A stretch of DNA of 64,000 bases. Origin: a virus. The stretch spans positions 88,108-152,107 of the IMG/VR virus record IMGVR_UViG_3300029044_000314. The stretch is one strand, 5' to 3'. Below are positions 1 through 64,000 of this stretch, one piece after another. The notes beneath the pieces are model-generated. The model was not told the origin of the DNA. It was given only the letters and a program-made list of their open reading frames with translations, and did no database searches. Positions within the stretch are counted from its first letter, which is position 1, and every line of letters begins with the position of its first letter. Made by a program: the position numbers and the translations under genes.

Positions 1-215
1 ACATTTTCAGCAGCCCAATTCTTTGAGCGTCCTCCGCGATGAAGTCCGTATCCCAATCCTCCCATTCGGGAAGATTATCGAAATCGGTTGCGTCTAGGAT
101 TGTCCGGGCATCGATGATAATGGTTTCGACTTCCATGTAGTTGTCATGTATCCACTGTTCAAGACGGATGGGAATGTTAATGGGAGTGTTCGCGTCCATT
201 TGTACGACCCCTATC

Positions 216-479
216 TCAATTGAAGAATGCCAATGCCCGATGTTCGACATGCATTGACATGTCGTATCTGTCTTCCAGTTCTTCGATGTTTTCCTCGTCG
301 GAAAGTACCGGGTCGTACATGTTACAAGCGCCATCGCCGGATACAACGACCTTGGCGACTGAAATCGCGCGGAGGTCGGCCAACCAGTATTCATTGTTCG
401 GATTGCCGTCCACGATGGGGCGTTCGCGTACTTCCTTGGGTAGGTTCTTTAATTGTTCGATGAGTTCGTTGACGGTCAT
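216..479 (-). CDS. hypothetical small protein
   Basis: 87-aa ORF; reverse-orientation copy of the conserved 23-bp motif lies about 25 nt upstream of its start. Confidence 0.45.
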   Translation of the reverse strand: MTVNELIEQLKNLPKEVRERPIVDGNPNNEYWLADLRAISVAKVVVSGDGACNMYDPVLSDEENIEELEDRYDMSMHVEHRALAFFN

Positions 480-501
480 TTGGTTTTCTCCTTTGGGTCT
501 A

Positions 502-524
502 TATGTGTGAACAGTTCCACTGTA
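502..524 (-). promoter_or_regulatory. conserved 23-bp promoter-like motif (reverse-strand copy)
   Basis: tatgtgtgaacagttccactgta is the reverse complement of the TATACTGGAATTGTTCACACAAA family; immediately upstream of the 216..479 start. Confidence 0.5.
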
Positions 525-543
525 ACTCAGTTTGTTGAATATG

Positions 544-801
544 TCAATCAGGCCGAACCATTTGGAAAGAAACCGGATACACGTTCACGCGGGCGCAGTC
601 CTCAAAAAGCCCTTTTTCGATAGCGCGACCAATGAGAGTGGATGCAAGCGTCCTCAACAGTTCCCAACGTTCCCCTGTTCCCGGCAACGCGTCGGCGTGC
701 AGGTAGAGCCGGAGCAGGTCGGCCAGCTCGTGGCAGAGGTCGTCACGGTATACGATACGTTTCGCTCCGTTGTTGAGAGTGATGAGGACTTTTTGGTTCA
801 T
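544..801 (-). CDS. hypothetical small protein
   Basis: 85-aa ORF; motif copy at 821-843 about 20 nt upstream of the start. Confidence 0.45.
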   Translation of the reverse strand: MNQKVLITLNNGAKRIVYRDDLCHELADLLRLYLHADALPGTGERWELLRTLASTLIGRAIEKGLFEDCARVNVYPVSFQMVRPD

Positions 802-820
802 GGTCTTCCTTCGAATCTGT

Positions 821-843
821 TTTATGTGAACAGTTCCACTATA
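821..843 (-). promoter_or_regulatory. conserved 23-bp promoter-like motif (reverse-strand copy)
   Basis: tttatgtgaacagttccactata is the reverse complement of the motif family, 3 mismatches. Confidence 0.5.
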
Positions 844-873
844 ACATAGACAGACGCAAAGAAAACCAAATAC

Positions 874-1158
874 TCAGCGGGCCGCGCTCCAAGCCCTCTC
901 CCGCTCATCCTCCAAACGGTCATACTTCCGATTCTCCTCATCGCACACCTTCCGATGCGTGTCGGCGGCAATAACATCTATAGAACGGTTGAAGGAGTGC
1001 AACAGCGCGCTCAAATACTCCAGATGCCGTGCGGGGCCGTACTTGTATCCGTTGCCCACATCATGTAGTTTCCTATCCACATATGCGAGGGAGCCGAGCA
1101 TGGTGATGATGGACGCCAGCCCGGTCAAAGCCAATAGGTTCTTTAGGAAGCCTTTCAC
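874..1158 (-). CDS. hypothetical protein, C-terminal hydrophobic segment
   Basis: 94-aa ORF; TM-like stretch LLALTGLASIITMLGSLAYV. Confidence 0.35.
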   Translation of the reverse strand: MKGFLKNLLALTGLASIITMLGSLAYVDRKLHDVGNGYKYGPARHLEYLSALLHSFNRSIDVIAADTHRKVCDEENRKYDRLEDERERAWSAAR

Positions 1159-1273
1159 GTTTCCACCTTTCGAGTCTTTCCTTTCCTAGATTAGTCGGCT
1201 GGAACACTGTCCCATACTTGATGCGGGAAACAAAAAAGGGACGGCATCAAGCCGTCCCCGTCAAGGGAAAAAG

Positions 1274-1477
1274 TCAGATGACCACTACCGTGAGAACCGC
1301 TACGATGGTCAGGATGACCACAGCCCATCTCATGTTCGGCCTTTCGCAGAATTCTCCCAACGGAGTATACGTGCCGACCAGTTCCTCGACGGCGGGGATG
1401 AGGAACATGAGCAGTAGGATGATGGCTCCAATAGCAATCGCCACAAGCACGTTCTGTTGAGTCAGCCAGCCCAGCAT
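1274..1477 (-). CDS. small membrane protein (2 TM)
   Basis: Internal ATG at 1475-1477 lies 1 nt after the stop of the upstream gene (1479-1481); product MLGWLTQQNVLVAIAIGAIILLLMFLIP... is hydrophobic. Confidence 0.4.
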   Translation of the reverse strand: MLGWLTQQNVLVAIAIGAIILLLMFLIPAVEELVGTYTPLGEFCERPNMRWAVVILTIVAVLTVVVI

Positions 1478-1478
1478 G

Positions 1479-1922
1479 TCAAGCCGCCTTGTCGAGCTTG
1501 GACAGGAGTTCCGTTCCCGCAGGAAGCAGGGTGAGGGTTCCGGAGGCGATGTCAAGTCGGACAAGCCGGTCGGTCAACAGTTCGACGGCGGCGTTTTCGA
1601 AACCGGTCTTGTATGCGTTGGCCGTTCCCTGTCCGGCTTGGCGGAGCAGCGTTTCGCTGTTGCGCTCGTATAGTCGGATTGGACGGTCTGCCTCGCCTTG
1701 GGCGAGCGTGGATACGAGGCGCATGCCATCCTTGGTGAGGGACGGGGCTGATTGCCCGTTACGTCGGATGAGTCCGGCATCCAGCAGTCGTCTGCCGATG
1801 TTGCTTTTGAGAATGTCGGCGGTCAACCTTCCATTTTCGATGTTGTAGAGGATTCTGGTCTCACCTTCGCTGATACCGGCCATGAGGACACGGAAACGTT
1901 GGGTGGAGGATTCTTCGTCCAA
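1479..1922 (-). CDS. hypothetical protein
   Basis: 147-aa ORF, translationally coupled to the downstream small membrane gene. Confidence 0.45.
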   Translation of the reverse strand: MDEESSTQRFRVLMAGISEGETRILYNIENGRLTADILKSNIGRRLLDAGLIRRNGQSAPSLTKDGMRLVSTLAQGEADRPIRLYERNSETLLRQAGQGTANAYKTGFENAAVELLTDRLVRLDIASGTLTLLPAGTELLSKLDKAA

Positions 1923-1959
1923 TGCTGCTCCTTTCAGAGGTTTTGGGGTTTTTCTAAGC

Positions 1960-2277
1960 TCAGAGGATGTTGACGGGAGTGTCGTTCAGACAGTCCCAGT
2001 ATTCGAGTAGCGCCACCGGCGATAGTTCTTTGAAGGTTCTGACCACGCCGTCATGCATGGTTTTCGCTTGCCAGTATTCCTCGCTGGACGATTCGGGATT
2101 GTCCATCATTTTGGTGGAGTATTTTTCCATTTCCAACAGGTCGAGTCTGCGTATGAGTGCTACACCGTTCTCTTCCAGCCCGATGTTTTTCGCCACCCAG
2201 TCCCGGAGCATCCAGCAATTGTCGGAGAACATGTGGATTCGTCCACTACGAGCGTCCCGTAGCATCTGATAGTTCAC
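1960..2277 (-). CDS. hypothetical protein
   Basis: 105-aa ORF; start overlaps the stop of 2274..3113 (ATGA). Confidence 0.4.
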   Translation of the reverse strand: MNYQMLRDARSGRIHMFSDNCWMLRDWVAKNIGLEENGVALIRRLDLLEMEKYSTKMMDNPESSSEEYWQAKTMHDGVVRTFKELSPVALLEYWDCLNDTPVNIL

Positions 2278-3113
2278 AGTACACCGCCGTCCTCATAGCC
2301 GACGGTGTACTTTCCTGCGGTACCGTGCAGTCCGCAGTTAATCTGCAATCCGTCCAAGATGACCATGCGGTGTGGGGAGAGTTGCACGTCTTCGCGTAGG
2401 TTTTCCAAACGCATGCCTGACGTCAGTTTTATTAACGTTTGACGGTAGGCTCCGTCCAGTTGGCTCCAATATTTGAGATGCGAGTCTTTCAACTGTCGGA
2501 ATAGAAGGAGAGCATGAACGTATTGGCCTGTCCAATCCACTTCGTGCATGAGCCGTTCCAACCGGTTCAGTTGGATGGTCACGTCTTCGGGATTGTTCGC
2601 TTGGAACAGTGGCCCGTACTCATCCAATGCCTCACGTAGTTCCTGCTGTCGCATATCCCGGATTGGGGTTCCTCCGAATTGCGGACTGTTGGCGAGCCAT
2701 ACTGCCAAATCCCATGTTTCAGCCGCGTTCGCGTCGATGTTCGGATACGCGCAGTCACGGAGCGTTGTCCAGCTGGCGCTTACCTTGACGAGTCCTCGGA
2801 TTCCGGACACGAAGTTCAGGATGGACAGGAACAGGAAGATGATTTTCCATCCTCCCGTCAGGGAGTTCGAATATGCGAGAAGCCATACCACCACCAGTAG
2901 TCCGAGCGCGTACACCACGACCTGTGGGAGGACTCCCCTACGGAAGATGGTCTGCAAGACTGCTTCCCGGTCTCCGTTGGAGTATAGGCAGTTTTTGTTC
3001 ACGGTGTTGTTCTGATATTCCAAGTATTCAGGCTTTCGACGCTTTGACGTATTTCTTTTTCTTGAATCGTTCATCGACCCGGATGACCCAGCCGGTGTCG
3101 CTGGTTCCGGCAA
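2274..3113 (-). CDS. membrane-anchored hypothetical protein
   Basis: 279 aa; basic N-terminus, two TM helices (residues ~65-115), soluble C-terminal domain. Confidence 0.45.
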   Translation of the reverse strand: MPEPATPAGSSGSMNDSRKRNTSKRRKPEYLEYQNNTVNKNCLYSNGDREAVLQTIFRRGVLPQVVVYALGLLVVVWLLAYSNSLTGGWKIIFLFLSILNFVSGIRGLVKVSASWTTLRDCAYPNIDANAAETWDLAVWLANSPQFGGTPIRDMRQQELREALDEYGPLFQANNPEDVTIQLNRLERLMHEVDWTGQYVHALLLFRQLKDSHLKYWSQLDGAYRQTLIKLTSGMRLENLREDVQLSPHRMVILDGLQINCGLHGTAGKYTVGYEDGGVL

Positions 3114-3360
3114 TCTGGTAGCGGACTCTTCGTTGGATTTTCAGTGGCCGCAGATATTTGTTGAGTCGGAGTTGTCCGACGGTGGGCGGGTCTCCTAGGA
3201 TGTGGGGGATTCTTTGTGTTCCGTCGTTTGTGTTGAAGTAAAGCAGGATTGGCGTCTCGTCCTTGCAGGAGTCAAGGAACCCTCCTACGGTGTCAAGGTC
3301 TTTGCGTGGACGGGAACGTTCTTGGGTTTGACTGTCCGTGATGTCCGTTTCGGTGTTCAA
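3028..3360 (-). CDS. hypothetical small protein (probable TTG start)
   Basis: The ATG-extended ORF would swallow the upstream motif copy (3376-3397); an in-frame TTG at 3358-3360 preceded by AAGGAAGG fits the motif/RBS spacing seen elsewhere. Confidence 0.3.
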   Translation of the reverse strand: MNTETDITDSQTQERSRPRKDLDTVGGFLDSCKDETPILLYFNTNDGTQRIPHILGDPPTVGQLRLNKYLRPLKIQRRVRYQIAGTSDTGWVIRVDERFKKKKYVKASKA

Positions 3361-3375
3361 AAAGGAACCTTCCTT

Positions 3376-3397
3376 GTTTGTGACTGGTTCCACTATA
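3376..3397 (-). promoter_or_regulatory. degenerate copy of the 23-bp motif (reverse)
   Basis: tttgtgactggttccactataa. Confidence 0.35.
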
Positions 3398-3442
3398 ACG
3401 TAGTTTTTCGCAAACAAGGAAGGTTGCAGGAAAAATTCTTTC

Positions 3443-3814
3443 TCAGGCGAGCTTCGAATCGTAATCGTCGATGGGCTGGGTGAGCGTTTTGCCTTCCCTG
3501 ACCATTTTTTCTATGTCCTCGTAGTCGTCACAAGCCGCCCACAGTCCGAGGTCAGGGTTGAGATGATACATGGTTCCAGATTTCACACCTTCGTCAACAT
3601 AGAGTCCGTGACTGCAAGTGTTGTTGACGTTGGTGGGCTGTGGGTCTTGCTCGTAGTCATCGATGTTCCACGGGTCGCCTTCGGGCAACAGCACGTAGTC
3701 TCCGATGCCGTCGTGAATATCCCGTAGGCGCTGTTCCTGTTCGTCTTGGAGGTCTTGTTCCCTGTCGAGCATGAGGTTGATTTGATGTTCGATGCTGTTG
3801 AAGTAGTTGCTCAT
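3443..3814 (-). CDS. acidic hypothetical protein
   Basis: 123 aa, D/E-rich; motif copy at 3844-3866 about 30 nt upstream. Confidence 0.45.
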   Translation of the reverse strand: MSNYFNSIEHQINLMLDREQDLQDEQEQRLRDIHDGIGDYVLLPEGDPWNIDDYEQDPQPTNVNNTCSHGLYVDEGVKSGTMYHLNPDLGLWAACDDYEDIEKMVREGKTLTQPIDDYDSKLA

Positions 3815-3843
3815 GTTTTTCTCCTTGGCTGGCTTTTTCTGTT

Positions 3844-3866
3844 ATTGTGTGAACGCTTCTAGTATA
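3844..3866 (-). promoter_or_regulatory. conserved 23-bp promoter-like motif (reverse-strand copy)
   Basis: attgtgtgaacgcttctagtata. Confidence 0.5.
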
Positions 3867-4246
3867 ACATCATTCTCTTCTCAAATCGCCACAATGTCGA
3901 TTAGAAAAGAAAATGGTTCCGCCACCCAAAAAAAGAATCCACACACGGGTGGCGGAACCCGAAACACACTCCCCGTGAGGAGCGTTCCACAGAGACCGGG
4001 AAAGAAACCAGATGGTGGAAGATATACCACGAAAACCCGGTCTCAACTGTTACAGTAAACGACCTCGAACATTCATCTGGTGAAAAACCGGAAAAACAGG
4101 AAAAATTTTCCCAACAAGGGGTTTAACGGGTGTTTTCTCTTCTAGATGAACCCTTATCTCTCGCGCAAAAAGACGACCCGCCGCCCTCATATGGAATCTC
4201 TATAACCATAGATTACAGGCGACGGGTCTCATGGAGAAACCGGCTA

Positions 4247-5272
4247 TCAGTTCCCGTCGGCCACGCATTGCGTGAGGAACGACTTCGTTTCGGCTTTTTC
4301 CCAACTGCTCATGGACAGTTTGTACTTGTCTTTGATGTACACGCGTTTAGCCATATACGAGCATTGGTACGTCTTGTTGGACGGGAGCCAAATGCTGGGC
4401 GTTGCGTCCTTCCACTTGGTCGAGGAACCGTTCAACGCCTCGTCCTTAACAAGGTTCACGCCCTGCTGTTTGATGTTGTTCGCTTCTCCTTCGGACGCGA
4501 CGAGCACTTCCGGGTCGTTCGCATAGGTGATGCGGTCGCCCTTGCGCGAGTCCTTCCACAGTCCGCTGGCCCAAGCGTCGTTGACAGCCACCACATGGTC
4601 GATTTGGACGGCCATGCTGTCTCCGCCTGTTTTCTTCTGTTTGCCGTTGACGGTCTCGTAGGTGTCGCGCTGGAATTTGATGGCATTGCCTGTATATGGG
4701 TCTTGGAGGGTGCCGGTGAGCACCTTGCAGTTCTTGTCCATGGTCACGTCGGTCATGTCGCGTTTGAGGATGTAGTCGCGGGTGGTGCCGTATCCGCAGA
4801 GCTGGTTGCTGTTCTGCCATGTGCCGAAGTCGGTTTTGCGATTGTATCCTTTGGTGTGCGGGGTTGCGGTTTCGATGTCAGCGAGTTTGTCAAGCGCCTG
4901 TTTCGTGCTGATAGGGCTTAAAGCACCTTCAGGAACGCTTGTGGAGGCTTTTTGTGCTTGACTTGAGGAATTGTCCCCATTTTGTGTCTGCGTCGTTTCT
5001 GAGGGCGTTTCTGCGGCTTCTGGAGTATTGGTTTGCGAATTGGAGCCGGACGACTTCAAGGAAGGCTCCTTCAACCCTAATTTCACATCCGGCTTCACCT
5101 TGGAATCCTCACCCGGCATCAACTGGGATAGACTGTTGATTTCCGGCAATCCGAAAATCTTCGACATGGGAGTCCACAATCCAAGATTCACGATGAGCAC
5201 CATGGCCGTCAACACGACCAGAATGCCGCCAAGCAGGGAACCGGCGGACATTCCGCCTTTCTTCTTAGCCAT
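4247..5272 (-). CDS. membrane-anchored secreted HNH/His-Me-finger nuclease (DUF1524-like)
   Basis: N-terminal TM anchor, S/T/Q-rich linker, C-terminal domain with VQIDHVVAVNDAWASG...WLPSN...YMAKRVYIKDKY typical of the actinobacterial DUF1524 (GmrSD C-terminal-like) family. Confidence 0.55.
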   Translation of the reverse strand: MAKKKGGMSAGSLLGGILVVLTAMVLIVNLGLWTPMSKIFGLPEINSLSQLMPGEDSKVKPDVKLGLKEPSLKSSGSNSQTNTPEAAETPSETTQTQNGDNSSSQAQKASTSVPEGALSPISTKQALDKLADIETATPHTKGYNRKTDFGTWQNSNQLCGYGTTRDYILKRDMTDVTMDKNCKVLTGTLQDPYTGNAIKFQRDTYETVNGKQKKTGGDSMAVQIDHVVAVNDAWASGLWKDSRKGDRITYANDPEVLVASEGEANNIKQQGVNLVKDEALNGSSTKWKDATPSIWLPSNKTYQCSYMAKRVYIKDKYKLSMSSWEKAETKSFLTQCVADGN

Positions 5273-5447
5273 AGGAAACCTCCAAAAAATCTCATCACAG
5301 GTTCAAGATGATGCTGATGACGAGACACACGATGAACGCGATGGCGATAATCGCACCGGTCAACGGGCCATTGCTGTTGATGAACTCAGCGAACTTGTCA
5401 CCCTCACTGGGCTTGTTATGTCCTGTCAATTTAGTTTTCCTTTCGGA

Positions 5448-6728
5448 TTAGTCGTTCGGCCCCTCATTGGGGTCGCCGGTTACGGAACCGTCATCGGAAT
5501 TCTGGGATGAACTACTGCCGTTGTTGTCGGACGAATCCGAATCGGAGGAGTCGGAATCGTCATTGTCGGAACCGTCATCACCGGAACCGCTATCGGAATC
5601 CGATGAACTGGAATCGGAAGAATCATCATCGTCATCACTGCTGGAAGAGCCAATCAGCGAACGGTCGATGGCATTGCTGAACGCCTTCAACGTGGTCAGA
5701 CTGCCTTCGGCACCCCAGTCAACGATTTTCGCGCTACCACGGGTCGGATTATGGATGAGGACGGTGACGCTCGTCTCCACGTCGCTCGTTGAACCAGTGT
5801 CCGCGTTCGGGTCGTTGGCCGTGCTTGCATCAACCTTCTTCTCGTAGGGTTTGAACGAGATGCTGACGCTCGCCGCCGCCCATTCGGGATTGTCGGACTT
5901 GTTCTGCTTGTCAACGGTCTTGCCGTCCTTGGTGCATTGCACAAGCCAGTCGAGGGACGAGTTCAGATAAGAACCCAAGCTTGCGGGTTGATACATGTGG
6001 TCGCTGTTCGGGTCTCCGACAAGAACCGTCAAAGCGTTGGAGTCTTTGCCGATGTATGCTTTAGACCAAGCGCTGACCACGTTTGTCAGGCTCGTGTTCT
6101 GGTCAAGCTGAATGTAATCGTCGGGACGGTACGTGTCCGTATTGCTGTTCGAAGTGACGGTCTTTGGAAGCACGGTCGGCGTTCCCACCGCAGTAGCCAC
6201 ACCATCGGTGACGGCGACAAGCTGGGTGATATCCCTCGTACTTCCATCCGACTTATCGGTGAGGGACATCTGATGACTCCAATACTGGGTGGTGGAACCG
6301 TTGGAATCGTCCGAAGTGGATGTGCTGACCTCGGTGGCACCATTCCACCATAGGTTCGCATACCCGTATTGGAAAGCGCCCTTGTCATCATCCAGCCAAC
6401 TGTACACGGCTTGCAATGCGACCTGCTTGCCGGGCTTGTCGCCGCTGATTTCCTTGTACTTCTCCGTCAGGTAGGAACCCATTTCGTTCAACGTGTTGAT
6501 TGCGCGGACGGAAATCATCGGGGCGACCAGACCGGTGCAGATGAACAGGATGATGAGAACCTTCCACTTCTGGGTGTTCTTCAACGCCTTCTTCCACGCG
6601 GTGAGTTCTATCTCGTCCTTGCGTTCTTTTTCGTCGGCGAACAGGTCGGTCTCATTGTTCGGGTTCTGCTTCGCCTTCTGCTGTCCCATCGGCTGTTTGC
6701 CGTTCTTGTCTTTCTTGCTTCCGAACAC
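5448..6728 (-). CDS. membrane-anchored protein with Ser/Asp-rich C-terminal tail (possible VirB8/TcpC-like transfer protein)
   Basis: 426 aa; one N-terminal TM; two soluble domains; ~70-aa S/D low-complexity C-terminus; function inferred from context only. Confidence 0.4.
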   Translation of the reverse strand: MFGSKKDKNGKQPMGQQKAKQNPNNETDLFADEKERKDEIELTAWKKALKNTQKWKVLIILFICTGLVAPMISVRAINTLNEMGSYLTEKYKEISGDKPGKQVALQAVYSWLDDDKGAFQYGYANLWWNGATEVSTSTSDDSNGSTTQYWSHQMSLTDKSDGSTRDITQLVAVTDGVATAVGTPTVLPKTVTSNSNTDTYRPDDYIQLDQNTSLTNVVSAWSKAYIGKDSNALTVLVGDPNSDHMYQPASLGSYLNSSLDWLVQCTKDGKTVDKQNKSDNPEWAAASVSISFKPYEKKVDASTANDPNADTGSTSDVETSVTVLIHNPTRGSAKIVDWGAEGSLTTLKAFSNAIDRSLIGSSSSDDDDDSSDSSSSDSDSGSGDDGSDNDDSDSSDSDSSDNNGSSSSQNSDDGSVTGDPNEGPND

Positions 6729-6989
6729 AGTCCCGCTCCGAATCCGTTTTTCGTCTGACTTGCATCCTCCAGTCTACCGTTCATCGGAGGTTGATTTCAC
6801 CGTCTTCGAGGTTTTCAGAAAAGTGTCCGCCGCCGGTGTCGGCTTCTCTGTTTTTCTTTTTCCGGAACTTTTCTTTTTCTCTCTTCCTTCGAAAGCATTC
6901 GGACATGCCTAAACGTTCACGTTGACCTGATTTTTCTAAAAGCATTGAGGATACCCCTAAGCGGGTTTAGACCTGCCCAAACATGGAAT

Positions 6990-7080
6990 CCGAAAAATGG
7001 TTTTATTCTGATTTTTGATTTTTTTGCTTCTTTTTGAAAAAACCTGTTTTTTGAAAAAGAAGGGAATATAAGGGTTATTA
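6990..7080. repeat. AT-rich tract (candidate DNA-unwinding element)
   Basis: Local AT content far above the window background (ttttattctgatttttgatttttttgcttctttttgaaaaaa...), directly next to the direct repeats and the rep gene. Confidence 0.45.
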
Positions 7081-7081
7081 A

Positions 7082-7110
7082 TACCTTTTGTAACCTTTTG
7101 TAACCTTTTG
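7082..7110. repeat. 3x 10-bp direct repeat (taaccttttg)
   Basis: taccttttg taaccttttg taaccttttg; spacing is one helical turn. Confidence 0.6.
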
Positions 7111-7151
7111 CGGCGCTGAAACCCCTTGTGGCAGTAGGACTGAGGGCACTT

Positions 7152-7214
7152 TTTGGTGGGAAAAGTCCACACTTTGGTGGGAAAAGTCCACACTTTGGTG
7201 GGAAAAGTCCACAC
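7152..7214. repeat. 3x 21-bp perfect direct repeats (iterons)
   Basis: tttggtgggaaaagtccacac repeated three times in tandem, about 150 bp from the 3' end of the putative rep gene. Confidence 0.7.
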
Positions 7215-7365
7215 TAGAAAATATGCAAAAATACATGCCGTGAATAAAAAATCAAAATATTTGAAGCCTTTTTTAAATGGCATTTTCTCGAATTGGAACT
7301 TTCGACACAGAAAGTCGGAAGAAGTGGAACCATTTCTTCCATTCCTACTATCGCCCACGCTTCCG

Positions 7366-8355
7366 TCAAAAAGGATTAGCGGCATTCCTTATATCATCTG
7401 TCGATGAATCATTTTGTCCCGAATTGCATGAGACATCCGCTTTGATTACATGTCCGTCGCAGGAACCCGATTCTTCTTTCACAACAACAGCGTCCACAAT
7501 CTTGCCGTTGGAATGAATGGACGAAATGCTCGGATAGACGGTTATGCCATATTCATCAAGACTTGCCTTCAATTCAGGCCATGATTCCTTGACTTTGTTC
7601 AAGGCTGTCGTGAATCGTCTTTTGAATTCTTTGACCGGATAGTCGCCGTCCTCGAACTGAACGGTTAGGTCTTTCCACGGGACTTTCATTCCGCACGAGC
7701 GTAACTTATTTGTTCGGAAAGCCAACCACATGTAAATATCCAAAGCGAGTGCAGAATTAGATATGTTCCTGATAATGGACATTTGAGCAGGAACGGCTTC
7801 CTCTATTAGCAGAGACCACATTTGAGAGGAGAACGTAATATAGGATTCCTTATCCTCGCCGCCAAAATCAATGCATACTTTCTGCGCTACCGGGAAACTC
7901 TCATACATGCCGCTATCATCCGAAACCCAATGTTCCAATGTTATATGGGTGCAAGCAAGATTCTTGATTGACTCAAGGAGAAGACGTTTGCTTTTCCCAC
8001 CAGTGGAAGCACCCATCGCTTCACACATGGCACGATAGCTTCCTCCAAGGTTCACAGTCATGCTTTCGAAATCGACCCGAGAGTCTTTGTTTTTAATCAA
8101 AGTACGAATGTAAAGAAGAAACAATCGGGGCACAGAACCATACGACCACTTACCTTCAGTCGGAGTGATGATGATTGCGGAACGCCCGTTGGTCTTCTTG
8201 ATGTAATTCACGTCAGGTTTGCGTGCGGGAAAGAAACTGAGCTGGGACATCACGGAGGGAGCATACCGATAACTGTCACTGTCGATAGGTCTGATAGAAT
8301 TACCCATGTAACCACTTTCCTTAAGCCTCTGGTTGCCCTGCCCCGGCTGTTCCAC
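7366..8355 (-). CDS. rep: plasmid replication initiator protein (iteron-type Rep, winged-helix)
   Basis: 329 aa; adjacent iterons and AT-rich tract; sequence has the general character of RepA/Rep_3-type initiators; a partition pair lies directly upstream. Confidence 0.5.
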   Translation of the reverse strand: MEQPGQGNQRLKESGYMGNSIRPIDSDSYRYAPSVMSQLSFFPARKPDVNYIKKTNGRSAIIITPTEGKWSYGSVPRLFLLYIRTLIKNKDSRVDFESMTVNLGGSYRAMCEAMGASTGGKSKRLLLESIKNLACTHITLEHWVSDDSGMYESFPVAQKVCIDFGGEDKESYITFSSQMWSLLIEEAVPAQMSIIRNISNSALALDIYMWLAFRTNKLRSCGMKVPWKDLTVQFEDGDYPVKEFKRRFTTALNKVKESWPELKASLDEYGITVYPSISSIHSNGKIVDAVVVKEESGSCDGHVIKADVSCNSGQNDSSTDDIRNAANPF

Positions 8356-8558
8356 CAGCGCGGGGCTTTTGCTTTTCTATCGGCAAGCCTACACCATAAC
8401 CACCTCAGCATATATGTAAAGAACCTTTTTACTGCGGAAACAAAAAAAATCTTCCCGCGTTAGAAAAACCAATGGGGCGTACGCTCTAATATGAGCGCCG
8501 CCCCATCTGGAAGACTCTGGGAGTCTTTTTGTTCATCCGAATATCAGTATACCGGAGC

Positions 8559-9014
8559 CTAATCCTTCTGCTCGTACTTGTCGATGAGCGTCTGGTCGAA
8601 GTGCCCCTGCTGGAAGCAGTAATCCATCGCGGCATTCAACAATACAGCCTGCTTCGTCCCGTATTCGATGCTTCTCATCTTCCACGCACGCCAGTTTTCG
8701 ACGGTGACGTTGCTGCCGATTCTTTTCTCTTTCGGCGGCTGATGCGTTTCGGATGGTGCCGATGTTTCAGGATGGGTTATGTCGGTGATGAGCCGTGCCC
8801 GACGGTCGGCTTCTTCCTCCGTGAGCGTTTGGGCATGCATGTCGGCGGACGTTTGGACTGACTGGTCTGACGGTTCCCGCGTTTCAGGAACGGCCTGTGT
8901 CGGTTCCTGCTCCGTGTTCGGTTCGCTAATGTTTTCCGGTGATTCCAATGGGCGCATGTCACGCTTGTCCTGCATTCCGGTTGCGAAAGCGTTGCGTTTG
9001 ATGTTCTTGACCAT
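8559..9014 (-). CDS. small partition partner / centromere-binding protein (ParB/ParG-like)
   Basis: 151 aa, acidic N-terminal region, C-terminal helix-rich domain; immediately downstream of parA in the same operon. Confidence 0.35.
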   Translation of the reverse strand: MVKNIKRNAFATGMQDKRDMRPLESPENISEPNTEQEPTQAVPETREPSDQSVQTSADMHAQTLTEEEADRRARLITDITHPETSAPSETHQPPKEKRIGSNVTVENWRAWKMRSIEYGTKQAVLLNAAMDYCFQQGHFDQTLIDKYEQKD

Positions 9015-9044
9015 GATTGCCTACTTACTCCCCTGCTCCTGTTT

Positions 9045-9749
9045 TTATTCTTCCACCAGATTGATTTCAGACAGATAGTCGATGAGTTCCTGCACGACGC
9101 TGGAATATTCCTTGTTGTCGATTTCGGTTGTGCCGTACATGTTCTTGACGGCTTCACGTTCCGTGATGACGGTTTCGAACCGTGCGATGCCTTCCTCATC
9201 CAGTTCGCTGATGCTGTTCCGGGCGAGTTTCGTTCTCGGCTTCACGCGTGTCAACAGGACGATGCCGTTGCGTGCCGCCGCGTATGTGCGTCCCGCGTGG
9301 GTCAAATCGGATACGGATGGCTGGCATGGGATTATCACCACGTCGCCCGCGTTTATCGCCGCCTGTACCACTCCCGCGTCGGACGGTGGGGTGTCGATGA
9401 TGACCCAGCCTGAATATTTTTCGCGGATGAGTTCCGGATTGTTCAATACGGCTTCGTTGGTTTGCACGACGGGGAAGCCGAGCGTGTATGGTTTCGCGTC
9501 CGGATTGTCCTGTCTGCGTCTGCGGTTTTCCTGTTCGACGTACATTTCCCACATGGTCGCGCCGCCCGTGTTGTCGGAGTCCAAGACTGTGACTTGTTCC
9601 CCGCGTTTGTGCAATAGTTCGGCCAATGCCATTGATGTGGTTGTTTTTCCTGAACCGCCTTTGATGATTGCGACGGTGATGATGACCGTATGGTTTTTGA
9701 CTCTCATGTTCTGGTTTCCTTTTTCTGCTTCCGGTGTGGACGGAATCAT
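9045..9749 (-). CDS. parA: ParA-family partition ATPase
   Basis: Deviant Walker A KGGSGKTT; ParA/MinD-like length and layout; true start may be the internal MRVKNHTV. Confidence 0.75.
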   Translation of the reverse strand: MIPSTPEAEKGNQNMRVKNHTVIITVAIIKGGSGKTTTSMALAELLHKRGEQVTVLDSDNTGGATMWEMYVEQENRRRRQDNPDAKPYTLGFPVVQTNEAVLNNPELIREKYSGWVIIDTPPSDAGVVQAAINAGDVVIIPCQPSVSDLTHAGRTYAAARNGIVLLTRVKPRTKLARNSISELDEEGIARFETVITEREAVKNMYGTTEIDNKEYSSVVQELIDYLSEINLVEE

Positions 9750-9867
9750 GGTGGGGGTATGTTTTTTTGTTTCGATGATAACAACGGCGAAAAGTCGGCA
9801 CGCCGAACTGGAAAACCGTTCGGAGAAACATTCCAGTAAAACAATGGAACGGCGTACAGGTTTACAG

Positions 9868-9905
9868 GCGGAACAGAAAAACAGAAAGCCGCGTCCGCGA
9901 TGAAA
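9868..9905 (-). terminator. putative intrinsic terminator for the leftward operon ending at 9928
   Basis: GC hairpin (gaaagccg...cggctttc) followed by a T-run on the minus strand. Confidence 0.4.
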
Positions 9906-9927
9906 CGGATACGGCTTTCTTTCGTTT

Positions 9928-10281
9928 TTACTCGGTAGCAGTGAACACCAGTTTGCGAAGGAACTCCATGAACAGTGAACCGATATCAGGCATCTGGGCC
10001 GCGATATCCTTCATCCATTCACGCACGGGCAAACCCATGACCTCCAAGACACCGGTGATAATCCACACGAACAACAGGAACGCGCAGATGGTCAACGCGG
10101 TCATCAACGCGCGGGTGCTTTTCTGCAAGATGGCGAACACGACACTACCGGCGCAAATAATAATCATCAACAAAGTGAGGATTGCGCCCGTCGGCGTGAA
10201 CACCCAAGAGAAGAACACAGTGAGCACGTCACCCAACGTTCGTCCCGCAGTGTCAGCGGCTTGGTTTCCTACCTCTTCCAT
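9928..10281 (-). CDS. small polytopic membrane protein (transfer-system component)
   Basis: 117 aa, 3 hydrophobic helices. Confidence 0.4.
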   Translation of the reverse strand: MEEVGNQAADTAGRTLGDVLTVFFSWVFTPTGAILTLLMIIICAGSVVFAILQKSTRALMTALTICAFLLFVWIITGVLEVMGLPVREWMKDIAAQMPDIGSLFMEFLRKLVFTATE

Positions 10282-10384
10282 TTTTCTAATCTCCTTGACG
10301 TTGGAAGGTTTTTCGAAAGGGAAACCGGCGTCGAATGCTGTGGAAGATGATTAAAACATTCGACGCCGGATGGTCAAACCGACG

Positions 10385-13300
10385 TCACTTCATGAACGGC
10401 GGTTTGGGTGTCGGCTGTCCTCCGGTCGGCGGTTTCTTCATACGAAGATTGCCTACGGAGGGGAAACCTGTCAGGTTTGACGGGTTGGCGTCCACCGGCT
10501 GTTTGACGGTCGGGGAAGGTGTGGTTGGCGGTTGCATTCGAACCGACGGCTGTTGTCTTACCTGAGCTTGTGGCTGCGGTTGAGACTGCTGTCGCGGAGC
10601 TTGCGCCTGTACCGAACCCTGCTGTTGCGTCTGCCCGGAATCCACCGTGAATTTTCTACTCGGCTGAATTCCATTCGGGTTCATAGCCCGTTCGGCACCC
10701 GACGGCATCGTAGACCCCGGCAGTCCGGTCGTCGCGGTCCATTCCTCCTGAGCCATCCGCAAATGCTCCTCCGGAGACTGTTGCACCGGATTCTCGCGCA
10801 TGTACGCCTGTTGCAGTGAATTGTTCACCGATTCAGGCATCGGAGTCGCATTGTCGGTTGCCTTCTGCCAAGTGGAGGCGGAGGACACGGCGGCGTCCAT
10901 CGTTCCGGAGGGTAGGGTCTCACCAACAATCTCACCTGTCTCAGTGTTGTACACCGGCTGGTTGGCGTTCGTTTCGGGTTGAGCTGTCGCATTCTCATTA
11001 GGAGATTGATTGTTCTGGCGCATGTACGCTTGGACGGAATTATCGACTTCACCGGAGGAGACGGCCTCTTGGAACGCTTGTTCCGCTTCTTCTTGGGACA
11101 TGTGCTGGTTATCCACGAAGTCGGCCATCATTCCCTCACGAACCTGATTGAACGCGGACTGTTCGGTCAACACCGGAGCCTGTCCTTGAGCGTCGGCTGG
11201 AACCGATTCAGTTGGAGTGTCCACCGGAATCGTTTCCGTCTGACCGTCAGTCGGAATCGTCTCGGTCTGACCGTCAGTCGGAATAGGCGACGCGCCACCG
11301 GCACCACCGGTTTGGGTCGGGGCATTCGGAGTCGGAGCCGTCGGGGAAGGCATAGGACTGTCACCATCGGCGGAACCACCGTTACCGGTGCCGGAGAACG
11401 GAGACGACAACGGAGCGTCACCATTAGCCATGCCCAACACGTCGCGACGCCACTGGTCGCGTTTCCTCATACTGCCGGGAGCAGCGTTCCTGATGTCGCG
11501 GATTTTGTCCATCGCGGCTCCCGCACCCACCGCTAGGCCATGATGGAGGTTACGGTCGGTAGCTAGCTTTCCTGCGGCAATCAATCCCAACGGTGCGGTA
11601 ATCGGATTGGAGAACAAAGCTCCTGCGACAGCGGCTTTCGCGGCGACCTTCGCTCCGCGTGCGGCTACGTTACGCAAAGGAGCGCTCTTCGCGGCTCGTG
11701 CGGCGAAAGCGAGACCGGCACCGGCCATTGCGGCTCCGGCTCCGGCGACTCTTGCCGCGCCTTGAAGTTTGCGTCCGGCATTGTTCAGATGGTTCATCCT
11801 TTGTGCTTTGCGTTGCACATCGTTGAGGGACATGCCCGGGTGACGTTGAGCGATACTATGGGCGAACGCCTCCGTATTGTCCTCTCCATGGAACTTGGAA
11901 ACGGCTTCGTTCAACCGTCCCTTGAACTTGCCCGTGGAATCCTCAAAATGGAGTTTCGTACCGGCAAGACTTCCTCTCACCGTGCTCTTGTCCATTCGTG
12001 CCCAGTTCTTGCTTCCGCGTCCACGCGTCTGAATCGCCTCGAACTCCTTGGCGTTACGATTCATCAGATTCCTATCGCCCTGACTCAACGAATCCTGTTG
12101 CGCGCGGCTCATCTTGCTCAGGACGGTCGCGCTTTGACGTGCTCCGTTATGGGCCATGCCAGCGCCGGTACCGTTCGTGGACAAACGTCCGACACCATTG
12201 CCGCCACGACGGAATCCGCCACGCATGGCGCGAATCATACGGTACTGTCCAATCATGTGCATTCCCTTGCGAAGACCGGACGCCATTGCGGTTCCACCCG
12301 CCATTCCCATGAGAGCGTTGACGCTGAACGGATTACCACACTTCAACACTTTCGAACAGAACATGCCGATTGCGGCGAGAGCCAACACCGGACTCAATCC
12401 CGCAATCAACTGGTAGGTGAACGAACCACTGCTGGCAGAGGTGAACTTCAACGTCAGGCCACAAATGAATGTTGCGAGAGCGCCGAGCGCACCGTACAAC
12501 GCTCCTACCATACTCAACTGGCAGGTGTACGTCGCCCAGTTCTTCAACGCCGTCTTCGGCTTCTCGCCAATCGGGAACGCTTGGACAAGGAACGTGACCA
12601 CGAGGAACAACGCCATCATTATCAGCATGAGCTTCGTCAGTATTAGAACAAGGCTCAACAATCCCCAGACCACGAGATTGACGATGCCTCCGATAAGTGT
12701 TCCGCAAGCACCCAACGTATCGACGTTGTTGTTGCCATACATGTAGTCGATGGTTTTCTTCGCACCGCCCGTGACCGTGGAATCATCCTGAGCGTCACGA
12801 AGATTCGCCTCACTCCAAGTTCCGGAAACGTTCGGCACGTCGAAACGCCATCCGACCGTGGCGGAGTCGCCCCAGTTGGTGTCGTTCTGCTGGTCTTTAT
12901 ATGTTCCGTCATCCTCCTTGTTGATATCGGTGGAACGGGAGAAGATTACGGAACCCTGTTTGAGAATCGTCTGGCAGACCGAAGTGGCCTGTTGGATGGT
13001 TTCGTCTTCGCTGCCGTTCTGTTTCGCGTCCATCACGCCTTTGCCACCGTTGGTCGGTTTCACATTGTCCAAGTCGTCAATTTTGACGCGTACTTTCGTA
13101 CTGCCGTTCTTGATGTTCTTGGTTCCTGTGTCACCGAGATTGTTGATGAGTGTCGCCCATCCGGCTCGCGCGTAGATTTCCTGATTGCGTTTCGTGCCAC
13201 AGGTTTCCCAGAACACGCCCGCACGGCTGAGATATGTCGCGTTCTCCCTTTCCAACGGCTTGTCGGTGAAGTAAGGATTACGCGGGTCTACCCAACCGTC

Positions 13301-14416
13301 CACGGAGAACAGCCATTTGGCTCGCTGGTCGCTGATGTGCAACGCCATGGCCTTGTTGGTCAAATCCTTCTGGATGGTCGTGTTCGTGTTGGCTTTCATC
13401 TCCAACACGTGGCAGTAACCTTGCCGGGCGTTTTCCGCGATACGGAACGAGGATGTTCCGGTGGTCTGCGGGTTTCCGTACTGCATGGTCACGAACGAGC
13501 GAAGGGAGGTCTCCTCCCAAATACGGTTGATGGCCTTGGTGACGTTGCTTGTATCCTGATTGCCGTTGGACTTCGCCTGTTCGTCATATGCCTGATGCAT
13601 GAAGTACAGGTAATCCTGACAATTGGTTTTCGCACCGTTCGCCGCATGATGGTAGGACATCATGTTTTTATCACTGTCGGCCATACCGTCAAGGTCGAGG
13701 TTGACCGAAAGCTTGTTGATGGTGTTGTTGATTGTCTGCACGACCCACCATGGGCTTCCGGTCGCCGGTTCTGTGGCGTTCTTCCCGGTCTTGGCCGCTC
13801 CAGCTCCAAGCATCGTGATTGAAGCGAAGCAGAGAACCATGATGACGATTCGTTTGCTCGCCTCTTTGACGGTGCCGATTTGGAATCCAGCCGCGCCAAC
13901 CCAAGCCACGATGCCGAGCACTGCGATGGTGGCGGGGATGCCGCCGTCCATCAGACTTGTCACCATGGTGGACACTGCGGAGTCGATGTTCGCACCAGCC
14001 TGTTTCATTGGCTCGAACGAAGCGGCGAACTGGCTGATGGACAATGCGGAAGACCAGCAGACCTGAGTCAACTGCATCAGAATGTTGGGAAGGACGATAT
14101 GGGTCTGCGAGCTGATGGTCTGCTTGACGTTCGAGAACCAACCGGCGACATCGCTGCCACTGTACGGTTCCGTACGCGAAGTGATTTCCCCAACGTAGTT
14201 TCCCCAACGTCCGGAAGGAAGACAACTAGAGATGTCTGATGTAGCACTGTCAGTTCCACCGTTGGCGCATGTTATCGTCGTGGTCGAATCGTTGACCTGT
14301 GCGGCGAACACGCTGGACGGCAAGACGAACAATGTCATGACCACGCACAACATCAGAATGACGAGCAGGTTCCTTCTACCCGCCCGTTTCACTGGGTCTC
14401 GATATTTTGTATTCAA
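10385..14416 (-). CDS. VirB6/TrbL-like polytopic conjugal transfer membrane protein with long low-complexity C-terminal extension
   Basis: 1343 aa; signal/TM, at least 8 predicted TM helices in the N-terminal 700 aa, then a G/A-rich and Q/P/T-rich tail with a tandem PTDGQTETI repeat; architecture resembles Gram-positive VirB6-like proteins (TcpH/ConG type). Confidence 0.45.
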   Translation of the reverse strand: MNTKYRDPVKRAGRRNLLVILMLCVVMTLFVLPSSVFAAQVNDSTTTITCANGGTDSATSDISSCLPSGRWGNYVGEITSRTEPYSGSDVAGWFSNVKQTISSQTHIVLPNILMQLTQVCWSSALSISQFAASFEPMKQAGANIDSAVSTMVTSLMDGGIPATIAVLGIVAWVGAAGFQIGTVKEASKRIVIMVLCFASITMLGAGAAKTGKNATEPATGSPWWVVQTINNTINKLSVNLDLDGMADSDKNMMSYHHAANGAKTNCQDYLYFMHQAYDEQAKSNGNQDTSNVTKAINRIWEETSLRSFVTMQYGNPQTTGTSSFRIAENARQGYCHVLEMKANTNTTIQKDLTNKAMALHISDQRAKWLFSVDGWVDPRNPYFTDKPLERENATYLSRAGVFWETCGTKRNQEIYARAGWATLINNLGDTGTKNIKNGSTKVRVKIDDLDNVKPTNGGKGVMDAKQNGSEDETIQQATSVCQTILKQGSVIFSRSTDINKEDDGTYKDQQNDTNWGDSATVGWRFDVPNVSGTWSEANLRDAQDDSTVTGGAKKTIDYMYGNNNVDTLGACGTLIGGIVNLVVWGLLSLVLILTKLMLIMMALFLVVTFLVQAFPIGEKPKTALKNWATYTCQLSMVGALYGALGALATFICGLTLKFTSASSGSFTYQLIAGLSPVLALAAIGMFCSKVLKCGNPFSVNALMGMAGGTAMASGLRKGMHMIGQYRMIRAMRGGFRRGGNGVGRLSTNGTGAGMAHNGARQSATVLSKMSRAQQDSLSQGDRNLMNRNAKEFEAIQTRGRGSKNWARMDKSTVRGSLAGTKLHFEDSTGKFKGRLNEAVSKFHGEDNTEAFAHSIAQRHPGMSLNDVQRKAQRMNHLNNAGRKLQGAARVAGAGAAMAGAGLAFAARAAKSAPLRNVAARGAKVAAKAAVAGALFSNPITAPLGLIAAGKLATDRNLHHGLAVGAGAAMDKIRDIRNAAPGSMRKRDQWRRDVLGMANGDAPLSSPFSGTGNGGSADGDSPMPSPTAPTPNAPTQTGGAGGASPIPTDGQTETIPTDGQTETIPVDTPTESVPADAQGQAPVLTEQSAFNQVREGMMADFVDNQHMSQEEAEQAFQEAVSSGEVDNSVQAYMRQNNQSPNENATAQPETNANQPVYNTETGEIVGETLPSGTMDAAVSSASTWQKATDNATPMPESVNNSLQQAYMRENPVQQSPEEHLRMAQEEWTATTGLPGSTMPSGAERAMNPNGIQPSRKFTVDSGQTQQQGSVQAQAPRQQSQPQPQAQVRQQPSVRMQPPTTPSPTVKQPVDANPSNLTGFPSVGNLRMKKPPTGGQPTPKPPFMK

Positions 14417-14835
14417 CGGATTTCCATTTCTTGAAGGTCGATAATGTTTTCCGGCTGAGTGGAATTCGGGTAGAAGACCTGCCCTTCAATCTTGCGGCTC
14501 TTCATATCCTGCAAGGTTCTCTTCCACCGTGTCTGTTGGGTGCGGTCTCTAATGGTGCCGACTGCGAAGAACGGAGCCAGTATTCCGCCCAACAGTACGA
14601 AGAACGAGCTGAACATGTATCCGAGCAACGGAGCGAATATGAGGCAAAGAGCCAAGCCCGCCAATGCGCCGACGATAACGGAGAACACGGTTTTGGAACG
14701 GGCCTCAGTGTTCTTGGTTATCTGGAACGTGTTCTTCCGTTCGATTTCCTCCGGGCCGGACACTTCCGTGATGTCGTCCATCGTCAACCTCGGATGCAAG
14801 GGACCTTTGTATCCTTCGTCTTCCTCATCGCTCAT
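14413..14835 (-). CDS. small membrane protein (VirB3-like?)
   Basis: 140 aa, two central TM helices, overlaps the neighbouring gene by 4 nt. Confidence 0.35.
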   Translation of the reverse strand: MSDEEDEGYKGPLHPRLTMDDITEVSGPEEIERKNTFQITKNTEARSKTVFSVIVGALAGLALCLIFAPLLGYMFSSFFVLLGGILAPFFAVGTIRDRTQQTRWKRTLQDMKSRKIEGQVFYPNSTQPENIIDLQEMEIR

Positions 14836-14940
14836 GATTCAACTCTTTTCGTACGTAAGGTTCTTAAAAGAAAACCGGAGTGGGAACAGAACCGGAAAGG
14901 TCCTCTTCGCATATCCACTCCGGTTTTCCTTCTGCGGATG

Positions 14941-15285
14941 TCAGATTCCCAGATAGGTCTTTCCACTGCTGCCCAACGCGTCAACGAACCAGTCAATCAA
15001 CTTAAGAATTGCCGGAATGGTGATGGTCGGGCCAGCGAGAATGAATCCGACTGCGAGGACGACGAGAACACGACCGATGGTCGGGCAGAACATCTGCACG
15101 ACTTTGTTCTGACGTCCCAACGCCTTGCAAATGCCACCGACGGTCAGGCCGAGTGCGAGAAGCACTGCGGCGGCAAGACCGATGTTGGTCAACACGGTTC
15201 CCGCGCTACTGCTCAAAATGGTGTCGAACATCTTATGATAGGTGCTCTCAAGGCTGCTTCCAGCCAAGGTAATGGTTCCACCCAT
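14941..15285 (-). CDS. small hydrophobic pilin-like protein (VirB2/TrbC-like?)
   Basis: 114 aa, two long hydrophobic helices. Confidence 0.35.
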   Translation of the reverse strand: MGGTITLAGSSLESTYHKMFDTILSSSAGTVLTNIGLAAAVLLALGLTVGGICKALGRQNKVVQMFCPTIGRVLVVLAVGFILAGPTITIPAILKLIDWFVDALGSSGKTYLGI

Positions 15286-15451
15286 TTTTTGAGTTCCCTT
15301 TCGTTTTCCAAACGGAACTCTCCTGCATTTTTCATCCTATCAACCTACGCGGTTGTTTCCAGTCATAGCGAGGTTTTTAGGTTAAAAAAATCCGTCCGGA
15401 AGTTGAAAGTTCCGAACGGATTCTGAAAAGCGATATGATGAACGCTAAAAA

Positions 15452-18112
15452 CTAGTCATCATCATCCATGTCACCATTGCGATAACCGTTATCGAAATCG
15501 TTCACATGAACAAGGAACGTCGGTTGCAACTGTTCTTGGGTTCGAGTGCGAACAGCCGCCGCATAACGTGGAAGATTCATCACCGCGCCCGAACGCCAAC
15601 CATCCTCACCATCATTGTTCGTCAAACGTTTCGCCGTCATATCGGCAATACGCGGAATCGTCGTATTGTATGTGATGAACGTCGAATAGCCGATGAACGA
15701 ATCCAACATCGCGTCGGACAACTGGGTCGGATACTGGGTGGCGAACACGAGAAGAAGACCGAACGAACGACCCTGCTCACGCAACGCGGGCATGATACCG
15801 TCATTGCCGTTAGCCAACAGGCTCAACTCGTCGCATACGAGCATCGTCCACTTGCCAGCCTTGTCCCAATCCTTGCAATGCGCGAACACCGTATTCCAGA
15901 AACGGTACATGAGCCAGCCGCCGAGAATCTTATCCATACGTTCCGGCAACGAATAACCATTATGCGGTGCGAGCACAATGTGATAATCGCCAGCATGGTC
16001 GAGAATGTTCGTCCAAGTCACCTTGCCGCGACGTGCCGTGAACATGTGTTCGATGGGAAGGAACTGGTTCACCTTGTTCAACGAGGCGTTCGTCTTGGCG
16101 AGAATGTCACGGTCGGAACGAACCGTATGACCAGCCGCGTCCGGACGGCCATATAATTGCTCGGCGGCACGGGCGGCATACGTCATCTCCTCGAACATGT
16201 AGCCACTCTTCAATTCCATGCTCAACGCGCGGCACACATGACCCAACGCTTTCGCGGAACCGGCCTGACCGTCGGAACCGCATAATGCGACGACGGCCCA
16301 TCCGATTGGACTCAACTGCATTCGCAACTGTTCCGCACCCGGATACGATTGTTCGAGCTGATGGCAACGTTTCACAATCTCGCTTTCCCAATCCTTGTTC
16401 GCGGATTCGGGATTATGCTTACGCTCCTCCTGCACGTAACGGTCAACCGCCACGCCGATGGTCAACGCTTGGGTGATGATGTTCTGCGAGTCGTTCAGAA
16501 TATCACCGTCATCGAACGAGTAACGCATGGTCTTCGCCACGCTCGCCGCAGTCTCCATCGCATTGTTCCCGTCCTTCATGCCAAGCATGTCCAAGCACAC
16601 ACTGTTCGGGTCTGCCAAATAGACGACGCGTTGCGGACTGGTGAAACCGTGACGTTTGCGATAACGTTCCAACACGTTAACACCGGTATCATCCTTCATC
16701 CAAAAATGGATGATACGGGAGTCGCGTCCCCAGATTTTCGGACTGGTGGTCTCGCGTGCGCTGATGGCCCACTGGCTGATGCCATGGGTGAGCACGGTCT
16801 TACCGGAACCGGCCTCGCCGTTGATGGCGATACCGCCGAACAATTGCGACGGGTCGAGATAACAGTTACGTCCCGTATCATCCTTCCCAAGGAAGATGCC
16901 ATCATGCGACAATACTTCCGGAACCGGATGCAACTCCTGTTTCATCGCCACTCCCTGAGTGACCGGAGTGAACACGGAACTTACGATAATCGGGGAAAGA
17001 ATCAACGTGGTACGTTGCGCACCATAAGCCGACACGCGCTCCTTATGAGTGCGCACGCCAAGACGGGTCTGATTATCGGACTCGTTCGCGCCACGGTCGT
17101 TCGCAATCGCATAATATCTGCGTGGCGTTTGGAAAATGTCATCCCACAACGTCCAATTCTTCCAACGGATGAACGCGAAGACAAGAAGCGGAACGAAAAG
17201 AATCGGAATGAATGTCGGAAGCGGAAGCAATCCCAACAGTAGGTAAAGCATGAGCGCCACCGCTCCACCGGCAATCTGAGGTCGCGGAATGTAAACGAAC
17301 GGAATGCACGACAACAGCATGAGGAACAGGAACACGACCAACGTCACCGCAAGCAACGGAAGCGCGATTCCGAAACCCCAAGCGGAATGGAACAATGGGA
17401 AAACCCCATCCATCACGTATCCTCTTGCAAGACTGCACACACTCCAAATCACGGACAACACTTCCAACAGCATGCTGACGAACAGCAAACCGAATTTCGG
17501 ACGGCTCGCATGACTGGACATGTTGGATATGAGCGGGCAGATGATTTGACCAATCTTCTGCGCAAGCTGTCGGTTACGGGAAGCCTGACGGCAACCGAAA
17601 CTCACACGGGCGCACATCGTGTTGGTTGAAGCGAGTTCGCTTGAATCCTCGACCGCATTGTATTCGTCGCTAATCCAATTGCGAATACGAATCTGCTCGA
17701 AGTATCCCTGATTGCGAAGGGTGATGCTCACGTAACTGTCCGGCGGCATGACCTTCTCGATGCTTGTACGAACGCCGGAATAGTTCGTTCGCATTTTCTC
17801 CATGTTGCTTTTCGAGTTCAACCGGGCACGGAACGGGATGAGAGGATGTGCCGCACTGTTCACACCGTCCGGCAACACCGGCCCGTCGTCGTCTTCGACC
17901 AATTTCGCGTCGAATCCAGCCAACTGTCCGGCGTTGATGATTCCCTCGCCGTCGCCGTAAATGTATTCCTTGACCGGCTCCTCGCCCTTCTTGATGAGGA
18001 GAAGGGTGCAACCATCCAGTTCGGCTGGAATGCTTTCCATTTTCGAACGTTGCTCGTCCGCGTCAAGCTGTTGCAATGTTCTGGTTATCTGATACCAGTT
18101 CGGATTACCCAT
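15452..18112 (-). CDS. membrane-anchored P-loop translocase ATPase (FtsK/VirD4/VirB4 superfamily)
   Basis: 886 aa; 4 TM helices around residues 190-330; Walker A GEAGSGKT, Walker B MLVCDELSLL, then FATQYPTQL. Confidence 0.65.
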   Translation of the reverse strand: MGNPNWYQITRTLQQLDADEQRSKMESIPAELDGCTLLLIKKGEEPVKEYIYGDGEGIINAGQLAGFDAKLVEDDDGPVLPDGVNSAAHPLIPFRARLNSKSNMEKMRTNYSGVRTSIEKVMPPDSYVSITLRNQGYFEQIRIRNWISDEYNAVEDSSELASTNTMCARVSFGCRQASRNRQLAQKIGQIICPLISNMSSHASRPKFGLLFVSMLLEVLSVIWSVCSLARGYVMDGVFPLFHSAWGFGIALPLLAVTLVVFLFLMLLSCIPFVYIPRPQIAGGAVALMLYLLLGLLPLPTFIPILFVPLLVFAFIRWKNWTLWDDIFQTPRRYYAIANDRGANESDNQTRLGVRTHKERVSAYGAQRTTLILSPIIVSSVFTPVTQGVAMKQELHPVPEVLSHDGIFLGKDDTGRNCYLDPSQLFGGIAINGEAGSGKTVLTHGISQWAISARETTSPKIWGRDSRIIHFWMKDDTGVNVLERYRKRHGFTSPQRVVYLADPNSVCLDMLGMKDGNNAMETAASVAKTMRYSFDDGDILNDSQNIITQALTIGVAVDRYVQEERKHNPESANKDWESEIVKRCHQLEQSYPGAEQLRMQLSPIGWAVVALCGSDGQAGSAKALGHVCRALSMELKSGYMFEEMTYAARAAEQLYGRPDAAGHTVRSDRDILAKTNASLNKVNQFLPIEHMFTARRGKVTWTNILDHAGDYHIVLAPHNGYSLPERMDKILGGWLMYRFWNTVFAHCKDWDKAGKWTMLVCDELSLLANGNDGIMPALREQGRSFGLLLVFATQYPTQLSDAMLDSFIGYSTFITYNTTIPRIADMTAKRLTNNDGEDGWRSGAVMNLPRYAAAVRTRTQEQLQPTFLVHVNDFDNGYRNGDMDDDD

Positions 18113-18137
18113 GTTTTACCTTCCTTTCCTTTTTTGT

Positions 18138-18647
18138 TTAATCATTCGTGCTCTGCTGATACAACTGCGCGTATGGGAAACCTTCCGGCTTCTGGAAAGT
18201 GGAAAGCTTCTCACGTAACGACAATTGGAGAAGCCATGTAGTCATACGGACGGTTTTCTCCTTCGACTCCAAAGCCCAACCCAATGTCACGTAACCGTCG
18301 TTCACGCTCGAATCATCGTTGATGGTTTCACGCATGACGCGGATTGTTTTGTTCGCAATCCGCCGGGAAGTGTTGAACATTATCGAATCCAATTGCCAGA
18401 GTCGTATCTTCCGTAATGCGGGAACACGTTGCATGTTCGCCATCAGAAACGGAATGACCAAATGTCTACGTCCCGTCTCACATAATGTCTGAACCTGTTG
18501 CAAAGCCCGCGCACGTTCCAATCTTGCTACATCCAACGCGTCCTGCGTCTGTTGGAATGATTCCTCAGTGGAGACCATCGCAATCCTTTCCAATGAAACC
18601 GTAGAAACCGCCACGGTACGCTTCCGGCATTGTCCAACCGGAAACAT
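18138..18647 (-). CDS. hypothetical protein
   Basis: 169-aa ORF; overlaps the upstream gene, so the true start may be internal. Confidence 0.3.
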   Translation of the reverse strand: MFPVGQCRKRTVAVSTVSLERIAMVSTEESFQQTQDALDVARLERARALQQVQTLCETGRRHLVIPFLMANMQRVPALRKIRLWQLDSIMFNTSRRIANKTIRVMRETINDDSSVNDGYVTLGWALESKEKTVRMTTWLLQLSLREKLSTFQKPEGFPYAQLYQQSTND

Positions 18648-19761
18648 CCCAACCCCAATCCTTCTTTATGATGTCTCGCGTCACGTCCCAACCCCATTCG
18701 CTGACTTTGCGAACGTCACGAACCTGCGGAGTATATTGCGCCCACTCGTCGGAGAAAATGTTGCGTCGTGTTCCACTCATATCCGTATAGTCACCGAACC
18801 TGTCGGTCGGCATCCCATGCTCGAACCATTCGTCCCAGACCGCGATTCCCATTCGTTGCGACACGGTAGGATTGCCCACGACCATTTCCGTCATGCCTTG
18901 CGTGCGTTGTACCACCGCGTTGAACGATTCGTAACCTTCGTTTGCCTTCGGTATCTGCAACCATACGCAGATGAGTCCGCGACGCTTCATCGGAGAATAG
19001 GCGAGCATCTTAGCCCAGTTCTGCATCTTCTTATCCAATTCGCTGTTGGACGTTTGGATTTCGATACCCGCCAACACATTGTTCCGGCACAACGTCACCA
19101 CGTCGGTCGCGCAAGCCTTGCCGACCTTCGACTCGGCAACAGCCTGTGGGTCAACGCTACGGAATTTTCCCCAACCATCACCGGATGAGAATTTCACACG
19201 TGAATCGCGTGCCAACATCAATCCCGCGTGCGCCGCATAAGTGTTATGCCGAACATGGAAACGATTCCCCGCGTAATAGGAAACCGCCATCGTCTCACGC
19301 ATCCACTTTTCCATCCCGTACAATTTCATCGCACGGTTGATAAGACGTGGACTGTTCGACGGTGAAAGCCAAACATGATTCACGGTCTGACCGTACAATC
19401 GTTCCGCCTGACTGAAACCGACGTTGATGATTCCCAAACGGTTCATCGCACCATACAGGTTCGGTTCGTCACGTTCGAAAGCGGGAGCGCCTTTGATGGA
19501 AAGTCCCGCACGTAGTTGGTCAACCGTGCATGTCTTCCAAGTGAACAATGCGCCGAGGATACTCGAAACGAGTTCGCTGTTCGCTTTCACCATTGTCTCC
19601 GCGAACAGTTTGTTCGCAACGAACCACGGGTGGGTCTGCGCGAACAATCCGGGATGCTCCATCTCGAACATGTCGTTGCCTTTATACCAGTCGGCAATGC
19701 TTCCGGTCTTCCAAAGATTCTCGTCGTTCGGGTCGAAAAGAAAACGGTCATCGAATGTCAC
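18565..19761 (-). CDS. hypothetical protein
   Basis: 398-aa ORF with ordinary composition, within the transfer operon. Confidence 0.45.
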   Translation of the reverse strand: MTFDDRFLFDPNDENLWKTGSIADWYKGNDMFEMEHPGLFAQTHPWFVANKLFAETMVKANSELVSSILGALFTWKTCTVDQLRAGLSIKGAPAFERDEPNLYGAMNRLGIINVGFSQAERLYGQTVNHVWLSPSNSPRLINRAMKLYGMEKWMRETMAVSYYAGNRFHVRHNTYAAHAGLMLARDSRVKFSSGDGWGKFRSVDPQAVAESKVGKACATDVVTLCRNNVLAGIEIQTSNSELDKKMQNWAKMLAYSPMKRRGLICVWLQIPKANEGYESFNAVVQRTQGMTEMVVGNPTVSQRMGIAVWDEWFEHGMPTDRFGDYTDMSGTRRNIFSDEWAQYTPQVRDVRKVSEWGWDVTRDIIKKDWGWDVSGWTMPEAYRGGFYGFIGKDCDGLH

Positions 19762-20972
19762 TTACGCCCACGACCTTTCTTTCCTTCACTGTTCTTAGCG
19801 TTCGGATTGAATCTTTCCGGATTGAAACCACGGTCGGGCAAAGCCCAGTTAAGAATGTTCTCCCTAGCAAAAGCAAGACCGGGGTCATCCCATCTGACAT
19901 CACCGTTGGCGATATGGTTGCTTGCCTCGACCGTCTGATATTCGGTTCCGAGAAACGTTCCGTATCTCGTATAGTCGAGTCGTCTGTAACCTTGCAGTCC
20001 GACCGGAACGGTGTCCTTGATTCCGATGAGTTCCTTCGGAAGATGATGCTCAGCCAAGGCCGTCAGCAGATTCAACGCGTCTATCTGCGTCTGCCTTCCA
20101 GCCTTGACGATAACCAGACAAGGGTCTCCCGATTGAATGTATGGAAGCAGTAAACCGTTGGCGATATTCTCCCTATCATCCAAATCGTCCGCGCTGATTC
20201 GGTCAAGGTCGAGCACGACGAAATCCCACAGTCGGCGTGCCGCTTGGATGTACTGACGGTATATCTGCCAGTCCACTCCGACGCCTGCTGGAGGTGCGAA
20301 ACAGATGTCGTATGGAACCCCAAGGTCACGTCCTCGATTGGCTCCGACCTGCACCTGCATGCCCGGTCGCCAGTCGGCTATCGTATGCAATGGCTTGTCC
20401 TGTCTCGGGTCGAAAAAACTACGTTGACTGGACTGTCTGATGTTGCCGTCGATGAGCAGAACACGCAATCCGGCTTGCGACGCACGGTCTGCCAACTGTC
20501 GGCTGGACGTGGTCTTCCCCACTCCTCCGGTGTTGGATGTGATGGGTAGGAGAACCGCAGTCTCCTTCACTTTGTTTTGGAGGATATCGACTACGAGACG
20601 CTTGTCCGCAAGCTGGATTCCCCAATAAGTCCGTGCGAAATCAGCCACGCTCATGCGTAACATCTGTTCGCTCATGCCCATGGCTCCGACCGGTATCTGA
20701 CCGGTGTTGCACCAGTAGACCATGTATCCGGCGTTGGCTATCGGAAGCCAGTTTCCAGCCCTGTCAGTGAAGATGATTCCCTTGAACCCGGAGGGCACCG
20801 GATGTCTTACCAGATAGTCGGCCTGTGCTTGAATATTGTCTGCGGCGGGCACCTGCCAACGCATGTTTCCAGCTCTCGTAAGGGCCTTTTTGATGGTTGT
20901 GAGAAGCCCTCCGGAGCCGATTATCAGGGAAATCGTTCGTTTTTCCAATAAGACCGCCTCCTGATGGGTCAT
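19758..20972 (-). CDS. CpaE/TadZ-like ParA/MinD-family ATPase with N-terminal receiver-like domain
   Basis: 404 aa; deviant Walker A SNTGGVGKTT at about residue 150, preceded by a ~140-aa pseudo-receiver-like region; first gene of the leftward operon. Confidence 0.55.
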   Translation of the reverse strand: MTHQEAVLLEKRTISLIIGSGGLLTTIKKALTRAGNMRWQVPAADNIQAQADYLVRHPVPSGFKGIIFTDRAGNWLPIANAGYMVYWCNTGQIPVGAMGMSEQMLRMSVADFARTYWGIQLADKRLVVDILQNKVKETAVLLPITSNTGGVGKTTSSRQLADRASQAGLRVLLIDGNIRQSSQRSFFDPRQDKPLHTIADWRPGMQVQVGANRGRDLGVPYDICFAPPAGVGVDWQIYRQYIQAARRLWDFVVLDLDRISADDLDDRENIANGLLLPYIQSGDPCLVIVKAGRQTQIDALNLLTALAEHHLPKELIGIKDTVPVGLQGYRRLDYTRYGTFLGTEYQTVEASNHIANGDVRWDDPGLAFARENILNWALPDRGFNPERFNPNAKNSEGKKGRGRK

Positions 20973-21039
20973 GTTCCGTTGTTTTCATCGGAACGTTTAC
21001 GGTTTTGTCCGAGTTCTGGCATTTATAGTTTTTTGATAT

Positions 21040-21760
21040 TTAGTTTTTTGTTGGTTTTGCTGTTGCTTTTTTCATTGCATTGGCTGTTCCTGTATTGATG
21101 TTACCTTGTTTTGATTGTCGTTGACCTTGTTAGTGAGACTATTGACCTTTTTGTTGTTTTTGTTGTTGTAGTGGCTGTTGGTTGTTGTTTGTGCTGGTGC
21201 TGGTGCTGGTGCTTGACCTGTTGCCTTGTGGTGCTGTTGCTTGGCTTTTCTTGTTTCTTGGGGTGTTTGGTGCTGTTGTTCTTCTGTTTTGTATGCCATA
21301 TGGGTTGATGTGCTGTTCCTTTGTGGATGGTTGCGTTGCTTCTGTTGTTTTCATACGTTGTATTCCCGATTTAGGGGTAGGTGTTTCTTCTTTTATTGTC
21401 CTGTTCTTCTGTTGCTTCTATTTGATTAAGATTGCTGCTCTTATATTCTCCTTTTCTTCCTTTTGGTTTTTCTTTTCTTTCTGATTTTCTTGGTTATTCT
21501 TTTTTGATGTGATGGTGTTTGGTTTCTTTTTCTGATTTTTTGGTGGGTAGTGCTTCCTTTCTTTTAGTCTTTTTGATTTTTGGTTTTTCTCTTTTTTTTT
21601 GAGTCTGCTATTCATGTTGACCTACCGGCGTGGACTGGATGGTTTTCATGTTTTTTTTCTGATAATGGTCGGGTGTTGTTCCTTTTTTCATATTTGTTGG
21701 GGACTCTTTTTGGTTCCGCTTTTCTGTTGGAACTACCGGCGCGGGCGGCGCGGGGAATTG
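21040..21760. other. strand-skewed low-complexity region (T/G-rich, A-poor on the plus strand) in a divergent intergenic region
   Basis: About 700 bp with very few A on the plus strand; (tggtgc)x4 microsatellite at 21191-21214; minus-strand ORFs here encode K/N/Q-rich peptides. Confidence 0.6.
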
Positions 21761-21875
21761 TTTTTCCCGTTTTCCCCGTTTAGGGATGCTGTCGGGCGTT
21801 ACACTCGTGAATTGAAAATACAGAACACCTCGTTCCGACTGTTAACAGCCTGTACGACCGGAGTGTTCGCTGGAT

Positions 21876-22598
21876 ATGACGAAAGAAGGTATGATGCCAG
21901 ACTTCACCAATTGGGGATTCAACAACAACCAGCAGTCGGAGCAGGACAATGGTTACGGTTCCGACAATTATGCTGAACCGGAGCAGTCTTCTGTCGAGGA
22001 GTCGCAGACGGAATCCGATTCTCTTAATCAGGAGAGTTCGGAGCCTGTCTCTGACGTGTCCGCACCGGCTGATGGTGAGGATGTGAACGTGGACGCTGAG
22101 TCCACTGAAACCGAAGACAAGCCGAGGGGGAAGGGTAAGGGCCGTTCTAATCGCAAACCGCGTGAGAAGACCATGCCGCACATCGAGGAACAGTTCGGCA
22201 AGAAGCTGATTCCTCTTGTCAAATCGTTGGATGACGAGCGTGTGGTTTCTCTCGCCAAGGCGTTGACTGATACGAAGAAGAGCACTCCGGAAGCAGTGCT
22301 GGACGCATTGACTGAGCCGAAGAACCAACGTCGAATCTCTGAGTTCGCGTCCGCGTTGGAAGGGTTGGCTACAGCCGAGCCGGGCATGATTGCCGCAGAG
22401 GTGACGTTGGTGTTCGCGCAGGGCAAGGATATGACCAACCTGCTGTTCTCCGTGCTGAACGCGGTCGCGCCGGAGAAGAATTTCGGACGTCCGGTTGACG
22501 ACCAGTCTCCTGCCGGAATGCGTAAGAACCTGAGCAAGATTGTCGATAATTGGGGTGACGGTGTTGACCTTTCCGTTATCGATGAGCTGAAAATCTGA
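21876..22598 (+). CDS. acidic hypothetical protein
   Basis: 240 aa; D/E/S-rich N-terminal half, basic patch KPRGKGKGRSNRKPREK. Confidence 0.5.
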   Translation: MTKEGMMPDFTNWGFNNNQQSEQDNGYGSDNYAEPEQSSVEESQTESDSLNQESSEPVSDVSAPADGEDVNVDAESTETEDKPRGKGKGRSNRKPREKTMPHIEEQFGKKLIPLVKSLDDERVVSLAKALTDTKKSTPEAVLDALTEPKNQRRISEFASALEGLATAEPGMIAAEVTLVFAQGKDMTNLLFSVLNAVAPEKNFGRPVDDQSPAGMRKNLSKIVDNWGDGVDLSVIDELKI

Positions 22599-22618
22599 GT
22601 TTCCAACCCGACATCATT

Positions 22619-22654
22619 GAGGGGAGTCGGCCTTACGGTCGGCTCCCCTCTTTT
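22619..22654 (+). terminator. intrinsic terminator
   Basis: gaggggagtcggcc-ttac-ggtcggctcccctc hairpin followed by tttt. Confidence 0.7.
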
Positions 22655-22664
22655 CATGCTTGGA

Positions 22665-23429
22665 CTATTGTCTGCGACGTAATCTCAAAGCGTCTTCGGA
22701 TGAGTACACTCCGAACGGGCTGATGGTCACACTGTATTTCGTTATACGATACGTCCACTCGTTCTGACTGTCGTTTAACTCCTTGAATCTATTTAGAAGA
22801 TTCTGCTTGGAGAGGCTTTGCCTGCTTGCTGGAAGCAGTGATGGAAGGTCTGCCCGTTCGATGATGAGCCTATGGTCGTTCGGACAATACAATGCCGCCA
22901 ATGCGAGCAGGTCTATCGCTATGGCGCTACCCGCGTTGGGGTACAGACACTTCAACGGCATCTGCCGGACGTTCCTTGTCATCATTTTTACGAACGGTTC
23001 CGTGAACGTGATTTTCCGATGCTCGATAGTGAGACTGTCGGCGGTGATTTCGGTGTGTTCGACCGGCGTGACTTTGACTCCGTCTGCTCCGGTGAACTGG
23101 ATTGACGAGAGCATGAGAAGCTGGTTCCGGACGGTAGTGCGTCCGTCTCCTCCACTGTTCAACCCGCATTTGTTGGCGAGGAAGAAGAAGTCGTCACCGA
23201 TGGTGAGCGTGCGGGTTTCCGCATCCCATTCGCGGCTTGGCGTGTTGATGAGAGTGGTGATGATTATGCTTAACAGTCTCGGTACTCTACCGGAGAAACT
23301 GTTCTTGGTTTTCGCACGATAGGGTGCGAACAGCGGATAGGATTCCGCGGTGAGATAGCCGATATCGTAGCCGAGTATCGTATGATAGTCGGCTTTCAGG
23401 GTCTCCAGCCCATAGGTTCCTTCGTTCAT
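22665..23429 (-). CDS. hypothetical protein
   Basis: 254-aa ORF. Confidence 0.45.
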   Translation of the reverse strand: MNEGTYGLETLKADYHTILGYDIGYLTAESYPLFAPYRAKTKNSFSGRVPRLLSIIITTLINTPSREWDAETRTLTIGDDFFFLANKCGLNSGGDGRTTVRNQLLMLSSIQFTGADGVKVTPVEHTEITADSLTIEHRKITFTEPFVKMMTRNVRQMPLKCLYPNAGSAIAIDLLALAALYCPNDHRLIIERADLPSLLPASRQSLSKQNLLNRFKELNDSQNEWTYRITKYSVTISPFGVYSSEDALRLRRRQ

Positions 23430-23553
23430 TGTGTCTCCTTATAAAAATGACGGGCGTGTGGTTCCGTCGATAACACAATGATACCCCCAGTATTGTGAGG
23501 TCGGATACCAAAAGGTGCCGGTTGACAGCATCGTCAACCGGCACCCTTATAGG

Positions 23554-23862
23554 TTATAAGTCTTTCCTATCCGGCTTTGAACCGTTCCCATCCGTATCGG
23601 GTTTTTTATCCCTACCCACAGGTCTACGAAGTCCAGAGCCGGATTGTCCGGCCACACGACGTTCCAATCGAAGCTGGTATCGAATCTTCTCCAAGGTCTT
23701 CGACGTGTCAGTGATGTTCCCTTTACGGGCTTCACGAATCCACAGTTGACAACCCCGGTCGAGCATGACGACGTCGGATAGTTTCGGTTGCCTTCCGGAA
23801 CGTTTCAGTGACTTCGCCGGTGTCTGGTTTTGGTGTTGCTCATCGTCGTACATTCCGCCCAC
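23554..23862 (-). CDS. basic hypothetical protein
   Basis: 102-aa ORF; overlaps 23805..24071, so the start is uncertain. Confidence 0.3.
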   Translation of the reverse strand: MGGMYDDEQHQNQTPAKSLKRSGRQPKLSDVVMLDRGCQLWIREARKGNITDTSKTLEKIRYQLRLERRVAGQSGSGLRRPVGRDKKPDTDGNGSKPDRKDL

Positions 23863-24071
23863 CTTTCCTTTTCACTGGGGTGGGCGAGCTGGTGTTGCGC
23901 CCACTTTCTCGCTTGTTTCATAGCGGCTTTCTTGCCGCCGTTGAGAGTGTGGGCAGTACCGTTCGCAATGGGAGTGAAGAATCCTTCATCTTCCACTTCA
24001 GCACTCCACAGATATGACATGAAACCGTTTCTGCGGACATTGATATCGAACTTGTATCCGTCACGGTTCAC
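23805..24071 (-). CDS. hypothetical protein
   Basis: 88 aa; ATGA overlap with the AAA ATPase gene. Confidence 0.4.
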   Translation of the reverse strand: MNRDGYKFDINVRRNGFMSYLWSAEVEDEGFFTPIANGTAHTLNGGKKAAMKQARKWAQHQLAHPSEKERWAECTTMSNTKTRHRRSH

Positions 24072-25060
24072 TGGTTGGAAACCTCCATCTTCAGAGAGTT
24101 GAAAGCATTGACGAACAGGTCGGCCGGAATGGTTTCCGAACCGGAAATCAAAGTCTTACGGGCAAGATTGTCCACTGTTTGGACGATAAGGGCTGGACTT
24201 ATGTTCTCTACATTGATGTCGCATGGTCGAACGTCGGCTTGGATATTCAACTCCTTAAGCCGGTGCATGATAATAAGCCTTGTCGTAGTCTTGTCGGGAA
24301 GTGTCATGCGAACTCGAACGTCGAACCGACGCCATGCGGCACGGTCGATGAGACCGTCCATGTTGGTCGCGCAGATGAGAATGCAATCCTCCGGAAGCAG
24401 GTCTATTTTCTGTAACATGAGATTGGTTGCCCGACGCATTTCGGCAACGTCATGGGAGTTGTCGCGTCGTGCCAGAAGCATGTCGCATTCGTCTATGAAC
24501 AGGAGCTTGCGTTCCATGTGGAGCCGGTCGAACACCAAGGCGATATTGGTTAACGTCTTACCGAGCTGACTGCTGATAACACGGTCTGCACGAAGGATGA
24601 CCCCGTCCAGTCCAAGCCTCTCCGACAGGATGGAAGCGAAGGTGGTCTTGCCTGTGCCGGGCGCTCCCGTGAGCATGATTCGATTACGGGGAGCGAGATT
24701 ATGCGCGGTCAGGACATCCAGTTTCCCATATTCGGCAACCAGTCCGTCCAACAATCCCCGCATGGTCTTATCCTGCACAGGCTTATGAGTACCGTCCGGT
24801 GGGAGCAACGGTTCGGTCAACCCGTCAACCGGTGCCAGATTCGTGTTGACGGACAGTCCCTTCTCTCGTTCCGACTCTGCCAGCCGACGCAGATTCGTAG
24901 TGTAGGCGGTCGGCTTGGCTTTCTCCACCGAGTCGGCCAGCAAGTCGATTTGCTGGGACAGTTTCAAATGGTCTCCGTTGCATGCGGCTCTGACCAGTCG
25001 AAGCATTTCCGTGCTGTTTAACAACTGACCTTCCTGCTTTCTGAAAATGATTTTTGTCAA
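24068..25060 (-). CDS. AAA+ ATPase (classic AAA clade)
   Basis: Walker A GAPGTGKTT, Walker B LLFIDECD, sensor/arginine region ATN...RRFD; unique ~120-aa N-terminal domain. Confidence 0.7.
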   Translation of the reverse strand: MTKIIFRKQEGQLLNSTEMLRLVRAACNGDHLKLSQQIDLLADSVEKAKPTAYTTNLRRLAESEREKGLSVNTNLAPVDGLTEPLLPPDGTHKPVQDKTMRGLLDGLVAEYGKLDVLTAHNLAPRNRIMLTGAPGTGKTTFASILSERLGLDGVILRADRVISSQLGKTLTNIALVFDRLHMERKLLFIDECDMLLARRDNSHDVAEMRRATNLMLQKIDLLPEDCILICATNMDGLIDRAAWRRFDVRVRMTLPDKTTTRLIIMHRLKELNIQADVRPCDINVENISPALIVQTVDNLARKTLISGSETIPADLFVNAFNSLKMEVSNQ

Positions 25061-25120
25061 TAAACGTTATGGTCAATGTTTGAGAAGTAGAAGGAATTAG
25101 TAATATGGCAGTCTTCCAAT

Positions 25121-25351
25121 CTATTTGAGAGAGGAACCGTAGACGATGATGGAACCCACCGAAACCGACAACACCAGCAGTGACACGACGGTCATCAGCC
25201 GATAGTTGAACAGGTCTGAACGGGATTTCTCGTCAGGCATCCGACTCATTCTCCCTATCGACAGTCGAGCGTAATGCACCAGCGCGGCCAAGCTCAACGC
25301 CGACAATATTATGAGAGAAACCATGCAACATATCTGCTCTTTGGAATACAT
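25121..25351 (-). CDS. small membrane protein (2 TM)
   Basis: 76 aa with two hydrophobic helices. Confidence 0.4.
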   Translation of the reverse strand: MYSKEQICCMVSLIILSALSLAALVHYARLSIGRMSRMPDEKSRSDLFNYRLMTVVSLLVLSVSVGSIIVYGSSLK

Positions 25352-25692
25352 CAGACGCCTTTACGAAGCCACAAATCTGGATGGTCGAGATACGGGTACA
25401 GTTCGGGAATCTTTCGCACAGCTTCCCGAATCCAACTGTTCTCGCAGATACGTTCTAAATAATCTAATGGCTTGCGTTGCAGGGACTTCGACTTGGTGTT
25501 CCGTGCCTTGTGGATTGCTTCCACAGCCTTCTTGTTCGCCTGTTGGAATGTGATTTTCCCTTTGGCCTTATCGTCCGAAATGGTTTGCAACCTTGCTATC
25601 AGACGGTTGATGGTAGCCATATCCTTGGCGTATGGGCGTGCCGGAATGGCTGTTCTGCTTATGTCTTCCTTGCCGAATCCGTTGCCGCTCAA
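25351..25692 (-). CDS. hypothetical protein, paralog B of a tandem pair
   Basis: 113 aa; shares ...ANKKAVEAI...ICENSWIREA...YPYLDHPDLW with the upstream gene. Confidence 0.5.
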   Translation of the reverse strand: MSGNGFGKEDISRTAIPARPYAKDMATINRLIARLQTISDDKAKGKITFQQANKKAVEAIHKARNTKSKSLQRKPLDYLERICENSWIREAVRKIPELYPYLDHPDLWLRKGV

Positions 25693-26030
25693 ACCGTTGC
25701 CTTCCTTTCCTTTTTACGGCTATGGTCTCGATGTTTGCCCCACCGTTCCGGGCAGTCCAAGTCCGGGTAAACCAAGCCCATCTCGTTTGCCGCTTCACGA
25801 ATCCAACCGTTGGTGCAAAGCTTGCAGAGTCGTACCATGGGGCCGCTCGTGGCGCGTGGCATTCCTCCGTTGGCGGTCGCCACCGCGTCCACGGCGAGAT
25901 GGTTCGCCTCCTCATATGAGATTGTTCCGTCGCTTTTACCGTCGGCTATCTCCCACAATCTTTTACGCAGGTTGAAGAGCTTCTTGGCCTTCTCGAACGT
26001 TGGATGGTATGTCTGTATGGTTTCCGGCAT
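25689..26030 (-). CDS. hypothetical protein, paralog A of a tandem pair
   Basis: 113 aa; ...ANHLAVDAV...LCTNGWIREA...YPDLDCPERW; ATGA overlap with paralog B. Confidence 0.5.
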   Translation of the reverse strand: MPETIQTYHPTFEKAKKLFNLRKRLWEIADGKSDGTISYEEANHLAVDAVATANGGMPRATSGPMVRLCKLCTNGWIREAANEMGLVYPDLDCPERWGKHRDHSRKKERKATV

Positions 26031-26089
26031 TGTCCTGTCCGAATACTCCTTTCAGTGTTGTCCACTGTGCTCGGATTGCGTTTTTCAGG

Positions 26090-26470
26090 TCAGAGTCCGG
26101 CCTGTTGGAAACGGCCAATCCAATATTTGTAGTCGGCGTCCGCATACGCTTTGTTGCATGTGGTGAGAATTTCCTGATATCGGACTTGAAGGTCGGGTTG
26201 GTATCGTTCAGTGGACTTCGGGAGCACTGTGGTCATGGCCCCATGGTTGAACAGCAACACCTCACGGTCAGCGGCCTCGTGTTCGAGTTTGCGGTCGATT
26301 CCCTCAAACCATTGGTGTACCTCGTCGTCGTTTGGCAGTCGGCCTTCGCCAATCATTCTGCTCATGGTGTCCTTGAGGCTGAGTAACGCGTCCTGCATGC
26401 GTTCGTTTTTGAACAGGAGTCGTTCCACTTCGGTTCTCGGCTCTCGTTCGGTGTTGTTTTTATCGTCCAT
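26090..26470 (-). CDS. hypothetical protein
   Basis: 126-aa ORF; first gene of the leftward operon. Confidence 0.45.
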   Translation of the reverse strand: MDDKNNTEREPRTEVERLLFKNERMQDALLSLKDTMSRMIGEGRLPNDDEVHQWFEGIDRKLEHEAADREVLLFNHGAMTTVLPKSTERYQPDLQVRYQEILTTCNKAYADADYKYWIGRFQQAGL

Positions 26471-26540
26471 TGGTTTCCTTCGTTCTTGCGAACATGCCTA
26501 TGCCCCAGTCCGTTCGGGCTGGGGCATTCCTTTTTGTTTT

Positions 26541-26717
26541 TTAGGCGTCGAGTTTCTTGATGAAGTGAGCGAACAGTGCGGTGGAGCTGAGTAGAAATGT
26601 GATGCTGGTGATTGCCATTACCACGTGGCCGTAATCCTGTCTCCACATGAGGAGTGCGCTGACGATTGTGATGAGTGTCAATGTCAGGTTGATGTTGTTT
26701 TCCGTCTGTTTGCTCAT
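26541..26717 (-). CDS. small membrane protein (2 TM)
   Basis: Internal start MSKQTENNINLTLTLITIVSALLMW... within a longer ORF whose extension has aberrant composition. Confidence 0.3.
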   Translation of the reverse strand: MSKQTENNINLTLTLITIVSALLMWRQDYGHVVMAITSITFLLSSTALFAHFIKKLDA

Positions 26718-26917
26718 GGTTTCTTCTTTTTTTTCTGGCGTGGTTGGGAGTGTGTGGCTCCCTTTTTTTGTGGACGATTCCAATATAACAAAGGGTATGG
26801 TCGAACGCAAATCATCCGACCGCGAATCCCCGAACGGTTGCACACCCCCACCTAATGTGTTAAGCTGACCTCGCCCACACAAAACATTCCACAAGAACGG
26901 GAAAGACCACAGAAACA

Positions 26918-27142
26918 ATGAGCGCAACCAAATACGACAACGGCAACACATCCACACTCCAAGTCATCGACAACGAGGGAACAAACAAGCTCACCATCCT
27001 CCAATCCCCCAGCTTCGGCAAGGAACTCATGTTCACCATCACCGACAGCGACACCGCGACCAGCGTCGTCGTCAACGACATAGAAACCCTCCGCAAAATC
27101 AGAGACTTCCTCAACGAAAGCATCCACTGGATGGAAGCGTGA
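26918..27142 (+). CDS. hypothetical protein
   Basis: 74-aa ORF; first gene of the rightward operon. Confidence 0.4.
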   Translation: MSATKYDNGNTSTLQVIDNEGTNKLTILQSPSFGKELMFTITDSDTATSVVVNDIETLRKIRDFLNESIHWMEA

Positions 27143-27145
27143 ACC

Positions 27146-27730
27146 ATGGTCGAAGACACCGTTTGCACCATCGGCGTATATGGTGGCCGACAACCGTCCA
27201 TACTCGTCAATAACCATCTCGTCTACGGTCGGATGCCCGACTCCGAAACCCAGCCGGACATCATCGCGGACGTTCCGAAGAACAGGCTCGTTGCCAACCT
27301 CAACCCAGCCTCCGACGGCATGACGGACAGTCCCAGACTTCCGTTGGAACTGTTCGCCGCATGGCTCGCCAACGGTGACGTGGGCCTCAGCTCGCTCGCC
27401 ATCGTCCAACGGCTCACCGGAATCACAATGACCGTGAACGTCACGCGCGAACATGGTTGCGAGGATACTCCGAAAGACCCCGGAGACCTACGTCGGATAC
27501 TCGGAATGTTCGACATGGTGCCATCCGCACGCGCCTATCTGAGTCTCATGCGCGACGTGTCGGAAGACTGGAAGAACATCATCGACCATTGGGATGAACT
27601 TGAAAAACAGTATCGGCAAGAGGAACACAATCCATCCGGTTGCGCTCCAAAAAACCTACCGGATGCTGAAACGATTGAAGGAAGGAAACCGTGCCTAATA
27701 AAGACATCAAAACCGAACCACGGTTCATGA
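27146..27730 (+). CDS. hypothetical protein
   Basis: 194-aa ORF. Confidence 0.45.
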   Translation: MVEDTVCTIGVYGGRQPSILVNNHLVYGRMPDSETQPDIIADVPKNRLVANLNPASDGMTDSPRLPLELFAAWLANGDVGLSSLAIVQRLTGITMTVNVTREHGCEDTPKDPGDLRRILGMFDMVPSARAYLSLMRDVSEDWKNIIDHWDELEKQYRQEEHNPSGCAPKNLPDAETIEGRKPCLIKTSKPNHGS

Positions 27731-29454
27731 CCATGATTCAAAAAGACCTCCAGCCAGTATGCAAGGCGTTGAATCTCGACGTTGACCCGTTCGCCAACGC
27801 GCGAACCGTGTTCATCGACCGTGACAGCGTAGGACGGATTCTCTCCTACATGAGCGACCATGAAATCAACCCCGAATGGTACAGCCTACTGCCTGATAAT
27901 CTGTTCGTCGGAACCGGACTGCCAGTCCTCACCGGCGTCGAAGGAGAATACTTCGCCCGTATGACCGGACGGAACCTCACCAAGAAAGTCGCGGCGAAAA
28001 CATTCATCGCGGATATGGAAGCCTACTGGCTGAGCAAAGACAATCTGAAACGGACTGACGGTACGAAAAGCAGCGGAACCACGCTCGGTTTCGGACGTTG
28101 CCCCGGACTACGCGAAGTCAGCCGATACAACGAACGCATCTTCAAAAACAACGAATACGAGTACACGAACCCCGTGGACGAGTATGGCATCGACACGGTT
28201 TCACGCTACCGTCAGGTCGGTGAAATCTACAATGAGGTCGGCCAATGCTTCAAGGGAATGGCACAGGCGCGTACTCCCCTCGCACCATTCGTCTTCCTTA
28301 CCCATAAGGAATACGAGGGCGGACTGGACACGGTTGTGAACCACTGCCCATACATCACCCATTCGGACGCCACCCGCATCATCGACGGAATGAAACAGTT
28401 CCCTCCGAAACGAAGCGTGGACAGGTTCATGCTCGCGTTCACCATGACCGCGTTCGCGTTCGCCATGAATCAGGTCGAGGAATCCGAACAGTACGAGACG
28501 GTCGAAGTGAAACCACCGAAAACCGAAATCAGACGGCATTCCGGCGCTCCGAAAACCACGTTGCTCATCCATTTGAAACTGGAAGAGCCAGCACCCAAGG
28601 CCACGCCATCCTACGCCGGTGAAACCGACGAATACGATTGGGACAGCATCACCGGACGGGTCGAAACCATCACCCCGGACGTTGCCAAGGAAATGCTCGG
28701 CGTGAACACCAACAACCGCAACGTGAGCCGCACACAGGTCGAACTGTTCGCCCGAACCATGGCGCAGAAGGCTTGGAAAATGAACGGCGAAGCCATCAAA
28801 TTCAGCAACACGGGACGCTTGTTGGACGGACAGCACAGGCTCCTCGCATGCGTCGAATCCGGTGTTCCGTTCCGCACTCTGGTCATTCGCGGACTGCCCG
28901 AAGACACGCAGGAGACCATGGATGCAGGCAAGAGCCGCACCATGGCTAACGTGCTCGAACTGAAAGGCCGTAACAACGCCAAACAGCTTTCCACCGTGGC
29001 CCGTTCCATCTATCTGAGCGAACAGTTGGGTGTGGAAGCCGCATGCGTCAACAACATGTCACCGACCCGAAATGAACTGCTGACGTTCATCGAAAGCACT
29101 CCGCAATTGGAGGATACGCTACGACAGGCCAGCACGTTCTACACGAAAAGCAATCATCTCATGTCCACCAGCATGGCCGCGCTCCTCTACTGGACGTTCA
29201 ACGAAATCGACGGTGAGGCGTGCGAACGGTTCTTCGACATGCTCGCCTCCGGCGCTAACCTTGACGAGGGAAGCCCCATTCTCGTACTCCGCAACACGCT
29301 GTTCGACATCAACAAGCGTGGAGCGCACAGCGACCGTCCAACCCGCCGACGCATCGTCGGAATCACCATCAAAGCGTGGAACAAATGGCGTGAGGGAGCG
29401 ACTGTGAAACTCCTCAAATTCTCTCCGAACGAACAGTTCCCGGACGCAATCTGA
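27691..29454 (+). CDS. ParB/Srx-fold (DGQHR-type) domain protein
   Basis: 587 aa; C-terminal half contains KFSNTGRLLDGQHRLLACVESGVPFRTLVIRGL, matching the ParB-like nuclease / DGQHR motif family; N-terminal ~270 aa unknown. Confidence 0.5.
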   Translation: MPNKDIKTEPRFMTMIQKDLQPVCKALNLDVDPFANARTVFIDRDSVGRILSYMSDHEINPEWYSLLPDNLFVGTGLPVLTGVEGEYFARMTGRNLTKKVAAKTFIADMEAYWLSKDNLKRTDGTKSSGTTLGFGRCPGLREVSRYNERIFKNNEYEYTNPVDEYGIDTVSRYRQVGEIYNEVGQCFKGMAQARTPLAPFVFLTHKEYEGGLDTVVNHCPYITHSDATRIIDGMKQFPPKRSVDRFMLAFTMTAFAFAMNQVEESEQYETVEVKPPKTEIRRHSGAPKTTLLIHLKLEEPAPKATPSYAGETDEYDWDSITGRVETITPDVAKEMLGVNTNNRNVSRTQVELFARTMAQKAWKMNGEAIKFSNTGRLLDGQHRLLACVESGVPFRTLVIRGLPEDTQETMDAGKSRTMANVLELKGRNNAKQLSTVARSIYLSEQLGVEAACVNNMSPTRNELLTFIESTPQLEDTLRQASTFYTKSNHLMSTSMAALLYWTFNEIDGEACERFFDMLASGANLDEGSPILVLRNTLFDINKRGAHSDRPTRRRIVGITIKAWNKWREGATVKLLKFSPNEQFPDAI

Positions 29455-29456
29455 CC

Positions 29457-29855
29457 TTGGAAAGGACGAACAAAAGCATGGTCGAAAAACCGAAAAAACC
29501 GAACACATCCCCGGCGAAGCTTCTGACCGCAGACGAGGCTTTGGCCTTGGGAAGACGACCGGAAGTCGTCAACGTCTTGAAAAACAAGCACGGATGGTGG
29601 GTAATCTTCACCACCCAATTCCAAGACGAAGTGACCCTCCGATATCTGCAAGGGGAACGTCCCTCGGAGATATTCCGCAGTCACAATCTCGGACCGGAAG
29701 TCCTCGGATACAAGCGCATAGAACGTTGCGTATACCGGTGGGTCAACCATCCCAGCAAATCCCGTGTCAAACGTTGGCAAACGGAACACCGCCTGTATGA
29801 GACGTTGAACAAGAATCAGACCAACACCGGCAAGAAGGAGAACAACGACAAGTGA
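29457..29855 (+). CDS. basic hypothetical protein
   Basis: 132-aa ORF coupled to dnaB (stop/start overlap). Confidence 0.4.
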   Translation: MERTNKSMVEKPKKPNTSPAKLLTADEALALGRRPEVVNVLKNKHGWWVIFTTQFQDEVTLRYLQGERPSEIFRSHNLGPEVLGYKRIERCVYRWVNHPSKSRVKRWQTEHRLYETLNKNQTNTGKKENNDK

Positions 29856-31192
29856 GCGTCCCCACACCAATCCACAAGGACATGGCCGAACAAGTGTTGT
29901 TGGGGGCCATGCTTCAAGACGCGGAAACGTTGGACAAGGTCATCAGCCAACTTTCCGAAGAGGACTTCTACCAGCCGACCAACCAGACCATCTTCCATAA
30001 TATAAAGGAACTGGCCGCAGACAATAACCGTGTGGACGCGCAAATGCTGTCCTCGCACATGATGGACAACGGACAGTTGGAACAGGTCGGCGGCATCGAC
30101 TACATCGCCCAGCTTGTCGGCTCCGCGCCCACGTCGAACAACAGTGACTATTTCATCAAGCAGATTCGTGACGCGGCCATCCTCCGCCACATCAACGTGG
30201 TCGGACAGCAGTTGCAACAGATGAGCAACGTGTCCGACGCGTCAGCCGAAGATGTGCTCAGCAAATCGTTGGAGGCCGCGTTCTCGTTGGAGGATTCAAG
30301 CCGTTCCGAAGACGACGAGTTGAAGACCGCATACCGCCTGTCCGACGAAATGCTCCAACAGTTGGATGAAATGTCACAGAATCCGAACGAGTTCGGAACA
30401 CCCACCGGCTTCCGTGACATCGACGCGTTGACGCACGGATTGCAAGCCGGACAAATGGTCATAGTCGCGGGCCGTCCGGGCATGGGCAAGAGTACTCTCG
30501 GCATGGATTTCGCGCGTAACGCCGCACTGCACAAGGGTCTGCCGACTGTGATTTTCAGTCTGGAAATGGGCGGTCACGAACTCATGCAACGCATGTTCGC
30601 AGCCGAAACAGGCATCCGTCTCGCATCGTTCCAACATCCCGAGAATCTGAACTCGAATGATTGGAACAAACTCAACGCGCTCTGCCATCAGGTCGAGAAG
30701 GCACCATTGTGGGTTGATGATTCCGCCATCATCAACATGAGCACCATCCGTGCGAAATGCCGTGCTCTCAGCCGCAAGGTCAACGGGTTGAAGCTTATCG
30801 TCATCGACTACCTGCAACTCATGTCCTCCGGTAAAACCGTCGAGAACCGTCAGCAGGAAGTGTCGAACTTCTCCCGCCAATGCAAAATGCTCGCCAAGGA
30901 ACTGCAATGCCCCGTGGTCGTGCTCTCCCAGTTGAACCGTAATGCGGAACAGCGTGCCGACAAGAAGCCGGAACTGTCCGACCTGAGAGAGTCCGGTTCC
31001 ATCGAACAGGACGCCGACATGGTGTTTCTCGTGCATCGTCCCGAATATTACGACCGTGAGGAACGTCCGGGCGAAGCCGACGTGATTCTCGCCAAGCACC
31101 GTAACGGGCCTACCGAAACGTTCAATCTCGCGTTCATGGGCGAATGCTCCAAATTCGCGGACATGGCCGCAGGTTTCGAAAACGAGTTCTGA
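29852..31192 (+). CDS. dnaB: replicative DNA helicase DnaB
   Basis: 446 aa; N-terminal domain LLGAMLQD, Walker A AGRPGMGKST, LIVIDYLQLM, SQLNRNAEQRADKKPELSDLRESGSIEQDADMV. Confidence 0.9.
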   Translation: MSVPTPIHKDMAEQVLLGAMLQDAETLDKVISQLSEEDFYQPTNQTIFHNIKELAADNNRVDAQMLSSHMMDNGQLEQVGGIDYIAQLVGSAPTSNNSDYFIKQIRDAAILRHINVVGQQLQQMSNVSDASAEDVLSKSLEAAFSLEDSSRSEDDELKTAYRLSDEMLQQLDEMSQNPNEFGTPTGFRDIDALTHGLQAGQMVIVAGRPGMGKSTLGMDFARNAALHKGLPTVIFSLEMGGHELMQRMFAAETGIRLASFQHPENLNSNDWNKLNALCHQVEKAPLWVDDSAIINMSTIRAKCRALSRKVNGLKLIVIDYLQLMSSGKTVENRQQEVSNFSRQCKMLAKELQCPVVVLSQLNRNAEQRADKKPELSDLRESGSIEQDADMVFLVHRPEYYDREERPGEADVILAKHRNGPTETFNLAFMGECSKFADMAAGFENEF

Positions 31193-31243
31193 AACAAGTT
31201 CTGTCATAGTGGGTATGCCCACAAAAAAAGAAAGGAAAAGTCA

Positions 31244-32641
31244 ATGCCAACAACATTGATAATCGTCGCGGCAGTGGCGATACTCATCATCCTGCTCGCA
31301 ACCGCAAGCTACAAGGTCTGCCCCGCCGACCGGGTAATGGTCATCACCGGGCCGGGTGGATGACGCTTCGTCTCCGGCGGAAGCGCGTTCATCATACCCT
31401 TCATCATGCGCGTGGACTGGCTCTCCCTCGGAGCGGTGCAGTCGCTCCTGAGAACCGACACGCCGATTCCGACGAAGGACGCAATCCTCATCGACGTGAA
31501 CGCCGTCGCGAACTTCCAGATAGCGTCCGAGACCATGACCGTGGACGAGAACGGTAAACAGGTGAAGGCGTTGGAGAACGCCGCCAAGAACTATCTGAAC
31601 CAGTCCAAGGAGCGAATGGAGAAGGACGTGACGCAGGTGCTCTTGGGCAAGCTGCGCGAGGTCATCGGCAAGACCGAGTTGAAGGAGCTCATGGAGAACA
31701 GGGACACGTTCGCCGCGACCGTGGCCGAATCCGCCCGCGTGGATATGGAACGGCTTGGCCTTCAATTGACCACGTTCAACATTCAAGACTTCACCGACCG
31801 TCAGAACGTCATCGCCAACATGGGCGCTGAAATGGCCGCCGAAATCAGCCGGAATGCGAAGCTCGCGTCCATCAACGCGGAACAGGATGTGGCCGTCCGT
31901 CAGAACCAGCTCGACCTGAAACGAGCCGAACTCCAATCCATCTCCGACAAGGCGCAGGCCGAGGCCGACGCGGTGAAGGGCATCACCGCCGCCGAACAGT
32001 CCAAAACTCTCAAAGTCAAGGAGCAAGAGGCTGAAATCGCCGCCGCCGAAAAGAAGGCAGTCCTCGAACAGAAGAACGCCGAAATCGAAGAGCAAAAACT
32101 GAACGCGACCATCCGCAAGAAGGCCGACGCCGACCGTTACGCCGCCGAACAGCAGGCCGACGCGCAAATGTACACAACCCAAAAACACGCCGACGCGGAA
32201 CTGTACCTACGCCAGCAGGAGGCTCAGGCCATCCAATCCACAGCCGACGCGGACGCACACGCGACCGAAGTCAAAGGCAAGGCTGAAGGCTCCGCCGCAC
32301 AGGCCAAGGGCGTGGGCGAGGCGGAGGCAATCCGCGCCCAAGGCCGAGCCTACAATGCGATGAACAACACGTACATCCTCGCCCAACAGTACATTCAGAT
32401 TCTCCCCGACATGGTTCGAGCCGCCGCCGAACCGCTCACCAAGGTTGACCACATCACCATGTACGGCGACGGAAACAGCACGAAGCTCGTGGGCGACACG
32501 GTGAACAGTGTGAGCCAGTTGAGTGAGGGATTGTCGCAATCCTTGGGCATCGATTTGAAAGCCTTGCTGAACAGTATGGTGGCCGGTCATGCCGCCGGTT
32601 CCGCATTGAGTGAGAAAGGTTCCGAACAGTCCGGAAACTAG
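31244..32641 (+). pseudogene. flotillin/SPFH (band-7) protein gene interrupted by an in-frame TGA at 31361-31363
   Basis: N-terminal piece MPTTLIIVAAVAILIILLATASYKVCPADRVMVITGPGG, then TGA, then RFVSGGSAFIIPFIMRVDWLSLGAV... in the same frame. This matches the flotillin/YuaG N-terminal TM plus SPFH core; the C-terminal EA-rich coiled-coil and conserved tail are present. Confidence 0.65.
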
Positions 32642-32820
32642 CCTGTTCAGGGGCATGTTGGAGGGGTATGGGAAGCCATGCCCTCCTTATTTTAAGGGCT
32701 GAAAGCATTCTTTCAAGGTTTTTAATGAGGGTGCGTGCGGTATATTAGGAATGTAATCCGATATTGACCCCGTTCGATGAATGAACGTGCGCCGGGTCTA
32801 GTAAGGAAAGGAAAACAAAG

Positions 32821-34515
32821 GTGAAAACCAAAAACCTGTTGAAGGCAACGGTCGCCACGCTTGTGGCCGGTGCCATGGGTTTGGCTGGAGTCGGCTCCGC
32901 CATGGCGGCTGATACTCGTGTTGACGCATCCAAGTTTGATGCGGCTGCTCGTCAGACGTTGACCGTCGCTGCTAATGGTGATATTAGCAATCGCACGTTG
33001 AAGGCTGTGCCGCTCGCCTACTATTCGTATGCGCAGACTGATGGTACTAATATTACCGGCTTTGACCTGATTGACGCGGGCAAGGCTTCTGCTATTGCTG
33101 ACGCATTGACTAAAGCCAGTATTGACACTAAGTCCAAGAAAGACCAGACTGCCGGATACGACTATAATGCGTCCAATCCGATGGTGTGGGTCGTGCAGAA
33201 TCTCCTTGATTCCGAGAACAGTCCGTGGGCTGGCAAGCTTCGTGACTTCATCGACCAGTTGAAGAACGAGGCCGCTGTCATCGGCGACAAGGGCACCGCG
33301 TTCGCCAAGGGCGCCGACGCCAAGCATATGACCGCTTCTGTCCGTCCGGGCGTGTACGCGGTCGTGGACACCACCAAGACCGGTCAGGCGTCCATCGTCA
33401 TGTTCAACGGCACCGGCATCGATGGCAAGACCACGTTGAAGAACGGCGCCAAGACCTACACGCTGGGCACCGTGGACTATAAGGTACACGGCACCACCGT
33501 CACGAAGAAGATTACCGCCGCCGAAAACGGCACCGTCGAAAACAGTGGCGCGACCGCCGAAACCGCTATCGGCAAGAAGGTCAGCTTCGAAATGACCAGC
33601 AAAGTGCCGAACTGGACTGGCTACGACAAGTACTATTACGCCATCAACGATACGTATTCCAAGGGCCTGACTTATGACGCGGCCAAGGACAACATGGTCG
33701 TGACCGTGGACGGTAAGACCCTCATCCGCGACACCGATTACAAGGTCACTACTGAGGATGGCAAGTTCCACATCATCTTCGCTCCGACCACCGGTGACTC
33801 CACCACCACATCCGACATTGTGGCGATGAAAGCCAAGTTCCCGGTCGATGCCGCCGTTGACGTCAAGTACGGCATGTACGTGAACAAGAACGCCGTCTCC
33901 GGAACCGCCGACGCCAACACCAACGAGGTCGAATACTCGCATAATCCGAACACCGTCACCGACCATGAGACCACCCCGGGCCAGACCGACAAGGTGTACG
34001 TCGGCAAGTTCACCCTCACCAAGCACGACACGAACAACGCTCCGCTCGCCGGAGCCGAGTTCAAGGTGTACGAGGGCGACCAGACCACCACCCCGGTCAG
34101 GTTCGTCAAGTCCTCCGACGGCCTGACCTACCGCAAGGCCGACCTGACCGAGAGCACCGGCACCACCGACACCGTCACCAGCGTCGCTACTAGCAATGGC
34201 GTGCTCACGCTGACCGGCCTCGACGGCAAGTACACGGTCAAGGAGACAAAGAGTCCGTTCAACGGCTCCATCCTGCCGCAGTTCACCCTGACCATCAAGG
34301 TGAACCAGTCGAACGGCTCCTACATGCTCAGCCAGTTCGATAAGGACGCCAACAATCTGGCTTCCGAGAACGTTGACAAGATGGGTGTGACCGTCATCAA
34401 CGCCCGCAACATCGCTGACATGCCGAAGACCGGTGCGGTCTGGCTGTCCATCTTCGGCGTGATGACCGTCCTGTTGGCTGGCGCTTCCGCCCTGCTGCTT
34501 CGTCGCAAGGCGTGA
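32821..34515 (+). CDS. LPXTG-anchored fimbrial subunit (pilin)
   Basis: GTG start; signal peptide; E-box YTVKETKSPFNG; C-terminal LPKTG + hydrophobic segment + RRKA. Confidence 0.8.
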   Translation: MKTKNLLKATVATLVAGAMGLAGVGSAMAADTRVDASKFDAAARQTLTVAANGDISNRTLKAVPLAYYSYAQTDGTNITGFDLIDAGKASAIADALTKASIDTKSKKDQTAGYDYNASNPMVWVVQNLLDSENSPWAGKLRDFIDQLKNEAAVIGDKGTAFAKGADAKHMTASVRPGVYAVVDTTKTGQASIVMFNGTGIDGKTTLKNGAKTYTLGTVDYKVHGTTVTKKITAAENGTVENSGATAETAIGKKVSFEMTSKVPNWTGYDKYYYAINDTYSKGLTYDAAKDNMVVTVDGKTLIRDTDYKVTTEDGKFHIIFAPTTGDSTTTSDIVAMKAKFPVDAAVDVKYGMYVNKNAVSGTADANTNEVEYSHNPNTVTDHETTPGQTDKVYVGKFTLTKHDTNNAPLAGAEFKVYEGDQTTTPVRFVKSSDGLTYRKADLTESTGTTDTVTSVATSNGVLTLTGLDGKYTVKETKSPFNGSILPQFTLTIKVNQSNGSYMLSQFDKDANNLASENVDKMGVTVINARNIADMPKTGAVWLSIFGVMTVLLAGASALLLRRKA

Positions 34516-34544
34516 GATTGGAAGATTGGAATACTGCCGTATGA
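34516..34544 (+). repeat. copy 1 of a conserved ~35-bp motif (GATTGGAA-TTGGAA-ACTGCCGTAT...)
   Basis: gattggaagattggaatactgccgtatgag; near-identical copies at 50039, 57058 and 62092. Confidence 0.5.
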
Positions 34545-34650
34545 GAAAACTTTTCTGACCGTTTGACGGTTGGAAAAGCATGAAATGTTCCGCTTGGCGT
34601 GTCGGGAACCCAAATATCGACACGCCACCTTTTAGATTCTTTATAACCGC

Positions 34651-35712
34651 ATGGGAGGGGTTTTGGGAAAACATACGGCGAAACCGAAAGGCTTGGGAAA
34701 TCGAGCCATAGCGGGACTTCTCTGCCTAATCCTATCCGCCCTGTCCGGAACCATCCCATTCATTCTCATGATTTCGAACAGCAGCCAATCCAACCGGTTG
34801 ACCGACTCCCACGCGCAAGCCGTGGAAAACACTGACGTGAAACGAATCGCCCAAGAGTATGCGGACGCGCAAGCCTACAATCAACGCCTATACGAGGAAG
34901 GCCAGCCCATTCTTGGTGAGGCGGAAGACCCTTGGACAGGCGTCAACAAGTCCGAAACGGACAACACGTATCGGAAGCAACTATCCACCCCCAAGGATGG
35001 GGTCATGGCCACCATCAAATATCCACGCTTGGGCATCAACCTGCCCATCCGGCATGGCACGTCGCAAAACGTGTTGGCCGCTGGAGCCGGACACTTATAT
35101 GGTTCCAGTCTCCCCGTCGGCGGCAAGAACACGCATACTGTCATATCCGCGCACACGGGTTTGGCAGACCAGCTCATGTTCGACAAGCTACGAGGCTTCG
35201 GCAGTGAAGCCAAAAAAAGTGACGTCTTCTATCTGATAACCGCCGGACATACGCTCGCCTACAAGGTCACAAGCATTGATGTGGTAGACCCATCCGATTT
35301 CACCAAACTGAAAATCGTCGCCGGAAAAGACCTCGCCACACTCCTAACCTGCACGCCATACGGCATCAACAACAAGCGACTCCTAGTGACCGGCACGCGC
35401 ACCAGCATGCCGCACCCCGCACCCAGACCCGAAAACGCGCCGAAAGACCACACGAACCAATGGCTCATACTGTACGTCGGCGGCTTCTGGCTTGCGGTAA
35501 TCATCATCACCATTCTCATCATCCGTAGAAAAACCACGCAAAGAAGGAACACTAATGGGTATTCTCAAAAAGCATGTGGCACATCCGGTAGCATTATTGG
35601 CCGCAATCGCCACACTGTCATCCGGCCTGATATGCATGACCAATCCGGTAGCCTCTCCGAAAGCGCATGCGGACGAGTTGAAACCCGCATATGCTACTGC
35701 GAAAATCGTTAA
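34651..35712 (+). CDS. class C (pilus-associated) sortase
   Basis: N-terminal TM, catalytic TLLTCTPYG (TLXTC), C-terminal TM WLILYVGGFWLAVIIITILIIRRK; the ORF tail overlaps the adhesin start by 158 nt. Confidence 0.85.
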   Translation: MGGVLGKHTAKPKGLGNRAIAGLLCLILSALSGTIPFILMISNSSQSNRLTDSHAQAVENTDVKRIAQEYADAQAYNQRLYEEGQPILGEAEDPWTGVNKSETDNTYRKQLSTPKDGVMATIKYPRLGINLPIRHGTSQNVLAAGAGHLYGSSLPVGGKNTHTVISAHTGLADQLMFDKLRGFGSEAKKSDVFYLITAGHTLAYKVTSIDVVDPSDFTKLKIVAGKDLATLLTCTPYGINNKRLLVTGTRTSMPHPAPRPENAPKDHTNQWLILYVGGFWLAVIIITILIIRRKTTQRRNTNGYSQKACGTSGSIIGRNRHTVIRPDMHDQSGSLSESACGRVETRICYCENR

Positions 35713-38700
35713 GAAAGCCGACGGTACGGGGCATGGCACGAGTTCGCAAACGTTCGTGAATTCGAAGAACGGGTTCGCCACGGGCGATGATTCCCCTACC
35801 GATGGCGTGGTCGCATCCGGTGATACGGTCGAATATTCTCTCACGTTGAACTTCAACGCGGCGGGCAAGCGTACCATCAACGTGAAGTTCGACTTGGATG
35901 ACGCGCCGTATTTGCAGACTGCTGACGGTGGTGGCTTCTGCCAGCCGGGACAACTCGTCACCGCGAAGAAAAACAGTGACGGCTCCTGCTCCTACACGGT
36001 TCCAGCCGGTGGCGTGGAAACCATGACCCAAACCTTCTATCTGAAAGCAAAAGACACGGGAGGCTTGGTCAAGCCGGGTCAGATTCCGAAAATCGTCGTC
36101 GCCCGCGAAGGTGGAACGTCAACCACGTATCGTACGGATGAGCTGACTGTAGTATCCGCTCCGGCGGCTGACTTGGTCATTGACAATGGCGGCAATCCGG
36201 TGAAAGGCCAATACTCGTATGAGCATCGTACTTATTGGAGTCAGAACACCGATGCGACCGGTGATTTCACTATTCGTACCGACGCGTTGACCTATCCGGG
36301 TTATTCGTCCACGAAGGGCGCGTCCACCAGCATCGATTGGACTACCAAAGTGGATATTTCCGACTTCCCGCAGGGCACCGTGTGGACTGTAGGCGGTCAG
36401 CGGATTACCCGTAACAGTGATAAAGAACAGTATTTGACCGTATCCAGTGGCAAAAACGGTACGGCGGCGACAATCAGCTACAGGATTCCCGCCGGAACCG
36501 ACGCGCTCAAAAACATGAAAGAAGGAGACGTCAAATATTACGATGTCCACCTTGTTCCCGACGAAACCGTGTTCAGCGTCAAAGACGATAACGGCAACGC
36601 ACTGTTGAACATGGGCAAGGGCGGCGAACCCGGCTGGAACATTGGACGGGACAAGAGCACCTACAACAAGGATACGGGTGCCCGCGTCGGCTACCCGTAC
36701 GCGAACAATGACTGGTCACGAGCCATCATCCAACGGCTCAAGCCGACTCCAGCTGGCAAGATTCCACTGTTCGGCAAAGGACTGCAACGTCCTAACACTG
36801 CGTCCAAGACCATGTTCGACAAGGAGAATCTGACGTTCGACGCCGCCGAAGGCAAAGCCGACATCTACCATTACTATTCCGACGGTTCCGGCGACACCGT
36901 GTCCCGTGGAACGCAAGTCAAAACCATTTTGGAAATGTATGCGGCGAACGTTACTGCGGACAAGCTTAAAAACACTACGCCGACCATGCAGGATGAGTGG
37001 GATAATACGCGCATGCGGTGGGATGGAAGCTTGGAAGTCACCCAGAACGGTGCTCCGGTTTCCGACTACAAAGTTCAATGGGCTGATAGCAAAGACAATT
37101 GGCATGACGGGGAACCATCCGACACGGACGCTCCGAACGTCAAGAAGATTCGGGTGACGTTCAACCCCGACACGTTGACTTTAGGAAAGGGTGCGCCGAA
37201 CGTTCAGGTCACGTTCAACACGCTCGCCATAGCCGACGTGTCCAAAGGCAATGTGGAAGCTTTGGATACGCTGACCGCATGGCTTACCGAAGACGATAAG
37301 GCGAGCGTCACCAATTGGGTGTGGATTGCCAAGCCGGTAGACCCGACCACCAGTATCGACATCAGTCTGAAAGCCTACGATGGTGAAGGCAATCAAGTGT
37401 ATGCGAACAACAGTTCCAATCACCCGTCCGGAAGCGCAGTCGATTTGACTCCCGGCATGCGAGTGGATTATACGGTCACGGAACAGTTGCGCACCATTCT
37501 CCTGTCCAATACAAGCATGACGCCGACCATCACGGTGCCGAAACCGAAAGGCTTGTACAATCCGACCTGTGATGATTCGTTCTGGCAGATGAAAGTGGAC
37601 GGGAATAATCTCGTGTTCACGCCACGTTCTGGCAAAGTCACGCCGGAAGTAGACCGTATGGGGTCGGCCACTTTGCCTGACCTGCATTTCAGTGGCATCG
37701 TATCCAATCTCGCCACCGGGACTGTGACCGCCAGTGCGAATATGAGCGTGGACGTTGACGAGAACGGCGCATTGCAAGCCCAAACCATCAAAAGCAATAC
37801 GCCCAGCGTCCCATTCCCCGTCTCCAATGCGGAAACCAACAGTGGCATCATGCGTGTGAAGACCACGAAGGCTGAAATCGGTGACCCGCTTACTTGGGAG
37901 TTCAACGTGTACGGCAAGGGCGGCGGTCACACCGGCACCATGGATAGCATGCTACTGCTTCCTGCGAATGGTGATGAGAAGTACGTGCAGGACAAGCTGG
38001 TCGAATATGAGCGTGGATACAGCAACTATCATGGCTCCTACGAACTGACCCAGCCCGTCACGGTCAATATGGACAATTCGACCAGTACGACCGTCTACTA
38101 TTCAACCACCACCGGAAAGAAGTCGGATAATCCAGCTGACTACGAGTGGAAGACATGGGATGAATTGTCCGCCATCGAGAAGAAGAACATCACCGCCATC
38201 CGACTGACCAGCACTGTCGTCGCGTCTGACGATAAACTGTCCTATTCGGCGGTGAACGGCACCATCACGCTCATCCCATCCGACAATGTGAAAGACGACA
38301 AGTACACGCTGTGGCTTGGCCGCAACTATTATTCCGACGCTTCCGACAAACCGGCGGGCAACCAGCCGTGGCCTGACGTGGCGAAGATAGTGTCCGGTAG
38401 TATCAGCGGTACCGTCTGGTGGGATAAGGATGAGAACACGCTCATCGGAGACGGTGAGGAACGTATCGAAGGAGTGGAAGTCACCCTCGGCAAGCAGGAT
38501 TCAAGCGGCGGCTGGCAGACCGTCAAAACGGTGAAGACCGACAAGGACGGCCATTACGAGTTCGACCTGCTCCACTCCGGCACCTACCGCACTTCGGTGA
38601 AACGCAACACTGGCACCAGTACGGGTGATGGCGTGCAGACGCAGGTCAAAACCTACTACAACAAGCTTGAAAACGTGACGAACACGCGCAGCTGGTCGAA

Positions 38701-40942
38701 CAAAATCAAATCCAACGCGAAAGACACGTCCGACGACATCCACCTAGGCATCGGCGCAGACCAGAAGAACGTGGACTACGGTTACGCCAAGCCAGACCCG
38801 AAAGCCACCGTGGACAAAACCGTCACCGGCACCAGTTGCACTGATACGAAATGCGTCATCAACTGGGATGTCAAAGTACAGAATTCTGGCACTAGTCGTT
38901 TTGACACGTCCAGTGTCGTTTCTGACCGTATGAGCGCTGATGTGCATGATGTTTCCGCTACCGCCGGTACGGTTTCCATCGAGTCTGGTGGCGCGAAACA
39001 GGTTGCTACGAGTGGCGACCATAAGTTCGTGCTCACCAATGAGGGCTTGTTGTATGCGTGGGGGAACAACCAGTATGGTCAGCTTGGTTTCAAGCCTGAC
39101 ACGACGAATTCTGCCACTCCAATGAACGTAAACAAGCCGACCATCATCAACGGTAGTTGGCTGAAAGTCGCCGCCGGAGGCAAACACTCCGCCGCCATCA
39201 GCACGGACGGCCACCTGTACACGACCGGTTGGAATGGTAGCGGCCAATTGGGTACGGGTGATACGGACAATCGTGACCAGTGGACGGAAGTCGCTTCAGA
39301 TAAGACATTCATTGACGTGGCATGCGGCAACCAGTTCACCGTCGCCATCGCAAGCGACGGCACTTTGTGGGGTGTTGGAAACGCTGTAAGCTATCAGAAC
39401 TATGCGACTTGGACGCAAATCGGTTCTGATGTCAAGTTCACTCAACTCAGTGCAAGCATGGACGGTTTCATCGCATTGAACACATCCGGCAGATACCTGT
39501 ACTACGGTACAGATGTTCGGGGGCAGGGCGCTGGCGGTTATACGCAAGTCGCCGCCGCGTTCGGTCGAATGTATGCGTTGAAAAATGATGGGACGGTGAT
39601 TCAGGTTGCCACAACCTATGATGACTCTTATTCGCCTAACTTGTCCGGTTTGAAGGACATTGTGAAAATCAGCGGCGGATACAATACCTTGTACGCCATC
39701 GACAAGAACCAGCACTTGTGGTCTATGGGTTGGAATGGTGACGGCCAGTTGGCTAACGGTCAGACCGGTAGTGGCACGTATTGGACGGACGGTTGGACGA
39801 GTGACAATAAGGATATTGTCAACACTCCGTTCGATACGAACATTATTGCATCCGACGTGGCGGGTGGCGACCGTGACGTGCTCATTCTTAGCAAGCAGGT
39901 CATGATTGCGGGCTCCGACCCGTATGGTGACGGTAAGACGGGTGGCGCGCGTTCCACCGGTTTGAAAGGCATGGCCGTATCGTCCGACCCAACCGCCGTA
40001 CCTGTCGAACCATCGAGCGAAACCACTGAGAACGAGTTGACTACCCGCACATACAATCTGCCATACAGCATTAAGCCGGGCGGCTATGTCATCTACCATT
40101 TCACCGGCACCGTTGACCGTGATATTACGGATACGACAAAGTGGGAACTGTCCGATATTGACAAGTGGGTGAAAGAGCATACGAAGACCATTCTCAACCA
40201 AGCATGGTTCGACTCCGAACACACACCATACTCGGGCACGCCACACGCAAGCGGCAAAACCAAGCCGAACACTCCGGACGCTACGAAACTGGATGCCAAC
40301 ACGAATGATGTGACCGGCAATCCGACCTGCCGCACCGACACGGACTATACGGAGGAAGGACGTCAACACTGGTTCAGCACGTCCGATGAGGACTCCTGCG
40401 ACCAAGTCGGCACCATCATCACCCCAACCACAACCGCGAAGAACCTCGGTTCCATCAGCGGCCTATATTGGGACGACACGAACAAGAACGGCATCCAAGA
40501 TGAAGGTGAGAACACGCATTTCGCCGGTCAGACGGTCATTCTGACTGACGAGAACGGCAAACAGTTGGCAACCACCAAGACCGACGAGGATGGCAAGTAC
40601 ATTTTCGAACGTCTGGACGCGAACGGCAACAAATACCGTATCCAATTCACCAAAGTGAACCACCGGGACTTCACCACGCCGGATGCGGGAGACAAGACCC
40701 CTGCGACGGATGGAAGCTCCACTGATTCGGACGCTTACACGGACGAAGACAACAAGCTGACCATCACCCTCACCCAAGATGCTCCAACCAAGGAGCATGT
40801 GGATGCGGGTGTCCTGCCTGAAACATGGTTGGCGACCATGCCGCACACAGGCATGGGATTGCTGTTGCCGCTCCTCATGCTCGTCAGCATCAGCGGACTC
40901 GTCACGGCAATCATCCTCCTACGAAAGAAGGAAGAACAGTGA
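35555..40942 (+). CDS. giant sortase-substrate surface adhesin (RCC1-like beta-propeller + CnaB/SdrD-B repeats)
   Basis: 1795 aa; strong RBS aagaaggaac; signal peptide; RCC1 repeats (YAWGNNQYGQLG, TTGWNGSGQLGTGD, SMGWNGDGQLANG); two CnaB/SdrD-B-type domains (GTVWWDKDEN..., GLYWDDTNKNGIQDEGE...); C-terminal LPETW...MPHTG + TM + RKKEEQ sorting-signal-like end. Confidence 0.8.
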   Translation: MGILKKHVAHPVALLAAIATLSSGLICMTNPVASPKAHADELKPAYATAKIVKKADGTGHGTSSQTFVNSKNGFATGDDSPTDGVVASGDTVEYSLTLNFNAAGKRTINVKFDLDDAPYLQTADGGGFCQPGQLVTAKKNSDGSCSYTVPAGGVETMTQTFYLKAKDTGGLVKPGQIPKIVVAREGGTSTTYRTDELTVVSAPAADLVIDNGGNPVKGQYSYEHRTYWSQNTDATGDFTIRTDALTYPGYSSTKGASTSIDWTTKVDISDFPQGTVWTVGGQRITRNSDKEQYLTVSSGKNGTAATISYRIPAGTDALKNMKEGDVKYYDVHLVPDETVFSVKDDNGNALLNMGKGGEPGWNIGRDKSTYNKDTGARVGYPYANNDWSRAIIQRLKPTPAGKIPLFGKGLQRPNTASKTMFDKENLTFDAAEGKADIYHYYSDGSGDTVSRGTQVKTILEMYAANVTADKLKNTTPTMQDEWDNTRMRWDGSLEVTQNGAPVSDYKVQWADSKDNWHDGEPSDTDAPNVKKIRVTFNPDTLTLGKGAPNVQVTFNTLAIADVSKGNVEALDTLTAWLTEDDKASVTNWVWIAKPVDPTTSIDISLKAYDGEGNQVYANNSSNHPSGSAVDLTPGMRVDYTVTEQLRTILLSNTSMTPTITVPKPKGLYNPTCDDSFWQMKVDGNNLVFTPRSGKVTPEVDRMGSATLPDLHFSGIVSNLATGTVTASANMSVDVDENGALQAQTIKSNTPSVPFPVSNAETNSGIMRVKTTKAEIGDPLTWEFNVYGKGGGHTGTMDSMLLLPANGDEKYVQDKLVEYERGYSNYHGSYELTQPVTVNMDNSTSTTVYYSTTTGKKSDNPADYEWKTWDELSAIEKKNITAIRLTSTVVASDDKLSYSAVNGTITLIPSDNVKDDKYTLWLGRNYYSDASDKPAGNQPWPDVAKIVSGSISGTVWWDKDENTLIGDGEERIEGVEVTLGKQDSSGGWQTVKTVKTDKDGHYEFDLLHSGTYRTSVKRNTGTSTGDGVQTQVKTYYNKLENVTNTRSWSNKIKSNAKDTSDDIHLGIGADQKNVDYGYAKPDPKATVDKTVTGTSCTDTKCVINWDVKVQNSGTSRFDTSSVVSDRMSADVHDVSATAGTVSIESGGAKQVATSGDHKFVLTNEGLLYAWGNNQYGQLGFKPDTTNSATPMNVNKPTIINGSWLKVAAGGKHSAAISTDGHLYTTGWNGSGQLGTGDTDNRDQWTEVASDKTFIDVACGNQFTVAIASDGTLWGVGNAVSYQNYATWTQIGSDVKFTQLSASMDGFIALNTSGRYLYYGTDVRGQGAGGYTQVAAAFGRMYALKNDGTVIQVATTYDDSYSPNLSGLKDIVKISGGYNTLYAIDKNQHLWSMGWNGDGQLANGQTGSGTYWTDGWTSDNKDIVNTPFDTNIIASDVAGGDRDVLILSKQVMIAGSDPYGDGKTGGARSTGLKGMAVSSDPTAVPVEPSSETTENELTTRTYNLPYSIKPGGYVIYHFTGTVDRDITDTTKWELSDIDKWVKEHTKTILNQAWFDSEHTPYSGTPHASGKTKPNTPDATKLDANTNDVTGNPTCRTDTDYTEEGRQHWFSTSDEDSCDQVGTIITPTTTAKNLGSISGLYWDDTNKNGIQDEGENTHFAGQTVILTDENGKQLATTKTDEDGKYIFERLDANGNKYRIQFTKVNHRDFTTPDAGDKTPATDGSSTDSDAYTDEDNKLTITLTQDAPTKEHVDAGVLPETWLATMPHTGMGLLLPLLMLVSISGLVTAIILLRKKEEQ

Positions 40943-40953
40943 AAGGAACAAGA

Positions 40954-41886
40954 ATGGGCAAACACGCCACCCAATCACACGGGAGCCGTCACATGGTTCG
41001 GCGGCTCCTCGCCACCCTCGCCATCATGAGCGCGGTCTGCGGCGGCTTCCTCACCGGTAGTGCAATAGCCGCCGAACCAGCCAAATGCAATACTGGCGTG
41101 GACAAGGTTTGCTACGCGGGCTATAACGCGGCGGGATTGAAACAGATTGCCGACGATTTAAGCGAGAAAGGCAAAGGAAGCACATACTATGCCGCAATGG
41201 AAAAGAACCTGACCGACGGGGTCAAAGGCACGCTCACCCTATCGGACGGCTCGAACCTCCCATTCCGACTCATCGGCATCCTCCACGACGACAAAGCCGA
41301 CGGAAGTGGACGAAAAGCAGGATTGACGTTCATGGCTTGGAACGCGTTACCGAAAGCGTATGCCATGAACAATAGTCACACCAATAATGGCGGCTGGCGT
41401 GACAGTCTTCTCCGCAATCAGATGAACAATGGTGAAATCTGGAACCAATTCCCAACCGACTTCCAAAACAACGTCACAACCGTGCTGAAACAAACCAACA
41501 ACATGGCCTACGGAAGCACAGTCGGTTCAAGCGCGTCAGCCACGGCAGACAAAGTATGGCTCGTCTCCTACCGTGAACTCGTACCAACCTTATACGATGG
41601 TTGGAAGACCTCTGGTGGTTTCCAAGCGTTGAATCAGGAGGGAAGCCAATACGAGTATTTCCACGGTAAGGTGACAAATAACTGGTCGGGTAATAGCATT
41701 CTCTCCGGCATCTACAAGACCGTTTCCGGTTCCACTCCTCTTGGTGCTTACGTCAACTATTGGTGGGAGCGTTCGCCCGACCCGAACAGCGGCAGCTTTT
41801 TCCTCCAAGTGTACTCGGACGGCGGCCCCAGCTACTACTACGGTGCCAGCTATCGCTACTCCGTTGTCCCCGCTTTCTCCTTCTAA
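40954..41886 (+). CDS. secreted DGR target (variable) protein
   Basis: 310 aa from the ATG after RBS gaaaggaaca; Sec signal peptide MVRRLLATLAIMSAVCGGFLTGSAIA; the last ~50 codons are the VR (…YVNYWWERSPDPNSGSFFLQVYSDGGPSYYYGASYRYSVVP). Confidence 0.75.
   Translation: MGKHATQSHGSRHMVRRLLATLAIMSAVCGGFLTGSAIAAEPAKCNTGVDKVCYAGYNAAGLKQIADDLSEKGKGSTYYAAMEKNLTDGVKGTLTLSDGSNLPFRLIGILHDDKADGSGRKAGLTFMAWNALPKAYAMNNSHTNNGGWRDSLLRNQMNNGEIWNQFPTDFQNNVTTVLKQTNNMAYGSTVGSSASATADKVWLVSYRELVPTLYDGWKTSGGFQALNQEGSQYEYFHGKVTNNWSGNSILSGIYKTVSGSTPLGAYVNYWWERSPDPNSGSFFLQVYSDGGPSYYYGASYRYSVVPAFSF
41719..41872 (+). repeat. DGR variable repeat (VR)
   Basis: 154 bp matching the TR at 42517-42670; about 24 mismatches, all at positions where the TR has A. 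Confidence 0.85.
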
Positions 41887-41898
41887 TCCCCAATCCTT

Positions 41899-41925
41899 GG
41901 GTGGTGGGGTTCATCCCCACCACCC
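41899..41925 (+). promoter_or_regulatory. GC-rich hairpin downstream of the VR (candidate DGR target-recognition stem-loop)
   Basis: ggtggtgggg-ttcat-ccccaccacc, 10-bp stem, about 27 nt after the end of VR homology; no counterpart after the TR. Confidence 0.5.
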
Positions 41926-41958
41926 CTCCAAACTCAAATCTCACACAAAAGGAGTCCT

Positions 41959-42474
41959 ATGACGGTTCCCGCAAGCAAACGTACAAAAGCCAAAAGCGAA
42001 TATGCGAATCAGGCCAGAATCGTGCTCTTGGCTACCAGAAATCTGTTCCGCAAATGGCCTAAAAGCCGTAACTGCATTGAAACCGTGCATGTCATGCATA
42101 TCGCCTACGAAATGTACTCCTCCGCCTACAGTGCCGACATCATTTATGCAAGCACTGTAGAAGAGCATGAGATGAAACTGCAACTGTTGTGCAAGGCCCA
42201 AGGCATGCTGAACTCACTCTCCGGTCTTGTGGACGATTGGATGGAGTTTCCTCCACGGGAAAAAGACTTGGAAGCCTACAGGAAATATCCGGAAGGCGAC
42301 CCCAGATACAATCCCGTCGTCAAGGAGAAGAAATTCGTGAACTATGCGGGAACCCTCTACAAGGCGATGGGCGTGTTCACCGGAGCCGTCAAGTATGAGC
42401 GAGACCAGTTGAAGAAAGCTAAAAACGCCGAGTCGAAAACGAACACTATAATGGATACTCGGGCGCAAGCCTAA
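41959..42474 (+). CDS. DGR accessory protein (Avd-like by position)
   Basis: 171-aa helical basic ORF located between the target gene and the TR, which is the canonical avd position. Confidence 0.4.
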   Translation: MTVPASKRTKAKSEYANQARIVLLATRNLFRKWPKSRNCIETVHVMHIAYEMYSSAYSADIIYASTVEEHEMKLQLLCKAQGMLNSLSGLVDDWMEFPPREKDLEAYRKYPEGDPRYNPVVKEKKFVNYAGTLYKAMGVFTGAVKYERDQLKKAKNAESKTNTIMDTRAQA

Positions 42475-42516
42475 AATATAATTGAACAAAATCGGCCATA
42501 TCCAAACTATGGTGAC

Positions 42517-42670
42517 ACCGTTTCCGGTTCCACTCCTCTTGGTGCTAACAACAACAATTGGTGGGAGCGTTCGCCCGACCCGAACAACAACAACAATTTC
42601 CTCCAAGTGAACTCGAACGGCGACCCCAGCTACAACAACAATGCCAACAATCGCTACTCCGTTGTCCCCG
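42517..42670 (+). repeat. DGR template repeat (TR)
   Basis: Non-coding copy of the VR in which 15 codon positions are AAC/AAT and one is GAC; lies about 200 bp upstream of the RT gene. Confidence 0.85.
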
Positions 42671-42864
42671 ATTCCTCTTACCAAAAACTAACATCAGATA
42701 GGCCAGTAGCCCAATGGGTGAAAGCCTCCCGAAGGGGAAGGGGATATGGTCGAATGCGCGGCCCCTCGAAAAATGGGTTGCGTGTGAAATAGGTTGAGGG
42801 AGATATTAAGACTGTCGGAAACGACGGATACTCGCCCCTTAAGCTGGGCGTCCAACATCATTGC

Positions 42865-44094
42865 ATGTCTTGGGTTGTTGCCGACGACCTGCCCTCAACC
42901 ATTCTTTTCTCTTTCCCTAGTGAAGGAAGCATTAAAATCGTGAATGCGAGTCAAAGACGTAGAAGACGCCAACGCAGACTGCAACAACGCTCGGATGATA
43001 AGTACAGGAAGCTCCACCGTTACATCGACTTCCAACAAACATTCGGATTCGACGCGCTCTACCAAGCCGCAAGAAAATGCAAACGCGGCGTCACATGGAA
43101 AAACACAGTGTTGAACTTCGACAATAGGCGTGCCGTCAACTGTTGGAAACTCGCCCAAGAATTAGAGGACGGCACATACAAGAAGAGAGCGCCAATCCGA
43201 TTCGACATTTCCGAACGAGGCAAACTCCGCCACATCAGCGCGGTATCCTTCCGAGACCGGGTGGTGCAACGCGCCTTATGCGACAACAGTCTCGTCCCCA
43301 TCGTGGAAAGCCAACTGATATACGATAATGCGGCAAGCCTACCGAAACGTGGAACATCGTTCGCCCGAAAACGGTTCGAACTACACTATAAGCGGGCTTT
43401 GGGCAAATGGGAGCATCCGTATGCTGTCATCTTCGACTGTGCCAACTATTTCGGAAGTATCAGCTCCCAACGAGCGTTCGATATGATTTCCACCCTGTAC
43501 CGGAGCATCGCCCGCACCGGACGGGAGAAGCAGGATGTGGAACGGATTCTAACCGTATTGAGAATCTTCGTATTGGACGAACCTCACTTGGGTTTAGGCA
43601 ATCAGACAAGCCAAACCATGGCTATCTGGTATTTGAACAAGGTTGACCACTGGTGCATGTCGCAAGGATTCTACGGACGGTATATGGATGATGCCTACTG
43701 TTTCTGCAAGAATCGTGAACAGGCCGAACGTGTGCTGGCCGGTTACGAGCGGCATGTCAATCAATTGGGATTGCGGTTGAACAAGCGCAAGACCCGCATA
43801 GTGGACTGTCGCACCGGTCAACTCACATTCCTGAAACGCGTATACAGCGTACAGGATGACGGCAGTATTCTTATCCGCATGCACCATAAGGCGTTGCGTG
43901 CAAGCCGACGGCATGCGCGTAACCTTATCCGCTCATATGATGGCGTGCATGTGGGATTGCGGACAGTTCAGGATTCTTGGACGAGCCATGAGAGCACACT
44001 GTCGGGTCTAACTCACCGTCGTGGACTGTGCGCTCGGGAGAAAGCGTGGTATCGGAGGCATTGTGAAATGCGGAAGCTGGCTTTTCACCCGTGA
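42865..44094 (+). CDS. DGR reverse transcriptase
   Basis: 409 aa; RT motifs AVIFDCANYFGSI, DGR-diagnostic LGLGNQTSQ ([ILV]GxxxSQ), catalytic YGRYMDDAYCF (YMDD). Confidence 0.85.
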   Translation: MSWVVADDLPSTILFSFPSEGSIKIVNASQRRRRRQRRLQQRSDDKYRKLHRYIDFQQTFGFDALYQAARKCKRGVTWKNTVLNFDNRRAVNCWKLAQELEDGTYKKRAPIRFDISERGKLRHISAVSFRDRVVQRALCDNSLVPIVESQLIYDNAASLPKRGTSFARKRFELHYKRALGKWEHPYAVIFDCANYFGSISSQRAFDMISTLYRSIARTGREKQDVERILTVLRIFVLDEPHLGLGNQTSQTMAIWYLNKVDHWCMSQGFYGRYMDDAYCFCKNREQAERVLAGYERHVNQLGLRLNKRKTRIVDCRTGQLTFLKRVYSVQDDGSILIRMHHKALRASRRHARNLIRSYDGVHVGLRTVQDSWTSHESTLSGLTHRRGLCAREKAWYRRHCEMRKLAFHP

Positions 44095-44363
44095 TTTCCG
44101 GACTTTCCAGATTGGTGGAGGGGTGTAATCTGCTGGAAGCGGTGGCGCAGAATCTTCCGCTTCCTCAATCGTTTGGATGAGATTTCGTGAGGCTTGGATT
44201 GTATCGTATTTCACTCGGCATGCTTGTCGGCTAGTTTTTCTTCCCAGCTTGGTGTTACACTGGGTTTACTTGCATTTCCTTCCTCGGGACTTCGCCCATG
44301 TGGGGCTTTAGAGGTTATCAGCGCATTGGTCAGAGTATGCCGTTTGAGTGAAAGGAAACTGTC

Positions 44364-44975
44364 ATGGCAGGTTTTGATGATATTACGGTCACTCGCAGTG
44401 ATGTCCGTTTGAAGGTTAAGGCTCCGTATAATCCGTTGTTCGCACGTCGCTCCCGCGCGTTGGGTGGAACGTTTGATGACAAGTTGAAGACTTGGACGTT
44501 CGATATGCGTGTGGAAAGGCTGGTGTTCGAAGCTTTAGACAAATATTTCTGGTGGCATAAGGGCGTGGACGCTGAAAAGCGTGTCACAGTCACCATCGAC
44601 CCCTACGACTACTTGTACGCGTACTCCAAGCAGGATAGCGACATTATCTGGTTCGCTGGTCGAATCCTAGTCGAAAAATATCAGCCCGACCGTCCACCGC
44701 GCATGATGCCGAATGTGGCTCTCGTGGATGGCATGTGGCCTAAAACCGGCTTGTATACGGGGTTGAATCTCAGTCCCGACAAACTCCGATTATTGGTATG
44801 GGATGTTCCCACCAGTTTTCTGGAACGACTGTCGTCCGGCAAGTATGAGTTGTCTGAGCCGGATGGTGACACGTTGACTGCGGTTGACGTTCGTATTCAG
44901 GCTGTGGAGGAACGGTTAGGCCGGTTGAGGGAACTCCGAACCCGACTCGCCTCTAATAGTGAGGATGGTGAATGA
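44364..44975 (+). CDS. hypothetical protein
   Basis: 203-aa ORF. Confidence 0.45.
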   Translation: MAGFDDITVTRSDVRLKVKAPYNPLFARRSRALGGTFDDKLKTWTFDMRVERLVFEALDKYFWWHKGVDAEKRVTVTIDPYDYLYAYSKQDSDIIWFAGRILVEKYQPDRPPRMMPNVALVDGMWPKTGLYTGLNLSPDKLRLLVWDVPTSFLERLSSGKYELSEPDGDTLTAVDVRIQAVEERLGRLRELRTRLASNSEDGE

Positions 44976-45979
44976 TGCTCTCCGTGCCGATTAATGGTCA
45001 AGTCCAGTCGCGTCTCATTCCGCCCACGTTCGTGGAAGACAACATCAGCGACATGTTCAAGGCTGTGGACGCCGGACACAATATCGTCGTGACGGCAGTG
45101 GACGAGTACGGTAATCGAACCAGTATTACCACGCCGGATAATGTGAATCATGACATGCTGGGGCGTCCTCTCGAATTCGCGTCCCATCCCGTACTGATGC
45201 GGAATGTGCGCCGTTGGATGGTTTGGCTGTTGCAAGCGCAATACTGCAAGGATTACAAGTGGGATACGAACAGGCTTGGAGGTTGGATGGAAGTGTTGGG
45301 TTTACCAGCCGACCTTGATATTCCCGTAACGGAGGAACATTTACGCGTGTTGAAGCCTGTGTTTAACAAGGATGATGCCGACCCGTATCGGCTTGTCGCA
45401 CGATACGACAAGCAACATTATGCTTCATGCACCCTCAGCACTCTCATACGGTTAGCCGAACAAACCACGCCGAACTATGCCCTGAACAATCCCGCCCGCT
45501 GGTGTCAAACCGACCGATACCGCAAACTCAGCATCCAACCCAATCCGAAAGAAAACTGGGACGGAATGGACAGGGTACGCGACTGTTGGAGCGGATGCGA
45601 ATGGGCATACCCCGCATTGGAACGCTACTATAATCCGATTCGACTATTACGCGACGAATACCGGCGGGGAGGACTACCTGAAACCTTCCACTATCCAATA
45701 CACACGACAAGAGGAGAATACCGGTTGGCGAAAGGACAAATCAGCCCCCACGCAACAATCCTCCTCAACGGCAAGCCGGTAGGACTCATGTTCAGCGACG
45801 ATTGCGAGGAACCATTCACCGACCGGATACCACCCGAATGGTGCGCCACACCCTTACCGGAAAACTATAAGACCACGCCACTCAACCGAAACATTCCCGT
45901 AAACGGCGAATTCAAACCATCATTCCAGCAAGCCATGCTGGGATTCGTGGAATGGTATGAGAAAACGCACAAGGGATAG
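44972..45979 (+). CDS. hypothetical protein
   Basis: 335-aa ORF, ATGA-coupled to the upstream gene. Confidence 0.45.
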   Translation: MMLSVPINGQVQSRLIPPTFVEDNISDMFKAVDAGHNIVVTAVDEYGNRTSITTPDNVNHDMLGRPLEFASHPVLMRNVRRWMVWLLQAQYCKDYKWDTNRLGGWMEVLGLPADLDIPVTEEHLRVLKPVFNKDDADPYRLVARYDKQHYASCTLSTLIRLAEQTTPNYALNNPARWCQTDRYRKLSIQPNPKENWDGMDRVRDCWSGCEWAYPALERYYNPIRLLRDEYRRGGLPETFHYPIHTTRGEYRLAKGQISPHATILLNGKPVGLMFSDDCEEPFTDRIPPEWCATPLPENYKTTPLNRNIPVNGEFKPSFQQAMLGFVEWYEKTHKG

Positions 45980-45988
45980 CAAAAAGAA

Positions 45989-46014
45989 AAGCCCCTCGAC
46001 TGAGGGGCTTTTTC
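45989..46014 (+). terminator. intrinsic (bidirectional) terminator
   Basis: aagcccctc-gact-gaggggctt followed by tttt; an A-run precedes the hairpin. Confidence 0.7.
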
Positions 46015-46085
46015 AGTAAATGTCACATGGTGTCGGGATTGAATTCTTCCAGCTTGTCCATGCAAACCGCCCAGAACAACAAAAC

Positions 46086-47243
46086 CTAGTTCTCCGAGCG
46101 TTCGCTGATATTCTCCCGCATCTGCAAATAAGCCCCATGCTCACGCAAGTAATCCCGCAAATACGGCATTTTGAAAGCGACTTCACCGTAACCGACCGGC
46201 TCAATCAAATCGTTCTCAATCAGCTTGGTTCTATACACGTTGGCGAACTGTGGCGAACGGTTCAACCGACGGGCGATTTCACCTGTATTCGACACCGTAT
46301 CATCCACCGACATGGCAAGTAGATAGTTCACCGCATGGGATGGCAAGCCATGCAATGCTGGGGCGTGAACCATATCCCCTAGTTTGGCTTGGGCTTTTTC
46401 GATACCCTTGACCGCGTCCTCCTCGGTCACTTGATTCACATGACCGTTGGTTTCGGACATCCGCCAAGCCCAATAGCCCACCAGCTGAATCATGAACGGA
46501 TAACCGTGAGTGGCGTTGGTCAACCGTATCAGCGTTTCCATTCCGGCTTTCTTCTCGCCGCTGAAGGATTCCTCGAACGCCTTCAATACCTTTTCCGTGG
46601 GGACAGACCCCAAATGGTATCGTTCCGCCCGTTGCAGGAAAGTGATGGCATTGTCGGACAGCACGTCGTTCACTGCGGACGGCAGTCCGGCGAAAACGAA
46701 CGCGATGTTCCGTCCTTCCCGGATGAGATGCTGCACTGCGGTGGACAGTGCTCTGATTTCGTCCATGGAACCGGACTGCACCTCATCCAATGTGATGAGG
46801 ATTCCTTGTTTGGTCTCGTTCATTTTGTCCAATCGTTTTCCGACCGCTTGGCGGAGTGTCAGGGAACGTTCCTCATTATGTTCGAGTTCGATTCTCCCTA
46901 AGCTCAGTTCAAGATTCCCGACGTCCCCTTTCAATCCTACTTTGGGCATGTCGTATGCGGATATGCGGGTGGTGTCCTTGCCGGTGAGCGCGTCCACGAG
47001 TCTTCGGGTGAAGCCTTTGTCGGCGCTTTCGTTGTAGATTTGCCAACCTTGTTTTTGGGCGTGCTCTCCCAGTGTGTTCAGCATGACTGTTTTGCCGACT
47101 CCTCTGGCTCCTGTGAGGAACATCAGCCGTCCGGGGCTTCCCACACCGTCTTTCAGCGCATAGTCGAAGTCTTCGATGATTTCTTCTCGTCCGACGAGTA
47201 TCGGTGGGATACGTCCGGCGGTTGGTTTGAATGGGTTGGTCAT
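46086..47243 (-). CDS. AAA-type ATPase with C-terminal winged-helix (archaeal-ATPase/DUF234-like orphan ATPase)
   Basis: Start at the internal ATG 47241-47243 with RBS aaggaaac; Walker A GARGVGKT; C-terminal wHTH-like region; AT-rich promoter region at 47250-47300. Confidence 0.55.
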   Translation of the reverse strand: MTNPFKPTAGRIPPILVGREEIIEDFDYALKDGVGSPGRLMFLTGARGVGKTVMLNTLGEHAQKQGWQIYNESADKGFTRRLVDALTGKDTTRISAYDMPKVGLKGDVGNLELSLGRIELEHNEERSLTLRQAVGKRLDKMNETKQGILITLDEVQSGSMDEIRALSTAVQHLIREGRNIAFVFAGLPSAVNDVLSDNAITFLQRAERYHLGSVPTEKVLKAFEESFSGEKKAGMETLIRLTNATHGYPFMIQLVGYWAWRMSETNGHVNQVTEEDAVKGIEKAQAKLGDMVHAPALHGLPSHAVNYLLAMSVDDTVSNTGEIARRLNRSPQFANVYRTKLIENDLIEPVGYGEVAFKMPYLRDYLREHGAYLQMRENISERSEN

Positions 47244-47480
47244 GTCTGTTTCCTTGATTTTATAATAATTATAATAAGTATAATACTTTAAAAAAGCATG
47301 TACCAAGAGGTTAAGTTCGATAATGGGCGAGCTTTGTCGAGAGTAGAGGTTGACGACCTAAACGGAAGTGGTTTAAAATAGATTCTTGTTTGAGATAAGG
47401 TCACTTTTCTAAAAGGCACTGAGGGACGGTTCCCGTTTCGGTTTCCGTTCCTCTTTTTTGTGTTGTTTTCATACTTGAGG

Positions 47481-47503
47481 TATACTGGAATTGTTCACAC
47501 AGG
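47481..47503 (+). promoter_or_regulatory. conserved 23-bp promoter-like motif
   Basis: tatactggaattgttcacacagg, 28 nt upstream of the ATG at 47531. Confidence 0.55.
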
Positions 47504-47530
47504 AAAAGTCGAAAAACCAAGGAGCAAAAA

Positions 47531-48355
47531 ATGAGCAACATCGACAGCATCATCGAACGCATCAACAACCTCATGGCAATAGCCGAAAACGAAGCATCCA
47601 GCGACAATGAGGCGCAAATGGCGTTCGAGCGGGCACAGAAACTCATTAACGAATATCGTATCGAAGACTGGAAACGCGACCGCACCCGCATGAACAAGCC
47701 AATCATCGAACGTGGCGTGAACGTAAGCAAAACCACCATCTACCATCAGCAAGGCTACCTTGCGACCATCATCGCCCAAGCTAACGAATGCCGCGCCTAC
47801 CTTCACGAAAGCCGGTGTGGCGGAAGGATTGAGGAACGTGCCGTCATGTTCGTAGGCGAGGAGGACGATGTGAACGCCGCAGTCCTTCTCTTCCAAAGCA
47901 TCGACCTATACTGCTCAGTCCACGCCCGCACTAGCTACGCGGACATGATTGACCAGCACGCCAAAGCGTACTATGAGGACAACAAGGAATACGTCGAAAC
48001 GCATTACGGACGTGAATCCTATCCGACGCTGACGGAATGCAAACAGTACATGCGTCGTGATTATCCACGCGCCAAGTTCTACTATGGTTATCGCGGTGGA
48101 TTCAACGAACGTTTGAGCGAACGTTTCGAGGAGCTTCGCAAGCAGAGTCTCGCCATTCCTTCCGGTCGTGAGCTGGTGTCATGCAAGAGTCAGCGTCTGA
48201 ACGAGTATTTTGACAAGCTTGAGCTGGTGTCGGGTCGTGCTACCACTGCTCGTGGTAGCAAGGATGGTTTTGCCCGTGGTGTGAGTGACGCGAACAATGT
48301 GGGTTTGGGTTTGTCTGAAATGGGTGTTTCGTCCCACGCTTTGCTGAATGCCTGA
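47531..48355 (+). CDS. DUF2786-like protein
   Basis: N-terminus MSNIDSIIERINNLMAIAENEASSDNEAQMAFERAQKLINEY fits the DUF2786 N-terminal signature common on plasmids and phages. Confidence 0.45.
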   Translation: MSNIDSIIERINNLMAIAENEASSDNEAQMAFERAQKLINEYRIEDWKRDRTRMNKPIIERGVNVSKTTIYHQQGYLATIIAQANECRAYLHESRCGGRIEERAVMFVGEEDDVNAAVLLFQSIDLYCSVHARTSYADMIDQHAKAYYEDNKEYVETHYGRESYPTLTECKQYMRRDYPRAKFYYGYRGGFNERLSERFEELRKQSLAIPSGRELVSCKSQRLNEYFDKLELVSGRATTARGSKDGFARGVSDANNVGLGLSEMGVSSHALLNA

Positions 48356-48360
48356 CTTTT

Positions 48361-48403
48361 CAGCCCGCTTCCTTGTTTTGGGGAGTGGGCTGTTTTTGTT
48401 TTT
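48361..48403 (+). terminator. putative intrinsic terminator
   Basis: cagcccgc...gggctg hairpin followed by tttttgttttt. Confidence 0.45.
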
Positions 48404-48416
48404 CCACCAGATATAG

Positions 48417-48439
48417 TATACTGGGATTGTTCACACAAA
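48417..48439 (+). promoter_or_regulatory. conserved 23-bp promoter-like motif
   Basis: tatactgggattgttcacacaaa. Confidence 0.55.
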
Positions 48440-48465
48440 AACTTGGTCTACAAAAGGAGCAACCC

Positions 48466-48843
48466 ATGAACACCTACTACGCCGCCATAGTCAACCACCC
48501 CAACCAGAAGCTCGACCCCGACAACAACATTCCACTAATCCAGATTTTCCACAGCGCCACCGAACGCAATAACTGGGTGAAAGCTTACGCCGATAATCCC
48601 CACGTGAAGACCATCGACTCGAAACAGGCGATTCGTTGGCTCCGCTTCACCTACCGCCAGTATCGAAACCAGAAGATTCCCTCCCGCATGAGCAGAGACG
48701 GCGTGGTCACGAAGTTCCTCCGCACCTGCTCGTTCCAACCCCTACTCCACACGAAGAGAATCAGCCTTACGCCGGAAGAGGTCATCAAGCATCTCTCCGA
48801 CCCCGAAGACCATGTGCTGAGGAAAATCGGATACACTCGCTGA
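48466..48843 (+). CDS. hypothetical protein
   Basis: 125 aa after RBS aaaaggagc. Confidence 0.45.
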   Translation: MNTYYAAIVNHPNQKLDPDNNIPLIQIFHSATERNNWVKAYADNPHVKTIDSKQAIRWLRFTYRQYRNQKIPSRMSRDGVVTKFLRTCSFQPLLHTKRISLTPEEVIKHLSDPEDHVLRKIGYTR

Positions 48844-48854
48844 AAGGACAAAAA

Positions 48855-49268
48855 ATGAGTGAAACTATCGAAGACGCCAAGACCGAACCCCGTCCGACTT
48901 GGACGAAGCTAAAGGACGGTTGGAAAGTCCGAATCCCGAAAGAGTGGTGGGACAATTGGAGCGAGGCTGGTGAAACCGACGAGTTCCCGGTATTCAAAGC
49001 CAATGGCGAGGTGTCTCACGTGAACATCGTCAAGGTCAGCAAGCCGTTCGTGTTGGACGGTGTGGAATACGTCATAGGCACGCCAAGGAAGGAAACCTAC
49101 CGTCGTGGGTCTGCCCTCTCCCGCACTTCCAATACCGCTCGTAAGCGCAGTGGCATTCGTTGTGAGGAGTGCGGCTCCACCAAGGGCGTGCATCTGACAA
49201 GGGACATTAACGGCATCGGTTGCCTGTTATGCTCTCTTTGCGATGATGGTTCCGCGAGCGTCTGCTGA
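48855..49268 (+). CDS. hypothetical protein with C-terminal Cys-cluster (Zn-ribbon-like)
   Basis: 137 aa; CEECGS...CLLCSLCDDGS. Confidence 0.45.
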   Translation: MSETIEDAKTEPRPTWTKLKDGWKVRIPKEWWDNWSEAGETDEFPVFKANGEVSHVNIVKVSKPFVLDGVEYVIGTPRKETYRRGSALSRTSNTARKRSGIRCEECGSTKGVHLTRDINGIGCLLCSLCDDGSASVC

Positions 49269-49345
49269 TTGGGTTTGCGGGGATATGGTCTTGTTGCTGT
49301 AGTTCCCGCTTTTTGTTTTGTAGCGTGTTTTGTCCAAGCAAATTG

Positions 49346-49368
49346 TATACTGGAATTGTTCACACAAA
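49346..49368 (+). promoter_or_regulatory. conserved 23-bp promoter-like motif
   Basis: tatactggaattgttcacacaaa (consensus copy). Confidence 0.55.
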
Positions 49369-49390
49369 CAGGAAACCAAAAGGAGAAAAA

Positions 49391-49591
49391 ATGCATATCA
49401 AGGATGTTCTGCTCATGACGCTTGCCACCATCGCTTTCGGTGGGATGGCAACCGCAATCGTGTTCGGCATCTACTCGTTCGGCACTTGGCTGTTCACGTT
49501 TGACCGCACGTTCGGCGTCGTGTCGGTCTGCGCCCTCATAGTCGCGTTGCTGGTCGTCGCGGTCAAGATTCGATTGAGCATGAATCGATAG
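49391..49591 (+). CDS. small membrane protein
   Basis: 66 aa, two TM helices, RBS aaaaggagaaaaa. Confidence 0.45.
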   Translation: MHIKDVLLMTLATIAFGGMATAIVFGIYSFGTWLFTFDRTFGVVSVCALIVALLVVAVKIRLSMNR

Positions 49592-49605
49592 TTTTGGTTT
49601 GTGGC

Positions 49606-49640
49606 CCCGTCGTTTTGGCGGGGCTTTTTGTGTGGACGTG
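49606..49640 (+). terminator. intrinsic terminator
   Basis: gccccg-tcgttttgg-cggggc followed by tttttgt. Confidence 0.65.
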
Positions 49641-49669
49641 TCTTGTTTTGTATATTTATCCAAACGTGC

Positions 49670-49692
49670 TATACTGGAAATGTCCACATAAA
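49670..49692 (+). promoter_or_regulatory. conserved 23-bp promoter-like motif (variant)
   Basis: tatactggaaatgtccacataaa. Confidence 0.5.
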
Positions 49693-49719
49693 ACAGGCGG
49701 AGCCAACCAAGGAGAACAA

Positions 49720-50028
49720 ATGAACGACACCAAAACCTACTACCAGCCAATCTTCCACGACAACGGCACCATCAGCGTAGTCGCCGGAGACAACACCTAC
49801 GACCACACCTACGCGGACAAGCCCATGAACGAAGCTATCGTGGAAACCTCCCACCACAAGCCCAATCCAATCAACTGGAAGCACGTCGTATCCAACTGCG
49901 ACGAACGTTGGAACCTCATCAAAGGCAACGTGTGCTTGGCTGTCCTGAGTGGCAATTGGGACGTTTTCGAGAACCGTCACGAAAACAGAATCATGCTCGT
50001 CACCCGCAAGGGAACCCGAATCCTCTGA
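49720..50028 (+). CDS. hypothetical protein
   Basis: 102 aa after RBS ccaaggagaacaa. Confidence 0.45.
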   Translation: MNDTKTYYQPIFHDNGTISVVAGDNTYDHTYADKPMNEAIVETSHHKPNPINWKHVVSNCDERWNLIKGNVCLAVLSGNWDVFENRHENRIMLVTRKGTRIL

Positions 50029-50038
50029 CCCACACCAA

Positions 50039-50073
50039 GATTGGAATTGGAAGACTGCCGTATTACTCCTTCC
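50039..50073 (+). repeat. copy 2 of the conserved ~35-bp motif
   Basis: gattggaattggaagactgccgtattactccttcc. Confidence 0.5.
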
Positions 50074-50116
50074 TTCTACTTCTCTCATATTTGGCAAAAA
50101 AGAAAGGAAGAATTAC

Positions 50117-50848
50117 ATGAAAGAACGGAACATCTCACTGGAAAACGACCTCATGATGTTAGGTCAGGAACCGATGGACGAACCCGACTCGTCCACCACC
50201 ATCGAACTGCAAGAAATCGTGAAGAAGACGGAACGAAAGATGTTGAACCCACCGGCACCACCATTGAAATTCGAACCGAAAACAGCGGACAAGTCCACCG
50301 AAAACACCGACGAAACCGCCAGCAAGACGAGCAAGAAAACCGCCCCGACAGAAAACAAAACCAATCCGAAACCCATTCCGAAAGCCTATAAGCCCGCCAC
50401 ACGCAAAACCAACAAAACCGCACCTCCAACACCAACCCCCACCAACCCATACGCGCCCGTCGAATACGACTGCAACGGCAAATGGCGTCAACTGTTGACG
50501 GGAATCGCCGTCGGCGGAATTCTCGTGGCGGCAATCGCATTGTTGGTGGGAGCCAAAACATGTTGGCGGTTCATCGCCATAGGCGCATTGACCGCATTCG
50601 CCATGCTCCCGCTCTACGGCTGGTTCGACGAACTCGAACGGGACATGGCGGTCAAGGCAGTCGAAAAGGATTACGGGATTCGTGTTCTGCAAACAAACGG
50701 AGGTAATGGACTCGCGGAAGTGCATTACATGTTCCAACAAAATCCAACCGTCGAAGCCGGTATGGTCTCCTATGGTCATGGCTTGGCATGGTTGCGGAGC
50801 GTGGGCGGCAAGAAGATTGTCGGACGAAGGCAGCAGGTGAAAAAATGA
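50117..50848 (+). CDS. membrane protein with P/T/K-rich linker
   Basis: 243 aa; low-complexity KTAPTENKTNPKPIPKAYKPATRKTNKTAPPTPTPTNP, then 2 TM helices. Confidence 0.45.
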   Translation: MKERNISLENDLMMLGQEPMDEPDSSTTIELQEIVKKTERKMLNPPAPPLKFEPKTADKSTENTDETASKTSKKTAPTENKTNPKPIPKAYKPATRKTNKTAPPTPTPTNPYAPVEYDCNGKWRQLLTGIAVGGILVAAIALLVGAKTCWRFIAIGALTAFAMLPLYGWFDELERDMAVKAVEKDYGIRVLQTNGGNGLAEVHYMFQQNPTVEAGMVSYGHGLAWLRSVGGKKIVGRRQQVKK

Positions 50849-51222
50849 TACCCAGCACGGTCAAGGACGCACGTTTTCCCTCGTTCTTTTTCAACGGCGT
50901 TTGGCAAGGGCTTAAAACCGCCCTCATGCCGCACGCTTGCATATTCGACCCGTTGCCTCCCATGCCGACCGTACGCGATTGGCTTCAGGCCCATGGAGGC
51001 ACCGGCATGGATGCTGACGCATTCGACCGGTGCGAGAGCGAATGGTACGAGCTGCTGGAGCTGCGCAAACGGCAGATGAACGTGTTTTTGGCTGGCTTGT
51101 TCGTGGGCACGCTGGTGTATGCGATTGCGGCGCTTGCATTACTGGCGCTTGTTGGCTGGCTGGTGTATTCGCTGGTTCCGTTTGACGGTTTCGGACGTTT
51201 TGTCGATTGGGTTCGTGGTTGA
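50845..51222 (+). CDS. membrane protein
   Basis: 125 aa, ATGA-coupled to the upstream gene; C-terminal TM helices. Confidence 0.4.
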   Translation: MIPSTVKDARFPSFFFNGVWQGLKTALMPHACIFDPLPPMPTVRDWLQAHGGTGMDADAFDRCESEWYELLELRKRQMNVFLAGLFVGTLVYAIAALALLALVGWLVYSLVPFDGFGRFVDWVRG

Positions 51223-51241
51223 GCATTTCTCTATTCTGTAC

Positions 51242-51264
51242 TATACTGGAACTGTTCACGCAAA
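51242..51264 (+). promoter_or_regulatory. conserved 23-bp promoter-like motif (variant)
   Basis: tatactggaactgttcacgcaaa. Confidence 0.5.
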
Positions 51265-51292
51265 AGAGTCGTTCTCGCACACAGGAGAAAAA

Positions 51293-51757
51293 ATGCATAA
51301 CACCTACAAGGAAACCCTCACAGTCTGGCCTGTCAACGACGCAACCGGACTGCACCTCTTCAGCACTCCGGAAGCCGCCGAAACATACGCAGACGAACAT
51401 CAAGGCGACATGTTGGAGCCAATGCCCGTCATGTCAGCCCGAACCGTCTGGCATTGCGTGGGATTGAGGTTCATTGGTCGAACCTTCGACTGGAACACCT
51501 ACACCGTCGAGGAACTCGGATACTCCACAAAGGAACGTCCGGCCACCGCCACTCGTCCTTCCGTTCGGGCCATTCCTCTAAATGGCGAGGACTTCGTGTT
51601 GGAAGTGTGCGCCGAAACCGAAGAAAAAACTCACGAATTGGCCGCGTTTCTTGGTGATTCGGTGGTTCGTTGGGTTGCTAAGGAGGGGAAGCAGAAGCCA
51701 TCCTTAAGCCATCGTCTTGAGCTTGCCTTAAAGAATTACGTTGAGGGTCGTGTCTGA
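51293..51757 (+). CDS. hypothetical protein
   Basis: 154 aa after RBS acaggagaaaaa. Confidence 0.45.
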   Translation: MHNTYKETLTVWPVNDATGLHLFSTPEAAETYADEHQGDMLEPMPVMSARTVWHCVGLRFIGRTFDWNTYTVEELGYSTKERPATATRPSVRAIPLNGEDFVLEVCAETEEKTHELAAFLGDSVVRWVAKEGKQKPSLSHRLELALKNYVEGRV

Positions 51758-51782
51758 TTTCCTTTTCTCCGCATTTTTGTGC

Positions 51783-51805
51783 TATACTGGAATTGTTCAC
51801 ACAAA
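51783..51805 (+). promoter_or_regulatory. conserved 23-bp promoter-like motif
   Basis: tatactggaattgttcacacaaa. Confidence 0.55.
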
Positions 51806-51827
51806 CAGGAAACCAAAAGGAACGAAA

Positions 51828-52757
51828 ATGAGCGACAACATCAACTGGAACGAAACCTCAATCTACGACTTCCTCCGCTTCGAACACAAACCAGAACGCC
51901 AAGCGGCATACGATGACCGGAGCCTCACCAAACTCGCCAACGCCGGACTGATACAACGCAACGAAGAAAAACACACGTGGAAGCTCACCCAAAAAGGCGA
52001 AAAGGAACTAGCCGACATCAGGCAGCATTTCGACTCCGGCAAACTCTCCGAACTCCCGCTCACGCTCCGACACTACTACTTCGACTGGGGCGAATACGAC
52101 ATTCACAACCTGCCGGTCAACGCACTTTCCCAAGTGGCCCTGCGGGACAGGAGCGCGGAGATTCGCCGGAAAGCCGTGGAACTGCTCGACAAGTACGACA
52201 AGCTTGACAAGGAAACATCGAACGCCCTATCCCACGACAAGGATTGGGAGGTTCGTTATATCGCGGCGAAGAAAGCCGACGTCTGCAACTTCTTCAACGA
52301 GGAGGATGAGCGCGTGGTCAAAAACGTCATCAGCAATCATGACGTCGATAAGGAGTGCTTGTCCCACTGGCTGGAAAGCCCTTACGGCGAGATTCGCGTC
52401 CAAGTGGCCCTCTTGTCCGATGACAGCGAGGTGGACGAAGTGTTCGAACGACTCGAACCGCAAGACGTGGCCAGTGTGCTGGGCGCTAAACCTCGGTGGG
52501 CGACCCGTGAAATCGTTATGAAAGCGTGGGAGGCGGCCGACGGGTGGGAGCGTTGCAGGCTGGCTCGGAATATGAGAGACATGCCGGATTCGTTCATCAA
52601 TCAGGCGTTTAAGGGCGAAGCTCGATGGACTCTACGTGAGCGTATGGAGGATTATCGCAAGGCGGTTCGCCAAGTGTTGGAGTTGGGTGCGATGTTCTCT
52701 GAGGACAGTGAAATTCGCCGGAAGATTTGGGAGCGTGCCGAGCGTGAGATTGGCTGA
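51828..52757 (+). CDS. HEAT-like repeat protein, paralog 1
   Basis: 309 aa; repeats of the RDRSAEIRRKAVELL / DWEVRYIAAKKA type; paralogous to 54894..55859. Confidence 0.5.
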   Translation: MSDNINWNETSIYDFLRFEHKPERQAAYDDRSLTKLANAGLIQRNEEKHTWKLTQKGEKELADIRQHFDSGKLSELPLTLRHYYFDWGEYDIHNLPVNALSQVALRDRSAEIRRKAVELLDKYDKLDKETSNALSHDKDWEVRYIAAKKADVCNFFNEEDERVVKNVISNHDVDKECLSHWLESPYGEIRVQVALLSDDSEVDEVFERLEPQDVASVLGAKPRWATREIVMKAWEAADGWERCRLARNMRDMPDSFINQAFKGEARWTLRERMEDYRKAVRQVLELGAMFSEDSEIRRKIWERAEREIG

Positions 52758-52767
52758 AAGGGCAGCA

Positions 52768-53067
52768 ATGCGAAAAGCGACATTCATCAGAAAATACTAC
52801 GGGCACGGATACGACGCCCATATGGTCTATCTCGACTATATGTATCGCGGGCACGAATACACGGTGTATGAGAACCTAGCCCAAGGCAATGAGCCTCTCG
52901 CGTGGCAACACCGTGACGAGCAAAGCCGCATAGACCAGTTAATAGAACAGAAAGAGCGGGAAAAGAACGCGAAGCCGAAGCCAAGCCGGTATGAGGACAC
53001 CGCGCAATACGCCATCGACCAGCTTTATAACTTTCTCGATGGTGAACCGTCGGACTTTGACCAGTAG
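52768..53067 (+). CDS. hypothetical protein
   Basis: 99-aa ORF immediately after the paralog-1 gene. Confidence 0.35.
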   Translation: MRKATFIRKYYGHGYDAHMVYLDYMYRGHEYTVYENLAQGNEPLAWQHRDEQSRIDQLIEQKEREKNAKPKPSRYEDTAQYAIDQLYNFLDGEPSDFDQ

Positions 53068-53154
53068 TGGGGAAAAATTCCCAAGTCGTGTGGATGCTTT
53101 TGCATTTGCGCGGCTTTTTGTTTTTTGCGCTTTTGCGCTTTCTTTCAAATATAA

Positions 53155-53177
53155 TATACTGGAATTGTTCACACAAA
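53155..53177 (+). promoter_or_regulatory. conserved 23-bp promoter-like motif, orphaned by IS insertion
   Basis: tatactggaattgttcacacaaa followed within ~10 nt by the IS end instead of an RBS/ATG. Confidence 0.5.
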
Positions 53178-53184
53178 TATGAGA

Positions 53185-54610
53185 GAAAGAGCCAAATTGA
53201 CATCCTCCCCCGCATTCATGCGGGGGATTCCCGAATCTTACGGTTCGGGTTTCTGTTCGCTACGACAAAACAAGAAAGGAGGGGACGCTAATGCGAGACC
53301 TTGGTTCCGGTTCTGCCGTCCTTGCAGACGCTGACCGCAAGCCCTGCGGCGAGGATGTTTTCGGCTGCGTTCAAATCCCTGTCATGGGTTGTTCCGCAGT
53401 CCGGGCACGTCCATGCCTTGACTTTGAGGCCGGGCATGCCCTTCGGCCCGGTCTTCGCCCCGCAGTGGGAGCAGGTTTGTGTGCTCGGATAATACCTGTC
53501 GATGGTTATGAGCTGTCGCCCGTACCATTCGGCCTTGTATTCGAGCATTCGACGGAACTCCGACCATCCGGCGTCCATGATGCTCCTGTTCAGCCCGTTT
53601 TTCGCGGACTGGCCGTTGGGGAGCCAATGGTTCGGATTATCCGGGTCGGGTTTCGGCGCGCATCTTTTGGCCATGTTCTTCACGTTGAGGTCTTCGATGA
53701 CCACCGTTTGGTTCTCGCGGATTATCCTCGTGCTCAACTTGTGGAGGAAGTCACGGCGCATGTCCGTGATTCTGGCGTAGGTGCGGGCCACCTTGAGGGC
53801 GGCTTTCCGACGATTGTTGCTGCCTTTGGCTTTGCGGGACAACGCCTGTTGCTCCCGTTCGAGCCGTTGGGCGAGTTTCTTGTAGTGGCGTGGATTCGCT
53901 ATGGTCTCCCCGTCGCTGGTGACGGCGTAGCTGTCCACTCCCAAGTCGATTCCGACGGCGTTCCTTCGGGTGGGGAGAAGGCGGATGGTCTCCTCCACGA
54001 GGATGCTGACATGCCATCGTCCGGCGGCGTCCAAGCTTACGGTCACGGTGCTCGGCTCCGTCTTGCGGGGCAGTGTTCTGGACCATCGTATCGGCAATGG
54101 TTCGCGCATCTTGGCGAGCGTGAGTTCGTTGCGCTTGGCATCCCATTTGAACGCGCTTCGAGTGTATTCGGCGCTTCCGCCGTGGGATTTGGCCTTGAAT
54201 CTCGGATAGTCGCCGGTCTGCTTGAAGAAGTTGGAGAACGCCGTCTGCAAGTGTCTCAACGCCTGTTGCAGCGGCACACAGGACACTTCGTTCATGTACG
54301 AGTATTCGGCCGTTTTCTTCCATTGGGTGAGCATGGCGCTGGTCTGGACGTAGGTGATGCTCTTGCGCTCCGCCGTCCATGCGGTGGAGCGGGCTTCCAA
54401 CGCGAGATTGTAGACCTTTCGGCAGCAGCCGACCGTGCGCCTGAGCAGTTGTTCCTGCTCGGGCGTCGGATAGAAGCGGAACCTGTACGCCCGCTTGCAT
54501 GCATGCCTTCTGACCATGTTTCACATTATATCATATCAATCTGTGAAAGGAGGACGGTTTGCTTCCTCCCCGCCCTAAAGGACAGGGTCTCCGCAAACCA
54601 AAAAAAAGAT
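53185..54610 (-). mobile_element. IS200/IS605-family TnpB-only insertion sequence (IS1341-like)
   Basis: tnpB plus structured ends: hairpins ctcccccgcattcatgcggggg and cccgaa...ttcggg 3' of tnpB; ggagga...tcctcc and ccct...aggg 5' of tnpB; no tnpA; exact boundaries uncertain. Confidence 0.55.
53288..54517 (-). CDS. tnpB: TnpB (OrfB_IS605) RNA-guided endonuclease-type transposase accessory protein
   Basis: 409 aa; RuvC-like core (GIDLGVDSYAVT, VVIEDLNVKNM) and C-terminal Zn-finger CSHCG...CPDCG. Confidence 0.85.
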   Translation of the reverse strand: MVRRHACKRAYRFRFYPTPEQEQLLRRTVGCCRKVYNLALEARSTAWTAERKSITYVQTSAMLTQWKKTAEYSYMNEVSCVPLQQALRHLQTAFSNFFKQTGDYPRFKAKSHGGSAEYTRSAFKWDAKRNELTLAKMREPLPIRWSRTLPRKTEPSTVTVSLDAAGRWHVSILVEETIRLLPTRRNAVGIDLGVDSYAVTSDGETIANPRHYKKLAQRLEREQQALSRKAKGSNNRRKAALKVARTYARITDMRRDFLHKLSTRIIRENQTVVIEDLNVKNMAKRCAPKPDPDNPNHWLPNGQSAKNGLNRSIMDAGWSEFRRMLEYKAEWYGRQLITIDRYYPSTQTCSHCGAKTGPKGMPGLKVKAWTCPDCGTTHDRDLNAAENILAAGLAVSVCKDGRTGTKVSH

Positions 54611-54849
54611 GACGCCGTGGACGAGACGTGTTCCGATGAGCAGCTTGCCGACTTCGTTGGACAGCCTGACACCGCTTTCGTCCACAGCATCAATATCCGC
54701 AGGATTCTGTATCGCTCCGGACTTCTGAACTAAAATATGGGAATATGCCCGCAGGAAAATCATGTGGGCGTATTCCTTTTTTTCGTATGAGCAGGGATTG
54801 CGTCTTCGTTTTGGCTTGGTTGCGTGTTGTGTTTTATCTCAACTTAGGC

Positions 54850-54872
54850 TATACTGGAATCGTTCACACAAG
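54850..54872 (+). promoter_or_regulatory. conserved 23-bp promoter-like motif
   Basis: tatactggaatcgttcacacaag. Confidence 0.5.
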
Positions 54873-54893
54873 ATATGCCGAGAAGGAGAAACC

Positions 54894-55859
54894 ATGGACA
54901 ACGACGCAATCAACAGTCTTACCAAAAAGTGGACTGCCAACCTCGTTTACTGCTTCGAGGACTTCGACAACGAAACCCACTCGCAACGACTGAGCGCATA
55001 CATCGACCAGAAGTCCTTAGACAAATTCAAGGAAGCCAACCTAATCGAACTGACCAAGGAACGCGACCGTTGGAAGCTTACCAACAAGGGAATCGACCTG
55101 CTGGAAAGCATTAAGAACATCTACCGGAGTGGAAGAATATTCCCTCTCCCCTTACCGTTCCGTCACTATTACATCAACTGCAAGTTGAAGTACAACATGA
55201 AAATCGAGGACGGAAAGATATACGACGGACTGCGTGAAACCGTGTTGAAAGACCGGAGTCGTGACGTTCGCCGCAAGGTGGCCGAATATTTGGAATACAA
55301 GGGAAAACTCAACTATAAGACCGCGACCAGCCTCGCCAAGGACAAAGACCCCGAACTACGCAAGCTCGCCGCAAAGCATACCGTTGCAAGCCTGTACTGG
55401 GAGGAAACGGATTACGACGTTATCCGCTACATGGTGGAAAACAAGCTGGCCGATAGGCTCTGCTTCGAGCATTGGGTGAAAAGCGAAGACGAAACCATCC
55501 GCGCCCTATCGGCACCGTTGGCGGAGGAAACGGACATAGACCCGTTGTTGGACTCCCTCTCCGACGAATCCGCCATCCAAGTCTTGTTCAATAATCCGGA
55601 ATGGGTCAAAGGTAAGCGTGCCGTGCGCTTGTGGCGTCGCATGGGCGGGGAAAACCGCCGTTGGATTATGTCCTTTATGTGGGATGTTCCCGATTCTCTA
55701 ATTGAGGAGTCGTTAGCGGAACCTCGTAATTGGCAAATCTCTTCTCGATTGGAGGAGTATAAGAAGGCGTTGCAGACCGTGGCCCGTATGGAGCGCTTGT
55801 TTGCCAAGGGTAGTGAGATTAAACGCAAGATGCGTGCCCGTGCCGGTTTGTCCGATTGA
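54894..55859 (+). CDS. HEAT-like repeat protein, paralog 2
   Basis: 321 aa; alignable along its full length with 51828..52757 (RDRWKLTNKG / LPLPFRHYY / KDRSRDVRRKVAEYL / SEIKRKMRARAG). Confidence 0.5.
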   Translation: MDNDAINSLTKKWTANLVYCFEDFDNETHSQRLSAYIDQKSLDKFKEANLIELTKERDRWKLTNKGIDLLESIKNIYRSGRIFPLPLPFRHYYINCKLKYNMKIEDGKIYDGLRETVLKDRSRDVRRKVAEYLEYKGKLNYKTATSLAKDKDPELRKLAAKHTVASLYWEETDYDVIRYMVENKLADRLCFEHWVKSEDETIRALSAPLAEETDIDPLLDSLSDESAIQVLFNNPEWVKGKRAVRLWRRMGGENRRWIMSFMWDVPDSLIEESLAEPRNWQISSRLEEYKKALQTVARMERLFAKGSEIKRKMRARAGLSD

Positions 55860-55882
55860 GGTTTGATGGGGGGGGGAGGCGG

Positions 55883-55915
55883 GATGCTGTTTTGGTGTCC
55901 CGCTTTTGTTTTTTG
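55883..55915 (+). terminator. putative intrinsic terminator
   Basis: gcggga...tcccgc hairpin followed by ttttgtttttt. Confidence 0.5.
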
Positions 55916-55942
55916 AGGTTTTGCGGTTTTTCTCAAGTGTGC

Positions 55943-55965
55943 TATAGTGGAATTGTTCACACAAA
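55943..55965 (+). promoter_or_regulatory. conserved 23-bp promoter-like motif
   Basis: tatagtggaattgttcacacaaa. Confidence 0.5.
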
Positions 55966-55992
55966 GAGCGATAGGCAAAAGGAGCACATAAC

Positions 55993-56253
55993 ATGTACGC
56001 AATCCACTACATCGGCGGCGCAATCAACGTCAAGAAAATGCCCAAAAAACAAGCAGTCGAATACGCCAAACAAATCAACGACAACGCCCTCTCAAGCACC
56101 TTCCCCGAAAGCGTGAAACTCGTTCAAAGTCCCGAAGCCCGCACCATCATGCAAAACAGACTCTTCGCAAAAGACATCTACGCCCGCCACAGCGACGTAT
56201 ACAGCATGAGCATGGCTGAACTCGTCAACGCAGTCAACGAATACTGTTGCTGA
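55993..56253 (+). CDS. hypothetical protein
   Basis: 86 aa after RBS aaaaggagcacat. Confidence 0.4.
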   Translation: MYAIHYIGGAINVKKMPKKQAVEYAKQINDNALSSTFPESVKLVQSPEARTIMQNRLFAKDIYARHSDVYSMSMAELVNAVNEYCC

Positions 56254-56299
56254 AAAACAATCACCACAAACCCCAATTACACGAAAAAGGACAATCAGA

Positions 56300-56662
56300 A
56301 TGTACTCGAAAATCAGCGAAGACACCTATCGGAAACTCATCGACAAACTCGTCAGAATCCCCTACGTGACCGGCGCTCACGCAACCCGAGCCATCTTCGG
56401 AGACGGAATCGAAGTCGCATTCCAACACCGTTACATGGGCAAGCAGGTCGAGTACTATCTGGTGGCCGACTCGCAACGAGACGGCAGACGTTCCTACCGT
56501 TGGCGTGGCGGAGTATACACGGTTCCGTCCGCACACTGGACTTTCGATGACGGGGAATACACGCCCGTCGAACTGGAAGAACATAAGCTGGAATCGTTGG
56601 ATGTTGACGGACTGTATGACGCGATTGTGTCCGATTTAGACAAGGCCATGAGAGAATTGTAG
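56300..56662 (+). CDS. hypothetical protein
   Basis: 120-aa ORF. Confidence 0.4.
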   Translation: MYSKISEDTYRKLIDKLVRIPYVTGAHATRAIFGDGIEVAFQHRYMGKQVEYYLVADSQRDGRRSYRWRGGVYTVPSAHWTFDDGEYTPVELEEHKLESLDVDGLYDAIVSDLDKAMREL

Positions 56663-56672
56663 GAAAACGAAA

Positions 56673-57047
56673 ATGCGATTCACCGACGGCAAGGAAAAGC
56701 TGGAAATCGAAATCCACGAAGGCCAGCATTCTTGGGATACAACGGTAGAATTCTTCGACCATTTGACGACTCCCATTCTGAATGGGACTCGTCAGGCCGG
56801 AAACGTTCGCACTCTACTGACGAACGTGTACAACAGGATTCTAGGCATGTCCGACTATCCCGCACCGGAAGCCGACACTCGGGCAATCTACACCATCACC
56901 GACTTGACTGGAACCATTGTCAGGGAAGGTTCTTTCACTTCGTCCGACAATCCAGCCAACATGTATTGCAGCGGTTGCGGTTGCCTTCTCAGCGAGGAGA
57001 ACGAGAACCTTTGCGGCGATACCGGCTGGTGTGATAACTGCTATTGA
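56673..57047 (+). CDS. hypothetical protein with C-terminal CxxC...CxxC
   Basis: 124 aa; YCSGCGC...CGDTGWCDNC. Confidence 0.4.
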   Translation: MRFTDGKEKLEIEIHEGQHSWDTTVEFFDHLTTPILNGTRQAGNVRTLLTNVYNRILGMSDYPAPEADTRAIYTITDLTGTIVREGSFTSSDNPANMYCSGCGCLLSEENENLCGDTGWCDNCY

Positions 57048-57057
57048 GAAATTGGAT

Positions 57058-57092
57058 TGGAAGACTGCCGTTTCTATGCCTCCTTATTGTTC
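57058..57092 (+). repeat. copy 3 of the conserved ~35-bp motif
   Basis: aaattggattggaagactgccgtttctatgcctcc. Confidence 0.45.
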
Positions 57093-57121
57093 TATCGGAT
57101 TGTGTTTTGCGCTAATATCAT

Positions 57122-57144
57122 ATATACTGGAATTGTTCACACAG
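57122..57144 (+). promoter_or_regulatory. conserved 23-bp promoter-like motif
   Basis: tatactggaattgttcacacagt. Confidence 0.55.
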
Positions 57145-57174
57145 TAAGAAGTTGAATCCCAACAAGGAGAAAAA

Positions 57175-57429
57175 ATGAGCAACACCACCAAAGAAATCGA
57201 CTGGCACAACACCCTCCCCCAAAACTTGGAAGGCCACAAGTGCATCGCAGTCACCAAAACCGGCGAAACCATCGAAGGCATACTGGAATATCGCACGGCA
57301 CAACCCGACATGTACGTGAGAATCGATAGCCTCCACCTCCCCGGCGTCAAACCATGGGTTATTGTCAACCAATGCGAATCCGGCAACGAAATGGGCGAAG
57401 AATTCCAGTCCGTGAAAGTGTTCGCCTGA
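57175..57429 (+). CDS. hypothetical protein
   Basis: 84 aa after RBS acaaggagaaaaa. Confidence 0.45.
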   Translation: MSNTTKEIDWHNTLPQNLEGHKCIAVTKTGETIEGILEYRTAQPDMYVRIDSLHLPGVKPWVIVNQCESGNEMGEEFQSVKVFA

Positions 57430-57440
57430 AAGGTTCACGA

Positions 57441-57605
57441 ATGAGTAACCACGACTGGGTAGCAACCGACAGTCCCAATAAAAACAACACTCACAAGAAC
57501 AACCGTTCCACTCATAACGGATGGGACGCCGGTAGCGCTTGGAACCCGCAATCCAAGGAACGAAACGAATTCGGCATACGCAATACCGACTGGAGCAACG
57601 ACTAG
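57441..57605 (+). CDS. small hypothetical protein
   Basis: 54 aa, N/W-rich; weak support. Confidence 0.25.
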   Translation: MSNHDWVATDSPNKNNTHKNNRSTHNGWDAGSAWNPQSKERNEFGIRNTDWSND

Positions 57606-57642
57606 CCCCCACGTCAAAAAACGTTAGACCAAAAGGAGAAAA

Positions 57643-57972
57643 ATGGACAGCGGCTACTATGAGTATCTGACCAACTCAGCCAAAAACGACCCTGAACTGA
57701 ACGAGCACGACAAAGAGACCGTACTGGCGTTTCTGAAACGACTCGACGCCAACCCCGACAAGTATGCGGTAGCCCCAAGAACAATCGCATACTTGAATGA
57801 AGAATCTTTGGAATACGCTGACATTACAACCGAAACCCTTAAGAAGCTCGACATGAGCGCTACGCAACTGTTGGACGAATGGTGGGAAAACGTTTGGGGT
57901 AGCGCTACTATTGAGGACGATTGCCTTGAGGGACTAAACGAAGTTCTAGAACTTCACGGAGCCAGTGAATGA
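57643..57972 (+). CDS. acidic hypothetical protein
   Basis: 109 aa after RBS aaaaggagaaaa. Confidence 0.45.
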   Translation: MDSGYYEYLTNSAKNDPELNEHDKETVLAFLKRLDANPDKYAVAPRTIAYLNEESLEYADITTETLKKLDMSATQLLDEWWENVWGSATIEDDCLEGLNEVLELHGASE

Positions 57973-58023
57973 TACCAGAATGCCCGTGGAAAACGACTTC
58001 CACGGGTATTCTCGTCTCAATTT

Positions 58024-58254
58024 TTGGAAGGAGCGCGAATGCCCCATTACTTGTTGGACGCGGCTAATGACGCGACTGAACTCCCATCCGCAGACTTGGA
58101 TAACATCCAGTCGGTTCTGCGTACCATGCCTACTCTTGATTCGGAAGCGCCCGTGTTGGCTTGTGAGATTTTGGATGCTTGGGACGAGGATTGTAGGATT
58201 CTTCGCCGCCGTCCGAGGCTGGTGTTGTTGAATGTTGAAGAGCCTGAATTCTGA
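58024..58254 (+). CDS. hypothetical protein
   Basis: 76 aa after RBS ggaaggagcg. Confidence 0.35.
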   Translation: MEGARMPHYLLDAANDATELPSADLDNIQSVLRTMPTLDSEAPVLACEILDAWDEDCRILRRRPRLVLLNVEEPEF

Positions 58255-58299
58255 CTGTAGGGAGGCTGTTTTTCGCCTTCTGCACTACATCTGTTGTGT

Positions 58300-58323
58300 T
58301 AGAGTGAGATAGTTCACACCAAA
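58300..58323 (+). promoter_or_regulatory. degenerate copy of the 23-bp motif
   Basis: ttagagtgagatagttcacaccaa, upstream of 58336. Confidence 0.3.
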
Positions 58324-58335
58324 GAAGGAAAACCG

Positions 58336-58581
58336 ATGACCTTAAAAGAACTCCCCTACCAAGACGGAATTAACTGGAAGGAACTCGAAGGCAAGCCCGC
58401 AATTTTCAACTGGAACGGCAAACCCATGGCCGGAACCCTCTACTTGGACGGTTTCAGCAATCTCGCCGTTCGAGAACTGTCCGGCTATATGCCGGTTTTA
58501 TATGTTTGGCCGGATGATACGACTCATGTCAATGTCAAGTGTGTGACGGATTTTCATGTGTTCGAGTTCGTTGAGGATTAG
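58336..58581 (+). CDS. hypothetical protein
   Basis: 81 aa after RBS aagaaggaaaacc. Confidence 0.4.
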   Translation: MTLKELPYQDGINWKELEGKPAIFNWNGKPMAGTLYLDGFSNLAVRELSGYMPVLYVWPDDTTHVNVKCVTDFHVFEFVED

Positions 58582-59011
58582 TGTAGTTCGGGACGCTGAA
58601 ACTGCGGCTTCTATTCCTATTCCGGAGATAATCCGAACGTATTATCCCGGCTTTGATACGTGGTTCGACCGCACGGTTCTCCCCTCATTAGGGAAAGACC
58701 GTGCGATTCTTTTAGCCCGCACGGATGATGGGTTGGCGGGGTTTTGCGTTCTCAAGAGAACTTCGTCGGAACGGAAGATTTGCACTTTATGCGTTTACGA
58801 GGGCTTTCGGAATCGAGGAGTCGGTTCCGCTCTGGTCGAATATGCGTTGGGTTTGCTGTGCGAGCAGTTTCCTCTGGTGACGGTGCCGGAGGAACTGTTG
58901 CCGGTGTATGAGGGTTTCTTCCGTCGTTTTGGTTTTCGTTTGTCTGGCTCGCGTGTGGGTTTGTATCGGGGTGGGAAGAGGGAGTTCTTTTTTAATCGAA
59001 CGCTGGCTTAG
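58556..59011 (+). CDS. GNAT-family N-acetyltransferase
   Basis: Acetyl-CoA binding motif A region CVYEGFRNRGVGSALVEYAL; start codon uncertain (overlaps the previous gene). Confidence 0.55.
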   Translation: MCSSSLRISVVRDAETAASIPIPEIIRTYYPGFDTWFDRTVLPSLGKDRAILLARTDDGLAGFCVLKRTSSERKICTLCVYEGFRNRGVGSALVEYALGLLCEQFPLVTVPEELLPVYEGFFRRFGFRLSGSRVGLYRGGKREFFFNRTLA

Positions 59012-59044
59012 GTTTTCGTGTTGCGTTTTTCTACCCCCTTGTGT

Positions 59045-59067
59045 TATAGTGGGATTGTTCACAAAGA
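59045..59067 (+). promoter_or_regulatory. conserved 23-bp promoter-like motif (variant)
   Basis: tatagtgggattgttcacaaaga. Confidence 0.45.
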
Positions 59068-59093
59068 CAAAGACAACCAAAAAGGAGAACGCA

Positions 59094-59465
59094 TTGAATC
59101 AATCAACTGGCATCGGCAAACGAATCCTCTTCGATGACCACCCAACTCGCGCAGTATTCGACACCAAGGAACTGCCAACAGACGACTCCTATGCGCTCTA
59201 CCGCGTATACCTGCGTTCTTGGCAACGGCATTCCTGCCGACCGGGAACCGAGGATACTCCCATGTTCGACGTGATATGCCCTGCAAGATGGTGCCGTTGG
59301 ATTGCTCACGTCAGCATTCTGAACTATTTGGACGACATAAGCTGGTTGGCTTGGCCGGTGGAAGGTGGTGTCAGTTGGCAGCATAGGACAATCGACCCTT
59401 ATTCCGTCCACTATTCCACCGATACCCATATTCCGGTAATCGACTTGCGCGAAAGCGAAGAATAG
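59094..59465 (+). CDS. hypothetical protein (TTG start)
   Basis: RBS aaaaaggagaacg then TTG; 123 aa. Confidence 0.3.
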   Translation: MNQSTGIGKRILFDDHPTRAVFDTKELPTDDSYALYRVYLRSWQRHSCRPGTEDTPMFDVICPARWCRWIAHVSILNYLDDISWLAWPVEGGVSWQHRTIDPYSVHYSTDTHIPVIDLRESEE

Positions 59466-59473
59466 GAGAGAAC

Positions 59474-59869
59474 ATGTTCGACACTCAGAACACGCCTCGA
59501 TTCTCGACCATAGGCGTCACCTACACGAAGCATCAGAACAATGCGGCGCTTAGCATGAGTTCCGCCGAAGATTCGACCATGCGCCAACTGGGATTCACCG
59601 ACCACCGTGAGGGGTATTGGTACCTCTGCCGTTCAGTCTCCCCCGACCATGACATGACATTAAATGTCGAGATTGCCAAGGCCGGTAGCGACTGGCAGAT
59701 AGACGTGTTGGACGAGAACTTCTGCCAACCCTACGACTACCAGTATTTACTCAACGTGAACCCGACGTTGGATTATCCCAACAAGGTGGCTGACGAATGC
59801 GAGAAATGGTTCCGGAAACTATCCGAATGGGGTTTGCTGCACGGCTGGCATGAGGGAATGTACGTCTGA
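59474..59869 (+). CDS. hypothetical protein
   Basis: 131-aa ORF. Confidence 0.4.
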   Translation: MFDTQNTPRFSTIGVTYTKHQNNAALSMSSAEDSTMRQLGFTDHREGYWYLCRSVSPDHDMTLNVEIAKAGSDWQIDVLDENFCQPYDYQYLLNVNPTLDYPNKVADECEKWFRKLSEWGLLHGWHEGMYV

Positions 59870-59895
59870 AAAAACAGAAAGGAAAAACAAAAAAA

Positions 59896-60165
59896 ATGAG
59901 CATTCTCAACGAGGAACTGGAAGAACGGTATCCCATCGAGGAAGGCGATTGCATCACGCTCACACGGGAGCAGTTGTCGTTGCAGTTGCGTCGCGCATAC
60001 AAGGCGGGTGCGACCCGCGACTATAAGCGCACTCCGCACGGGCATACGGAACTGTTGAAGATTATCGGAACCCTTCAAGACTCCCACCTATTGCCTGATG
60101 GCACGGACTTCGAGGATGTCGTGAGAACAGTTCTGGACGGTCGCGTCAAGGCCATCACCAAATAG
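59896..60165 (+). CDS. hypothetical protein
   Basis: 89-aa ORF. Confidence 0.4.
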   Translation: MSILNEELEERYPIEEGDCITLTREQLSLQLRRAYKAGATRDYKRTPHGHTELLKIIGTLQDSHLLPDGTDFEDVVRTVLDGRVKAITK

Positions 60166-60169
60166 GCGT

Positions 60170-60192
60170 TATACTAGAAACGTCCACACATT
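60170..60192 (+). promoter_or_regulatory. conserved 23-bp promoter-like motif (variant)
   Basis: tatactagaaacgtccacacatt. Confidence 0.45.
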
Positions 60193-60215
60193 CACTTATC
60201 CAAGGAGACCACACC

Positions 60216-60800
60216 ATGAGCTGGGACAGATACCAAAGTCGAGACCCCAGAAGAATCGACCCAATGAAAACACCACTCTACGATTACGTGGTCTTGGATA
60301 CCGAAACCACCGGCTTCAAACCCGAAAACGGGGCTAAACTCATCGAAATCGGAGCCGTGAAAATCCACGGGGGAAAACTCGTAGACCGATACGAGCAACT
60401 TATTGACCCGCACCAGCATATCCCCGAACACATCACCTCCCTCACCGGAATCAACGACAGTATGGTCATCGGACAACCCGACGTAAGCCAAGCCATCATC
60501 CGATTCGACAAGTGGCTTGGCCCGCGAACCATCATTATGGCGCATAACGCGTCATTCGATTTAAGTTTCTTGGACGCGGCCATGAAAACCGTGAACGGTG
60601 GAATGTTCTTCTTTCCACACCGGTTTGTGGACACGTTGGAAATGAGTCGGAAAATCCATCCCGAAAAGCCAAGCCATAAGGTTGCCGTGCTTATCCGCGA
60701 CTATGGTATCGGTGACGTGGAAGAGCATCGCGCCTTGTCCGACGCGACTCAGGAAAACATGCTGTATGAAGCCATGCGCAGAGAGGAGTTTGGGTGCTAA
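60216..60800 (+). CDS. DnaQ-like (DEDDh) 3'-5' exonuclease
   Basis: Exo I VVLDTETTG, Exo II MAHNASFDLSFL, Exo III HRALSDA. Confidence 0.75.
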   Translation: MSWDRYQSRDPRRIDPMKTPLYDYVVLDTETTGFKPENGAKLIEIGAVKIHGGKLVDRYEQLIDPHQHIPEHITSLTGINDSMVIGQPDVSQAIIRFDKWLGPRTIIMAHNASFDLSFLDAAMKTVNGGMFFFPHRFVDTLEMSRKIHPEKPSHKVAVLIRDYGIGDVEEHRALSDATQENMLYEAMRREEFGC

Positions 60801-61058
60801 ATGGGATATGAGGACATGTTCAATCCCGAATGCAGGGACTATCTGAAATCACGCAAACCGTCGCAACGGGAGCAGGAGATAGCGAAGCTTGAGAAACAGG
60901 CCGACAAGAAGCATGACATGTATGGCAACAAAACCCTCTACGAAGTCTCAGGAGAGGTTGCGGCCATCTACGAAAGCCAGAAGGCGTTGCGCTTGAGGTT
61001 GGAAAGCATCGAGGAAAAACTGGACGAACTCTTAAGGACTCAGAAAGGACTGGGGTGA
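60801..61058 (+). CDS. hypothetical coiled-coil protein
   Basis: 85 aa, immediately follows the exonuclease gene. Confidence 0.4.
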   Translation: MGYEDMFNPECRDYLKSRKPSQREQEIAKLEKQADKKHDMYGNKTLYEVSGEVAAIYESQKALRLRLESIEEKLDELLRTQKGLG

Positions 61059-61624
61059 GAAACCTTCTTACATGCCCATGCTGTAACAGCATTCCCGAAT
61101 TTAAGTATCGGGCTAAATCTGAACTCCACTGCACTTGGGACGACGAGCAATATTTTCTGCCGAAAGGTTGGGGATACTCCCACTTTTGTCCAGTGGATAA
61201 TGGTTTGCAAACATCTGGCGGAGTCGGCTTCCAAACCTTGCACGACGCACAGCGCGACTGGAACTGTAAGGTTGGAAGTTTTCTCCGTAACCCGCTGAAC
61301 AGTTTCCACTCGTCCATCGAGACCGGTGCGGAACTGCTGACCGAATTAGATGATTGTTTCGTTGGGCAGCGAATTCAGCTTGGCGACCGGATATTATTGA
61401 GTCGGCGTTCTCTAACCGTTCGAGGTATCGTGCAGTTCATCCAACGGGACAGTGTTGGCGAAATCAGCGTCATCCTGCGGGATACGGACACCATCAAGTA
61501 TGTGATTTATTCGCCGGTCTGGGAGCGTCGGAAGTACATGTTCTCGTATTATATCGAAAGGCGAATGCATTGGATAAAAAAGCCGAAAGGCTCCTCTGCG
61601 ACGCGTACCATCGTGGACGCTTAG
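61055..61624 (+). CDS. hypothetical protein with N-terminal CPCC...C cluster
   Basis: 189 aa, ATGA-coupled to the previous gene; preferred over the overlapping alternative frame 61354..61713. Confidence 0.35.
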   Translation: MRNLLTCPCCNSIPEFKYRAKSELHCTWDDEQYFLPKGWGYSHFCPVDNGLQTSGGVGFQTLHDAQRDWNCKVGSFLRNPLNSFHSSIETGAELLTELDDCFVGQRIQLGDRILLSRRSLTVRGIVQFIQRDSVGEISVILRDTDTIKYVIYSPVWERRKYMFSYYIERRMHWIKKPKGSSATRTIVDA

Positions 61625-61724
61625 CGGAGATTGACGAAAACAATCAGGAAGCGGCTATGTTCCTTATGTGGAACAGTGGGCACAATATTGTGCTCGCTGT
61701 TTTTCTTTTTTAGGAGGAGCCGGA

Positions 61725-61985
61725 ATGTCCCAGCATAGCGACAAAAGCCACAAGAACAAGAAGGTCGTGGTCATTGAGAAGGTGCGGGACAAGTATGGTT
61801 CCGTCATCGCTTTGAAGGTTGTATTGTATCGTCGGCATGATAGTGAGAATGGGAAGGTTTGGGATATGAAGCGTTCTCATACGTTCAGTGCGGCTTTCAG
61901 TCGTCGTGCTTGTAGGGAACAGGCGAAGACGTTGGCTCGTCAGTGGGCCGATAAGTATGGTGCGAAGGTTGTGAAGAGGGGGTAG
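61725..61985 (+). CDS. basic hypothetical protein
   Basis: 86 aa after RBS taggaggagc. Confidence 0.4.
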   Translation: MSQHSDKSHKNKKVVVIEKVRDKYGSVIALKVVLYRRHDSENGKVWDMKRSHTFSAAFSRRACREQAKTLARQWADKYGAKVVKRG

Positions 61986-62018
61986 TTGCCCTCTTTAATG
62001 GTTTATGTTATACTGGGG

Positions 62019-62041
62019 GTGTTCACATAAAAAACCATTCC
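62019..62041 (+). promoter_or_regulatory. conserved 23-bp promoter-like motif (variant)
   Basis: tatactgggggtgttcacataaa. Confidence 0.45.
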
Positions 62042-62091
62042 AAAAAAGGAGAACACCATGAAAAAACATCGACCCATACGAACTCATGCAC

Positions 62092-62126
62092 GATTGGGAT
62101 TGGAATACTGCCGTATTACTACTTCC
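62092..62126 (+). repeat. copy 4 of the conserved ~35-bp motif
   Basis: gattgggattggaatactgccgtattactacttcc; lies inside a 26-codon mini-ORF (62058-62138) that follows RBS aaaaaggagaacacc. Confidence 0.45.
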
Positions 62127-62157
62127 TTTTGCTGAACAGTAAGAGGAGACGGACATC

Positions 62158-62784
62158 ATGCACAGCTTATACAAGACCGCAGGTAAATGCACTCTGAACC
62201 GAAGCAAAGTCCGCTACCCCAACAAAAGGGAAGCCCAACTCGCATTGGCTGTCATCAAAGGACGAGGAAATCCGAAACACACTGAGAAACGCGCATACCA
62301 TTGCCCTATCTGCAACGGATGGCATCTGACCAGCGCCGAAACCGTGAACGATACAGTCCTGTCCGGGAGCGTGCTCCAACACACCAATCCAGACGCGTTC
62401 GACACAGGAATGAAAGCGTTCCTCTCTGGTTCCAAACGCGGCAAATATTCCGCAAGCAAAGCCAGCCTGACCCGACGTGTCCGACATTTGCTCCACCTGT
62501 TCGCAGCCAACGATATTCCGAATGACTCTTGGGACAATCCATGGTTGTGGGCAACTCTTAGATTCCAAATCATGTGGAGGGGCGGAGACCAGAAGGCCGA
62601 ACAGCTTCTATCCACTTCGAAGAAAACGGTCAAAATGGCGGGCGACATGCTCACCAAAGACAAGGAGCCGTTCCTTCGCGTGGCTGAAACCCGGAAGGAA
62701 GCACAAAAATTACAGAATACACCACTACCGGCATGGTTGGCCGTCGCACTGATGGCCGACAAGGGAAAGGAGCAGAAAGTTTGA
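62158..62784 (+). CDS. hypothetical protein
   Basis: 208 aa; CPICNGWH Cys pair near the N-terminus. Confidence 0.4.
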   Translation: MHSLYKTAGKCTLNRSKVRYPNKREAQLALAVIKGRGNPKHTEKRAYHCPICNGWHLTSAETVNDTVLSGSVLQHTNPDAFDTGMKAFLSGSKRGKYSASKASLTRRVRHLLHLFAANDIPNDSWDNPWLWATLRFQIMWRGGDQKAEQLLSTSKKTVKMAGDMLTKDKEPFLRVAETRKEAQKLQNTPLPAWLAVALMADKGKEQKV

Positions 62785-62956
62785 ACGAAAACGAACTGAA
62801 AGAAAGGGCCGTCCACTCATTGCTCCAATCGAAGCTTGGTAAAGTCGCCCCGGCGGAAGCGTTTGTCATCGGATGGCGGAAAGGCTGGGACGAGGCTATC
62901 GACATGGCTTTGGAAATCGTTCGCAATGAACTCGATAAAGATGGCGAGAACGAATC

Positions 62957-63229
62957 GTGATTTGTTCCAAATACACGTGCATGTTGTGCGGAAGAGTCAC
63001 CGACTTGGACACCGGCTACAAGTACATCATCTCCGTCGTCCAAACAGGCGGTCACGGTCGATGCTCATACGCTCGAACATTGGTCATCTGCCAGCATTGC
63101 ATGCGCACGCATAAAACCGTCATGACCTTGCAACGCAAATCCTTGAATGAGGAAAACGTTCTTGAATTCCACAGGCCACCGAAAACCCGAAAAACGTCCA
63201 CCAAGAAAACCGGCGAGAAGAAAGGCTGA
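62957..63229 (+). CDS. Cys-rich (Zn-finger-like) basic protein
   Basis: 90 aa; CMLCGR...CQHCMRTH. Confidence 0.4.
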   Translation: MICSKYTCMLCGRVTDLDTGYKYIISVVQTGGHGRCSYARTLVICQHCMRTHKTVMTLQRKSLNEENVLEFHRPPKTRKTSTKKTGEKKG

Positions 63230-63237
63230 ACCGTTTT

Positions 63238-64000
63238 ATGGACACCAGTGAAAAGCAGATTATCGGAGAGAACGCCAAATACGTTTCCGACACCATCCCG
63301 CAGGAGACTAAGGATGGGCTTCGCGCCCATTTGAAGCCCGGATACGCCATGCCGGACGGCACCCATTATGCGACCGGCAAGGATTACACGGAGTTGATGC
63401 GCAATCTGCGCAACATCCAATACTGTGGCTGTCCGCTCTGCCACGACACGCAGTCTGGGCTGAAAACCATTCTCGCAACCAGCGGCATGACCGTCCGTGA
63501 GCTTGCCGAGGAAATCGCATGCGACGAATACGATTCGTATTCCGTTGACGAAATCCGCGACCTTGACCCGGAACAGTTGAAGCCGGTGGATGAGATTGTC
63601 GAGGATATCAACCGTTGGAGCCACGACCAGCGTGCGCTCGAACACGCTTCCTTCGGCACCGTCAGGCTTCTGTCCGTCTACTTGAACGTCAGTCTCGACC
63701 AGATGTACGACGAATTGGATTATCAGACGCTCATCTACACACCATGGGAGGAGGACTCCCACATTTACGGCTATGTGACGGTCATCCGTTACAAGGATGG
63801 AAAGTATGAGGTGGATGTTCCGGAATGCCGCTACCAGTGCGACGAAACGTATTGGAACGCGCGTCGCAAGATGGAAGAATCCAACACTCCCATCACGTTG
63901 GATGTTCTGCGTAGCGAACCGTGGAGCAAGGAGCATCGCACTCCCGTGGCATTGCCGGAACAGTATCGTGGCAAACAGTATCATCTGGGAGGTCATTCCA
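63238..64000 (+). CDS. hypothetical protein (3' partial, runs off the window)
   Basis: Open frame from the ATG at 63238 to the window end; no stop codon. Confidence 0.4.
   Translation, partial: MDTSEKQIIGENAKYVSDTIPQETKDGLRAHLKPGYAMPDGTHYATGKDYTELMRNLRNIQYCGCPLCHDTQSGLKTILATSGMTVRELAEEIACDEYDSYSVDEIRDLDPEQLKPVDEIVEDINRWSHDQRALEHASFGTVRLLSVYLNVSLDQMYDELDYQTLIYTPWEEDSHIYGYVTVIRYKDGKYEVDVPECRYQCDETYWNARRKMEESNTPITLDVLRSEPWSKEHRTPVALPEQYRGKQYHLGGHS

Follow-up and report, generated by a model that had tools for sequence, protein, structure and literature searches.

Introduction

The megaplasmid pMP7017 of Bifidobacterium breve carries a RepB replicon that has been experimentally verified as an origin, together with a protein, RepA, that is dispensable and unable to drive replication alone (Dineen et al. 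2021, PMC8313286). RepA is highly conserved and autoregulated, it binds its repeats cooperatively, an interaction shown by EMSA, and the authors of that work suggested that it is possibly a remnant (PMC8313286). A further point of reference is the plasmid pCIBA089 (also written pCIBAO89), whose rep region drives the shuttle vector pPKCM7 in bifidobacteria (PMC4618763). We compare with these systems a locus found in a 64-kb stretch of DNA (hereafter the window), at which a rep gene, an array of repeats and a parA gene with a small partner lie side by side. Knowing which rep module fires on such plasmids matters for vector building for gut Actinomycetota, for predicting the incompatibility and host range of these megaplasmids, and for interpreting the unexplained pMP7017 RepA, conserved but dispensable.

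Results

A preliminary description of the locus had reported a 329-aa initiator-like gene with a ParA ATPase and a small partner gene directly upstream, and had proposed that the initiator be searched against known families. That search matched Rep to Pfam RepA_C (PF04796) over residues 72-220, with a score of 44.9 bits (E 2e-11) that exceeds the cut-off of 26, and the two par genes lie where they had been placed, on the same strand as each other and upstream of rep (Table 1). The 329-aa open reading frame also exists (7366-8355, from a GTG), although its likelier product is a protein of 313 aa that starts at the ATG at 8307, which has the Shine-Dalgarno sequence AAGGAAAG and whose product is called on 8 independent contigs. 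Relatives of Rep are found in 994 PLSDB records and, among the matches listed, are mostly annotated RepA; of the two pMP7017 proteins, RepA is 38% identical to it (over 280 aa) and RepB 23%. By sequence alone Rep had no match in the PDB. Its AF2 model, with a core pLDDT of ~85, was matched by Foldseek to domains 2-3 of RctB (E 1.4e-8) and to RepE54 and the Rep-DUE ssDNA complex (E 6e-5 to 6e-3), with a target-normalised TM of 0.54-0.60 against monomeric RepE54-type chains, and the predicted structure shows a tandem winged-helix (WH1-WH2) fold. Since dN/dS is 0.09-0.24, Rep is under purifying selection. Family match and model together support the assignment of the predicted rep product as an initiator of the RepA_C/winged-helix, iteron-binding kind.

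Table 1. Coordinates of the features of the locus in the window
Feature	Position	Strand	Basis
AT-rich tract, candidate DNA-unwinding element	6990..7082	.	GC content, stability ranking
Three short AT-rich repeats (core ACCTTTTG x3; TAACCTTTTG x2, perfect)	7081..7110	+	TRF and exact match
Conserved ~26-nt element CCCTTGTGGCAGTAGGACTGAGGGCA, between short repeats and iterons	7123..7148	+	Comparison of paralogous modules
Three perfect 21-bp iterons	7152..7214	+	TRF; putative binding sites of adjacent Rep, by comparison of relatives
Second AT-rich tract, from iterons to rep 3' end	7215..7293	.	Stability ranking
rep, RepA_C-family initiator, 313 aa (329 aa with GTG at 8355)	7366..8307	-	Pfam PF04796
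Candidate antisense RNA (countertranscript) over rep start codon and Shine-Dalgarno	8306..8377	+	Predicted fold
Candidate rep promoter TTTACA-16-TATGGT	8393..8420	-	Consensus scan only
GC hairpin ATGGGGCG...CGCCCCAT, downstream of partner gene	8472..8506	-	8-bp perfect inverted repeat
Small ParA partner, 151 aa	8559..9014	-	Alignment of 16 homologues
parA, small Walker-type ParA ATPase, 220 aa (234 aa from ATG at 9749)	9045..9707	-	Pfam

The same description had drawn attention to three perfect tandem 21-mers, three 10-bp repeats and an AT-rich tract beside them, and had read the whole as the canonical architecture of an iteron-controlled replicon. The 21-mers are exactly as claimed: TTTGGTGGGAAAAGTCCACAC is present in 3.0 tandem copies that are 100% identical (TRF span 7152-7215), with no further copy at up to 3 mismatches elsewhere in the 64 kb and none in 100 shuffles. 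The short repeats number three when counted by their 8-bp core (7083-7110; TRF period 10, 2.8 copies, 100%), but the perfect 10-mer occurs only twice, at 7091 and 7101, and the third unit, ATACCTTTTG at 7081, deviates from TAACCTTTTG in its first two bases. The AT-rich tract was likewise recovered, with 25% GC at 6980-7059 and, at 7003-7082, the second least stable 80-mer of the window (~4.4 sd under the mean stability); it contains a 17-nt near-perfect palindrome (7027-7062). On the opposite side of the iterons, 7214-7293 is the fourth least stable 80-mer, and in other modules the matching second tract sits between the iterons and the rep leader. The locus thus presents the direct array of ~17-22-bp repeats beside an easily melted AT-rich region that characterizes an iteron origin. 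Two elements of the canonical plan are nevertheless absent: DnaA boxes (TTATCCACA, TTGTCCACA, TTTTACACC) had no match within 1 mismatch in 6700-8600, and no iteron-like operator was found at the rep promoter at up to 7/21 mismatches in 8300-8600. The iteron itself contains GTCCACA, a 7/9 match to the DnaA box that is lost in the iteron variants of relatives. We also considered a 12-mer of the iteron core inside rep (7991-8002) as a possible operator and regard it as a chance occurrence because it is not conserved in 86% and 76% relatives whose iterons retain that core.

Comparison with paralogous modules revealed a common order, namely an AT tract, three short repeats, a conserved element, 21-bp-spaced repeats, a further AT tract, leader hairpins and rep, and three comparable repeats of 8-11 bp stand at the corresponding position in each module, including those of pMP7017 repA and pCIBAO89. 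The conserved element of ~26 nt adjoins every RepA-type paralog examined, in either orientation and regardless of the iteron sequence, whereas no copy was found at loci of the RepB type. The window contains it only once, against 0.03 matches expected by chance, and it forms the centre both of the '35-bp palindrome' that precedes pMP7017 repA and of the perfect palindrome of pCIBAO89. Its identity with the 34-bp promoter motif of pMP7017 was rejected, the two sequences being unrelated. We likewise rejected hairpin formation as a requirement of the element: pCIBAO89, pMP7017 and the L040 type show strong dyad symmetry, which has decayed in the window type, and the pairing itself is therefore not conserved.

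Each RepA-type paralog has its own 21-mer, and relatives carry 2, 3, 4 or at least 5 copies of the iteron. Where the rep genes of two lineages have diverged to a dS of ~1.2, no more than 2 of the 21 iteron positions differ. Among sister plasmids, one and the same partner protein (P0034) accompanies different Rep alleles and two unrelated 21-mer arrays, and in these sequences array and Rep change together, independently of the par partner. Such comparisons support the 21-mers as putative cognate iterons of the adjacent Rep. The rep-plus-iteron cassette has been swapped between relatives at a fixed slot beside par, for example in L162, where the AT-rich tract at 6990-7082 is unchanged. Inversion of rep in the window lineage has left its promoter 1.1 kb away from the iterons, so the array cannot be only an operator.

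The candidate promoter of rep would imply a leader of ~80 nt, similar in length to the 71-nt leader mapped for pMP7017 repA (PMC8313286). The bases that form this structured leader on the minus strand would, on the plus strand, specify the candidate antisense RNA, whose predicted fold (MFE -26.5 kcal/mol, z -3.9) consists of SL1 (8308-8336), with an anti-SD in its upper part, and SL2 (8340-8366) followed by a U-run (8367-8376). A promoter-like CTGTCA-16-TGnTAGAAT lies ahead of it on the plus strand at 8273-8300. Of 11 diverged RepA-type leaders, 10 have the same two hairpins and a U-run in their MFE folds, with stems that differ in sequence, and the exception (L054) retains the terminator hairpin and differs in its 5' part. 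A search of 6700-8600 against Rfam found nothing at E values up to 1. Further upstream, the GC hairpin that follows the partner gene is kept in L162 and is likely a terminator separating par from rep.

ParA scored above the Pfam cut-offs for AAA_31, CbiA, MipZ and ParA, matched PHROG 164 (ParA-like, E 1e-31) and reached 106.9 bits with the NCBIfam equivalog ParA_partition, under its cut-off of 180. As in type Ib systems, it is a small Walker-type protein of 220 aa that has no N-terminal DNA-binding domain. An alignment of 16 homologues divides the partner into a conserved 27-aa N-terminal peptide, a variable Pro/Gln-rich linker and a conserved C-terminal domain of ~58 aa. It had no sequence match in Pfam, NCBIfam, PHROG or the PDB, and its AF2 model, of low confidence (pLDDT 53), had no significant Foldseek match and shows an extended segment and then, towards the C-terminus, two to three helices, an arrangement compatible with ribbon-helix-helix. 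From its position and domain layout we infer that the partner is a putative centromere-binding protein. Type Ib centromeres are arrays of direct repeats; near the par genes no centromere site was identified, and beside the operon there are only weak short repeats, upstream of parA and downstream of the partner gene.

The preliminary description had also assigned the locus to a plasmid or megaplasmid rather than a chromosome, and on this point it was correct. The exact window Rep occurs on contigs of 206-225 kb from many assemblies, at differing positions and orientations; in the assembly collection, 818 indexed blocks contain the identical Rep, and hundreds of contigs encode the protein at 100% identity. 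The core genes have their closest relatives in Bifidobacterium megaplasmids, with core proteins 36-56% identical. By sequence comparison, the locus sits on a circular megaplasmid of ~215 kb that is a distant relative of Bifidobacterium pMP7017 and not a described member of that group. The element is very common in metagenome assemblies, yet megablast of 6900-9800 against PLSDB, which holds isolate-derived plasmids, returned no match. GTDB species genomes scanned with Rep peptides and with the iteron pattern likewise gave none, and no description of the element was found in the literature searched. A sibling is present in NCBI assembly GCA_008916865.1 (contig SKEC01000027.1, 175.6 kb).

On the 217-kb contig IMGVR_UViG_3300029338_000174, the window Rep is accompanied by a RepB-type replicon ~120 kb away, whose initiator is 56% identical to pMP7017 RepB and is followed by at least 14 downstream 20-mers, in a neighbourhood of 9 tRNAs and a tmRNA, as at pMP7017. 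This contig thus has the RepB-type replicase, downstream 20-mers and tmRNA/tRNA array of the pMP7017 family, and close nucleotide or protein identity to described members was not found. Because the RepB orthologue lies elsewhere on the element, the window module is not the counterpart of pMP7017 RepB. The RepB-type gene shows 100% identity between lineages that differ in their par-adjacent Rep. The 217-kb contig carries at least one additional RepA-type module, and a sibling contig two more. A phage origin was considered, as IMG/VR lists these contigs as viral, and rejected: 49 ORFs of the window gave no hit to capsid, portal, terminase or tail families. IMG/VR also includes a 140-kb contig whose RepB is identical to the pMP7017 protein.

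GC skew, another analysis that the preliminary description had proposed, showed no origin-like minimum at the locus across the window and 7.4 kb to its left. Cumulative skew in the window has a plateau or maximum at 5-12 kb and then declines as far as ~52 kb, and in the 7.4 kb further left it is near zero and only noise; the signal is weak and covers only part of the element. At ~12 kb the plus-strand skew turns from roughly neutral to weakly negative, which is, if anything, terminus-like.

Discussion

We lean, with moderate confidence, towards the view that the RepA_C iteron replicon module and its ParA/partner cassette form a functional auxiliary, exchangeable replicon and maintenance module on a megaplasmid of the pMP7017 kind. 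The window module is probably not the main origin of the plasmid, and the conserved RepB-type replicon is most likely the primary one. By homology with known initiators, Rep would bind the three 21-mers through its two winged helices, and the complex would open the flanking AT-rich tract with its three short repeats, an opening perhaps aided by a putative factor that recognises the ~26-nt element common to all such modules. The replicative helicase, possibly the plasmid's own DnaB, would then be loaded. The candidate antisense RNA of ~70 nt, which spans the rep ribosome-binding site, would probably limit the supply of Rep, plasmid copies may also be paired by iteron-bound Rep (handcuffing), and ParA and its partner would segregate them. 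The module would act as one of at least two RepA-type modules (three in a sibling contig) beside the conserved RepB-type replicon. For the question of which of these modules fires, the shared 26-nt element and the candidate antisense RNA provide testable handles.

The properties of pMP7017 RepA, which is cooperative, autoregulated, conserved, dispensable and incapable of replication alone (PMC8313286), bring to mind a module that no longer initiates, whose Rep has been kept as a sequence-specific DNA-binding protein and whose flanks were inherited from a captured small plasmid. Rep could then be a regulator, a plasmid-pairing or incompatibility determinant, or a partition accessory, and the several paralogous modules per plasmid and the swapping at the par-side slot would fit an identity or incompatibility function. 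We consider this explanation doubtful, while giving it real weight: the AT tracts, short repeats and conserved element, needless for a pure regulator, are kept in every paralog, including pCIBAO89; the inverted rep means that the iterons cannot be its operator; and the negative test of pMP7017 RepA was run without plasmid trans factors.

It is unlikely, in our judgement, that the element is a multi-initiator, possibly multi-origin plasmid, with a RepB-type origin and two to three RepA-type origins that are each fired by their own Rep, share a factor acting at the 26-nt element, have their own antisense RNAs and exchange cassettes by recombination at the shared element. If true, this arrangement would parallel archaeal chromosomes that captured several origin-initiator pairs.

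The preliminary description had taken the locus for the origin of the element, and a case can be made that it is the principal or only vegetative origin, from which bidirectional theta replication of the whole ~215 kb starts. It has a full origin-like anatomy, it is the only one of the rep modules directly linked to parA and partner genes, its Rep is invariant on hundreds of contigs, and its repeat array is the cleanest of three modules (100% match versus 90% and 84%). However, pMP7017 RepA is insufficient for replication (PMC8313286), an orthologue of the verified pMP7017 RepB replicon is on the same contig as the window Rep, along with at least one further RepA-type module, and this RepB-type replicon is invariant across lineages whereas the window cassette is swapped. 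A skew minimum is missing here, and the genes at 7.4-21 kb, to the right of the locus, point toward it. We regard a principal origin at this site as distinctly improbable. A very remote alternative makes the 21-mers a centromere (parS) bound by the ParA partner. In its favour, no more than 1.4 kb separates the array from the par genes, next to which no further repeat array was detected. Against it, the identical partner occurs with two unrelated arrays that each match a different Rep allele, par genes are missing from the vicinity of the paralogous modules that have 21-bp arrays, and pMP7017 RepA binds homologous repeats (PMC8313286).

Set against known systems, the par genes resemble type Ib pairs such as ParF/ParG of TP228 and delta/omega of pSM19035 in that the ParA, at 220 aa, lacks a DNA-binding extension at its N-terminus and the small protein encoded after it combines a conserved N-terminal tail with a compact domain at the C-terminus. 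They differ in that the partner here has no detectable similarity to a known family or fold and in that centromere repeats were not identified at this locus. With classical iteron theta replicons (pSC101, mini-F RepE/ori2, R6K, RK2 and pPS10) and with RctB of Vibrio chromosome 2 the locus shares a two-winged-helix initiator fold, tandem ~20-bp iterons beside an AT-rich unwinding region with short repeats, and a low-copy large replicon with ParA-type partition. Unlike them, it showed neither DnaA boxes nor an inverted half-iteron operator at the rep promoter, and it has a family-specific conserved element, a candidate antisense RNA and several paralogous modules per replicon. The RepB of pMP7017 belongs to the same protein superfamily as the window Rep (23%), has its iterons downstream of the gene and requires an AT-rich tract (PMC8313286), but its domain is C-terminal, its 17 irregular 20-mers lie in both orientations and it has no 26-nt element.

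The 2.1-kb plasmid pCIBAO89 of Bifidobacterium asteroides differs from the locus in being a small plasmid that has no par genes and whose rep lies downstream of the iterons. Its only annotated gene is a RepA_C rep, 27% identical, and it has the same module order, with 2.8 copies of the short repeat TATAGGTA, at least 2.8 of the 21-bp iteron, the same leader hairpins and, as the homologue of the conserved element, a perfect palindrome. The closest protein with experimental data is pMP7017 RepA. There, eight 15-mers of different sequence overlap the repA promoter, whereas here three 21-mers lie 3' of an inverted rep, and the window module adjoins parA and its partner. In both, the RepA_C domain occupies the N-terminal two-thirds of the protein, the region comprises three short repeats, the '35-bp palindrome' or its counterpart, 21-bp-spaced direct repeats, a leader hairpin and rep, and the RepA-type module shares its megaplasmid with a RepB-type replicon.

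A RepA_C initiator module with an attached partition cassette

The preliminary description had placed an initiator-like gene beside a candidate origin, and an HMM search bears out that reading, as Rep matches Pfam RepA_C above threshold. A PDB sequence search with Rep returned no relative, and its AlphaFold model, the core of which is well predicted, matches RctB domains 2-3, mini-F RepE54 and a Rep-DUE ssDNA complex; the predicted fold is thus the two-winged-helix type of iteron initiators. The 313-aa form starts at an ATG with AAGGAAAG upstream and is called on eight independent contigs. No second RepA_C gene occurs within the window. Between lineages Rep has a dN/dS of 0.09-0.24, and at a dS of ~1.2 the iteron has changed at 2 of its 21 positions, indicating that the module is kept by selection rather than being a decaying remnant. 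Within rep, 12 nt match the iteron core exactly (TGGTGGGAAAAG), but the match is not retained in the 86% and 76% relatives and is probably due to chance. The parA/small-partner pair described upstream of rep is also present, in the order parA, partner, rep. ParA is a small Walker-type ATPase, and the partner joins a conserved 27-residue N-terminal peptide to a conserved ~58-residue C-terminal domain through a variable Pro/Gln-rich linker, a layout typical of small centromere-binding proteins.

The three tandem 21-mers are, as first described, perfect; the 64-kb window holds no further copy at ≤3 mismatches, and shuffles contain none. Two of the three 10-bp repeats are likewise perfect, but the third deviates at its first two bases, so that only the core ACCTTTTG is repeated threefold. 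The AT-rich tract noted beside them is the second least stable 80-mer in the window, and a second tract on the iterons' far side ranks fourth. Array copy number is three at 26 of 32 loci, two at three loci and four to at least five in an 86% lineage. Short-read contigs frequently terminate within the array (ends of L011, L012, L013, L014 and L017), which is an assembly breakpoint; loci L004, L005 and L009 are also listed for copy-number variation. Rep, iterons and AT tracts agree with the canonical iteron-replicon architecture that had been proposed, but neither a DnaA box nor an iteron-like operator was found at the locus. GC skew did not bear out an origin either: across the window and the 7.4 kb to its left, where skew is near zero, the locus shows no minimum of the kind expected at an origin, and the weak cumulative signal is level or at its maximum over 5-12 kb and falls to ~52 kb independently of gene orientation.

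Coordinates of features in the window and at related loci
Sequence	Feature	Position	Strand	Details
Window	AT-rich tract	7003-7082
Window	10-bp repeats	7083-7110		2.8 copies (TRF)
Window	Conserved element	7123-7148
Window	21-bp iterons	7152-7215		3.0 copies, 100% identical (TRF)
Window	Second AT-rich tract	7214-7293
Window	rep	8307-7366	minus	313 aa
Window	12-nt iteron-core copy	7991-8002	minus
Window	Candidate antisense RNA	8306-8377	plus	~70 nt
Window	Partner gene	9014-8559	minus	151 aa
Window	parA	9707 or 9749 to 9045	minus
Window	Second ParA-like ATPase	19758-20972
Window	DnaB helicase	29852-31192
Window	Sortase-type pilins	32821-34515
Window	RCC1/SdrD-repeat surface protein	35555-40942		1795 aa
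Window	Reverse transcriptase	42865-44094
L001	Conserved element	5677-5711
L190	Conserved element	131-170
L103	Conserved element	2740
L104	Conserved element	2674
L162 and L166 vs L161/L164	Swapped rep cassettes	4586-5700 (L162), 4741-5990 (L161/L164)		Fixed slot between par genes and AT-rich tract
3300029338_000174	RepA-type paralog	Start of contig		36% identity
3300029338_000174	Window-type Rep	~50.3-51.3 kb
3300029338_000174	RepB-type gene	~171 kb		56% identical to pMP7017 RepB
L134	Tandem array	4531-5340		Period 64/193 bp, ~12.6 or 3.9 copies, ~70% matches; low GC; adjoins tRNA cluster
L134	Nine tRNA genes and tmRNA	5728-9093		tmRNA tag AKTNSSRNFQLAA; just upstream of RepB-type gene
L134	RepB-type gene	10001-10930
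L134	RepB-type repeats	10966-12215		At least 14 irregular ~20-mers (CGTGGMCTWTCRRACACC), both orientations, directly downstream of gene

RepA-type modules share one layout and a conserved element

One ordered layout recurs in all RepA-type paralogs, namely the window type, paralogs 2 and 3, the 33%, 45% and L040 types, pMP7017 RepA and pCIBAO89. It consists of an AT-rich tract, three AT-rich repeats of 8-11 bp, the conserved element of ~26 nt (CCCTTRTGGSAGTAGGNCTNAG; its orientation varies), an array of three to eight direct repeats with 21-bp spacing and paralog-specific sequence, a second AT-rich tract and two leader hairpins followed by rep. The element is retained next to every RepA-type paralog even though the iterons differ wholly, was not found at RepB-type loci, and in pMP7017 forms the centre of the '35-bp palindrome' upstream of repA. 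Its dyad symmetry is kept inconsistently among modules, which favours an asymmetric site for a protein over a hairpin that must form.

Rep cassettes with their own iterons are exchanged beside an identical partner

Contigs with an identical partner protein carry one of two rep cassettes. In one, Rep is of the window type (95%), as are the 21-mers; in the other, a 49%-identical Rep in the opposite orientation is accompanied by repeats of unrelated sequence (GTTGGTGAAAGTGGAAC). Both kinds have the AT tract, short repeats and conserved element unchanged, and in these sister plasmids the breakpoint lies at or near the element. Since the arrays follow the Rep allele under an identical partner, and since paralogs 2 and 3 each possess a separate array with no par genes nearby, the 21-mers belong to Rep and we reject them as partition sites. 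In 76%-identical relatives the array lies upstream of rep, a gene whose orientation to the array is reversed in the window lineage. That the array is perfect there although 1.1 kb from the rep promoter indicates a role beyond autoregulation. The public genome assembly NCBI GCA_008916865.1 (SKEC01000027.1, 175,642 bp) contains a sibling plasmid (L164) whose Rep is 95% identical and whose three iterons are the same.

A candidate antisense RNA opposite the rep leader

A candidate antisense RNA covering the rep ribosome-binding site starts at the rep start codon, behind a promoter-like TGnTAGAAT just within rep, and comprises a hairpin presenting an anti-Shine-Dalgarno, a GC hairpin and a U-run. 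It folds far better than shuffles (z -3.9). Of 11 diverged RepA-type leaders, 10 show the two hairpins and the U-run, with pairing kept while stem sequences differ (equivalent leaders: L001, L013, L040, L041, L054, L070, L103, L104, L162 and L190); the L054 leader retains the terminator hairpin with a different 5' part. This fold and recurrence suggest a countertranscript limiting Rep translation, although these bases might alternatively serve as a structured leader on the sense strand. The candidate has no match in Rfam and no mention in the pMP7017 transcriptome paper.

The module is carried by a pMP7017-family megaplasmid

The exact Rep occurs in 818 indexed blocks of assemblies. Its longest contigs are 206-225 kb and differ in the gene's position and orientation, matching the expectation for a single circular ~215-kb molecule. 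The best protein matches of Rep and DnaB are in Bifidobacterium megaplasmids of the pMP7017 type (36-54% identity), followed for DnaB by other Actinomycetota plasmids; a PLSDB nucleotide search gave no match. Further products of the window are a second ParA-like protein, proteins related to DNA polymerase, a reverse transcriptase and sortase-type pilins; the plasmid's own DnaB and the pilin, surface-protein and reverse transcriptase genes lie within 27691-44094. The contigs are classed as viral in IMG/VR, which also includes a 140-kb contig whose encoded RepB is identical to pMP7017 RepB. Scanned jointly rather than individually, the 49 window ORFs gave PHROG matches that include DNA polymerase, a clamp loader and an exonuclease subunit; no phage structural family turned up in these ORFs. 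Together these data support an extrachromosomal megaplasmid, as had been proposed over chromosomal DNA, and it is an undescribed yet very common member of the pMP7017 family.

Some otherwise near-identical contigs (L005 13121-14320, L167) carry ~1.3 kb extra near window ~5000-6000, an insertion polymorphism; gene calling places an IS605-family TnpB gene at the matching position of L005. The intergenic region at 21000-21900, between divergent genes of which one encodes the second ParA-like ATPase, has the window's lowest GC (0.417 over 21-22 kb) and a plus-strand AT skew of -0.56 (extreme T-bias).

The window module is most likely an auxiliary replicon

IMG/VR was scanned first with an alignment of RepA_C proteins and afterwards with one of the RepB type. 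On the 217,099-bp contig 3300029338_000174, window-type Rep coexists with a RepA-type paralog and a RepB-type gene, and a third RepA-type paralog (37%) is present on a sibling contig. The RepB-type locus was examined in L134 (positions 160904-181833 of that contig, reversed), where its tRNA/tmRNA cluster mirrors the region beside repB in pMP7017. The RepB-type protein stays 100% identical in contigs that carry another Rep allele next to par. For pMP7017, Dineen et al. 2021 (PMC8313286) showed a pair of RepA_C paralogues: RepB, whose locus has 17 20-mers downstream as well as an AT-rich tract, is the initiator that the plasmid requires and is sufficient for replication at ~1 copy per chromosome, and RepA, which is conserved, binds eight upstream repeats cooperatively (PMC8313286). 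Window Rep shares 38% identity with RepA and 23% with RepB. By homology, the RepB-type locus is the likeliest primary origin.

The locus holds a true iteron replicon module of the RepA_C kind, joined to a partition cassette, but rather than the plasmid's main origin, as the preliminary description implied, this module is most likely an auxiliary, exchangeable replicon. By homology, Rep would bind the 21-mers and the AT tract would be opened, with control by antisense RNA and handcuffing and segregation of copies by ParA. A non-replicative DNA-binding role is a serious rival, because pMP7017 RepA is dispensable and did not drive a probe vector (PMC8313286). Against this negative result stands the positive precedent of pCIBAO89 (pCIBA089), a 2.1-kb plasmid whose sole annotated gene is a RepA_C rep and whose rep region drives the shuttle vector pPKCM7 (PMC4618763); with its shared layout, it indicates that the RepA-type architecture can be an autonomous replicon. 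Beyond what is ordinary for such modules are the conserved element common to them, the swapping of cassettes and the candidate antisense RNA.

Follow-up and report, generated by a model that had tools for sequence, protein, structure and literature searches.

What keeps several hundred nucleotides of DNA nearly free of one base on one strand only? The question is raised by a region near 21 kb of the window (the term used here for the whole 64,000-nt stretch of DNA that was analyzed), where two divergent sets of genes are separated by a plus strand that is rich in T and G and nearly devoid of A. A reading of the sequence alone had drawn the region as 21040-21760 and offered several functions for it: an oriT/nic region, a long structured leader, a curved-DNA platform for nucleoid proteins, or lysine-rich micro-proteins.

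Strand-specific exclusion of a single base

The compositional description of the region was confirmed. On the plus strand, 21040-21760 consists of 8.5% A, 14.6% C, 25.1% G, and 51.9% T (whole-window fractions of 0.240, 0.267, 0.261, and 0.232, respectively), and its GC content is indeed low, at 39.7% versus 52.8% for the whole window. Computed over 700 nt at a time, the G+T fraction peaks at 0.78 at position 21031 (background mean, 0.49; standard deviation, 0.054; maximum, 0.63). A maximal-segment scan of the whole 64-kb window placed 21146-21800 (655 nt, 7.6% A) first among single-base-depleted segments with a score of 205; the runner-up, with a score of 155, is located within coding sequence. 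Expressed as a T deficit on the minus strand, the depletion of the tract has a binomial probability of 8e-22. The region is intergenic, as had been stated, with a minus-strand open reading frame (ORF) at 19758-20972 on one side and a plus-strand ORF at 21876-22598 on the other. Its limits required revision: the core that is T-free on the minus strand spans ∼21150-21712, while 21040-21149 and 21713-21760 are conserved blocks of flanking motifs. From 21150 to 21595, the plus strand is 6.5% A and 55.4% T. The parts of the tract are as follows.

21150-21712, minus strand: T-free tract; the minus strand is the sense strand, shared with the downstream operon, and runs 5' to 3' from 21712 to 21150
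21400-21595, minus strand: 5' half of the tract, rich in purines (A/G) when read on the sense strand; the plus strand has 61% T, 14.8% C, and 16.3% G
21150-21399, minus strand: 3' half of the tract, rich in A and C on the sense strand with C above G (31% C and 13% G); the plus strand has 50.6% T, 30.7% G, and 13.1% C
21191-21213, unstranded: (GTGCTG)3.8 microsatellite, detected by TRF (GCACCA on the sense strand)

The microsatellite had also been noted from the letters, and TRF recovered it. Its copy number is polymorphic, with 4 units in the window and 3 in six near-identical metagenome copies (L001-L006). Tandem arrays within the ∼600 nt (TTG, GTGCTG, and TTTTTGA; TRF) are only 18-43 nt long, and the remainder is cryptically simple. 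An ordinary tandem repeat or microsatellite was rejected for the tract as a whole, since no single head-to-tail unit spans the region.

Open reading frames without a coding signal

Minus-strand ORFs rich in K, N, Q, and E are present, as had been described (21418-21615, 21139-21354, and 21072-21299). If translated, the tract would encode small proteins, either lysine-rich (minus strand) or hydrophobic and rich in F, L, V, and C (plus strand). ORFs of 65-100 amino acids (aa) occur on both strands, PGAP annotates a 91-aa antisense coding sequence (CDS) at the equivalent place in the megaplasmid pMP7017 (see below), and metagenome gene callers predict ORFs of 55-73 aa. Open frames are, however, automatic in DNA of this kind: stop codons need T and A, the sense strand lacks T, and the antisense strand lacks A, so that all three frames stay open. 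No period-3 signal was detected in any of 9 tracts (z of -0.9 to 1.1), unlike in neighboring CDSs of the same length (z of 2.7-17.3). Among six copies that are 98% identical, 1-2-nt homopolymer indels have shifted five out of the 65-aa ORF's frame, and a second 1-nt change brings the sixth (L001) back into it; gene callers give differing small ORFs on near-identical contigs. No frame, start, or peptide is conserved among the tracts of relatives, and the residual T shows no preference for ATG (25 observed versus 24.5 expected). The lysine-rich micro-proteins are refuted by the missing periodicity, the frame-breaking indels, and the lack of a conserved frame, and we regard small proteins from either strand as extremely improbable. 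Decayed low-complexity coding sequence was also rejected, because the composition persists despite complete sequence turnover.

Position and orientation are kept across a megaplasmid family

Nucleotide searches of PLSDB with the region and the 12 kb around it gave no match, and the family was recognized only by protein-level search: the window comes from a gut Bifidobacterium megaplasmid that is related to the conjugative pMP7017 and has not been catalogued. The 404-aa ATPase encoded by the first gene of the operon shares 57% identity with the products of "CobQ" genes in pMP7017 and in megaplasmids of B. longum; this exact protein alone accounts for 201 contig blocks. A pattern scan of metagenomes, in which the patterns fell on the P-loop, gave 8 loci only.

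In 8 of 10 diverged lineages of this family, the top T-depleted segment of the 11- to 13-kb locus sits at the same place, and in all 8 the depleted strand is the sense strand of the operon. The lineages with this deficit are the window, L007, L008, L009, L010 (pMP7017, with the tract homologue at 52.87-53.22 kb), L011, L012, and L013. Their tracts are 164-807 nt long with 2.7-7.6% T and 43-52% A, the T deficit per locus has P values of 1e-11 to 1e-26, and their ParA-like proteins are only 52-78% identical to that of the window. Quintile compositions show the sense-strand order, A/G-rich and then A/C-rich, in relatives as well, with C exceeding G in the last two quintiles in most of them. The tract is more AT-rich than its plasmid (47-60% versus 36-47%), and in several relatives it still has a GC content of 52-53%. 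It is weak or absent in L014 and L015, though the operon and the flanking repeats are kept there. Arthrobacter-type plasmids with a distant ParA-like homologue have an upstream region of only 210 nt and no such tract.

The primary sequence of the tract is unconserved among lineages. Aligned with L018 and L021, it shows 59-60% identity and 137-230 gap columns, and T is still at 6-8%; in the same comparison, identity reaches 94-98% in the flanking blocks, against 70% at third codon positions of the neighboring gene. Both blocks bracketing the tract are far more conserved than synonymous sites. In the tract itself, sequence change proceeds at close to the neutral rate; large indels occur, and homopolymers and the microsatellite vary in length.

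The tract is very probably a noncoding cis-element in the control region of a DNA-processing/transfer operon of pMP7017-family Bifidobacterium megaplasmids. We are equally confident that selection, or a very local mutational regime, keeps the near-absence of T on the sense strand, the richness in A, and the order from A/G to A/C as sequence and length drift. Composition, position, and orientation that are conserved without conserved sequence suggest a control element of a kind not described before, defined by composition only, and speak against both tiny proteins and junk.

Genes that flank the tract

19758-20972, minus strand: ParA/MinD-type P-loop ATPase, operon gene 1, 404 aa as called (Pfam CbiA/AAA_31)
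18565-19761, minus strand: winged-helix plus PD-(D/E)XK nuclease-fold protein, 398 aa (structure model)
15452-18112, minus strand: ATPase of the HerA/FtsK superfamily, similar to type IV coupling proteins (TrwB, Cag-beta)
21876-22598, plus strand: divergently transcribed gene, in synteny in all relatives, for a 240-aa protein whose N-terminus is acidic and disordered

NCBIfam returned weak ParA, CpaE, and tyrosine-kinase matches for the 404-aa ATPase, the true start of which is probably the TTG at 20948, judging from the AGGAGG Shine-Dalgarno sequence before it and from a comparison with homologues. Pfam, NCBIfam, and PDB sequence searches gave no match for the 398-, 886-, 1343-, and 240-aa proteins, and structure prediction was therefore needed. 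The coupling-protein-like ATPase was modeled by AF2 with a pLDDT of 79, and Foldseek matched the model with an E value of ∼1e-8 and a target-normalized TM-score (TMt) of up to 0.62, to TrwB. Its homologue in Bifidobacterium sp. SO1 carries the NCBI name [quoted passage not shown] On the basis of its model, the 398-aa protein is a candidate MOBC-like relaxase. MOB-suite finds neither a relaxase nor an oriT in the experimentally conjugative pMP7017-type plasmids and types them as nonmobilizable; since they conjugate, an oriT that escapes recognition must exist somewhere.

Conserved blocks on both sides of the tract

Inverted repeats, for which the sequence-only reading had suggested a search, were found at three places (IR1, IR2, and IR3). 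They are listed here with the other conserved features.

21798-21840, unstranded: distal conserved 43-nt block, containing IR1 (CGGAAC-N5-GTTCTG, 21821-21837)
21736-21755, unstranded: GC box, (CGCGCC)n-like; C-rich on the sense strand, rich in G runs on the plus strand, with a 9-nt unit of variable copy number
21713-21733, unstranded: IR2 (GTTCC-N11-GGAAC) at the 5' edge of the tract, with a conserved GAAAAGC in the loop and a conserved AAAAAG after the repeat
21596-21633, unstranded: degenerate second copy of the distal motif (CGCCGGTAGGTCA...GACTC), interrupting the tract 111 bp from the first copy
21100-21107, 21120-21128, and 21141-21149, minus strand: three direct repeats, AAGGT(C/A)AA(C/T), with 20- to 21-bp spacing at the 3' edge of the tract (read from the sequence)
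21084-21107, minus strand: conserved motif AAGGTAACATCAATACAGGAACAG, of which 16/22 positions match CGTAATATCAAGAAATGAACAG of pMP7017 and B. longum plasmids
20973-20994, unstranded: IR3 (GTTCCG-N10-CGGAAC), just ahead of the Shine-Dalgarno sequence at the operon start

The distal 43-nt block is 95-98% identical between the window and L018/L021, and it is a candidate promoter/operator shared by the divergent gene and the operon. The second copy of its motif (74% identity; repeat search, family D1, and pattern search) is conserved in L018 and L021, and the GC box occurs at the equivalent place in L007-L014. Repeats related to IR2 are present at the equivalent site as GGGTCC/GGACCC in L008, CTGTCG/CGACAG in L009, and GGTTCC/GGAACC in L014; in L018 and L021, IR2 has one mismatch. 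Only one change at IR2 is clearly compensatory (L008), and L018, L021, and L007 have mismatches, a pattern that fits an RNA hairpin as well as a protein operator.

At the 3' edge of the tract, ACCTTGTT is present twice with 21-bp spacing, the direct repeats are invariant in L018 and L021, and pMP7017 has a pair of repeats with 21-bp spacing at the equivalent place. GGTAWCAT recurs in L007, L009, and L013. By its letters, the AAGGTAACATCAATACAGGAACAG motif could be either a -10-like element (TAnnnT) or a candidate protein-binding or nic site. Of 14 loci compared, 10 (including the window, L007, L010, L011, L012, L014, L018, L021, and L022) have TTCCG-N9-14-CGGAA next to the operon start, between -22 and -168. 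The GTTCC/GGAAC motif class is 8-fold enriched in the window; besides forming IR2 and IR3, the palindrome has further copies at 17368, 18622, and 20021, all within the operon.

A proposed structure-free leader of the transfer operon

The explanation that we consider best, and favor tentatively, is that the tract serves the transfer operon as an untranslatable leader free of U and of structure. A repressible promoter located in the conserved distal block, next to the divergent gene, would drive transcription of the tract and the operon together, and the tract would then form a 5' leader of 0.5-0.9 kb. With almost no U, and with little G in its 3' half, such a leader would lack base pairing and intrinsic terminators and would contain almost no start codons and few AU-rich endonuclease sites. 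The product would be a long RNA, naked and untranslated, with 5' hairpins (GC box and IR2) on one side and, adjacent to the ribosome-binding site, a hairpin or operator (IR3) on the other. Such RNA would be a natural substrate of factor-dependent control, whether by Rho-type premature termination or by loading of an RNA-binding regulator; under this proposal, the transfer genes would be off by default and conditionally on.

The sense RNA has a predicted folding energy of -97 kcal/mol over 861 nt (z of -0.16 versus shuffled sequences), with hairpins at the two ends only. The "structured" part of the long structured leader first proposed for the region is therefore wrong, and it is a long unstructured leader that we tentatively prefer. 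The region has no Rfam match at the gathering threshold or at an E value of ≤1, a tRNA search was negative, and no terminator-like site lies inside the tract on the operon strand. By eye, the minus strand of the distal block contains TTAACA-N19-TATTTT, a pair of -35- and -10-like hexamers with an inverted repeat between them; a consensus promoter scan reported none at the distal end, where this candidate has a 19-nt spacer. A single transcription unit would be consistent with the recurrence of GTTCC/GGAAC at IR2, at IR3, and at sites inside the operon.

Several observations count against a leader. The -10-like motifs at the 3' edge (GGTAACAT at ∼-130 and TATAAAT at ∼-75) could be a real promoter, in which case the tract would lie upstream of transcription. 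Palindromes are identical on both strands and so do not identify the transcribed one. The tract is weak or absent in L014 and L015 despite the retained operon and flanking repeats. The pMP7017 transcriptome paper does not mention the region, and its supplement has no per-gene table of transcription units or start sites for it.

The origin of pMP7017 has been mapped next to repB, at ∼118-120 kb, and its skew terminus lies at 37 kb (PMC8313286). As the tract homologue is at 52.87-53.22 kb, a plasmid replication origin or DNA-unwinding element was rejected; in the window, the RepA_C gene is 13 kb from the tract. Because the pMP7017 operon lies between origin and terminus, we infer that the A/C-rich strand is both the leading strand and the sense strand. 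Such strands normally tend to G and T, so the skew of the tract would have the reverse direction of the mutational skews that are known. As a source of the composition, skewed mutation associated with replication or transcription was accordingly rejected: it would usually give an excess of G/T, apparently the wrong direction, and the skew of the tract seems far too large for it.

A possible single-stranded segment within an origin of transfer

Alternatively, the intergenic region could be the oriT for a MOBC-like (PD-(D/E)XK) relaxase, with the tract as its single-strand or unwinding segment. The conserved blocks would then hold the nic site and the binding sites for relaxase and accessory proteins, and the tract would be melted first, or transferred first, as hairpin-free single-stranded DNA, easing the loading of a helicase or coupling protein; it would carry no promoters or restriction palindromes. 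In favor of this reading, the three downstream genes are modeled as a ParA-like ATPase (compare VirC1), a winged-helix plus PD-(D/E)XK protein, and a TrwB/VirD4-like ATPase. A single-strand-like motif, GGAMCC-N-AAAAAG, is conserved after IR2 across the family, and an inverted repeat followed by such a motif is the layout typical of nic regions. The MOBC relaxase TraX is itself a winged-helix plus PD-(D/E)XK protein and binds direct repeats 70-120 bp from nic (PMC12857230); here, the proximal block has its three direct repeats, and an inverted repeat lies ∼105-175 bp away. The AT enrichment of the tract relative to its plasmid and the blank MOB-suite result on conjugative plasmids are also in keeping with an oriT.

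None of 10 nic/nick motifs (MOBP, MOBQ, MOBF, MOBV, and rolling-circle Rep) was found on either strand of 20900-21900. The 52-53% GC content of several tracts argues that the conserved property is T exclusion and not easy melting, and a duplex without TpA steps should not be especially unstable. The tract is missing or weak in two relatives, and pMP7017 carries FtsK/SpoIIIE-type translocases elsewhere, so that a nicked single strand might play no part in transfer. The adjacent gene models and the inverted and direct repeats in the flanks speak for the original oriT/nic suggestion, the lack of any known nic consensus and of a conserved tract sequence against it. An oriT is plausible for the intergenic region as a whole; the full reading, with the tract as its single-stranded segment, we consider doubtful.

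Spacer and bent-DNA readings

The tract might also be a signal-free spacer of 0.3-0.8 kb between operator-bearing blocks, not used as a single strand, that permits repressor looping between IR1/IR2 and IR3 or uncouples the divergent promoters. Its composition would be kept by slippage-driven turnover of A-rich motifs together with selection against TANNNT hexamers, which are impossible on either strand when one strand has no T. This reading, unlikely in our estimation, accommodates the near-neutral evolution with its large indels and variable repeat lengths, the lack of promoter-like sites within the tract on either strand, and the dispensability of the tract in two relatives. The residual T in the tracts also shuns the TA context (NTA, 82 observed versus 129 expected). 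GTTCC/GGAAC half-sites flank the tract, and one lies, operator-like, 42 nt upstream of the sortase gene. A spacer does not, however, explain the conserved A/G-then-A/C order or why so long a segment is kept against bacterial deletion bias in 8 of 10 lineages. Looping requires no special sequence, and the identical orientation in all lineages is a further difficulty, for which a frozen accident could account.

Phased A-tracts that bend DNA or recruit an Lsr2/H-NS-like silencer over the transfer promoter are very unlikely. The tract is the most AT-rich noncoding DNA near the operon, and the window has a weak 10.5-bp A-tract periodicity (z of 3.3); in 7 relatives, however, this periodicity is absent (z of -1.0 to 1.8), which leaves the proposed curved-DNA platform unsupported. 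Binding of such proteins needs no strand asymmetry, and several relatives have tracts with >50% GC. Lsr2/H-NS-like proteins favor TpA steps, which the tract is depleted of.

A DGR template or variable repeat was considered because of the reverse transcriptase at 42865-44094 and was rejected: the tract is 21 kb away, it has no second copy, and its richness in A is conserved rather than mutated.

Implications

The pMP7017-type megaplasmids are the only known conjugative plasmids of bifidobacteria. They are reported in ∼10% of human gut microbiome samples, mostly from infants and mothers (PMC10832533). The present analysis supplies three leads for this family: a probable DNA-processing module (ParA-like ATPase, winged-helix plus PD-(D/E)XK protein, and coupling-protein-like ATPase), two strongly conserved noncoding blocks as oriT, promoter, or operator candidates, and a composition-only element between these blocks. 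A practical use would be a minimal fragment for mobilizable vectors in genetically recalcitrant bifidobacteria.

More speculatively, the tract may belong to a so far undescribed class of cis-elements in bacteria, defined only by keeping a single base off one strand. It would be a structure-free, signal-free single strand, serving as the DNA that is unwound and threaded first during transfer by a noncanonical PD-(D/E)XK relaxase system or as a naked leader RNA that gates the transfer operon; we regard this as rather less likely than not. Such an element, at the head of the DNA-transfer module of an actinobacterial plasmid, would have a function that depends on orientation and composition and is independent of sequence. 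If the tract is orientation dependent, selection can keep an element of several hundred bases by banning one nucleotide from one strand, and a composition-only signal of this kind is missed by motif- and covariance-based searches.

Comparison with known systems

For the favored leader, the conjugation operon of pLS20 (Bacillus subtilis), with a leader of 456 nt, is a precedent in Gram-positive conjugation (PMC13401043). There, as proposed here, a leader of several hundred nucleotides runs from a repressible promoter beside a divergent regulator to the first transfer gene (PMC13401043, PMC8191782) and keeps the transfer genes off by default; the likeness is in logic, not in sequence or structure. 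The pLS20 leader acts by zipper-type attenuation and processive antitermination, with defined RNA structures and terminators and with antiterminator genes after it. In contrast, the RNA predicted here is essentially structure-free, U-free, and without a terminator, its sequence is unconstrained, and the first gene encodes a ParA-like ATPase.

Rho rut sites are stretches of unstructured, untranslated RNA with more C than G (PMC6407284, PMC13650167), which the 3' half of the tract resembles in its sense-strand C and G content and its predicted lack of structure. Unlike rut sites, the tract is 5-10 times longer, and its 5' half is purine-rich with G≥C. Mapped Rut sites of an actinobacterium (M. 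tuberculosis) have a U>G bias (PMC13650167), which is impossible in U-free RNA; this and the excess of G over C in the 5' half count against the favored leader.

The oriT2/TraX system of pAD1 (MOBC; PMC12857230) shares with this locus a protein of winged-helix plus PD-(D/E)XK architecture (modeled, in the 398-aa neighbor), direct and inverted repeats just upstream of the transfer cluster, and, in the same operon, a coupling-protein-like ATPase. The 398-aa protein has no sequence-level relationship to MOBC proteins. To our knowledge, a T-free tract of 0.2-0.8 kb is not part of any described oriT.

Homopurine-homopyrimidine, poly(dA:dT), and cryptically simple sequences show strand asymmetry, slippage-prone homopolymers or short repeats, and rapid length change. 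The tract shares its strong strand asymmetry, slippage-prone homopolymers, and fast length change with these sequences. It differs in that T exclusion is conserved and not purine content (the 3' half being A/C-rich), in having neither mirror symmetry nor a single repeat unit, and in holding its position and orientation relative to one operon across deep divergence.

A T-depleted tract upstream of the leftward operon

The strand-asymmetric, low-complexity region noted at 21040-21760 in a sequence-only reading was confirmed by base composition, G+T content, and a scan for base depletion. Across this interval, the + strand contains 8.5% A, 14.6% C, 25.1% G, and 51.9% T (A/C/G/T of 24.0/26.7/26.1/23.2 in the whole window), and GC content is 39.7%, compared to 52.8% for the whole window. 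In 700-nt windows, the G+T fraction peaks at 0.78 in the tract, versus a mean of 0.49 elsewhere (standard deviation, 0.054; maximum, 0.63). When the whole window was scanned for maximal segments depleted in any one base, 21146-21800 came out on top (score, 205; 655 nt; A, 7.6%), followed by a segment at 31944-32350 (score, 155). The proposed boundaries hold in part: read on the minus (sense) strand, the strictly T-free core spans ~21150-21712, and the outer 50 to 110 nt on each side are conserved motif blocks. The (tggtgc)x4 microsatellite was recovered by TRF as (GTGCTG)3.8 at 21191-21213; since there are otherwise only a few arrays of 18 to 43 nt, the tract is cryptically simple rather than a tandem repeat.

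The segment at 31944-32350 (+ strand; 407 nt; T, 6.9%), the window's second strongest T-depleted segment, lies within an SPFH/Band-7 gene (open reading frame [ORF] 31406-32641) and presumably encodes a low-complexity hydrophilic region. T-poor coding tracts therefore also occur on the plasmid.

Composition is kept while sequence drifts

For comparison across relatives, we used 10 diverged loci with the operon turned to the + strand, whose ParA-like identity to the window is 44 to 78%. In 8 of these, the top T-depleted segment of the entire 11 to 13 kb falls at ~-830 to ~-130 from the operon start. These tracts (164 to 807 nt) contain 2.7 to 7.6% T, 43 to 52% A, 23 to 30% C, and 16 to 28% G, with a binomial P for the T deficit of 1e-11 to 1e-26 per locus; that of pMP7017 lies at 52865-53221, and the most extreme (locus L013) has 2.7% T over 524 nt. 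Two lineages, L014 (B. callitrichidarum) and L015, carry only a mild version (T, ~12 to 16%). Within the tracts, the order is shared: the GC box is followed by A/G-rich and then by A/C-rich sequence. Between lineages, the tract sequences cannot be aligned.

Two closer relatives, L018 and L021, are still alignable to the window; their ParA-like genes show 87% nucleotide identity, and 70% at third codon positions.

Table. Conservation between the window and L018/L021
Distal 43-nt block: identity, 95 to 98%; gap columns, 0
Central tract: identity, 59 to 60%; gap columns, 137 to 230
Proximal ~190-nt block: identity, 94 to 96%; gap columns, 4

Flank identity far above that of third codon positions indicates strong purifying selection on the flanks, and the tract sequence is effectively neutral. 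Despite this drift, T content holds at 6 to 8%. Across lineages with saturated synonymous sites, T content would have drifted back to the local 15 to 21% in a tract free of constraint. Composition is therefore maintained, whether by selection or by local slippage that renews T-free sequence more quickly than point mutations break it down. Among six metagenome copies that are 98% identical, differences are limited to homopolymer lengths (1 to 2 nt), hexamer copies (3 versus 4), one 9-nt unit of the GC box, and a few substitutions; the length and copy-number changes are slipped-strand variation that resembles phase-variable loci. When these copies (L001-L006) are aligned with window positions 20950-21900, A-runs have lengths of 8 or 9, 6 or 8, and others.

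Conserved blocks flanking the tract

Inverted repeats, for which the sequence-only reading had proposed a search, were found in both flanks (IR1 to IR3), among the following elements, listed from the distal (divergent-gene) to the proximal (operon-start) side.

21798-21840: distal 43-nt block with IR1 (CGGAAC-N5-GTTCTG)
Distal side: short variable A-rich stretch with a CGGGGAA...TTCCCCG hairpin
21736-21755: GC box, distal side
21713-21733: IR2 (GTTCC-N11-GGAAC); loop GAAAAGC and 3' flank AAAAAG kept family-wide, even in L014
21596-21633: degenerate second copy of the IR2 element
21100-21149: three AAGGT(C/A)AAY direct repeats, 20- to 21-bp spacing, proximal side
Proximal side: motif AAGGTAACATCAATACAGGAACAG, 16/22 identical to the pMP7017 and B. 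longum equivalent
21021-21027: TATAAAT, proximal side
20973-20994: IR3 (GTTCCG-N10-CGGAAC), proximal side

The GGTAWCAT part of the proximal motif recurs in other lineages. GTTCC-N9-13-GGAAC occurs five times in the window versus 0.61 expected (8873-8891, 20973-20994, 21713-21733, 34587-34609, and 44805-44826), with one site 42 nt upstream of a sortase/pilus gene. The looser TTCC-N10-14-GGAA is enriched 3- to 5-fold (22 versus 4.2 expected in the window; 34 versus 12.5 in pMP7017), and three palindrome sites (17368, 18622, and 20021) lie within the transfer operon. The palindrome may serve a plasmid-wide regulator as its operator, or represent an RNA-hairpin family; covariation gives thin evidence for a hairpin, with a single compensatory change alongside several mismatches.

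Read along the T/G-rich + strand, the GC box is GGCGCGGGCGGCGCGGGG and the microsatellite is (GGTGCT)n. Each has at least four G-runs on this strand and could form a two-tetrad G-quadruplex.

Coding potential, curvature, and RNA structure

The flanking ORFs and K/N/Q/E-rich minus-strand ORFs reported initially are all present. Nonetheless, the proposal that the tract encodes lysine-rich micro-proteins is extremely improbable. Period-3 power is at shuffle level in 9/9 tracts (z, -0.9 to 1.1; 2.7 to 17.3 for same-length pieces of the adjacent gene), and relatives share no frame, start, or peptide, though all three sense frames are largely open. Open frames follow automatically from the composition, because every stop codon contains both T and A, and every start codon contains T. 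The 65-aa ORF quoted as an example carries a 1-nt indel in 6/6 near-identical copies (five copies lose the frame, and in L001 another 1-nt indel restores it), and gene callers disagree among near-identical contigs. The remaining T residues show no preference for ATG (25 observed, 24.5 expected); they are enriched before C (ATC, 69 versus 33.5; GTC, 35 versus 13) and depleted before A (NTA, 82 versus 129).

A nucleoid-protein or curved-DNA platform, also suggested initially, is very unlikely: only a weak 10.5-bp A-tract periodicity is seen in the window (z, 3.3), and relatives show none. Nor did a structured leader survive analysis, as the sense RNA (861 nt) has a folding energy of only -97 kcal/mol (z, -0.16) and forms hairpins at its two ends alone; the value for the antisense strand is -184 kcal/mol (z, -0.59). 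An Rfam search of the tract region gave no family match.

The replicon and its probable transfer operon

The window carries a sortase gene and the following features.

4247-5272 (- strand): GmrSD_C domain protein (type IV restriction)
7366-8355: RepA_C gene
9045-9749: partition ParA gene
29852-31192: DnaB gene
35555-40942: RCC1/SdrD-repeat surface protein, 1795 aa
40825-41886: DUF6273 protein
42865-44094: reverse transcriptase (RVT_1)

A 1-kb GC trough (41.8%) at 7001-8000 overlaps the RepA_C gene and may mark the replication origin. The reverse transcriptase lies directly downstream of the DUF6273 and surface proteins; the 40825-44094 region may be a diversity-generating retroelement acting on an adhesin.

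A PLSDB nucleotide search with the window gave no match. The 404-aa ParA-like protein of the operon is 57% identical to "CobQ" genes of B. breve pMP7017 and five B. longum megaplasmids, has named homologues in Bifidobacterium sp. SO1 and B. callitrichidarum, and is found as an exact match in 201 assembly-collection blocks, with contigs reaching >200 kb. By this homology and occurrence, the window belongs to the conjugative pMP7017 megaplasmid family, as a member that is uncatalogued and lower in GC.

Gene order is kept in every relative: divergent gene (200 to 245 aa), long intergenic region, ParA-like, ~400 aa, ~150 aa, ~870 aa, two small genes, and ~1300 aa. Beyond the P-loop of the first, the operon proteins went unrecognized in sequence libraries (Pfam, NCBIfam, and PDB sequences).

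15452-18112 (- strand): 886-aa TrwB/VirD4/HerA-like ATPase (AF2 pLDDT, 79)
18565-19761 (- strand): winged helix plus PD-(D/E)XK nuclease-fold protein, MOBC-relaxase-like architecture (confident structure prediction)
21876-22598 (+ strand): divergent gene, product of 200 to 245 aa across the family, syntenic in relatives L007-L015

In Foldseek, the 886-aa model matches HerA, Cag-beta, and the coupling protein TrwB (E, ~1e-8; target-normalized TM-score up to 0.62 with TrwB), and a homologue is annotated at NCBI as [quoted passage not shown] The architecture predicted for the 18565-19761 product is shared with MOBC relaxases, among them pAD1 TraX, which binds direct repeats 70 to 120 bp from nic and acts with no covalent intermediate (PMC12857230). 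The operon is best read, at the level of fold rather than family membership, as a DNA-processing/transfer (Dtr) module, and these two products are a candidate relaxase and a candidate coupling protein, both so far missing for pMP7017-family plasmids. MOB-suite calls experimentally conjugative members of the family non-mobilizable.

In pMP7017 (L027/L028), 97895-103210 and 84844-89545 encode two FtsK/SpoIIIE-type proteins adjoining a RepA gene and, next to a "phage tail tip lysozyme," an 885-aa ATP-binding protein. The machinery for transfer is thus dispersed and may include a double-strand translocase.

The ParA-like gene, called from ATG 20972, probably starts at TTG 20948, 8 nt past AGGAGG at 20957-20962; homologues use GTG/ATG at the corresponding position, preceded by a Shine-Dalgarno sequence. 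This start would place IR3 wholly in the untranslated region. The divergent protein (acidic disordered N-terminus, then a basic patch; no family match) is a candidate regulator or DNA mimic.

Possible functions of the tract

The tract is non-coding, strand-specific, and constrained in composition but free in sequence, lies between two strongly conserved control blocks, and heads a probable Dtr operon. Strand specificity and kept orientation suggest that one strand functions, as RNA or single-stranded DNA. The pMP7017 operon lies between the mapped origin (~118 to 120 kb) and the skew terminus (37 kb), which would make the A/C-rich strand both sense and leading, with a skew opposite to the usual replication- or transcription-associated G/T excess.

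That the tract belongs to oriT, as the first-melted or first-transferred hairpin-free single strand, is somewhat unlikely. The MOBC-like neighbor, the direct and inverted repeats in the flanks, and the family's need for an as yet unrecognized oriT favor this placement; against it, the nic-site search proposed initially found none of 10 nic/nick motifs (MOBP, MOBQ, MOBF, MOBV, and rolling-circle Rep) in 20900-21900 on either strand, tracts exceed 50% GC in several relatives, and in two lineages the tract is weak or missing. A spacer free of signals, set between operators to allow looping or to uncouple promoters, is an unlikely explanation; it would be kept T-free because TANNNT promoters then cannot arise on either strand.

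We tentatively favor a U-free, structure-free, untranslatable leader, a possible reading in which transcription would begin at a promoter/operator in the distal block, back-to-back with the divergent gene, and the naked RNA would offer Rho or another factor an ideal place to load. Against this reading stand -10-like motifs at the 3' edge of the tract and the U>G bias of mycobacterial Rut sites (PMC13650167), impossible for U-free RNA.

A 0.2- to 0.8-kb tract whose sole kept property is T exclusion from one strand is not described in the pMP7017 papers, and literature searches on related terms found none. Its anatomy, clean and conserved, offers a way into how this widespread family of gut plasmids is transferred. 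Before Gram-positive transfer operons, long leaders and oriT regions are known kinds, and we tentatively class the tract with the control/oriT regions of conjugation modules, its mechanism being inferred. The proposed layout (divergent gene, back-to-back promoter/operator, long leader, and operon) mirrors that of pLS20, whose conjugation operon has a 456-nt leader (PMC13401043).

What the first reader, a model, noticed from the sequence alone, without database searches (positions are those of the whole stretch)
34516..62126. Second conserved ~35-bp intergenic motif (GATTGGAATTGGAAGACTGCCGTATTACTCCTTCC) in four copies, one inside the pilus locus
Near-identical copies occur at 34516 (between the pilin and sortase genes), 50039, 57058 and 62092 (between small genes of the array). 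Each contains a repeated TTGGAA half-site, an ATAC…GTAT inverted end and a GGAAG…CTTCC arm. The copy at 62092 sits inside a 26-codon mini-ORF with its own RBS. Sharing between the pilus locus and the accessory-gene array points to a common cis element, such as a protein-binding site, RNA element, attenuator or MITE-like footprint.
Basis: seen in the sequence. Interest (0 to 1): 0.5.

Follow-up and report, generated by a model that had tools for sequence, protein, structure and literature searches.

The report
Solitary Cas9 CRISPR repeats in megaplasmid
The repeated "intergenic motif" is a lone copy (whole or front half) of the 36-base repeat of a Cas9 CRISPR system carried by related Bifidobacterium megaplasmids, scattered in sense orientation between genes of a plasmid that seems to lack Cas9 itself, and it most likely acts as an RNA mimic of CRISPR RNA in plasmid-versus-plasmid conflict.

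Summary
The motif is real and far beyond chance, but it was mis-bounded. The shared core is about 19 nt (GATTGGAAKACTGCCRTWT). There are five copies in the window, not four; the missed one is at 25121-25086 on the minus strand.

It is not a protein site, attenuator or MITE. It is the 5' part, or in three copies all 36 nt, of a type II-C CRISPR repeat. Related pMP7017-like Bifidobacterium megaplasmids carry arrays of up to 31 such repeats (28-nt spacers) next to cas9-cas1-cas2 and a tracrRNA.

The window copies are solitary repeat units. All are in crRNA sense within the local transcription units. Degenerate copies always keep the tracrRNA-pairing half. Predicted pairing to the cognate tracrRNA equals that of array repeats.

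The window's replicon type shows no cas9 or tracrRNA in three scans, yet a relative's spacer matches it 28/28.

Best reading (about 0.4): mRNA-embedded crRNA mimics that titrate tracrRNA/Cas9 of rival plasmids. Main rival (about 0.3): functionless debris copied from arrays. This is a new member of a known kind (SRU/Racr, scaRNA-like). Interest is moderate to high.

The parts
25086..25121 (-). Solo A. Full-length 36-nt solitary repeat GATTGGAAGACTGCCATATTACTAATTCCTTCTACT. Its first G is the last base of the TAG stop of a 76-aa gene (25121-25351, minus strand). A promoter-like site (25076-25047) and an AAA-ATPase gene lie downstream.
   Evidence: present in 17 of 22 orthologous loci retrieved independently of the motif
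34516..34542 (+). Solo B. An 8-nt partial duplicate (GATTGGAA, 34516-34523) is followed by the 5' 19 nt of the repeat (GATTGGAATACTGCCGTAT, 34524-34542). It starts directly after the pilin stop codon (TGA 34513-34515) and is followed by two hairpins and a terminator-like structure before the sortase gene (34651).
50039..50080 (+). Solo C. A partial duplicate GATTGG (50039-50044) is followed by a full-length repeat AATTGGAAGACTGCCGTATTACTCCTTCCTTCTACT (50045-50080). It lies between ORF 49594-50028 and the gene starting at 50117.
   Evidence: an allelic 'empty site' carrying a 38-nt GC hairpin at the same position is seen in L212
57055..57090 (+). Solo D. The 5' 17 nt of the repeat are intact (GATTGGAAGACTGCCGT) and the 3' half is degenerate. 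It begins 7 nt after the stop of ORF 56673-57047 and lies upstream of the conserved promoter/leader of gene 57175-57429.
62092..62133 (+). Solo E. A partial duplicate GATTGG (62092-62097) is followed by a full-length repeat GATTGGAATACTGCCGTATTACTACTTCCTTTTGCT (62098-62133). It lies about 70-80 nt downstream of the promoter-like site 61986-62014, inside a 25-codon mini-ORF (62059-62136), and 24 nt upstream of gene 62158-62784.
6565..6592 (+). Protospacer. A 28/28 match to a spacer flanked by canonical subtype-1 repeats in a relative's array (L150). It shows that this replicon type is a target of the CRISPR system whose repeat the solos copy.

Best explanation
IDENTITY (confidence about 0.95). 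Each copy is a solitary repeat unit (SRU) of a plasmid-borne type II-C CRISPR-Cas9 system. The system's crRNA-sense repeat is GATTGGAAGACTGCCGTATT(ACT/TAT)ACTTCCTTCTACT, with 28-nt spacers. It is found with cas9-cas1-cas2 and a tracrRNA on related pMP7017-like Bifidobacterium megaplasmids. The window's own replicon type appears to lack cas9 and tracrRNA.

MECHANISM (confidence about 0.4; every step below is inferred, not shown). The solos lie in crRNA sense inside operons, directly after stop codons or in a 5'UTR, and mostly upstream of terminators, so they are transcribed as part of mRNAs. Their conserved first 17-23 nt are exactly the segment that pairs with the tracrRNA anti-repeat. In a cell that also holds a 'subtype-1' Cas9 megaplasmid, they would pair with its tracrRNA. 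They would then be processed into extraneous, non-canonical crRNA-like species whose guide is the adjacent plasmid sequence. That guide is harmless to the plasmid itself, because the protospacer is followed by the repeat rather than a PAM. These species would compete with genuine crRNAs for tracrRNA and Cas9. In short, they would be an RNA anti-CRISPR or decoy in plasmid-versus-plasmid conflict.
For: Identity:
- 64-bp-period arrays of 21-31 copies occur in IMG/VR relatives.
- Cas9, Cas1 and Cas2 domains lie adjacent to them.
- A tracrRNA with its own promoter, a 23-nt anti-repeat, a nexus-like hairpin and a terminator sits upstream of cas9 in all 18 cas9 loci (fold z = -5.2).

Orientation:
- The anti-repeat is complementary to the window '+' reading, so the solos are crRNA-sense.
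- This agrees with the type II-C architecture described in PMC12080349.
- In all 8 loci where both neighbouring genes run the same way, the solo is sense.

Selective retention of the tracrRNA-pairing half:
- In window plus pMP7017, the 5' half occurs at 6 sites with at most 1 mismatch; the 3' half occurs only at 3 of those sites and never alone.
- A complete IMG/VR scan for the 3' half found no family copy lacking the 5' half. At least 5 independent copies keep only the 5' half.

Pairing:
- Solo:tracrRNA duplexes are -14.6 to -20.1 kcal/mol, against -18.2 for the array repeat and -8.4 +/- 2.8 for shuffles.
- Pairing to the subtype-2 tracrRNA is weaker.

Conflict context:
- A relative's spacer matches window 6565-6592 at 28/28.
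- Six spacers hit family members, none hit PLSDB, and one hit a phage record.
- The window-type 216.8-kb contig lacks cas9, the tracrRNA 31-mer and the neighbouring gene of the CRISPR locus.
- Subtype-1 and subtype-2 tracrRNAs differ at 9/25 anti-repeat positions but 0/40 promoter and 0/86 tail positions.
- Only subtype-1 solos exist.

Placement:
- Arrays are shielded by a terminator just upstream of their first repeat, whereas the solos sit where read-through is guaranteed.

Precedent:
- SRUs act as RNA anti-CRISPRs (PMC10651486).
- ecrRNAs divert Cas9 (PMC12080349).
- mRNAs with repeat-like stretches become ncrRNAs (PMC8224270).
- Viral scaRNAs have been reported (10.64898/2026.06.01.729453).
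Against: - There are no expression or interference data.
- Solos are as frequent and as intact in plasmids that carry the cognate subtype-1 Cas9 (2-4 per contig) as in Cas9-less or subtype-2 plasmids. This is awkward for a pure inhibitor.
- With about 6-7 solos against 20-30 array repeats, titration would need high expression.
- No known Acr genes lie next to them.
- Each window copy has one mismatch in the 5' half, and the G16A change in solo A weakens pairing (-14.8).
- A series of 5'-anchored copies of different lengths (17, 19, 22, 23, 36 and 64 nt, plus mini-arrays) with junction micro-duplications could reflect a copying mechanism rather than selection.
- 'Cas9-less' rests on scans of an IMG/VR contig, not on the closed source replicon.
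Confidence: 0.4

Rival explanations
1. Functionless debris. The solos are by-products of recombination or template-switch copying from CRISPR arrays into other parts of the plasmid. They persist neutrally and have merely been inherited with the backbone.
For: - Solos mark rearrangement junctions. Solo A came with a replaced gene end and intergenic segment (17 loci with it, 5 without).
- Solos in the tRNA operon interrupt tRNA genes and replace 170-250 nt. One insert is exactly repeat plus 28 nt.
- Solo C alternates with a hairpin allele.
- 5'-anchored copies of graded length and ATTGG micro-duplications suggest a copying mechanism.
- There is no difference in number or intactness by Cas9 status.
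- Each window copy carries a point change.
Against: - Sense orientation holds in 8 of 8 co-directional contexts.
- The tracrRNA-pairing half is always the part retained.
- A perfect 23-nt 5' segment occurs in pMP7017, whose proteins are only 30-65% identical to the window's.
- Copies are kept in many lineages at the same intergenic slots.
Confidence: 0.3
2. Guides or regulators for the plasmid family's own Cas9. Each solo plus its upstream sequence would form a non-canonical crRNA or scaRNA-like RNA. This RNA would direct Cas9 to a target (repression or rival cleavage), or would trigger tracrRNA/RNase III cleavage of the operon mRNA to tune expression of neighbouring genes such as pilin versus sortase.
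For: - The solos are crRNA-sense and pair well with tracrRNA.
- They co-occur with the cognate Cas9 in some plasmids.
- Relatives carry a mini-array in the tRNA operon whose spacer matches the conserved leader/RBS/ATG of many small genes, including window 51805-51832. Regulatory use of Cas9 in this family is therefore plausible.
- Precedents are scaRNA and tracr-L (10.64898/2026.06.01.729453).
Against: - The 28 nt upstream of the five window solos match nothing but their own orthologous loci in about 1.5 Mb of family sequence.
- 11-nt seed searches in cas loci gave only tRNA paralogues or empty-site alleles, with no promoter targets.
- The window-type replicon and pMP7017 lack the Cas9 and tracrRNA needed in cis.
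Confidence: 0.12
3. Portable promoters. Type II-C repeats carry their own promoter, so a sense-oriented solo upstream of a gene would drive that gene.
For: - Repeat-internal promoters are the rule in type II-C systems (PMC12080349).
- The repeat variant CGTATTTATACTTCC contains TATACT. With the ATTGG duplication, a TTGGAT hexamer lies 17 nt upstream of it (sequence inspection).
- Solos C, E and A lie 24-60 nt upstream of start codons.
Against: - The part conserved in degenerate solos is the 5' half, not the half holding the candidate -10.
- The window variants (TATTACT) lack a TANNNT hexamer, and the scan predicts no promoter inside any solo.
- Several solos are followed directly by terminators.
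- Solos A and D lie upstream of separate promoter-like sites.
Confidence: 0.07
4. DNA-level recombination sites. The dispersed 36-bp identities would serve as crossover points for cassette exchange between megaplasmids, or for capture or integration into CRISPR arrays.
For: Solos sit at boundaries of variable cassettes and at deletion or replacement junctions. Integration into arrays was an early suggestion for SRUs (cited in PMC10651486).
Against: - Recombination would not require sense orientation.
- It would not favour only the 5' 17-23 nt. Several solos are too short (17-19 nt) for homologous recombination.
Confidence: 0.06
5. One reading: an operator for a DNA-binding protein, a transcription attenuator, or a MITE footprint.
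For: Intergenic position, a short direct duplication of GATTGG(AA), and hairpins downstream of the pilin copy.
Against: - The sequence is identical to a CRISPR repeat, which explains it fully.
- No dyad, no conserved hairpin within the motif, and the core is single-stranded in 5 of 6 MFE folds.
- No TIR or TSD.
- The duplication is variable among orthologues.
- No Rfam hit.
Confidence: 0.03

Closest known systems
Solitary repeat units (SRUs) / RNA anti-CRISPRs (Racrs) of phages and plasmids (Camara-Wilpert et al. 2023, PMC10651486)
   Same: Lone copies of a CRISPR repeat on a mobile element, away from any array or cas gene, matching a CRISPR-Cas system that can attack that element. The proposed action is competition with crRNAs for Cas components.
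   Different: - Validated Racrs are for types I-C, I-E, I-F and V-A. They are small RNAs with their own promoter and bind Cas6, Cas7 or Cas12 directly.
- These solos are type II-C, so the first partner would be tracrRNA.
- There are at least 6 per replicon, embedded in mRNAs after ORFs.
- No acr genes are nearby.
- They also occur on plasmids carrying the cognate Cas9.
- Function is untested.
scaRNA / viral scaRNA and tracr-L / vsgRNA of type II systems (Feussner et al. 2026 preprint, 10.64898/2026.06.01.729453; Francisella scaRNA)
   Same: A degenerate solitary type II repeat that pairs with the tracrRNA anti-repeat. In some cases it has been co-opted by mobile elements against Cas9.
   Different: scaRNAs have a specific short guide matching a PAM-flanked target such as the cas9 promoter, and they are single-copy near cas or acr genes. 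Here no target was found for any window solo, and the copies are many and dispersed.
Extraneous crRNA (ecrRNA) of type II-C arrays and non-canonical crRNAs from mRNAs (PMC12080349; Jiao et al. 2021, PMC8224270)
   Same: A repeat preceded by non-spacer sequence and transcribed from outside yields a crRNA-like RNA that loads Cas9 without giving immunity. The mRNA-embedded context matches that of ncrRNAs.
   Different: ecrRNAs are an unavoidable by-product at the array edge, and systems suppress them; here too a terminator sits before the first repeat. ncrRNAs arise from chance similarity. The solos are true repeat copies placed where transcription is assured.
Mini-arrays / crRNA-like regulatory RNAs (crlRNA, CreA)
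   Same: CRISPR-derived elements outside the main array. Relatives of this plasmid do carry a 3-repeat mini-array in the tRNA operon.
   Different: The window copies are single repeats without a second repeat or a spacer. Known crlRNA and CreA are mostly class 1 or type V and repress a defined promoter.

Membership tests
CRISPR repeat of a type II-C system | The same sequence occurs as regularly spaced direct repeats separated by unique spacers. | tested here: met
   Arrays of 21-31 repeats with a 64-bp period (36 + 28) in L154, L155, L161 and L236. Window copies A, C and E match all 36 nt with 2-4 differences.
CRISPR repeat of a type II-C system | Arrays are adjacent to cas9-cas1-cas2 (no csn2 or cas4) and to a tracrRNA with an anti-repeat. 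| tested here: met
   Pfam Cas9_a, RuvC_III, HNH, Cas9_Topo, Cas_Cas1 and CRISPR_Cas2 hits. The tracrRNA is conserved in 18 loci.
Solitary repeat unit (SRU) | A single repeat-like sequence with no second repeat at spacer distance and no cas genes nearby, on a mobile element. | tested here: met
   No array in the window. No neighbouring copy at about 64 bp. No cas9 or tracrRNA in the window. The backbone is a conjugative megaplasmid.
RNA anti-CRISPR (Racr) | Expressed as an RNA, typically from a promoter immediately upstream. | tested here: inconclusive
   Only solo E has a promoter-like site upstream, about 70-80 nt away. The others are positioned to be read through from upstream ORFs. No RNA data are available.
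RNA anti-CRISPR (Racr) | Inhibits interference by the cognate CRISPR-Cas system. | not testable with these tools
   Needs interference or conjugation assays.
RNA anti-CRISPR (Racr) | Frequent genomic association with acr or aca genes. | tested here: not met
   20 neighbouring small proteins gave no Acr or Aca hit in PHROGs, and the flanking genes tested in Pfam gave none either. Most are of unknown function.
scaRNA-like Cas9 regulator | The sequence upstream of the degenerate repeat has at least 10-11 nt of complementarity to a PAM-flanked target such as the cas9 promoter. | tested here: not met
   No non-self match for the window solos. Seed matches in cas loci are tRNA paralogues or empty sites only. 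The PAM is unknown.
tracrRNA | Anti-repeat (complementary to the repeat) followed by a nexus, hairpins and a terminator. | tested here: not met
   Solos have the same sense as the repeat, and the conserved tracrRNA tail is absent from the window.
MITE / IS footprint | Terminal inverted repeats and target-site duplication. | tested here: not met
   No inverted termini. The ATTGG duplication is only on the 5' side and is variable.
Intrinsic terminator / attenuator | A conserved GC-rich hairpin plus U-tract within the element. | tested here: not met
   The core is unpaired in 5 of 6 MFE folds. Only the sequence downstream of copy B has such hairpins.

The most novel reading that the evidence does not exclude
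Bifidobacterium megaplasmids fight each other with plasmid-borne Cas9 and defend themselves with multiple mRNA-embedded crRNA mimics that soak up the rival's tracrRNA and Cas9. This RNA decoy pressure would have driven a precise swap of the repeat:anti-repeat pairing module. Subtype 2 differs from subtype 1 at 9/25 anti-repeat positions but at 0/126 positions in the rest of the tracrRNA gene. The result would be an orthogonal Cas9 system that the decoys no longer recognise. A further possibility is that tracrRNA-triggered RNase III cleavage at the solos lets a plasmid sense a rival and retune the pilus or accessory operons.
Probability: 0.25. Interest if true: 0.8.

Novelty: new member of a known kind. 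Interest (0 to 1): 0.58.

Why it matters
- It converts an anonymous intergenic motif into a testable element of CRISPR biology.
[quoted passage not shown] I did not find these in the pMP7017 literature I read: the pMP7017 transcriptome/comparative paper (PMC10832533) never mentions Cas9, and the 2026 bifidobacterial CRISPR review (PMC12838274) cites the megaplasmid only in its reference list.
- If the solos are decoys, they would be a natural RNA anti-CRISPR against Cas9 that works at the tracrRNA step and is carried by plasmids rather than phages. That is relevant to plasmid ecology in the infant gut and to Cas9-based editing of bifidobacteria.
- If they are debris, they still document how CRISPR repeats spread and rearrange a plasmid, through tRNA gene disruption and cassette junctions.

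Tried and rejected
1. The genome-contig scan with the degenerate 18-mer returned only single chance hits in unrelated taxa. It was wasted, and the pattern was too loose for 596 Gb.
2. An RNA structure for the motif: folds of six copies share no structure, and z-scores are mixed.
3. Rfam: nothing in the window, and no tracrRNA or CRISPR-DR family for the relatives' locus.
4. PLSDB BLAST of the motif: only the pMP7017 hit was meaningful.
5. Sigma-70 promoter inside the solos: none predicted.
6. scaRNA-type targets of the upstream 'pseudo-guides': none.
7. Mimicry of host chromosomal type II-C repeats: the repeats of two chromosomal-type Cas9 loci tested (45-49% identity to the megaplasmid Cas9; one from an NCBI genome assembly, one from a metagenome contig) differ, reading GCTGGGAATTAGC... 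in the crRNA sense I assumed by analogy.
8. Acr neighbours: none in PHROGs.
9. Spacer targets in PLSDB and phage collections: none, and one weak hit. The PAM could not be derived from the 6 family protospacers.
10. Depletion or decay of solos in subtype-1 Cas9 plasmids: not seen.
11. The 'second tracrRNA' at the array end is more simply read as a degenerate first repeat plus a bidirectional terminator insulating the array (PMC12080349).
12. My first greedy ORF-based orientation count was unreliable because of spurious antisense ORFs. It was replaced by a codon-usage-scored caller.


Full report

Yes, with corrections.
- The quoted 35-mer occurs exactly only at 50039, and with three mismatches at 62092.
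- All copies share a core of about 19 nt, GATTGGAAKACTGCCRTWT. It is found five times, against 0.17 expected from shuffles. The 13-mer TTGGAANACTGCC is exact in five places.
- Copies at 25121(-), 50045 and 62098 extend over 36 nt. The copy at 57055 is degenerate after nt 17, and the copy at 34524 ends after nt 19.
- The 'repeated TTGGAA half-site' is a 5-8 nt partial duplication of the element's own first bases.
- The proposed inverted arms do not give any shared fold. The core is unpaired in 5 of the 6 predicted structures. Rfam finds nothing.

**2. What replicon is this?**

- The window is syntenic with the Bifidobacterium breve conjugative megaplasmid pMP7017 over its partition, conjugation and replication backbone. 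Protein identity is only 30-65%.
- A TnpB insertion sequence is 97% identical to B. longum megaplasmids.
- Identical proteins occur on a 219,373-bp metagenomic contig and on an IMG/VR contig of 216,833 bp.
- The pilin and sortase are confirmed.
- pMP7017 itself has one exact copy of the 18-nt core (23 nt identical to the repeat). It is again intergenic and co-oriented with its genes.

**3. What is the motif?**

A scan of IMG/VR with the core returned many 100-217-kb relatives. In several of them there are arrays of 21-31 copies with a strict 64-bp period.
- Reading these arrays shows a 36-nt repeat, GATTGGAAGACTGCCGTATT(ACT/TAT)ACTTCCTTCTACT, separated by unique 28-nt spacers.
- The arrays lie next to genes with Cas9 (Cas9_a, RuvC_III, HNH, Topo, C-terminal), Cas1 and Cas2 domains. 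This is a type II-C CRISPR-Cas locus.
- This Cas9 forms a clade of its own (82-95% identity) known only from metagenome contigs up to 217 kb. The nearest chromosomal Bifidobacterium Cas9 is about 48% identical.
- Just upstream of cas9, all 18 loci carry a conserved small gene. It has a TTGCCA-N17-TATAGT promoter, a 23-nt stretch complementary to repeat nt 1-17, a hairpin and a strong terminator (fold z = -5.2). This is the tracrRNA.
- Its complementarity fixes the crRNA sense as the window '+' reading (GATTGGAAG first). The array is therefore transcribed towards the cas genes, as described for type II-C systems (PMC12080349).

The window copies are therefore solitary repeat units (SRUs) in crRNA sense.

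**4. Two flavours of the system**

- Cas9 loci fall into two subtypes. Subtype 1 has the repeat above.
- Subtype 2 has the repeat GTTTGGATATATGCCGTATTAACTCTTATTCAAACT and a matching anti-repeat.
- The two tracrRNA genes differ at 9 of 25 anti-repeat positions, but at 0 of 40 promoter and 0 of 86 tail positions.
- Predicted pairing is largely orthogonal. Cognate duplexes are -18 and -23 kcal/mol; cross duplexes are -13 to -14.5.
- All solitary copies are of subtype 1. A complete scan found subtype-2 repeats only in arrays, and none in the window.

**5. Anatomy of the solos**

In the window:
- All five are co-oriented with the flanking genes.
- A, B and D begin 0-7 nt after a stop codon, and C begins 16 nt after one.
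- E lies about 70-80 nt downstream of a promoter-like site, inside a 25-codon mini-ORF.
- B is followed by two hairpins and a terminator-like structure.
- A sixth solo lies about 2 kb beyond the window start on the same replicon type and is followed by a canonical terminator.

Across the family:
- In every locus where both neighbours run the same way (8 loci), the solo is sense (plus the gene calls).
- By contrast, the first repeat of true arrays is preceded by a terminator. This is the insulation against 'extraneous crRNA' described for type II-C (PMC12080349).

**6. Which part is kept?**

- In window plus pMP7017 (254 kb, an unbiased set), the 5' half occurs at six sites with at most 1 mismatch. 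The 3' half occurs only at three of these and never alone.
- A complete IMG/VR scan for the 3' half gave 83 matches. 74 have the 5' half attached, and 9 are chance hits in unrelated contigs. There is therefore no family copy with only the 3' half.
- At least five independent loci keep only the first 17-23 nt.
- That segment is what pairs with the anti-repeat and, in type II systems, what remains in mature crRNA.
- Solo:tracrRNA duplex energies (-14.6 to -20.1) equal that of the array repeat (-18.2). Shuffles give -8.4 +/- 2.8.

**7. Origin**

Solos are gained and lost.
- Of 22 AAA-ATPase loci retrieved by protein, not by motif, 17 have solo A and 5 diverged ones lack it. Those five also have a different end of the upstream gene.
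- Solo C has an allelic 'empty site' in which a 38-nt GC hairpin occupies exactly the same position.
- In the tRNA operon next to the CRISPR locus, solos interrupt tRNA genes and replace 170-250 nt. One insert is repeat plus 28 nt. Some relatives carry a 3-repeat mini-array there.
- The 5' junction shows variable ATTGG or GATTGGAA duplications.

These features suggest copying from arrays, anchored at the repeat's 5' end. The mechanism is unknown.

**8. Conflict context**

- A spacer flanked by canonical subtype-1 repeats in a relative (L150) matches window 6565-6592 at 28/28.
- In all, six of 147 spacers hit family members. None hit PLSDB plasmids, and one hit an uncultured phage record at 27/28.
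- The window-type 216.8-kb contig was negative in three scans: for Cas9 protein, for the invariant tracrRNA 31-mer, and for the gene neighbouring the CRISPR locus. The window has no tracrRNA.

So an apparently Cas9-less plasmid that is targeted by subtype-1 Cas9 carries at least 6 subtype-1 crRNA mimics.

**9. Most likely mechanism (inference)**

- The solos are transcribed within mRNAs and pair through nt 1-17/23 with subtype-1 tracrRNA supplied by a co-resident or invading relative.
- They are then handled like extraneous or non-canonical crRNAs (PMC12080349, PMC8224270), whose guide is the adjacent self sequence lacking a PAM.
- They thereby compete with real crRNAs. This would be an RNA anti-CRISPR in the sense of Racrs (PMC10651486) and viral scaRNAs (10.64898/2026.06.01.729453).
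- The anti-repeat-restricted divergence of subtype 2 fits escape from such mimics, or avoidance of cross-talk.
- I put this at about 0.4.

Against it:
- Solos are equally common and intact on plasmids with the cognate Cas9.
- There are no Acr neighbours.
- Stoichiometry is modest.
- There are no expression data.

**10. Rival explanations**

- Neutral array-derived debris (about 0.3) explains the junction features and graded lengths. It explains the strict sense orientation and 5'-half retention less well.
- Use by the family's own Cas9 as guides, regulators or RNase III processing sites (about 0.12) lacks any detectable target.
- Promoter activity (about 0.07) conflicts with which half is conserved and with terminators following several solos.
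- Recombination sites (about 0.06) do not need orientation or only 17-19 nt.
- The operator, attenuator and MITE ideas are disfavoured (about 0.03).

**11. Comparison and novelty**

- The element qualifies as an SRU: solitary, on a mobile element, away from cas genes.
- Membership of 'Racr' in the functional sense cannot be tested here. One typical feature (acr neighbourhood) is not met, and another (own promoter) is met only for copy E.
- It is not a scaRNA (no target), not a tracrRNA (wrong sense, no tail), and not a mini-array.
- I file it as a new member of a known kind. Its unusual traits are type II-C, many copies per replicon, mRNA-embedded position, plasmid-versus-plasmid setting, and a family with two orthogonal repeat/tracrRNA modules.
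- The pMP7017 transcriptome paper never mentions Cas9, and the 2026 bifidobacterial CRISPR review mentions a megaplasmid only in its reference list.

**12. Limits**

- The 'Cas9-less' status rests on a near-complete contig, not a closed replicon.
- The host is inferred.
- The PAM is unknown.
- All functional steps are inferred from sequence.

Noticed in passing
window 57095-57175, 61986-62058, 51780-51832, 49340-49393: A second conserved intergenic module precedes many small genes: a promoter-like TTGnnn-N17-TATACTGG, then TGTTCACA(C/T)AA, an A-rich leader, AAGGAG and ATG. A spacer in a 3-repeat mini-array of relatives (L131, L299) reads ACAGGAAACCAAAAGGAGCAAAAATGAG. It matches this leader/RBS/start region (window 51805-51832 with 2 mismatches; 49368-49393), which hints at Cas9-guided regulation or multi-site targeting.
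   Followed up: partly
window 6565-6592 (+), inside ORF 5448-6728 (-): A perfect 28/28 protospacer for a spacer of a subtype-1 array in IMG/VR contig 3300039366_000189 (L150). The 3' flank is TCCACGCG. The PAM could not be derived from the few protospacers available.
   Followed up: partly
L236 9840-9975; L190 206-343 (relatives): Two orthogonal versions of the plasmid Cas9 system. The tracrRNA genes are identical in promoter (0/40) and tail (0/86) but differ at 9/25 anti-repeat positions, with matching changes in the repeat. The Cas9 proteins are about 89% identical.
   Followed up: yes
L154 1610-1700; L190 about 7100-7165; L231 about 10300-10440 (relatives): Solitary repeats interrupt plasmid tRNA genes in the tRNA operon next to the CRISPR array and replace 170-250 nt. 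In L154 the insert is exactly one repeat plus 28 nt.
   Followed up: partly
window 7083-7110 and 7152-7215, next to ORF 7366-8355 (-): Perfect tandem repeats (10 bp x 2.8; 21 bp x 3, TTTGGTGGGAAAAGTCCACAC) lie beside the homologue of one of pMP7017's two annotated RepA genes (record positions 96166-97260). They look like iterons of a replication origin.
   Followed up: no
window 53288-54517 (-): A TnpB (IS200/IS605-type RNA-guided nuclease) element 97% identical to copies on B. longum megaplasmids. It is the only part of window 48000-58000, the one stretch searched, with near-identical DNA in PLSDB.
   Followed up: no
window 42865-44094 (+): A 409-aa reverse transcriptase (RVT_1 in precomputed gene calls) sits downstream of the pilus locus. 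Whether it is a group II intron, retron or other type was not determined.
   Followed up: no
window 34543-34650: The pilin-sortase spacer folds into two strong hairpins (13 bp and 11 bp), the second followed by a U-rich tract (z = -2.6). It is a probable partial terminator setting the pilin:sortase ratio, independent of the repeat.
   Followed up: partly
window 35555-40942 (+): A protein of about 1,730-1,795 aa after the sortase has SdrD_B and RCC1/WD40-like repeats (precomputed Pfam). It may be a pilus tip or adhesin candidate. The gene order differs from the pMP7017 pilus locus.
   Followed up: no
L212 (relative), position orthologous to window 50045-50080: An allele without the solitary repeat carries a 38-nt GC-rich hairpin (GGGGAGAAGCG...CGCTTCTCCCC) between identical flanks. 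Repeat and hairpin therefore occupy the same intergenic slot.
   Followed up: partly
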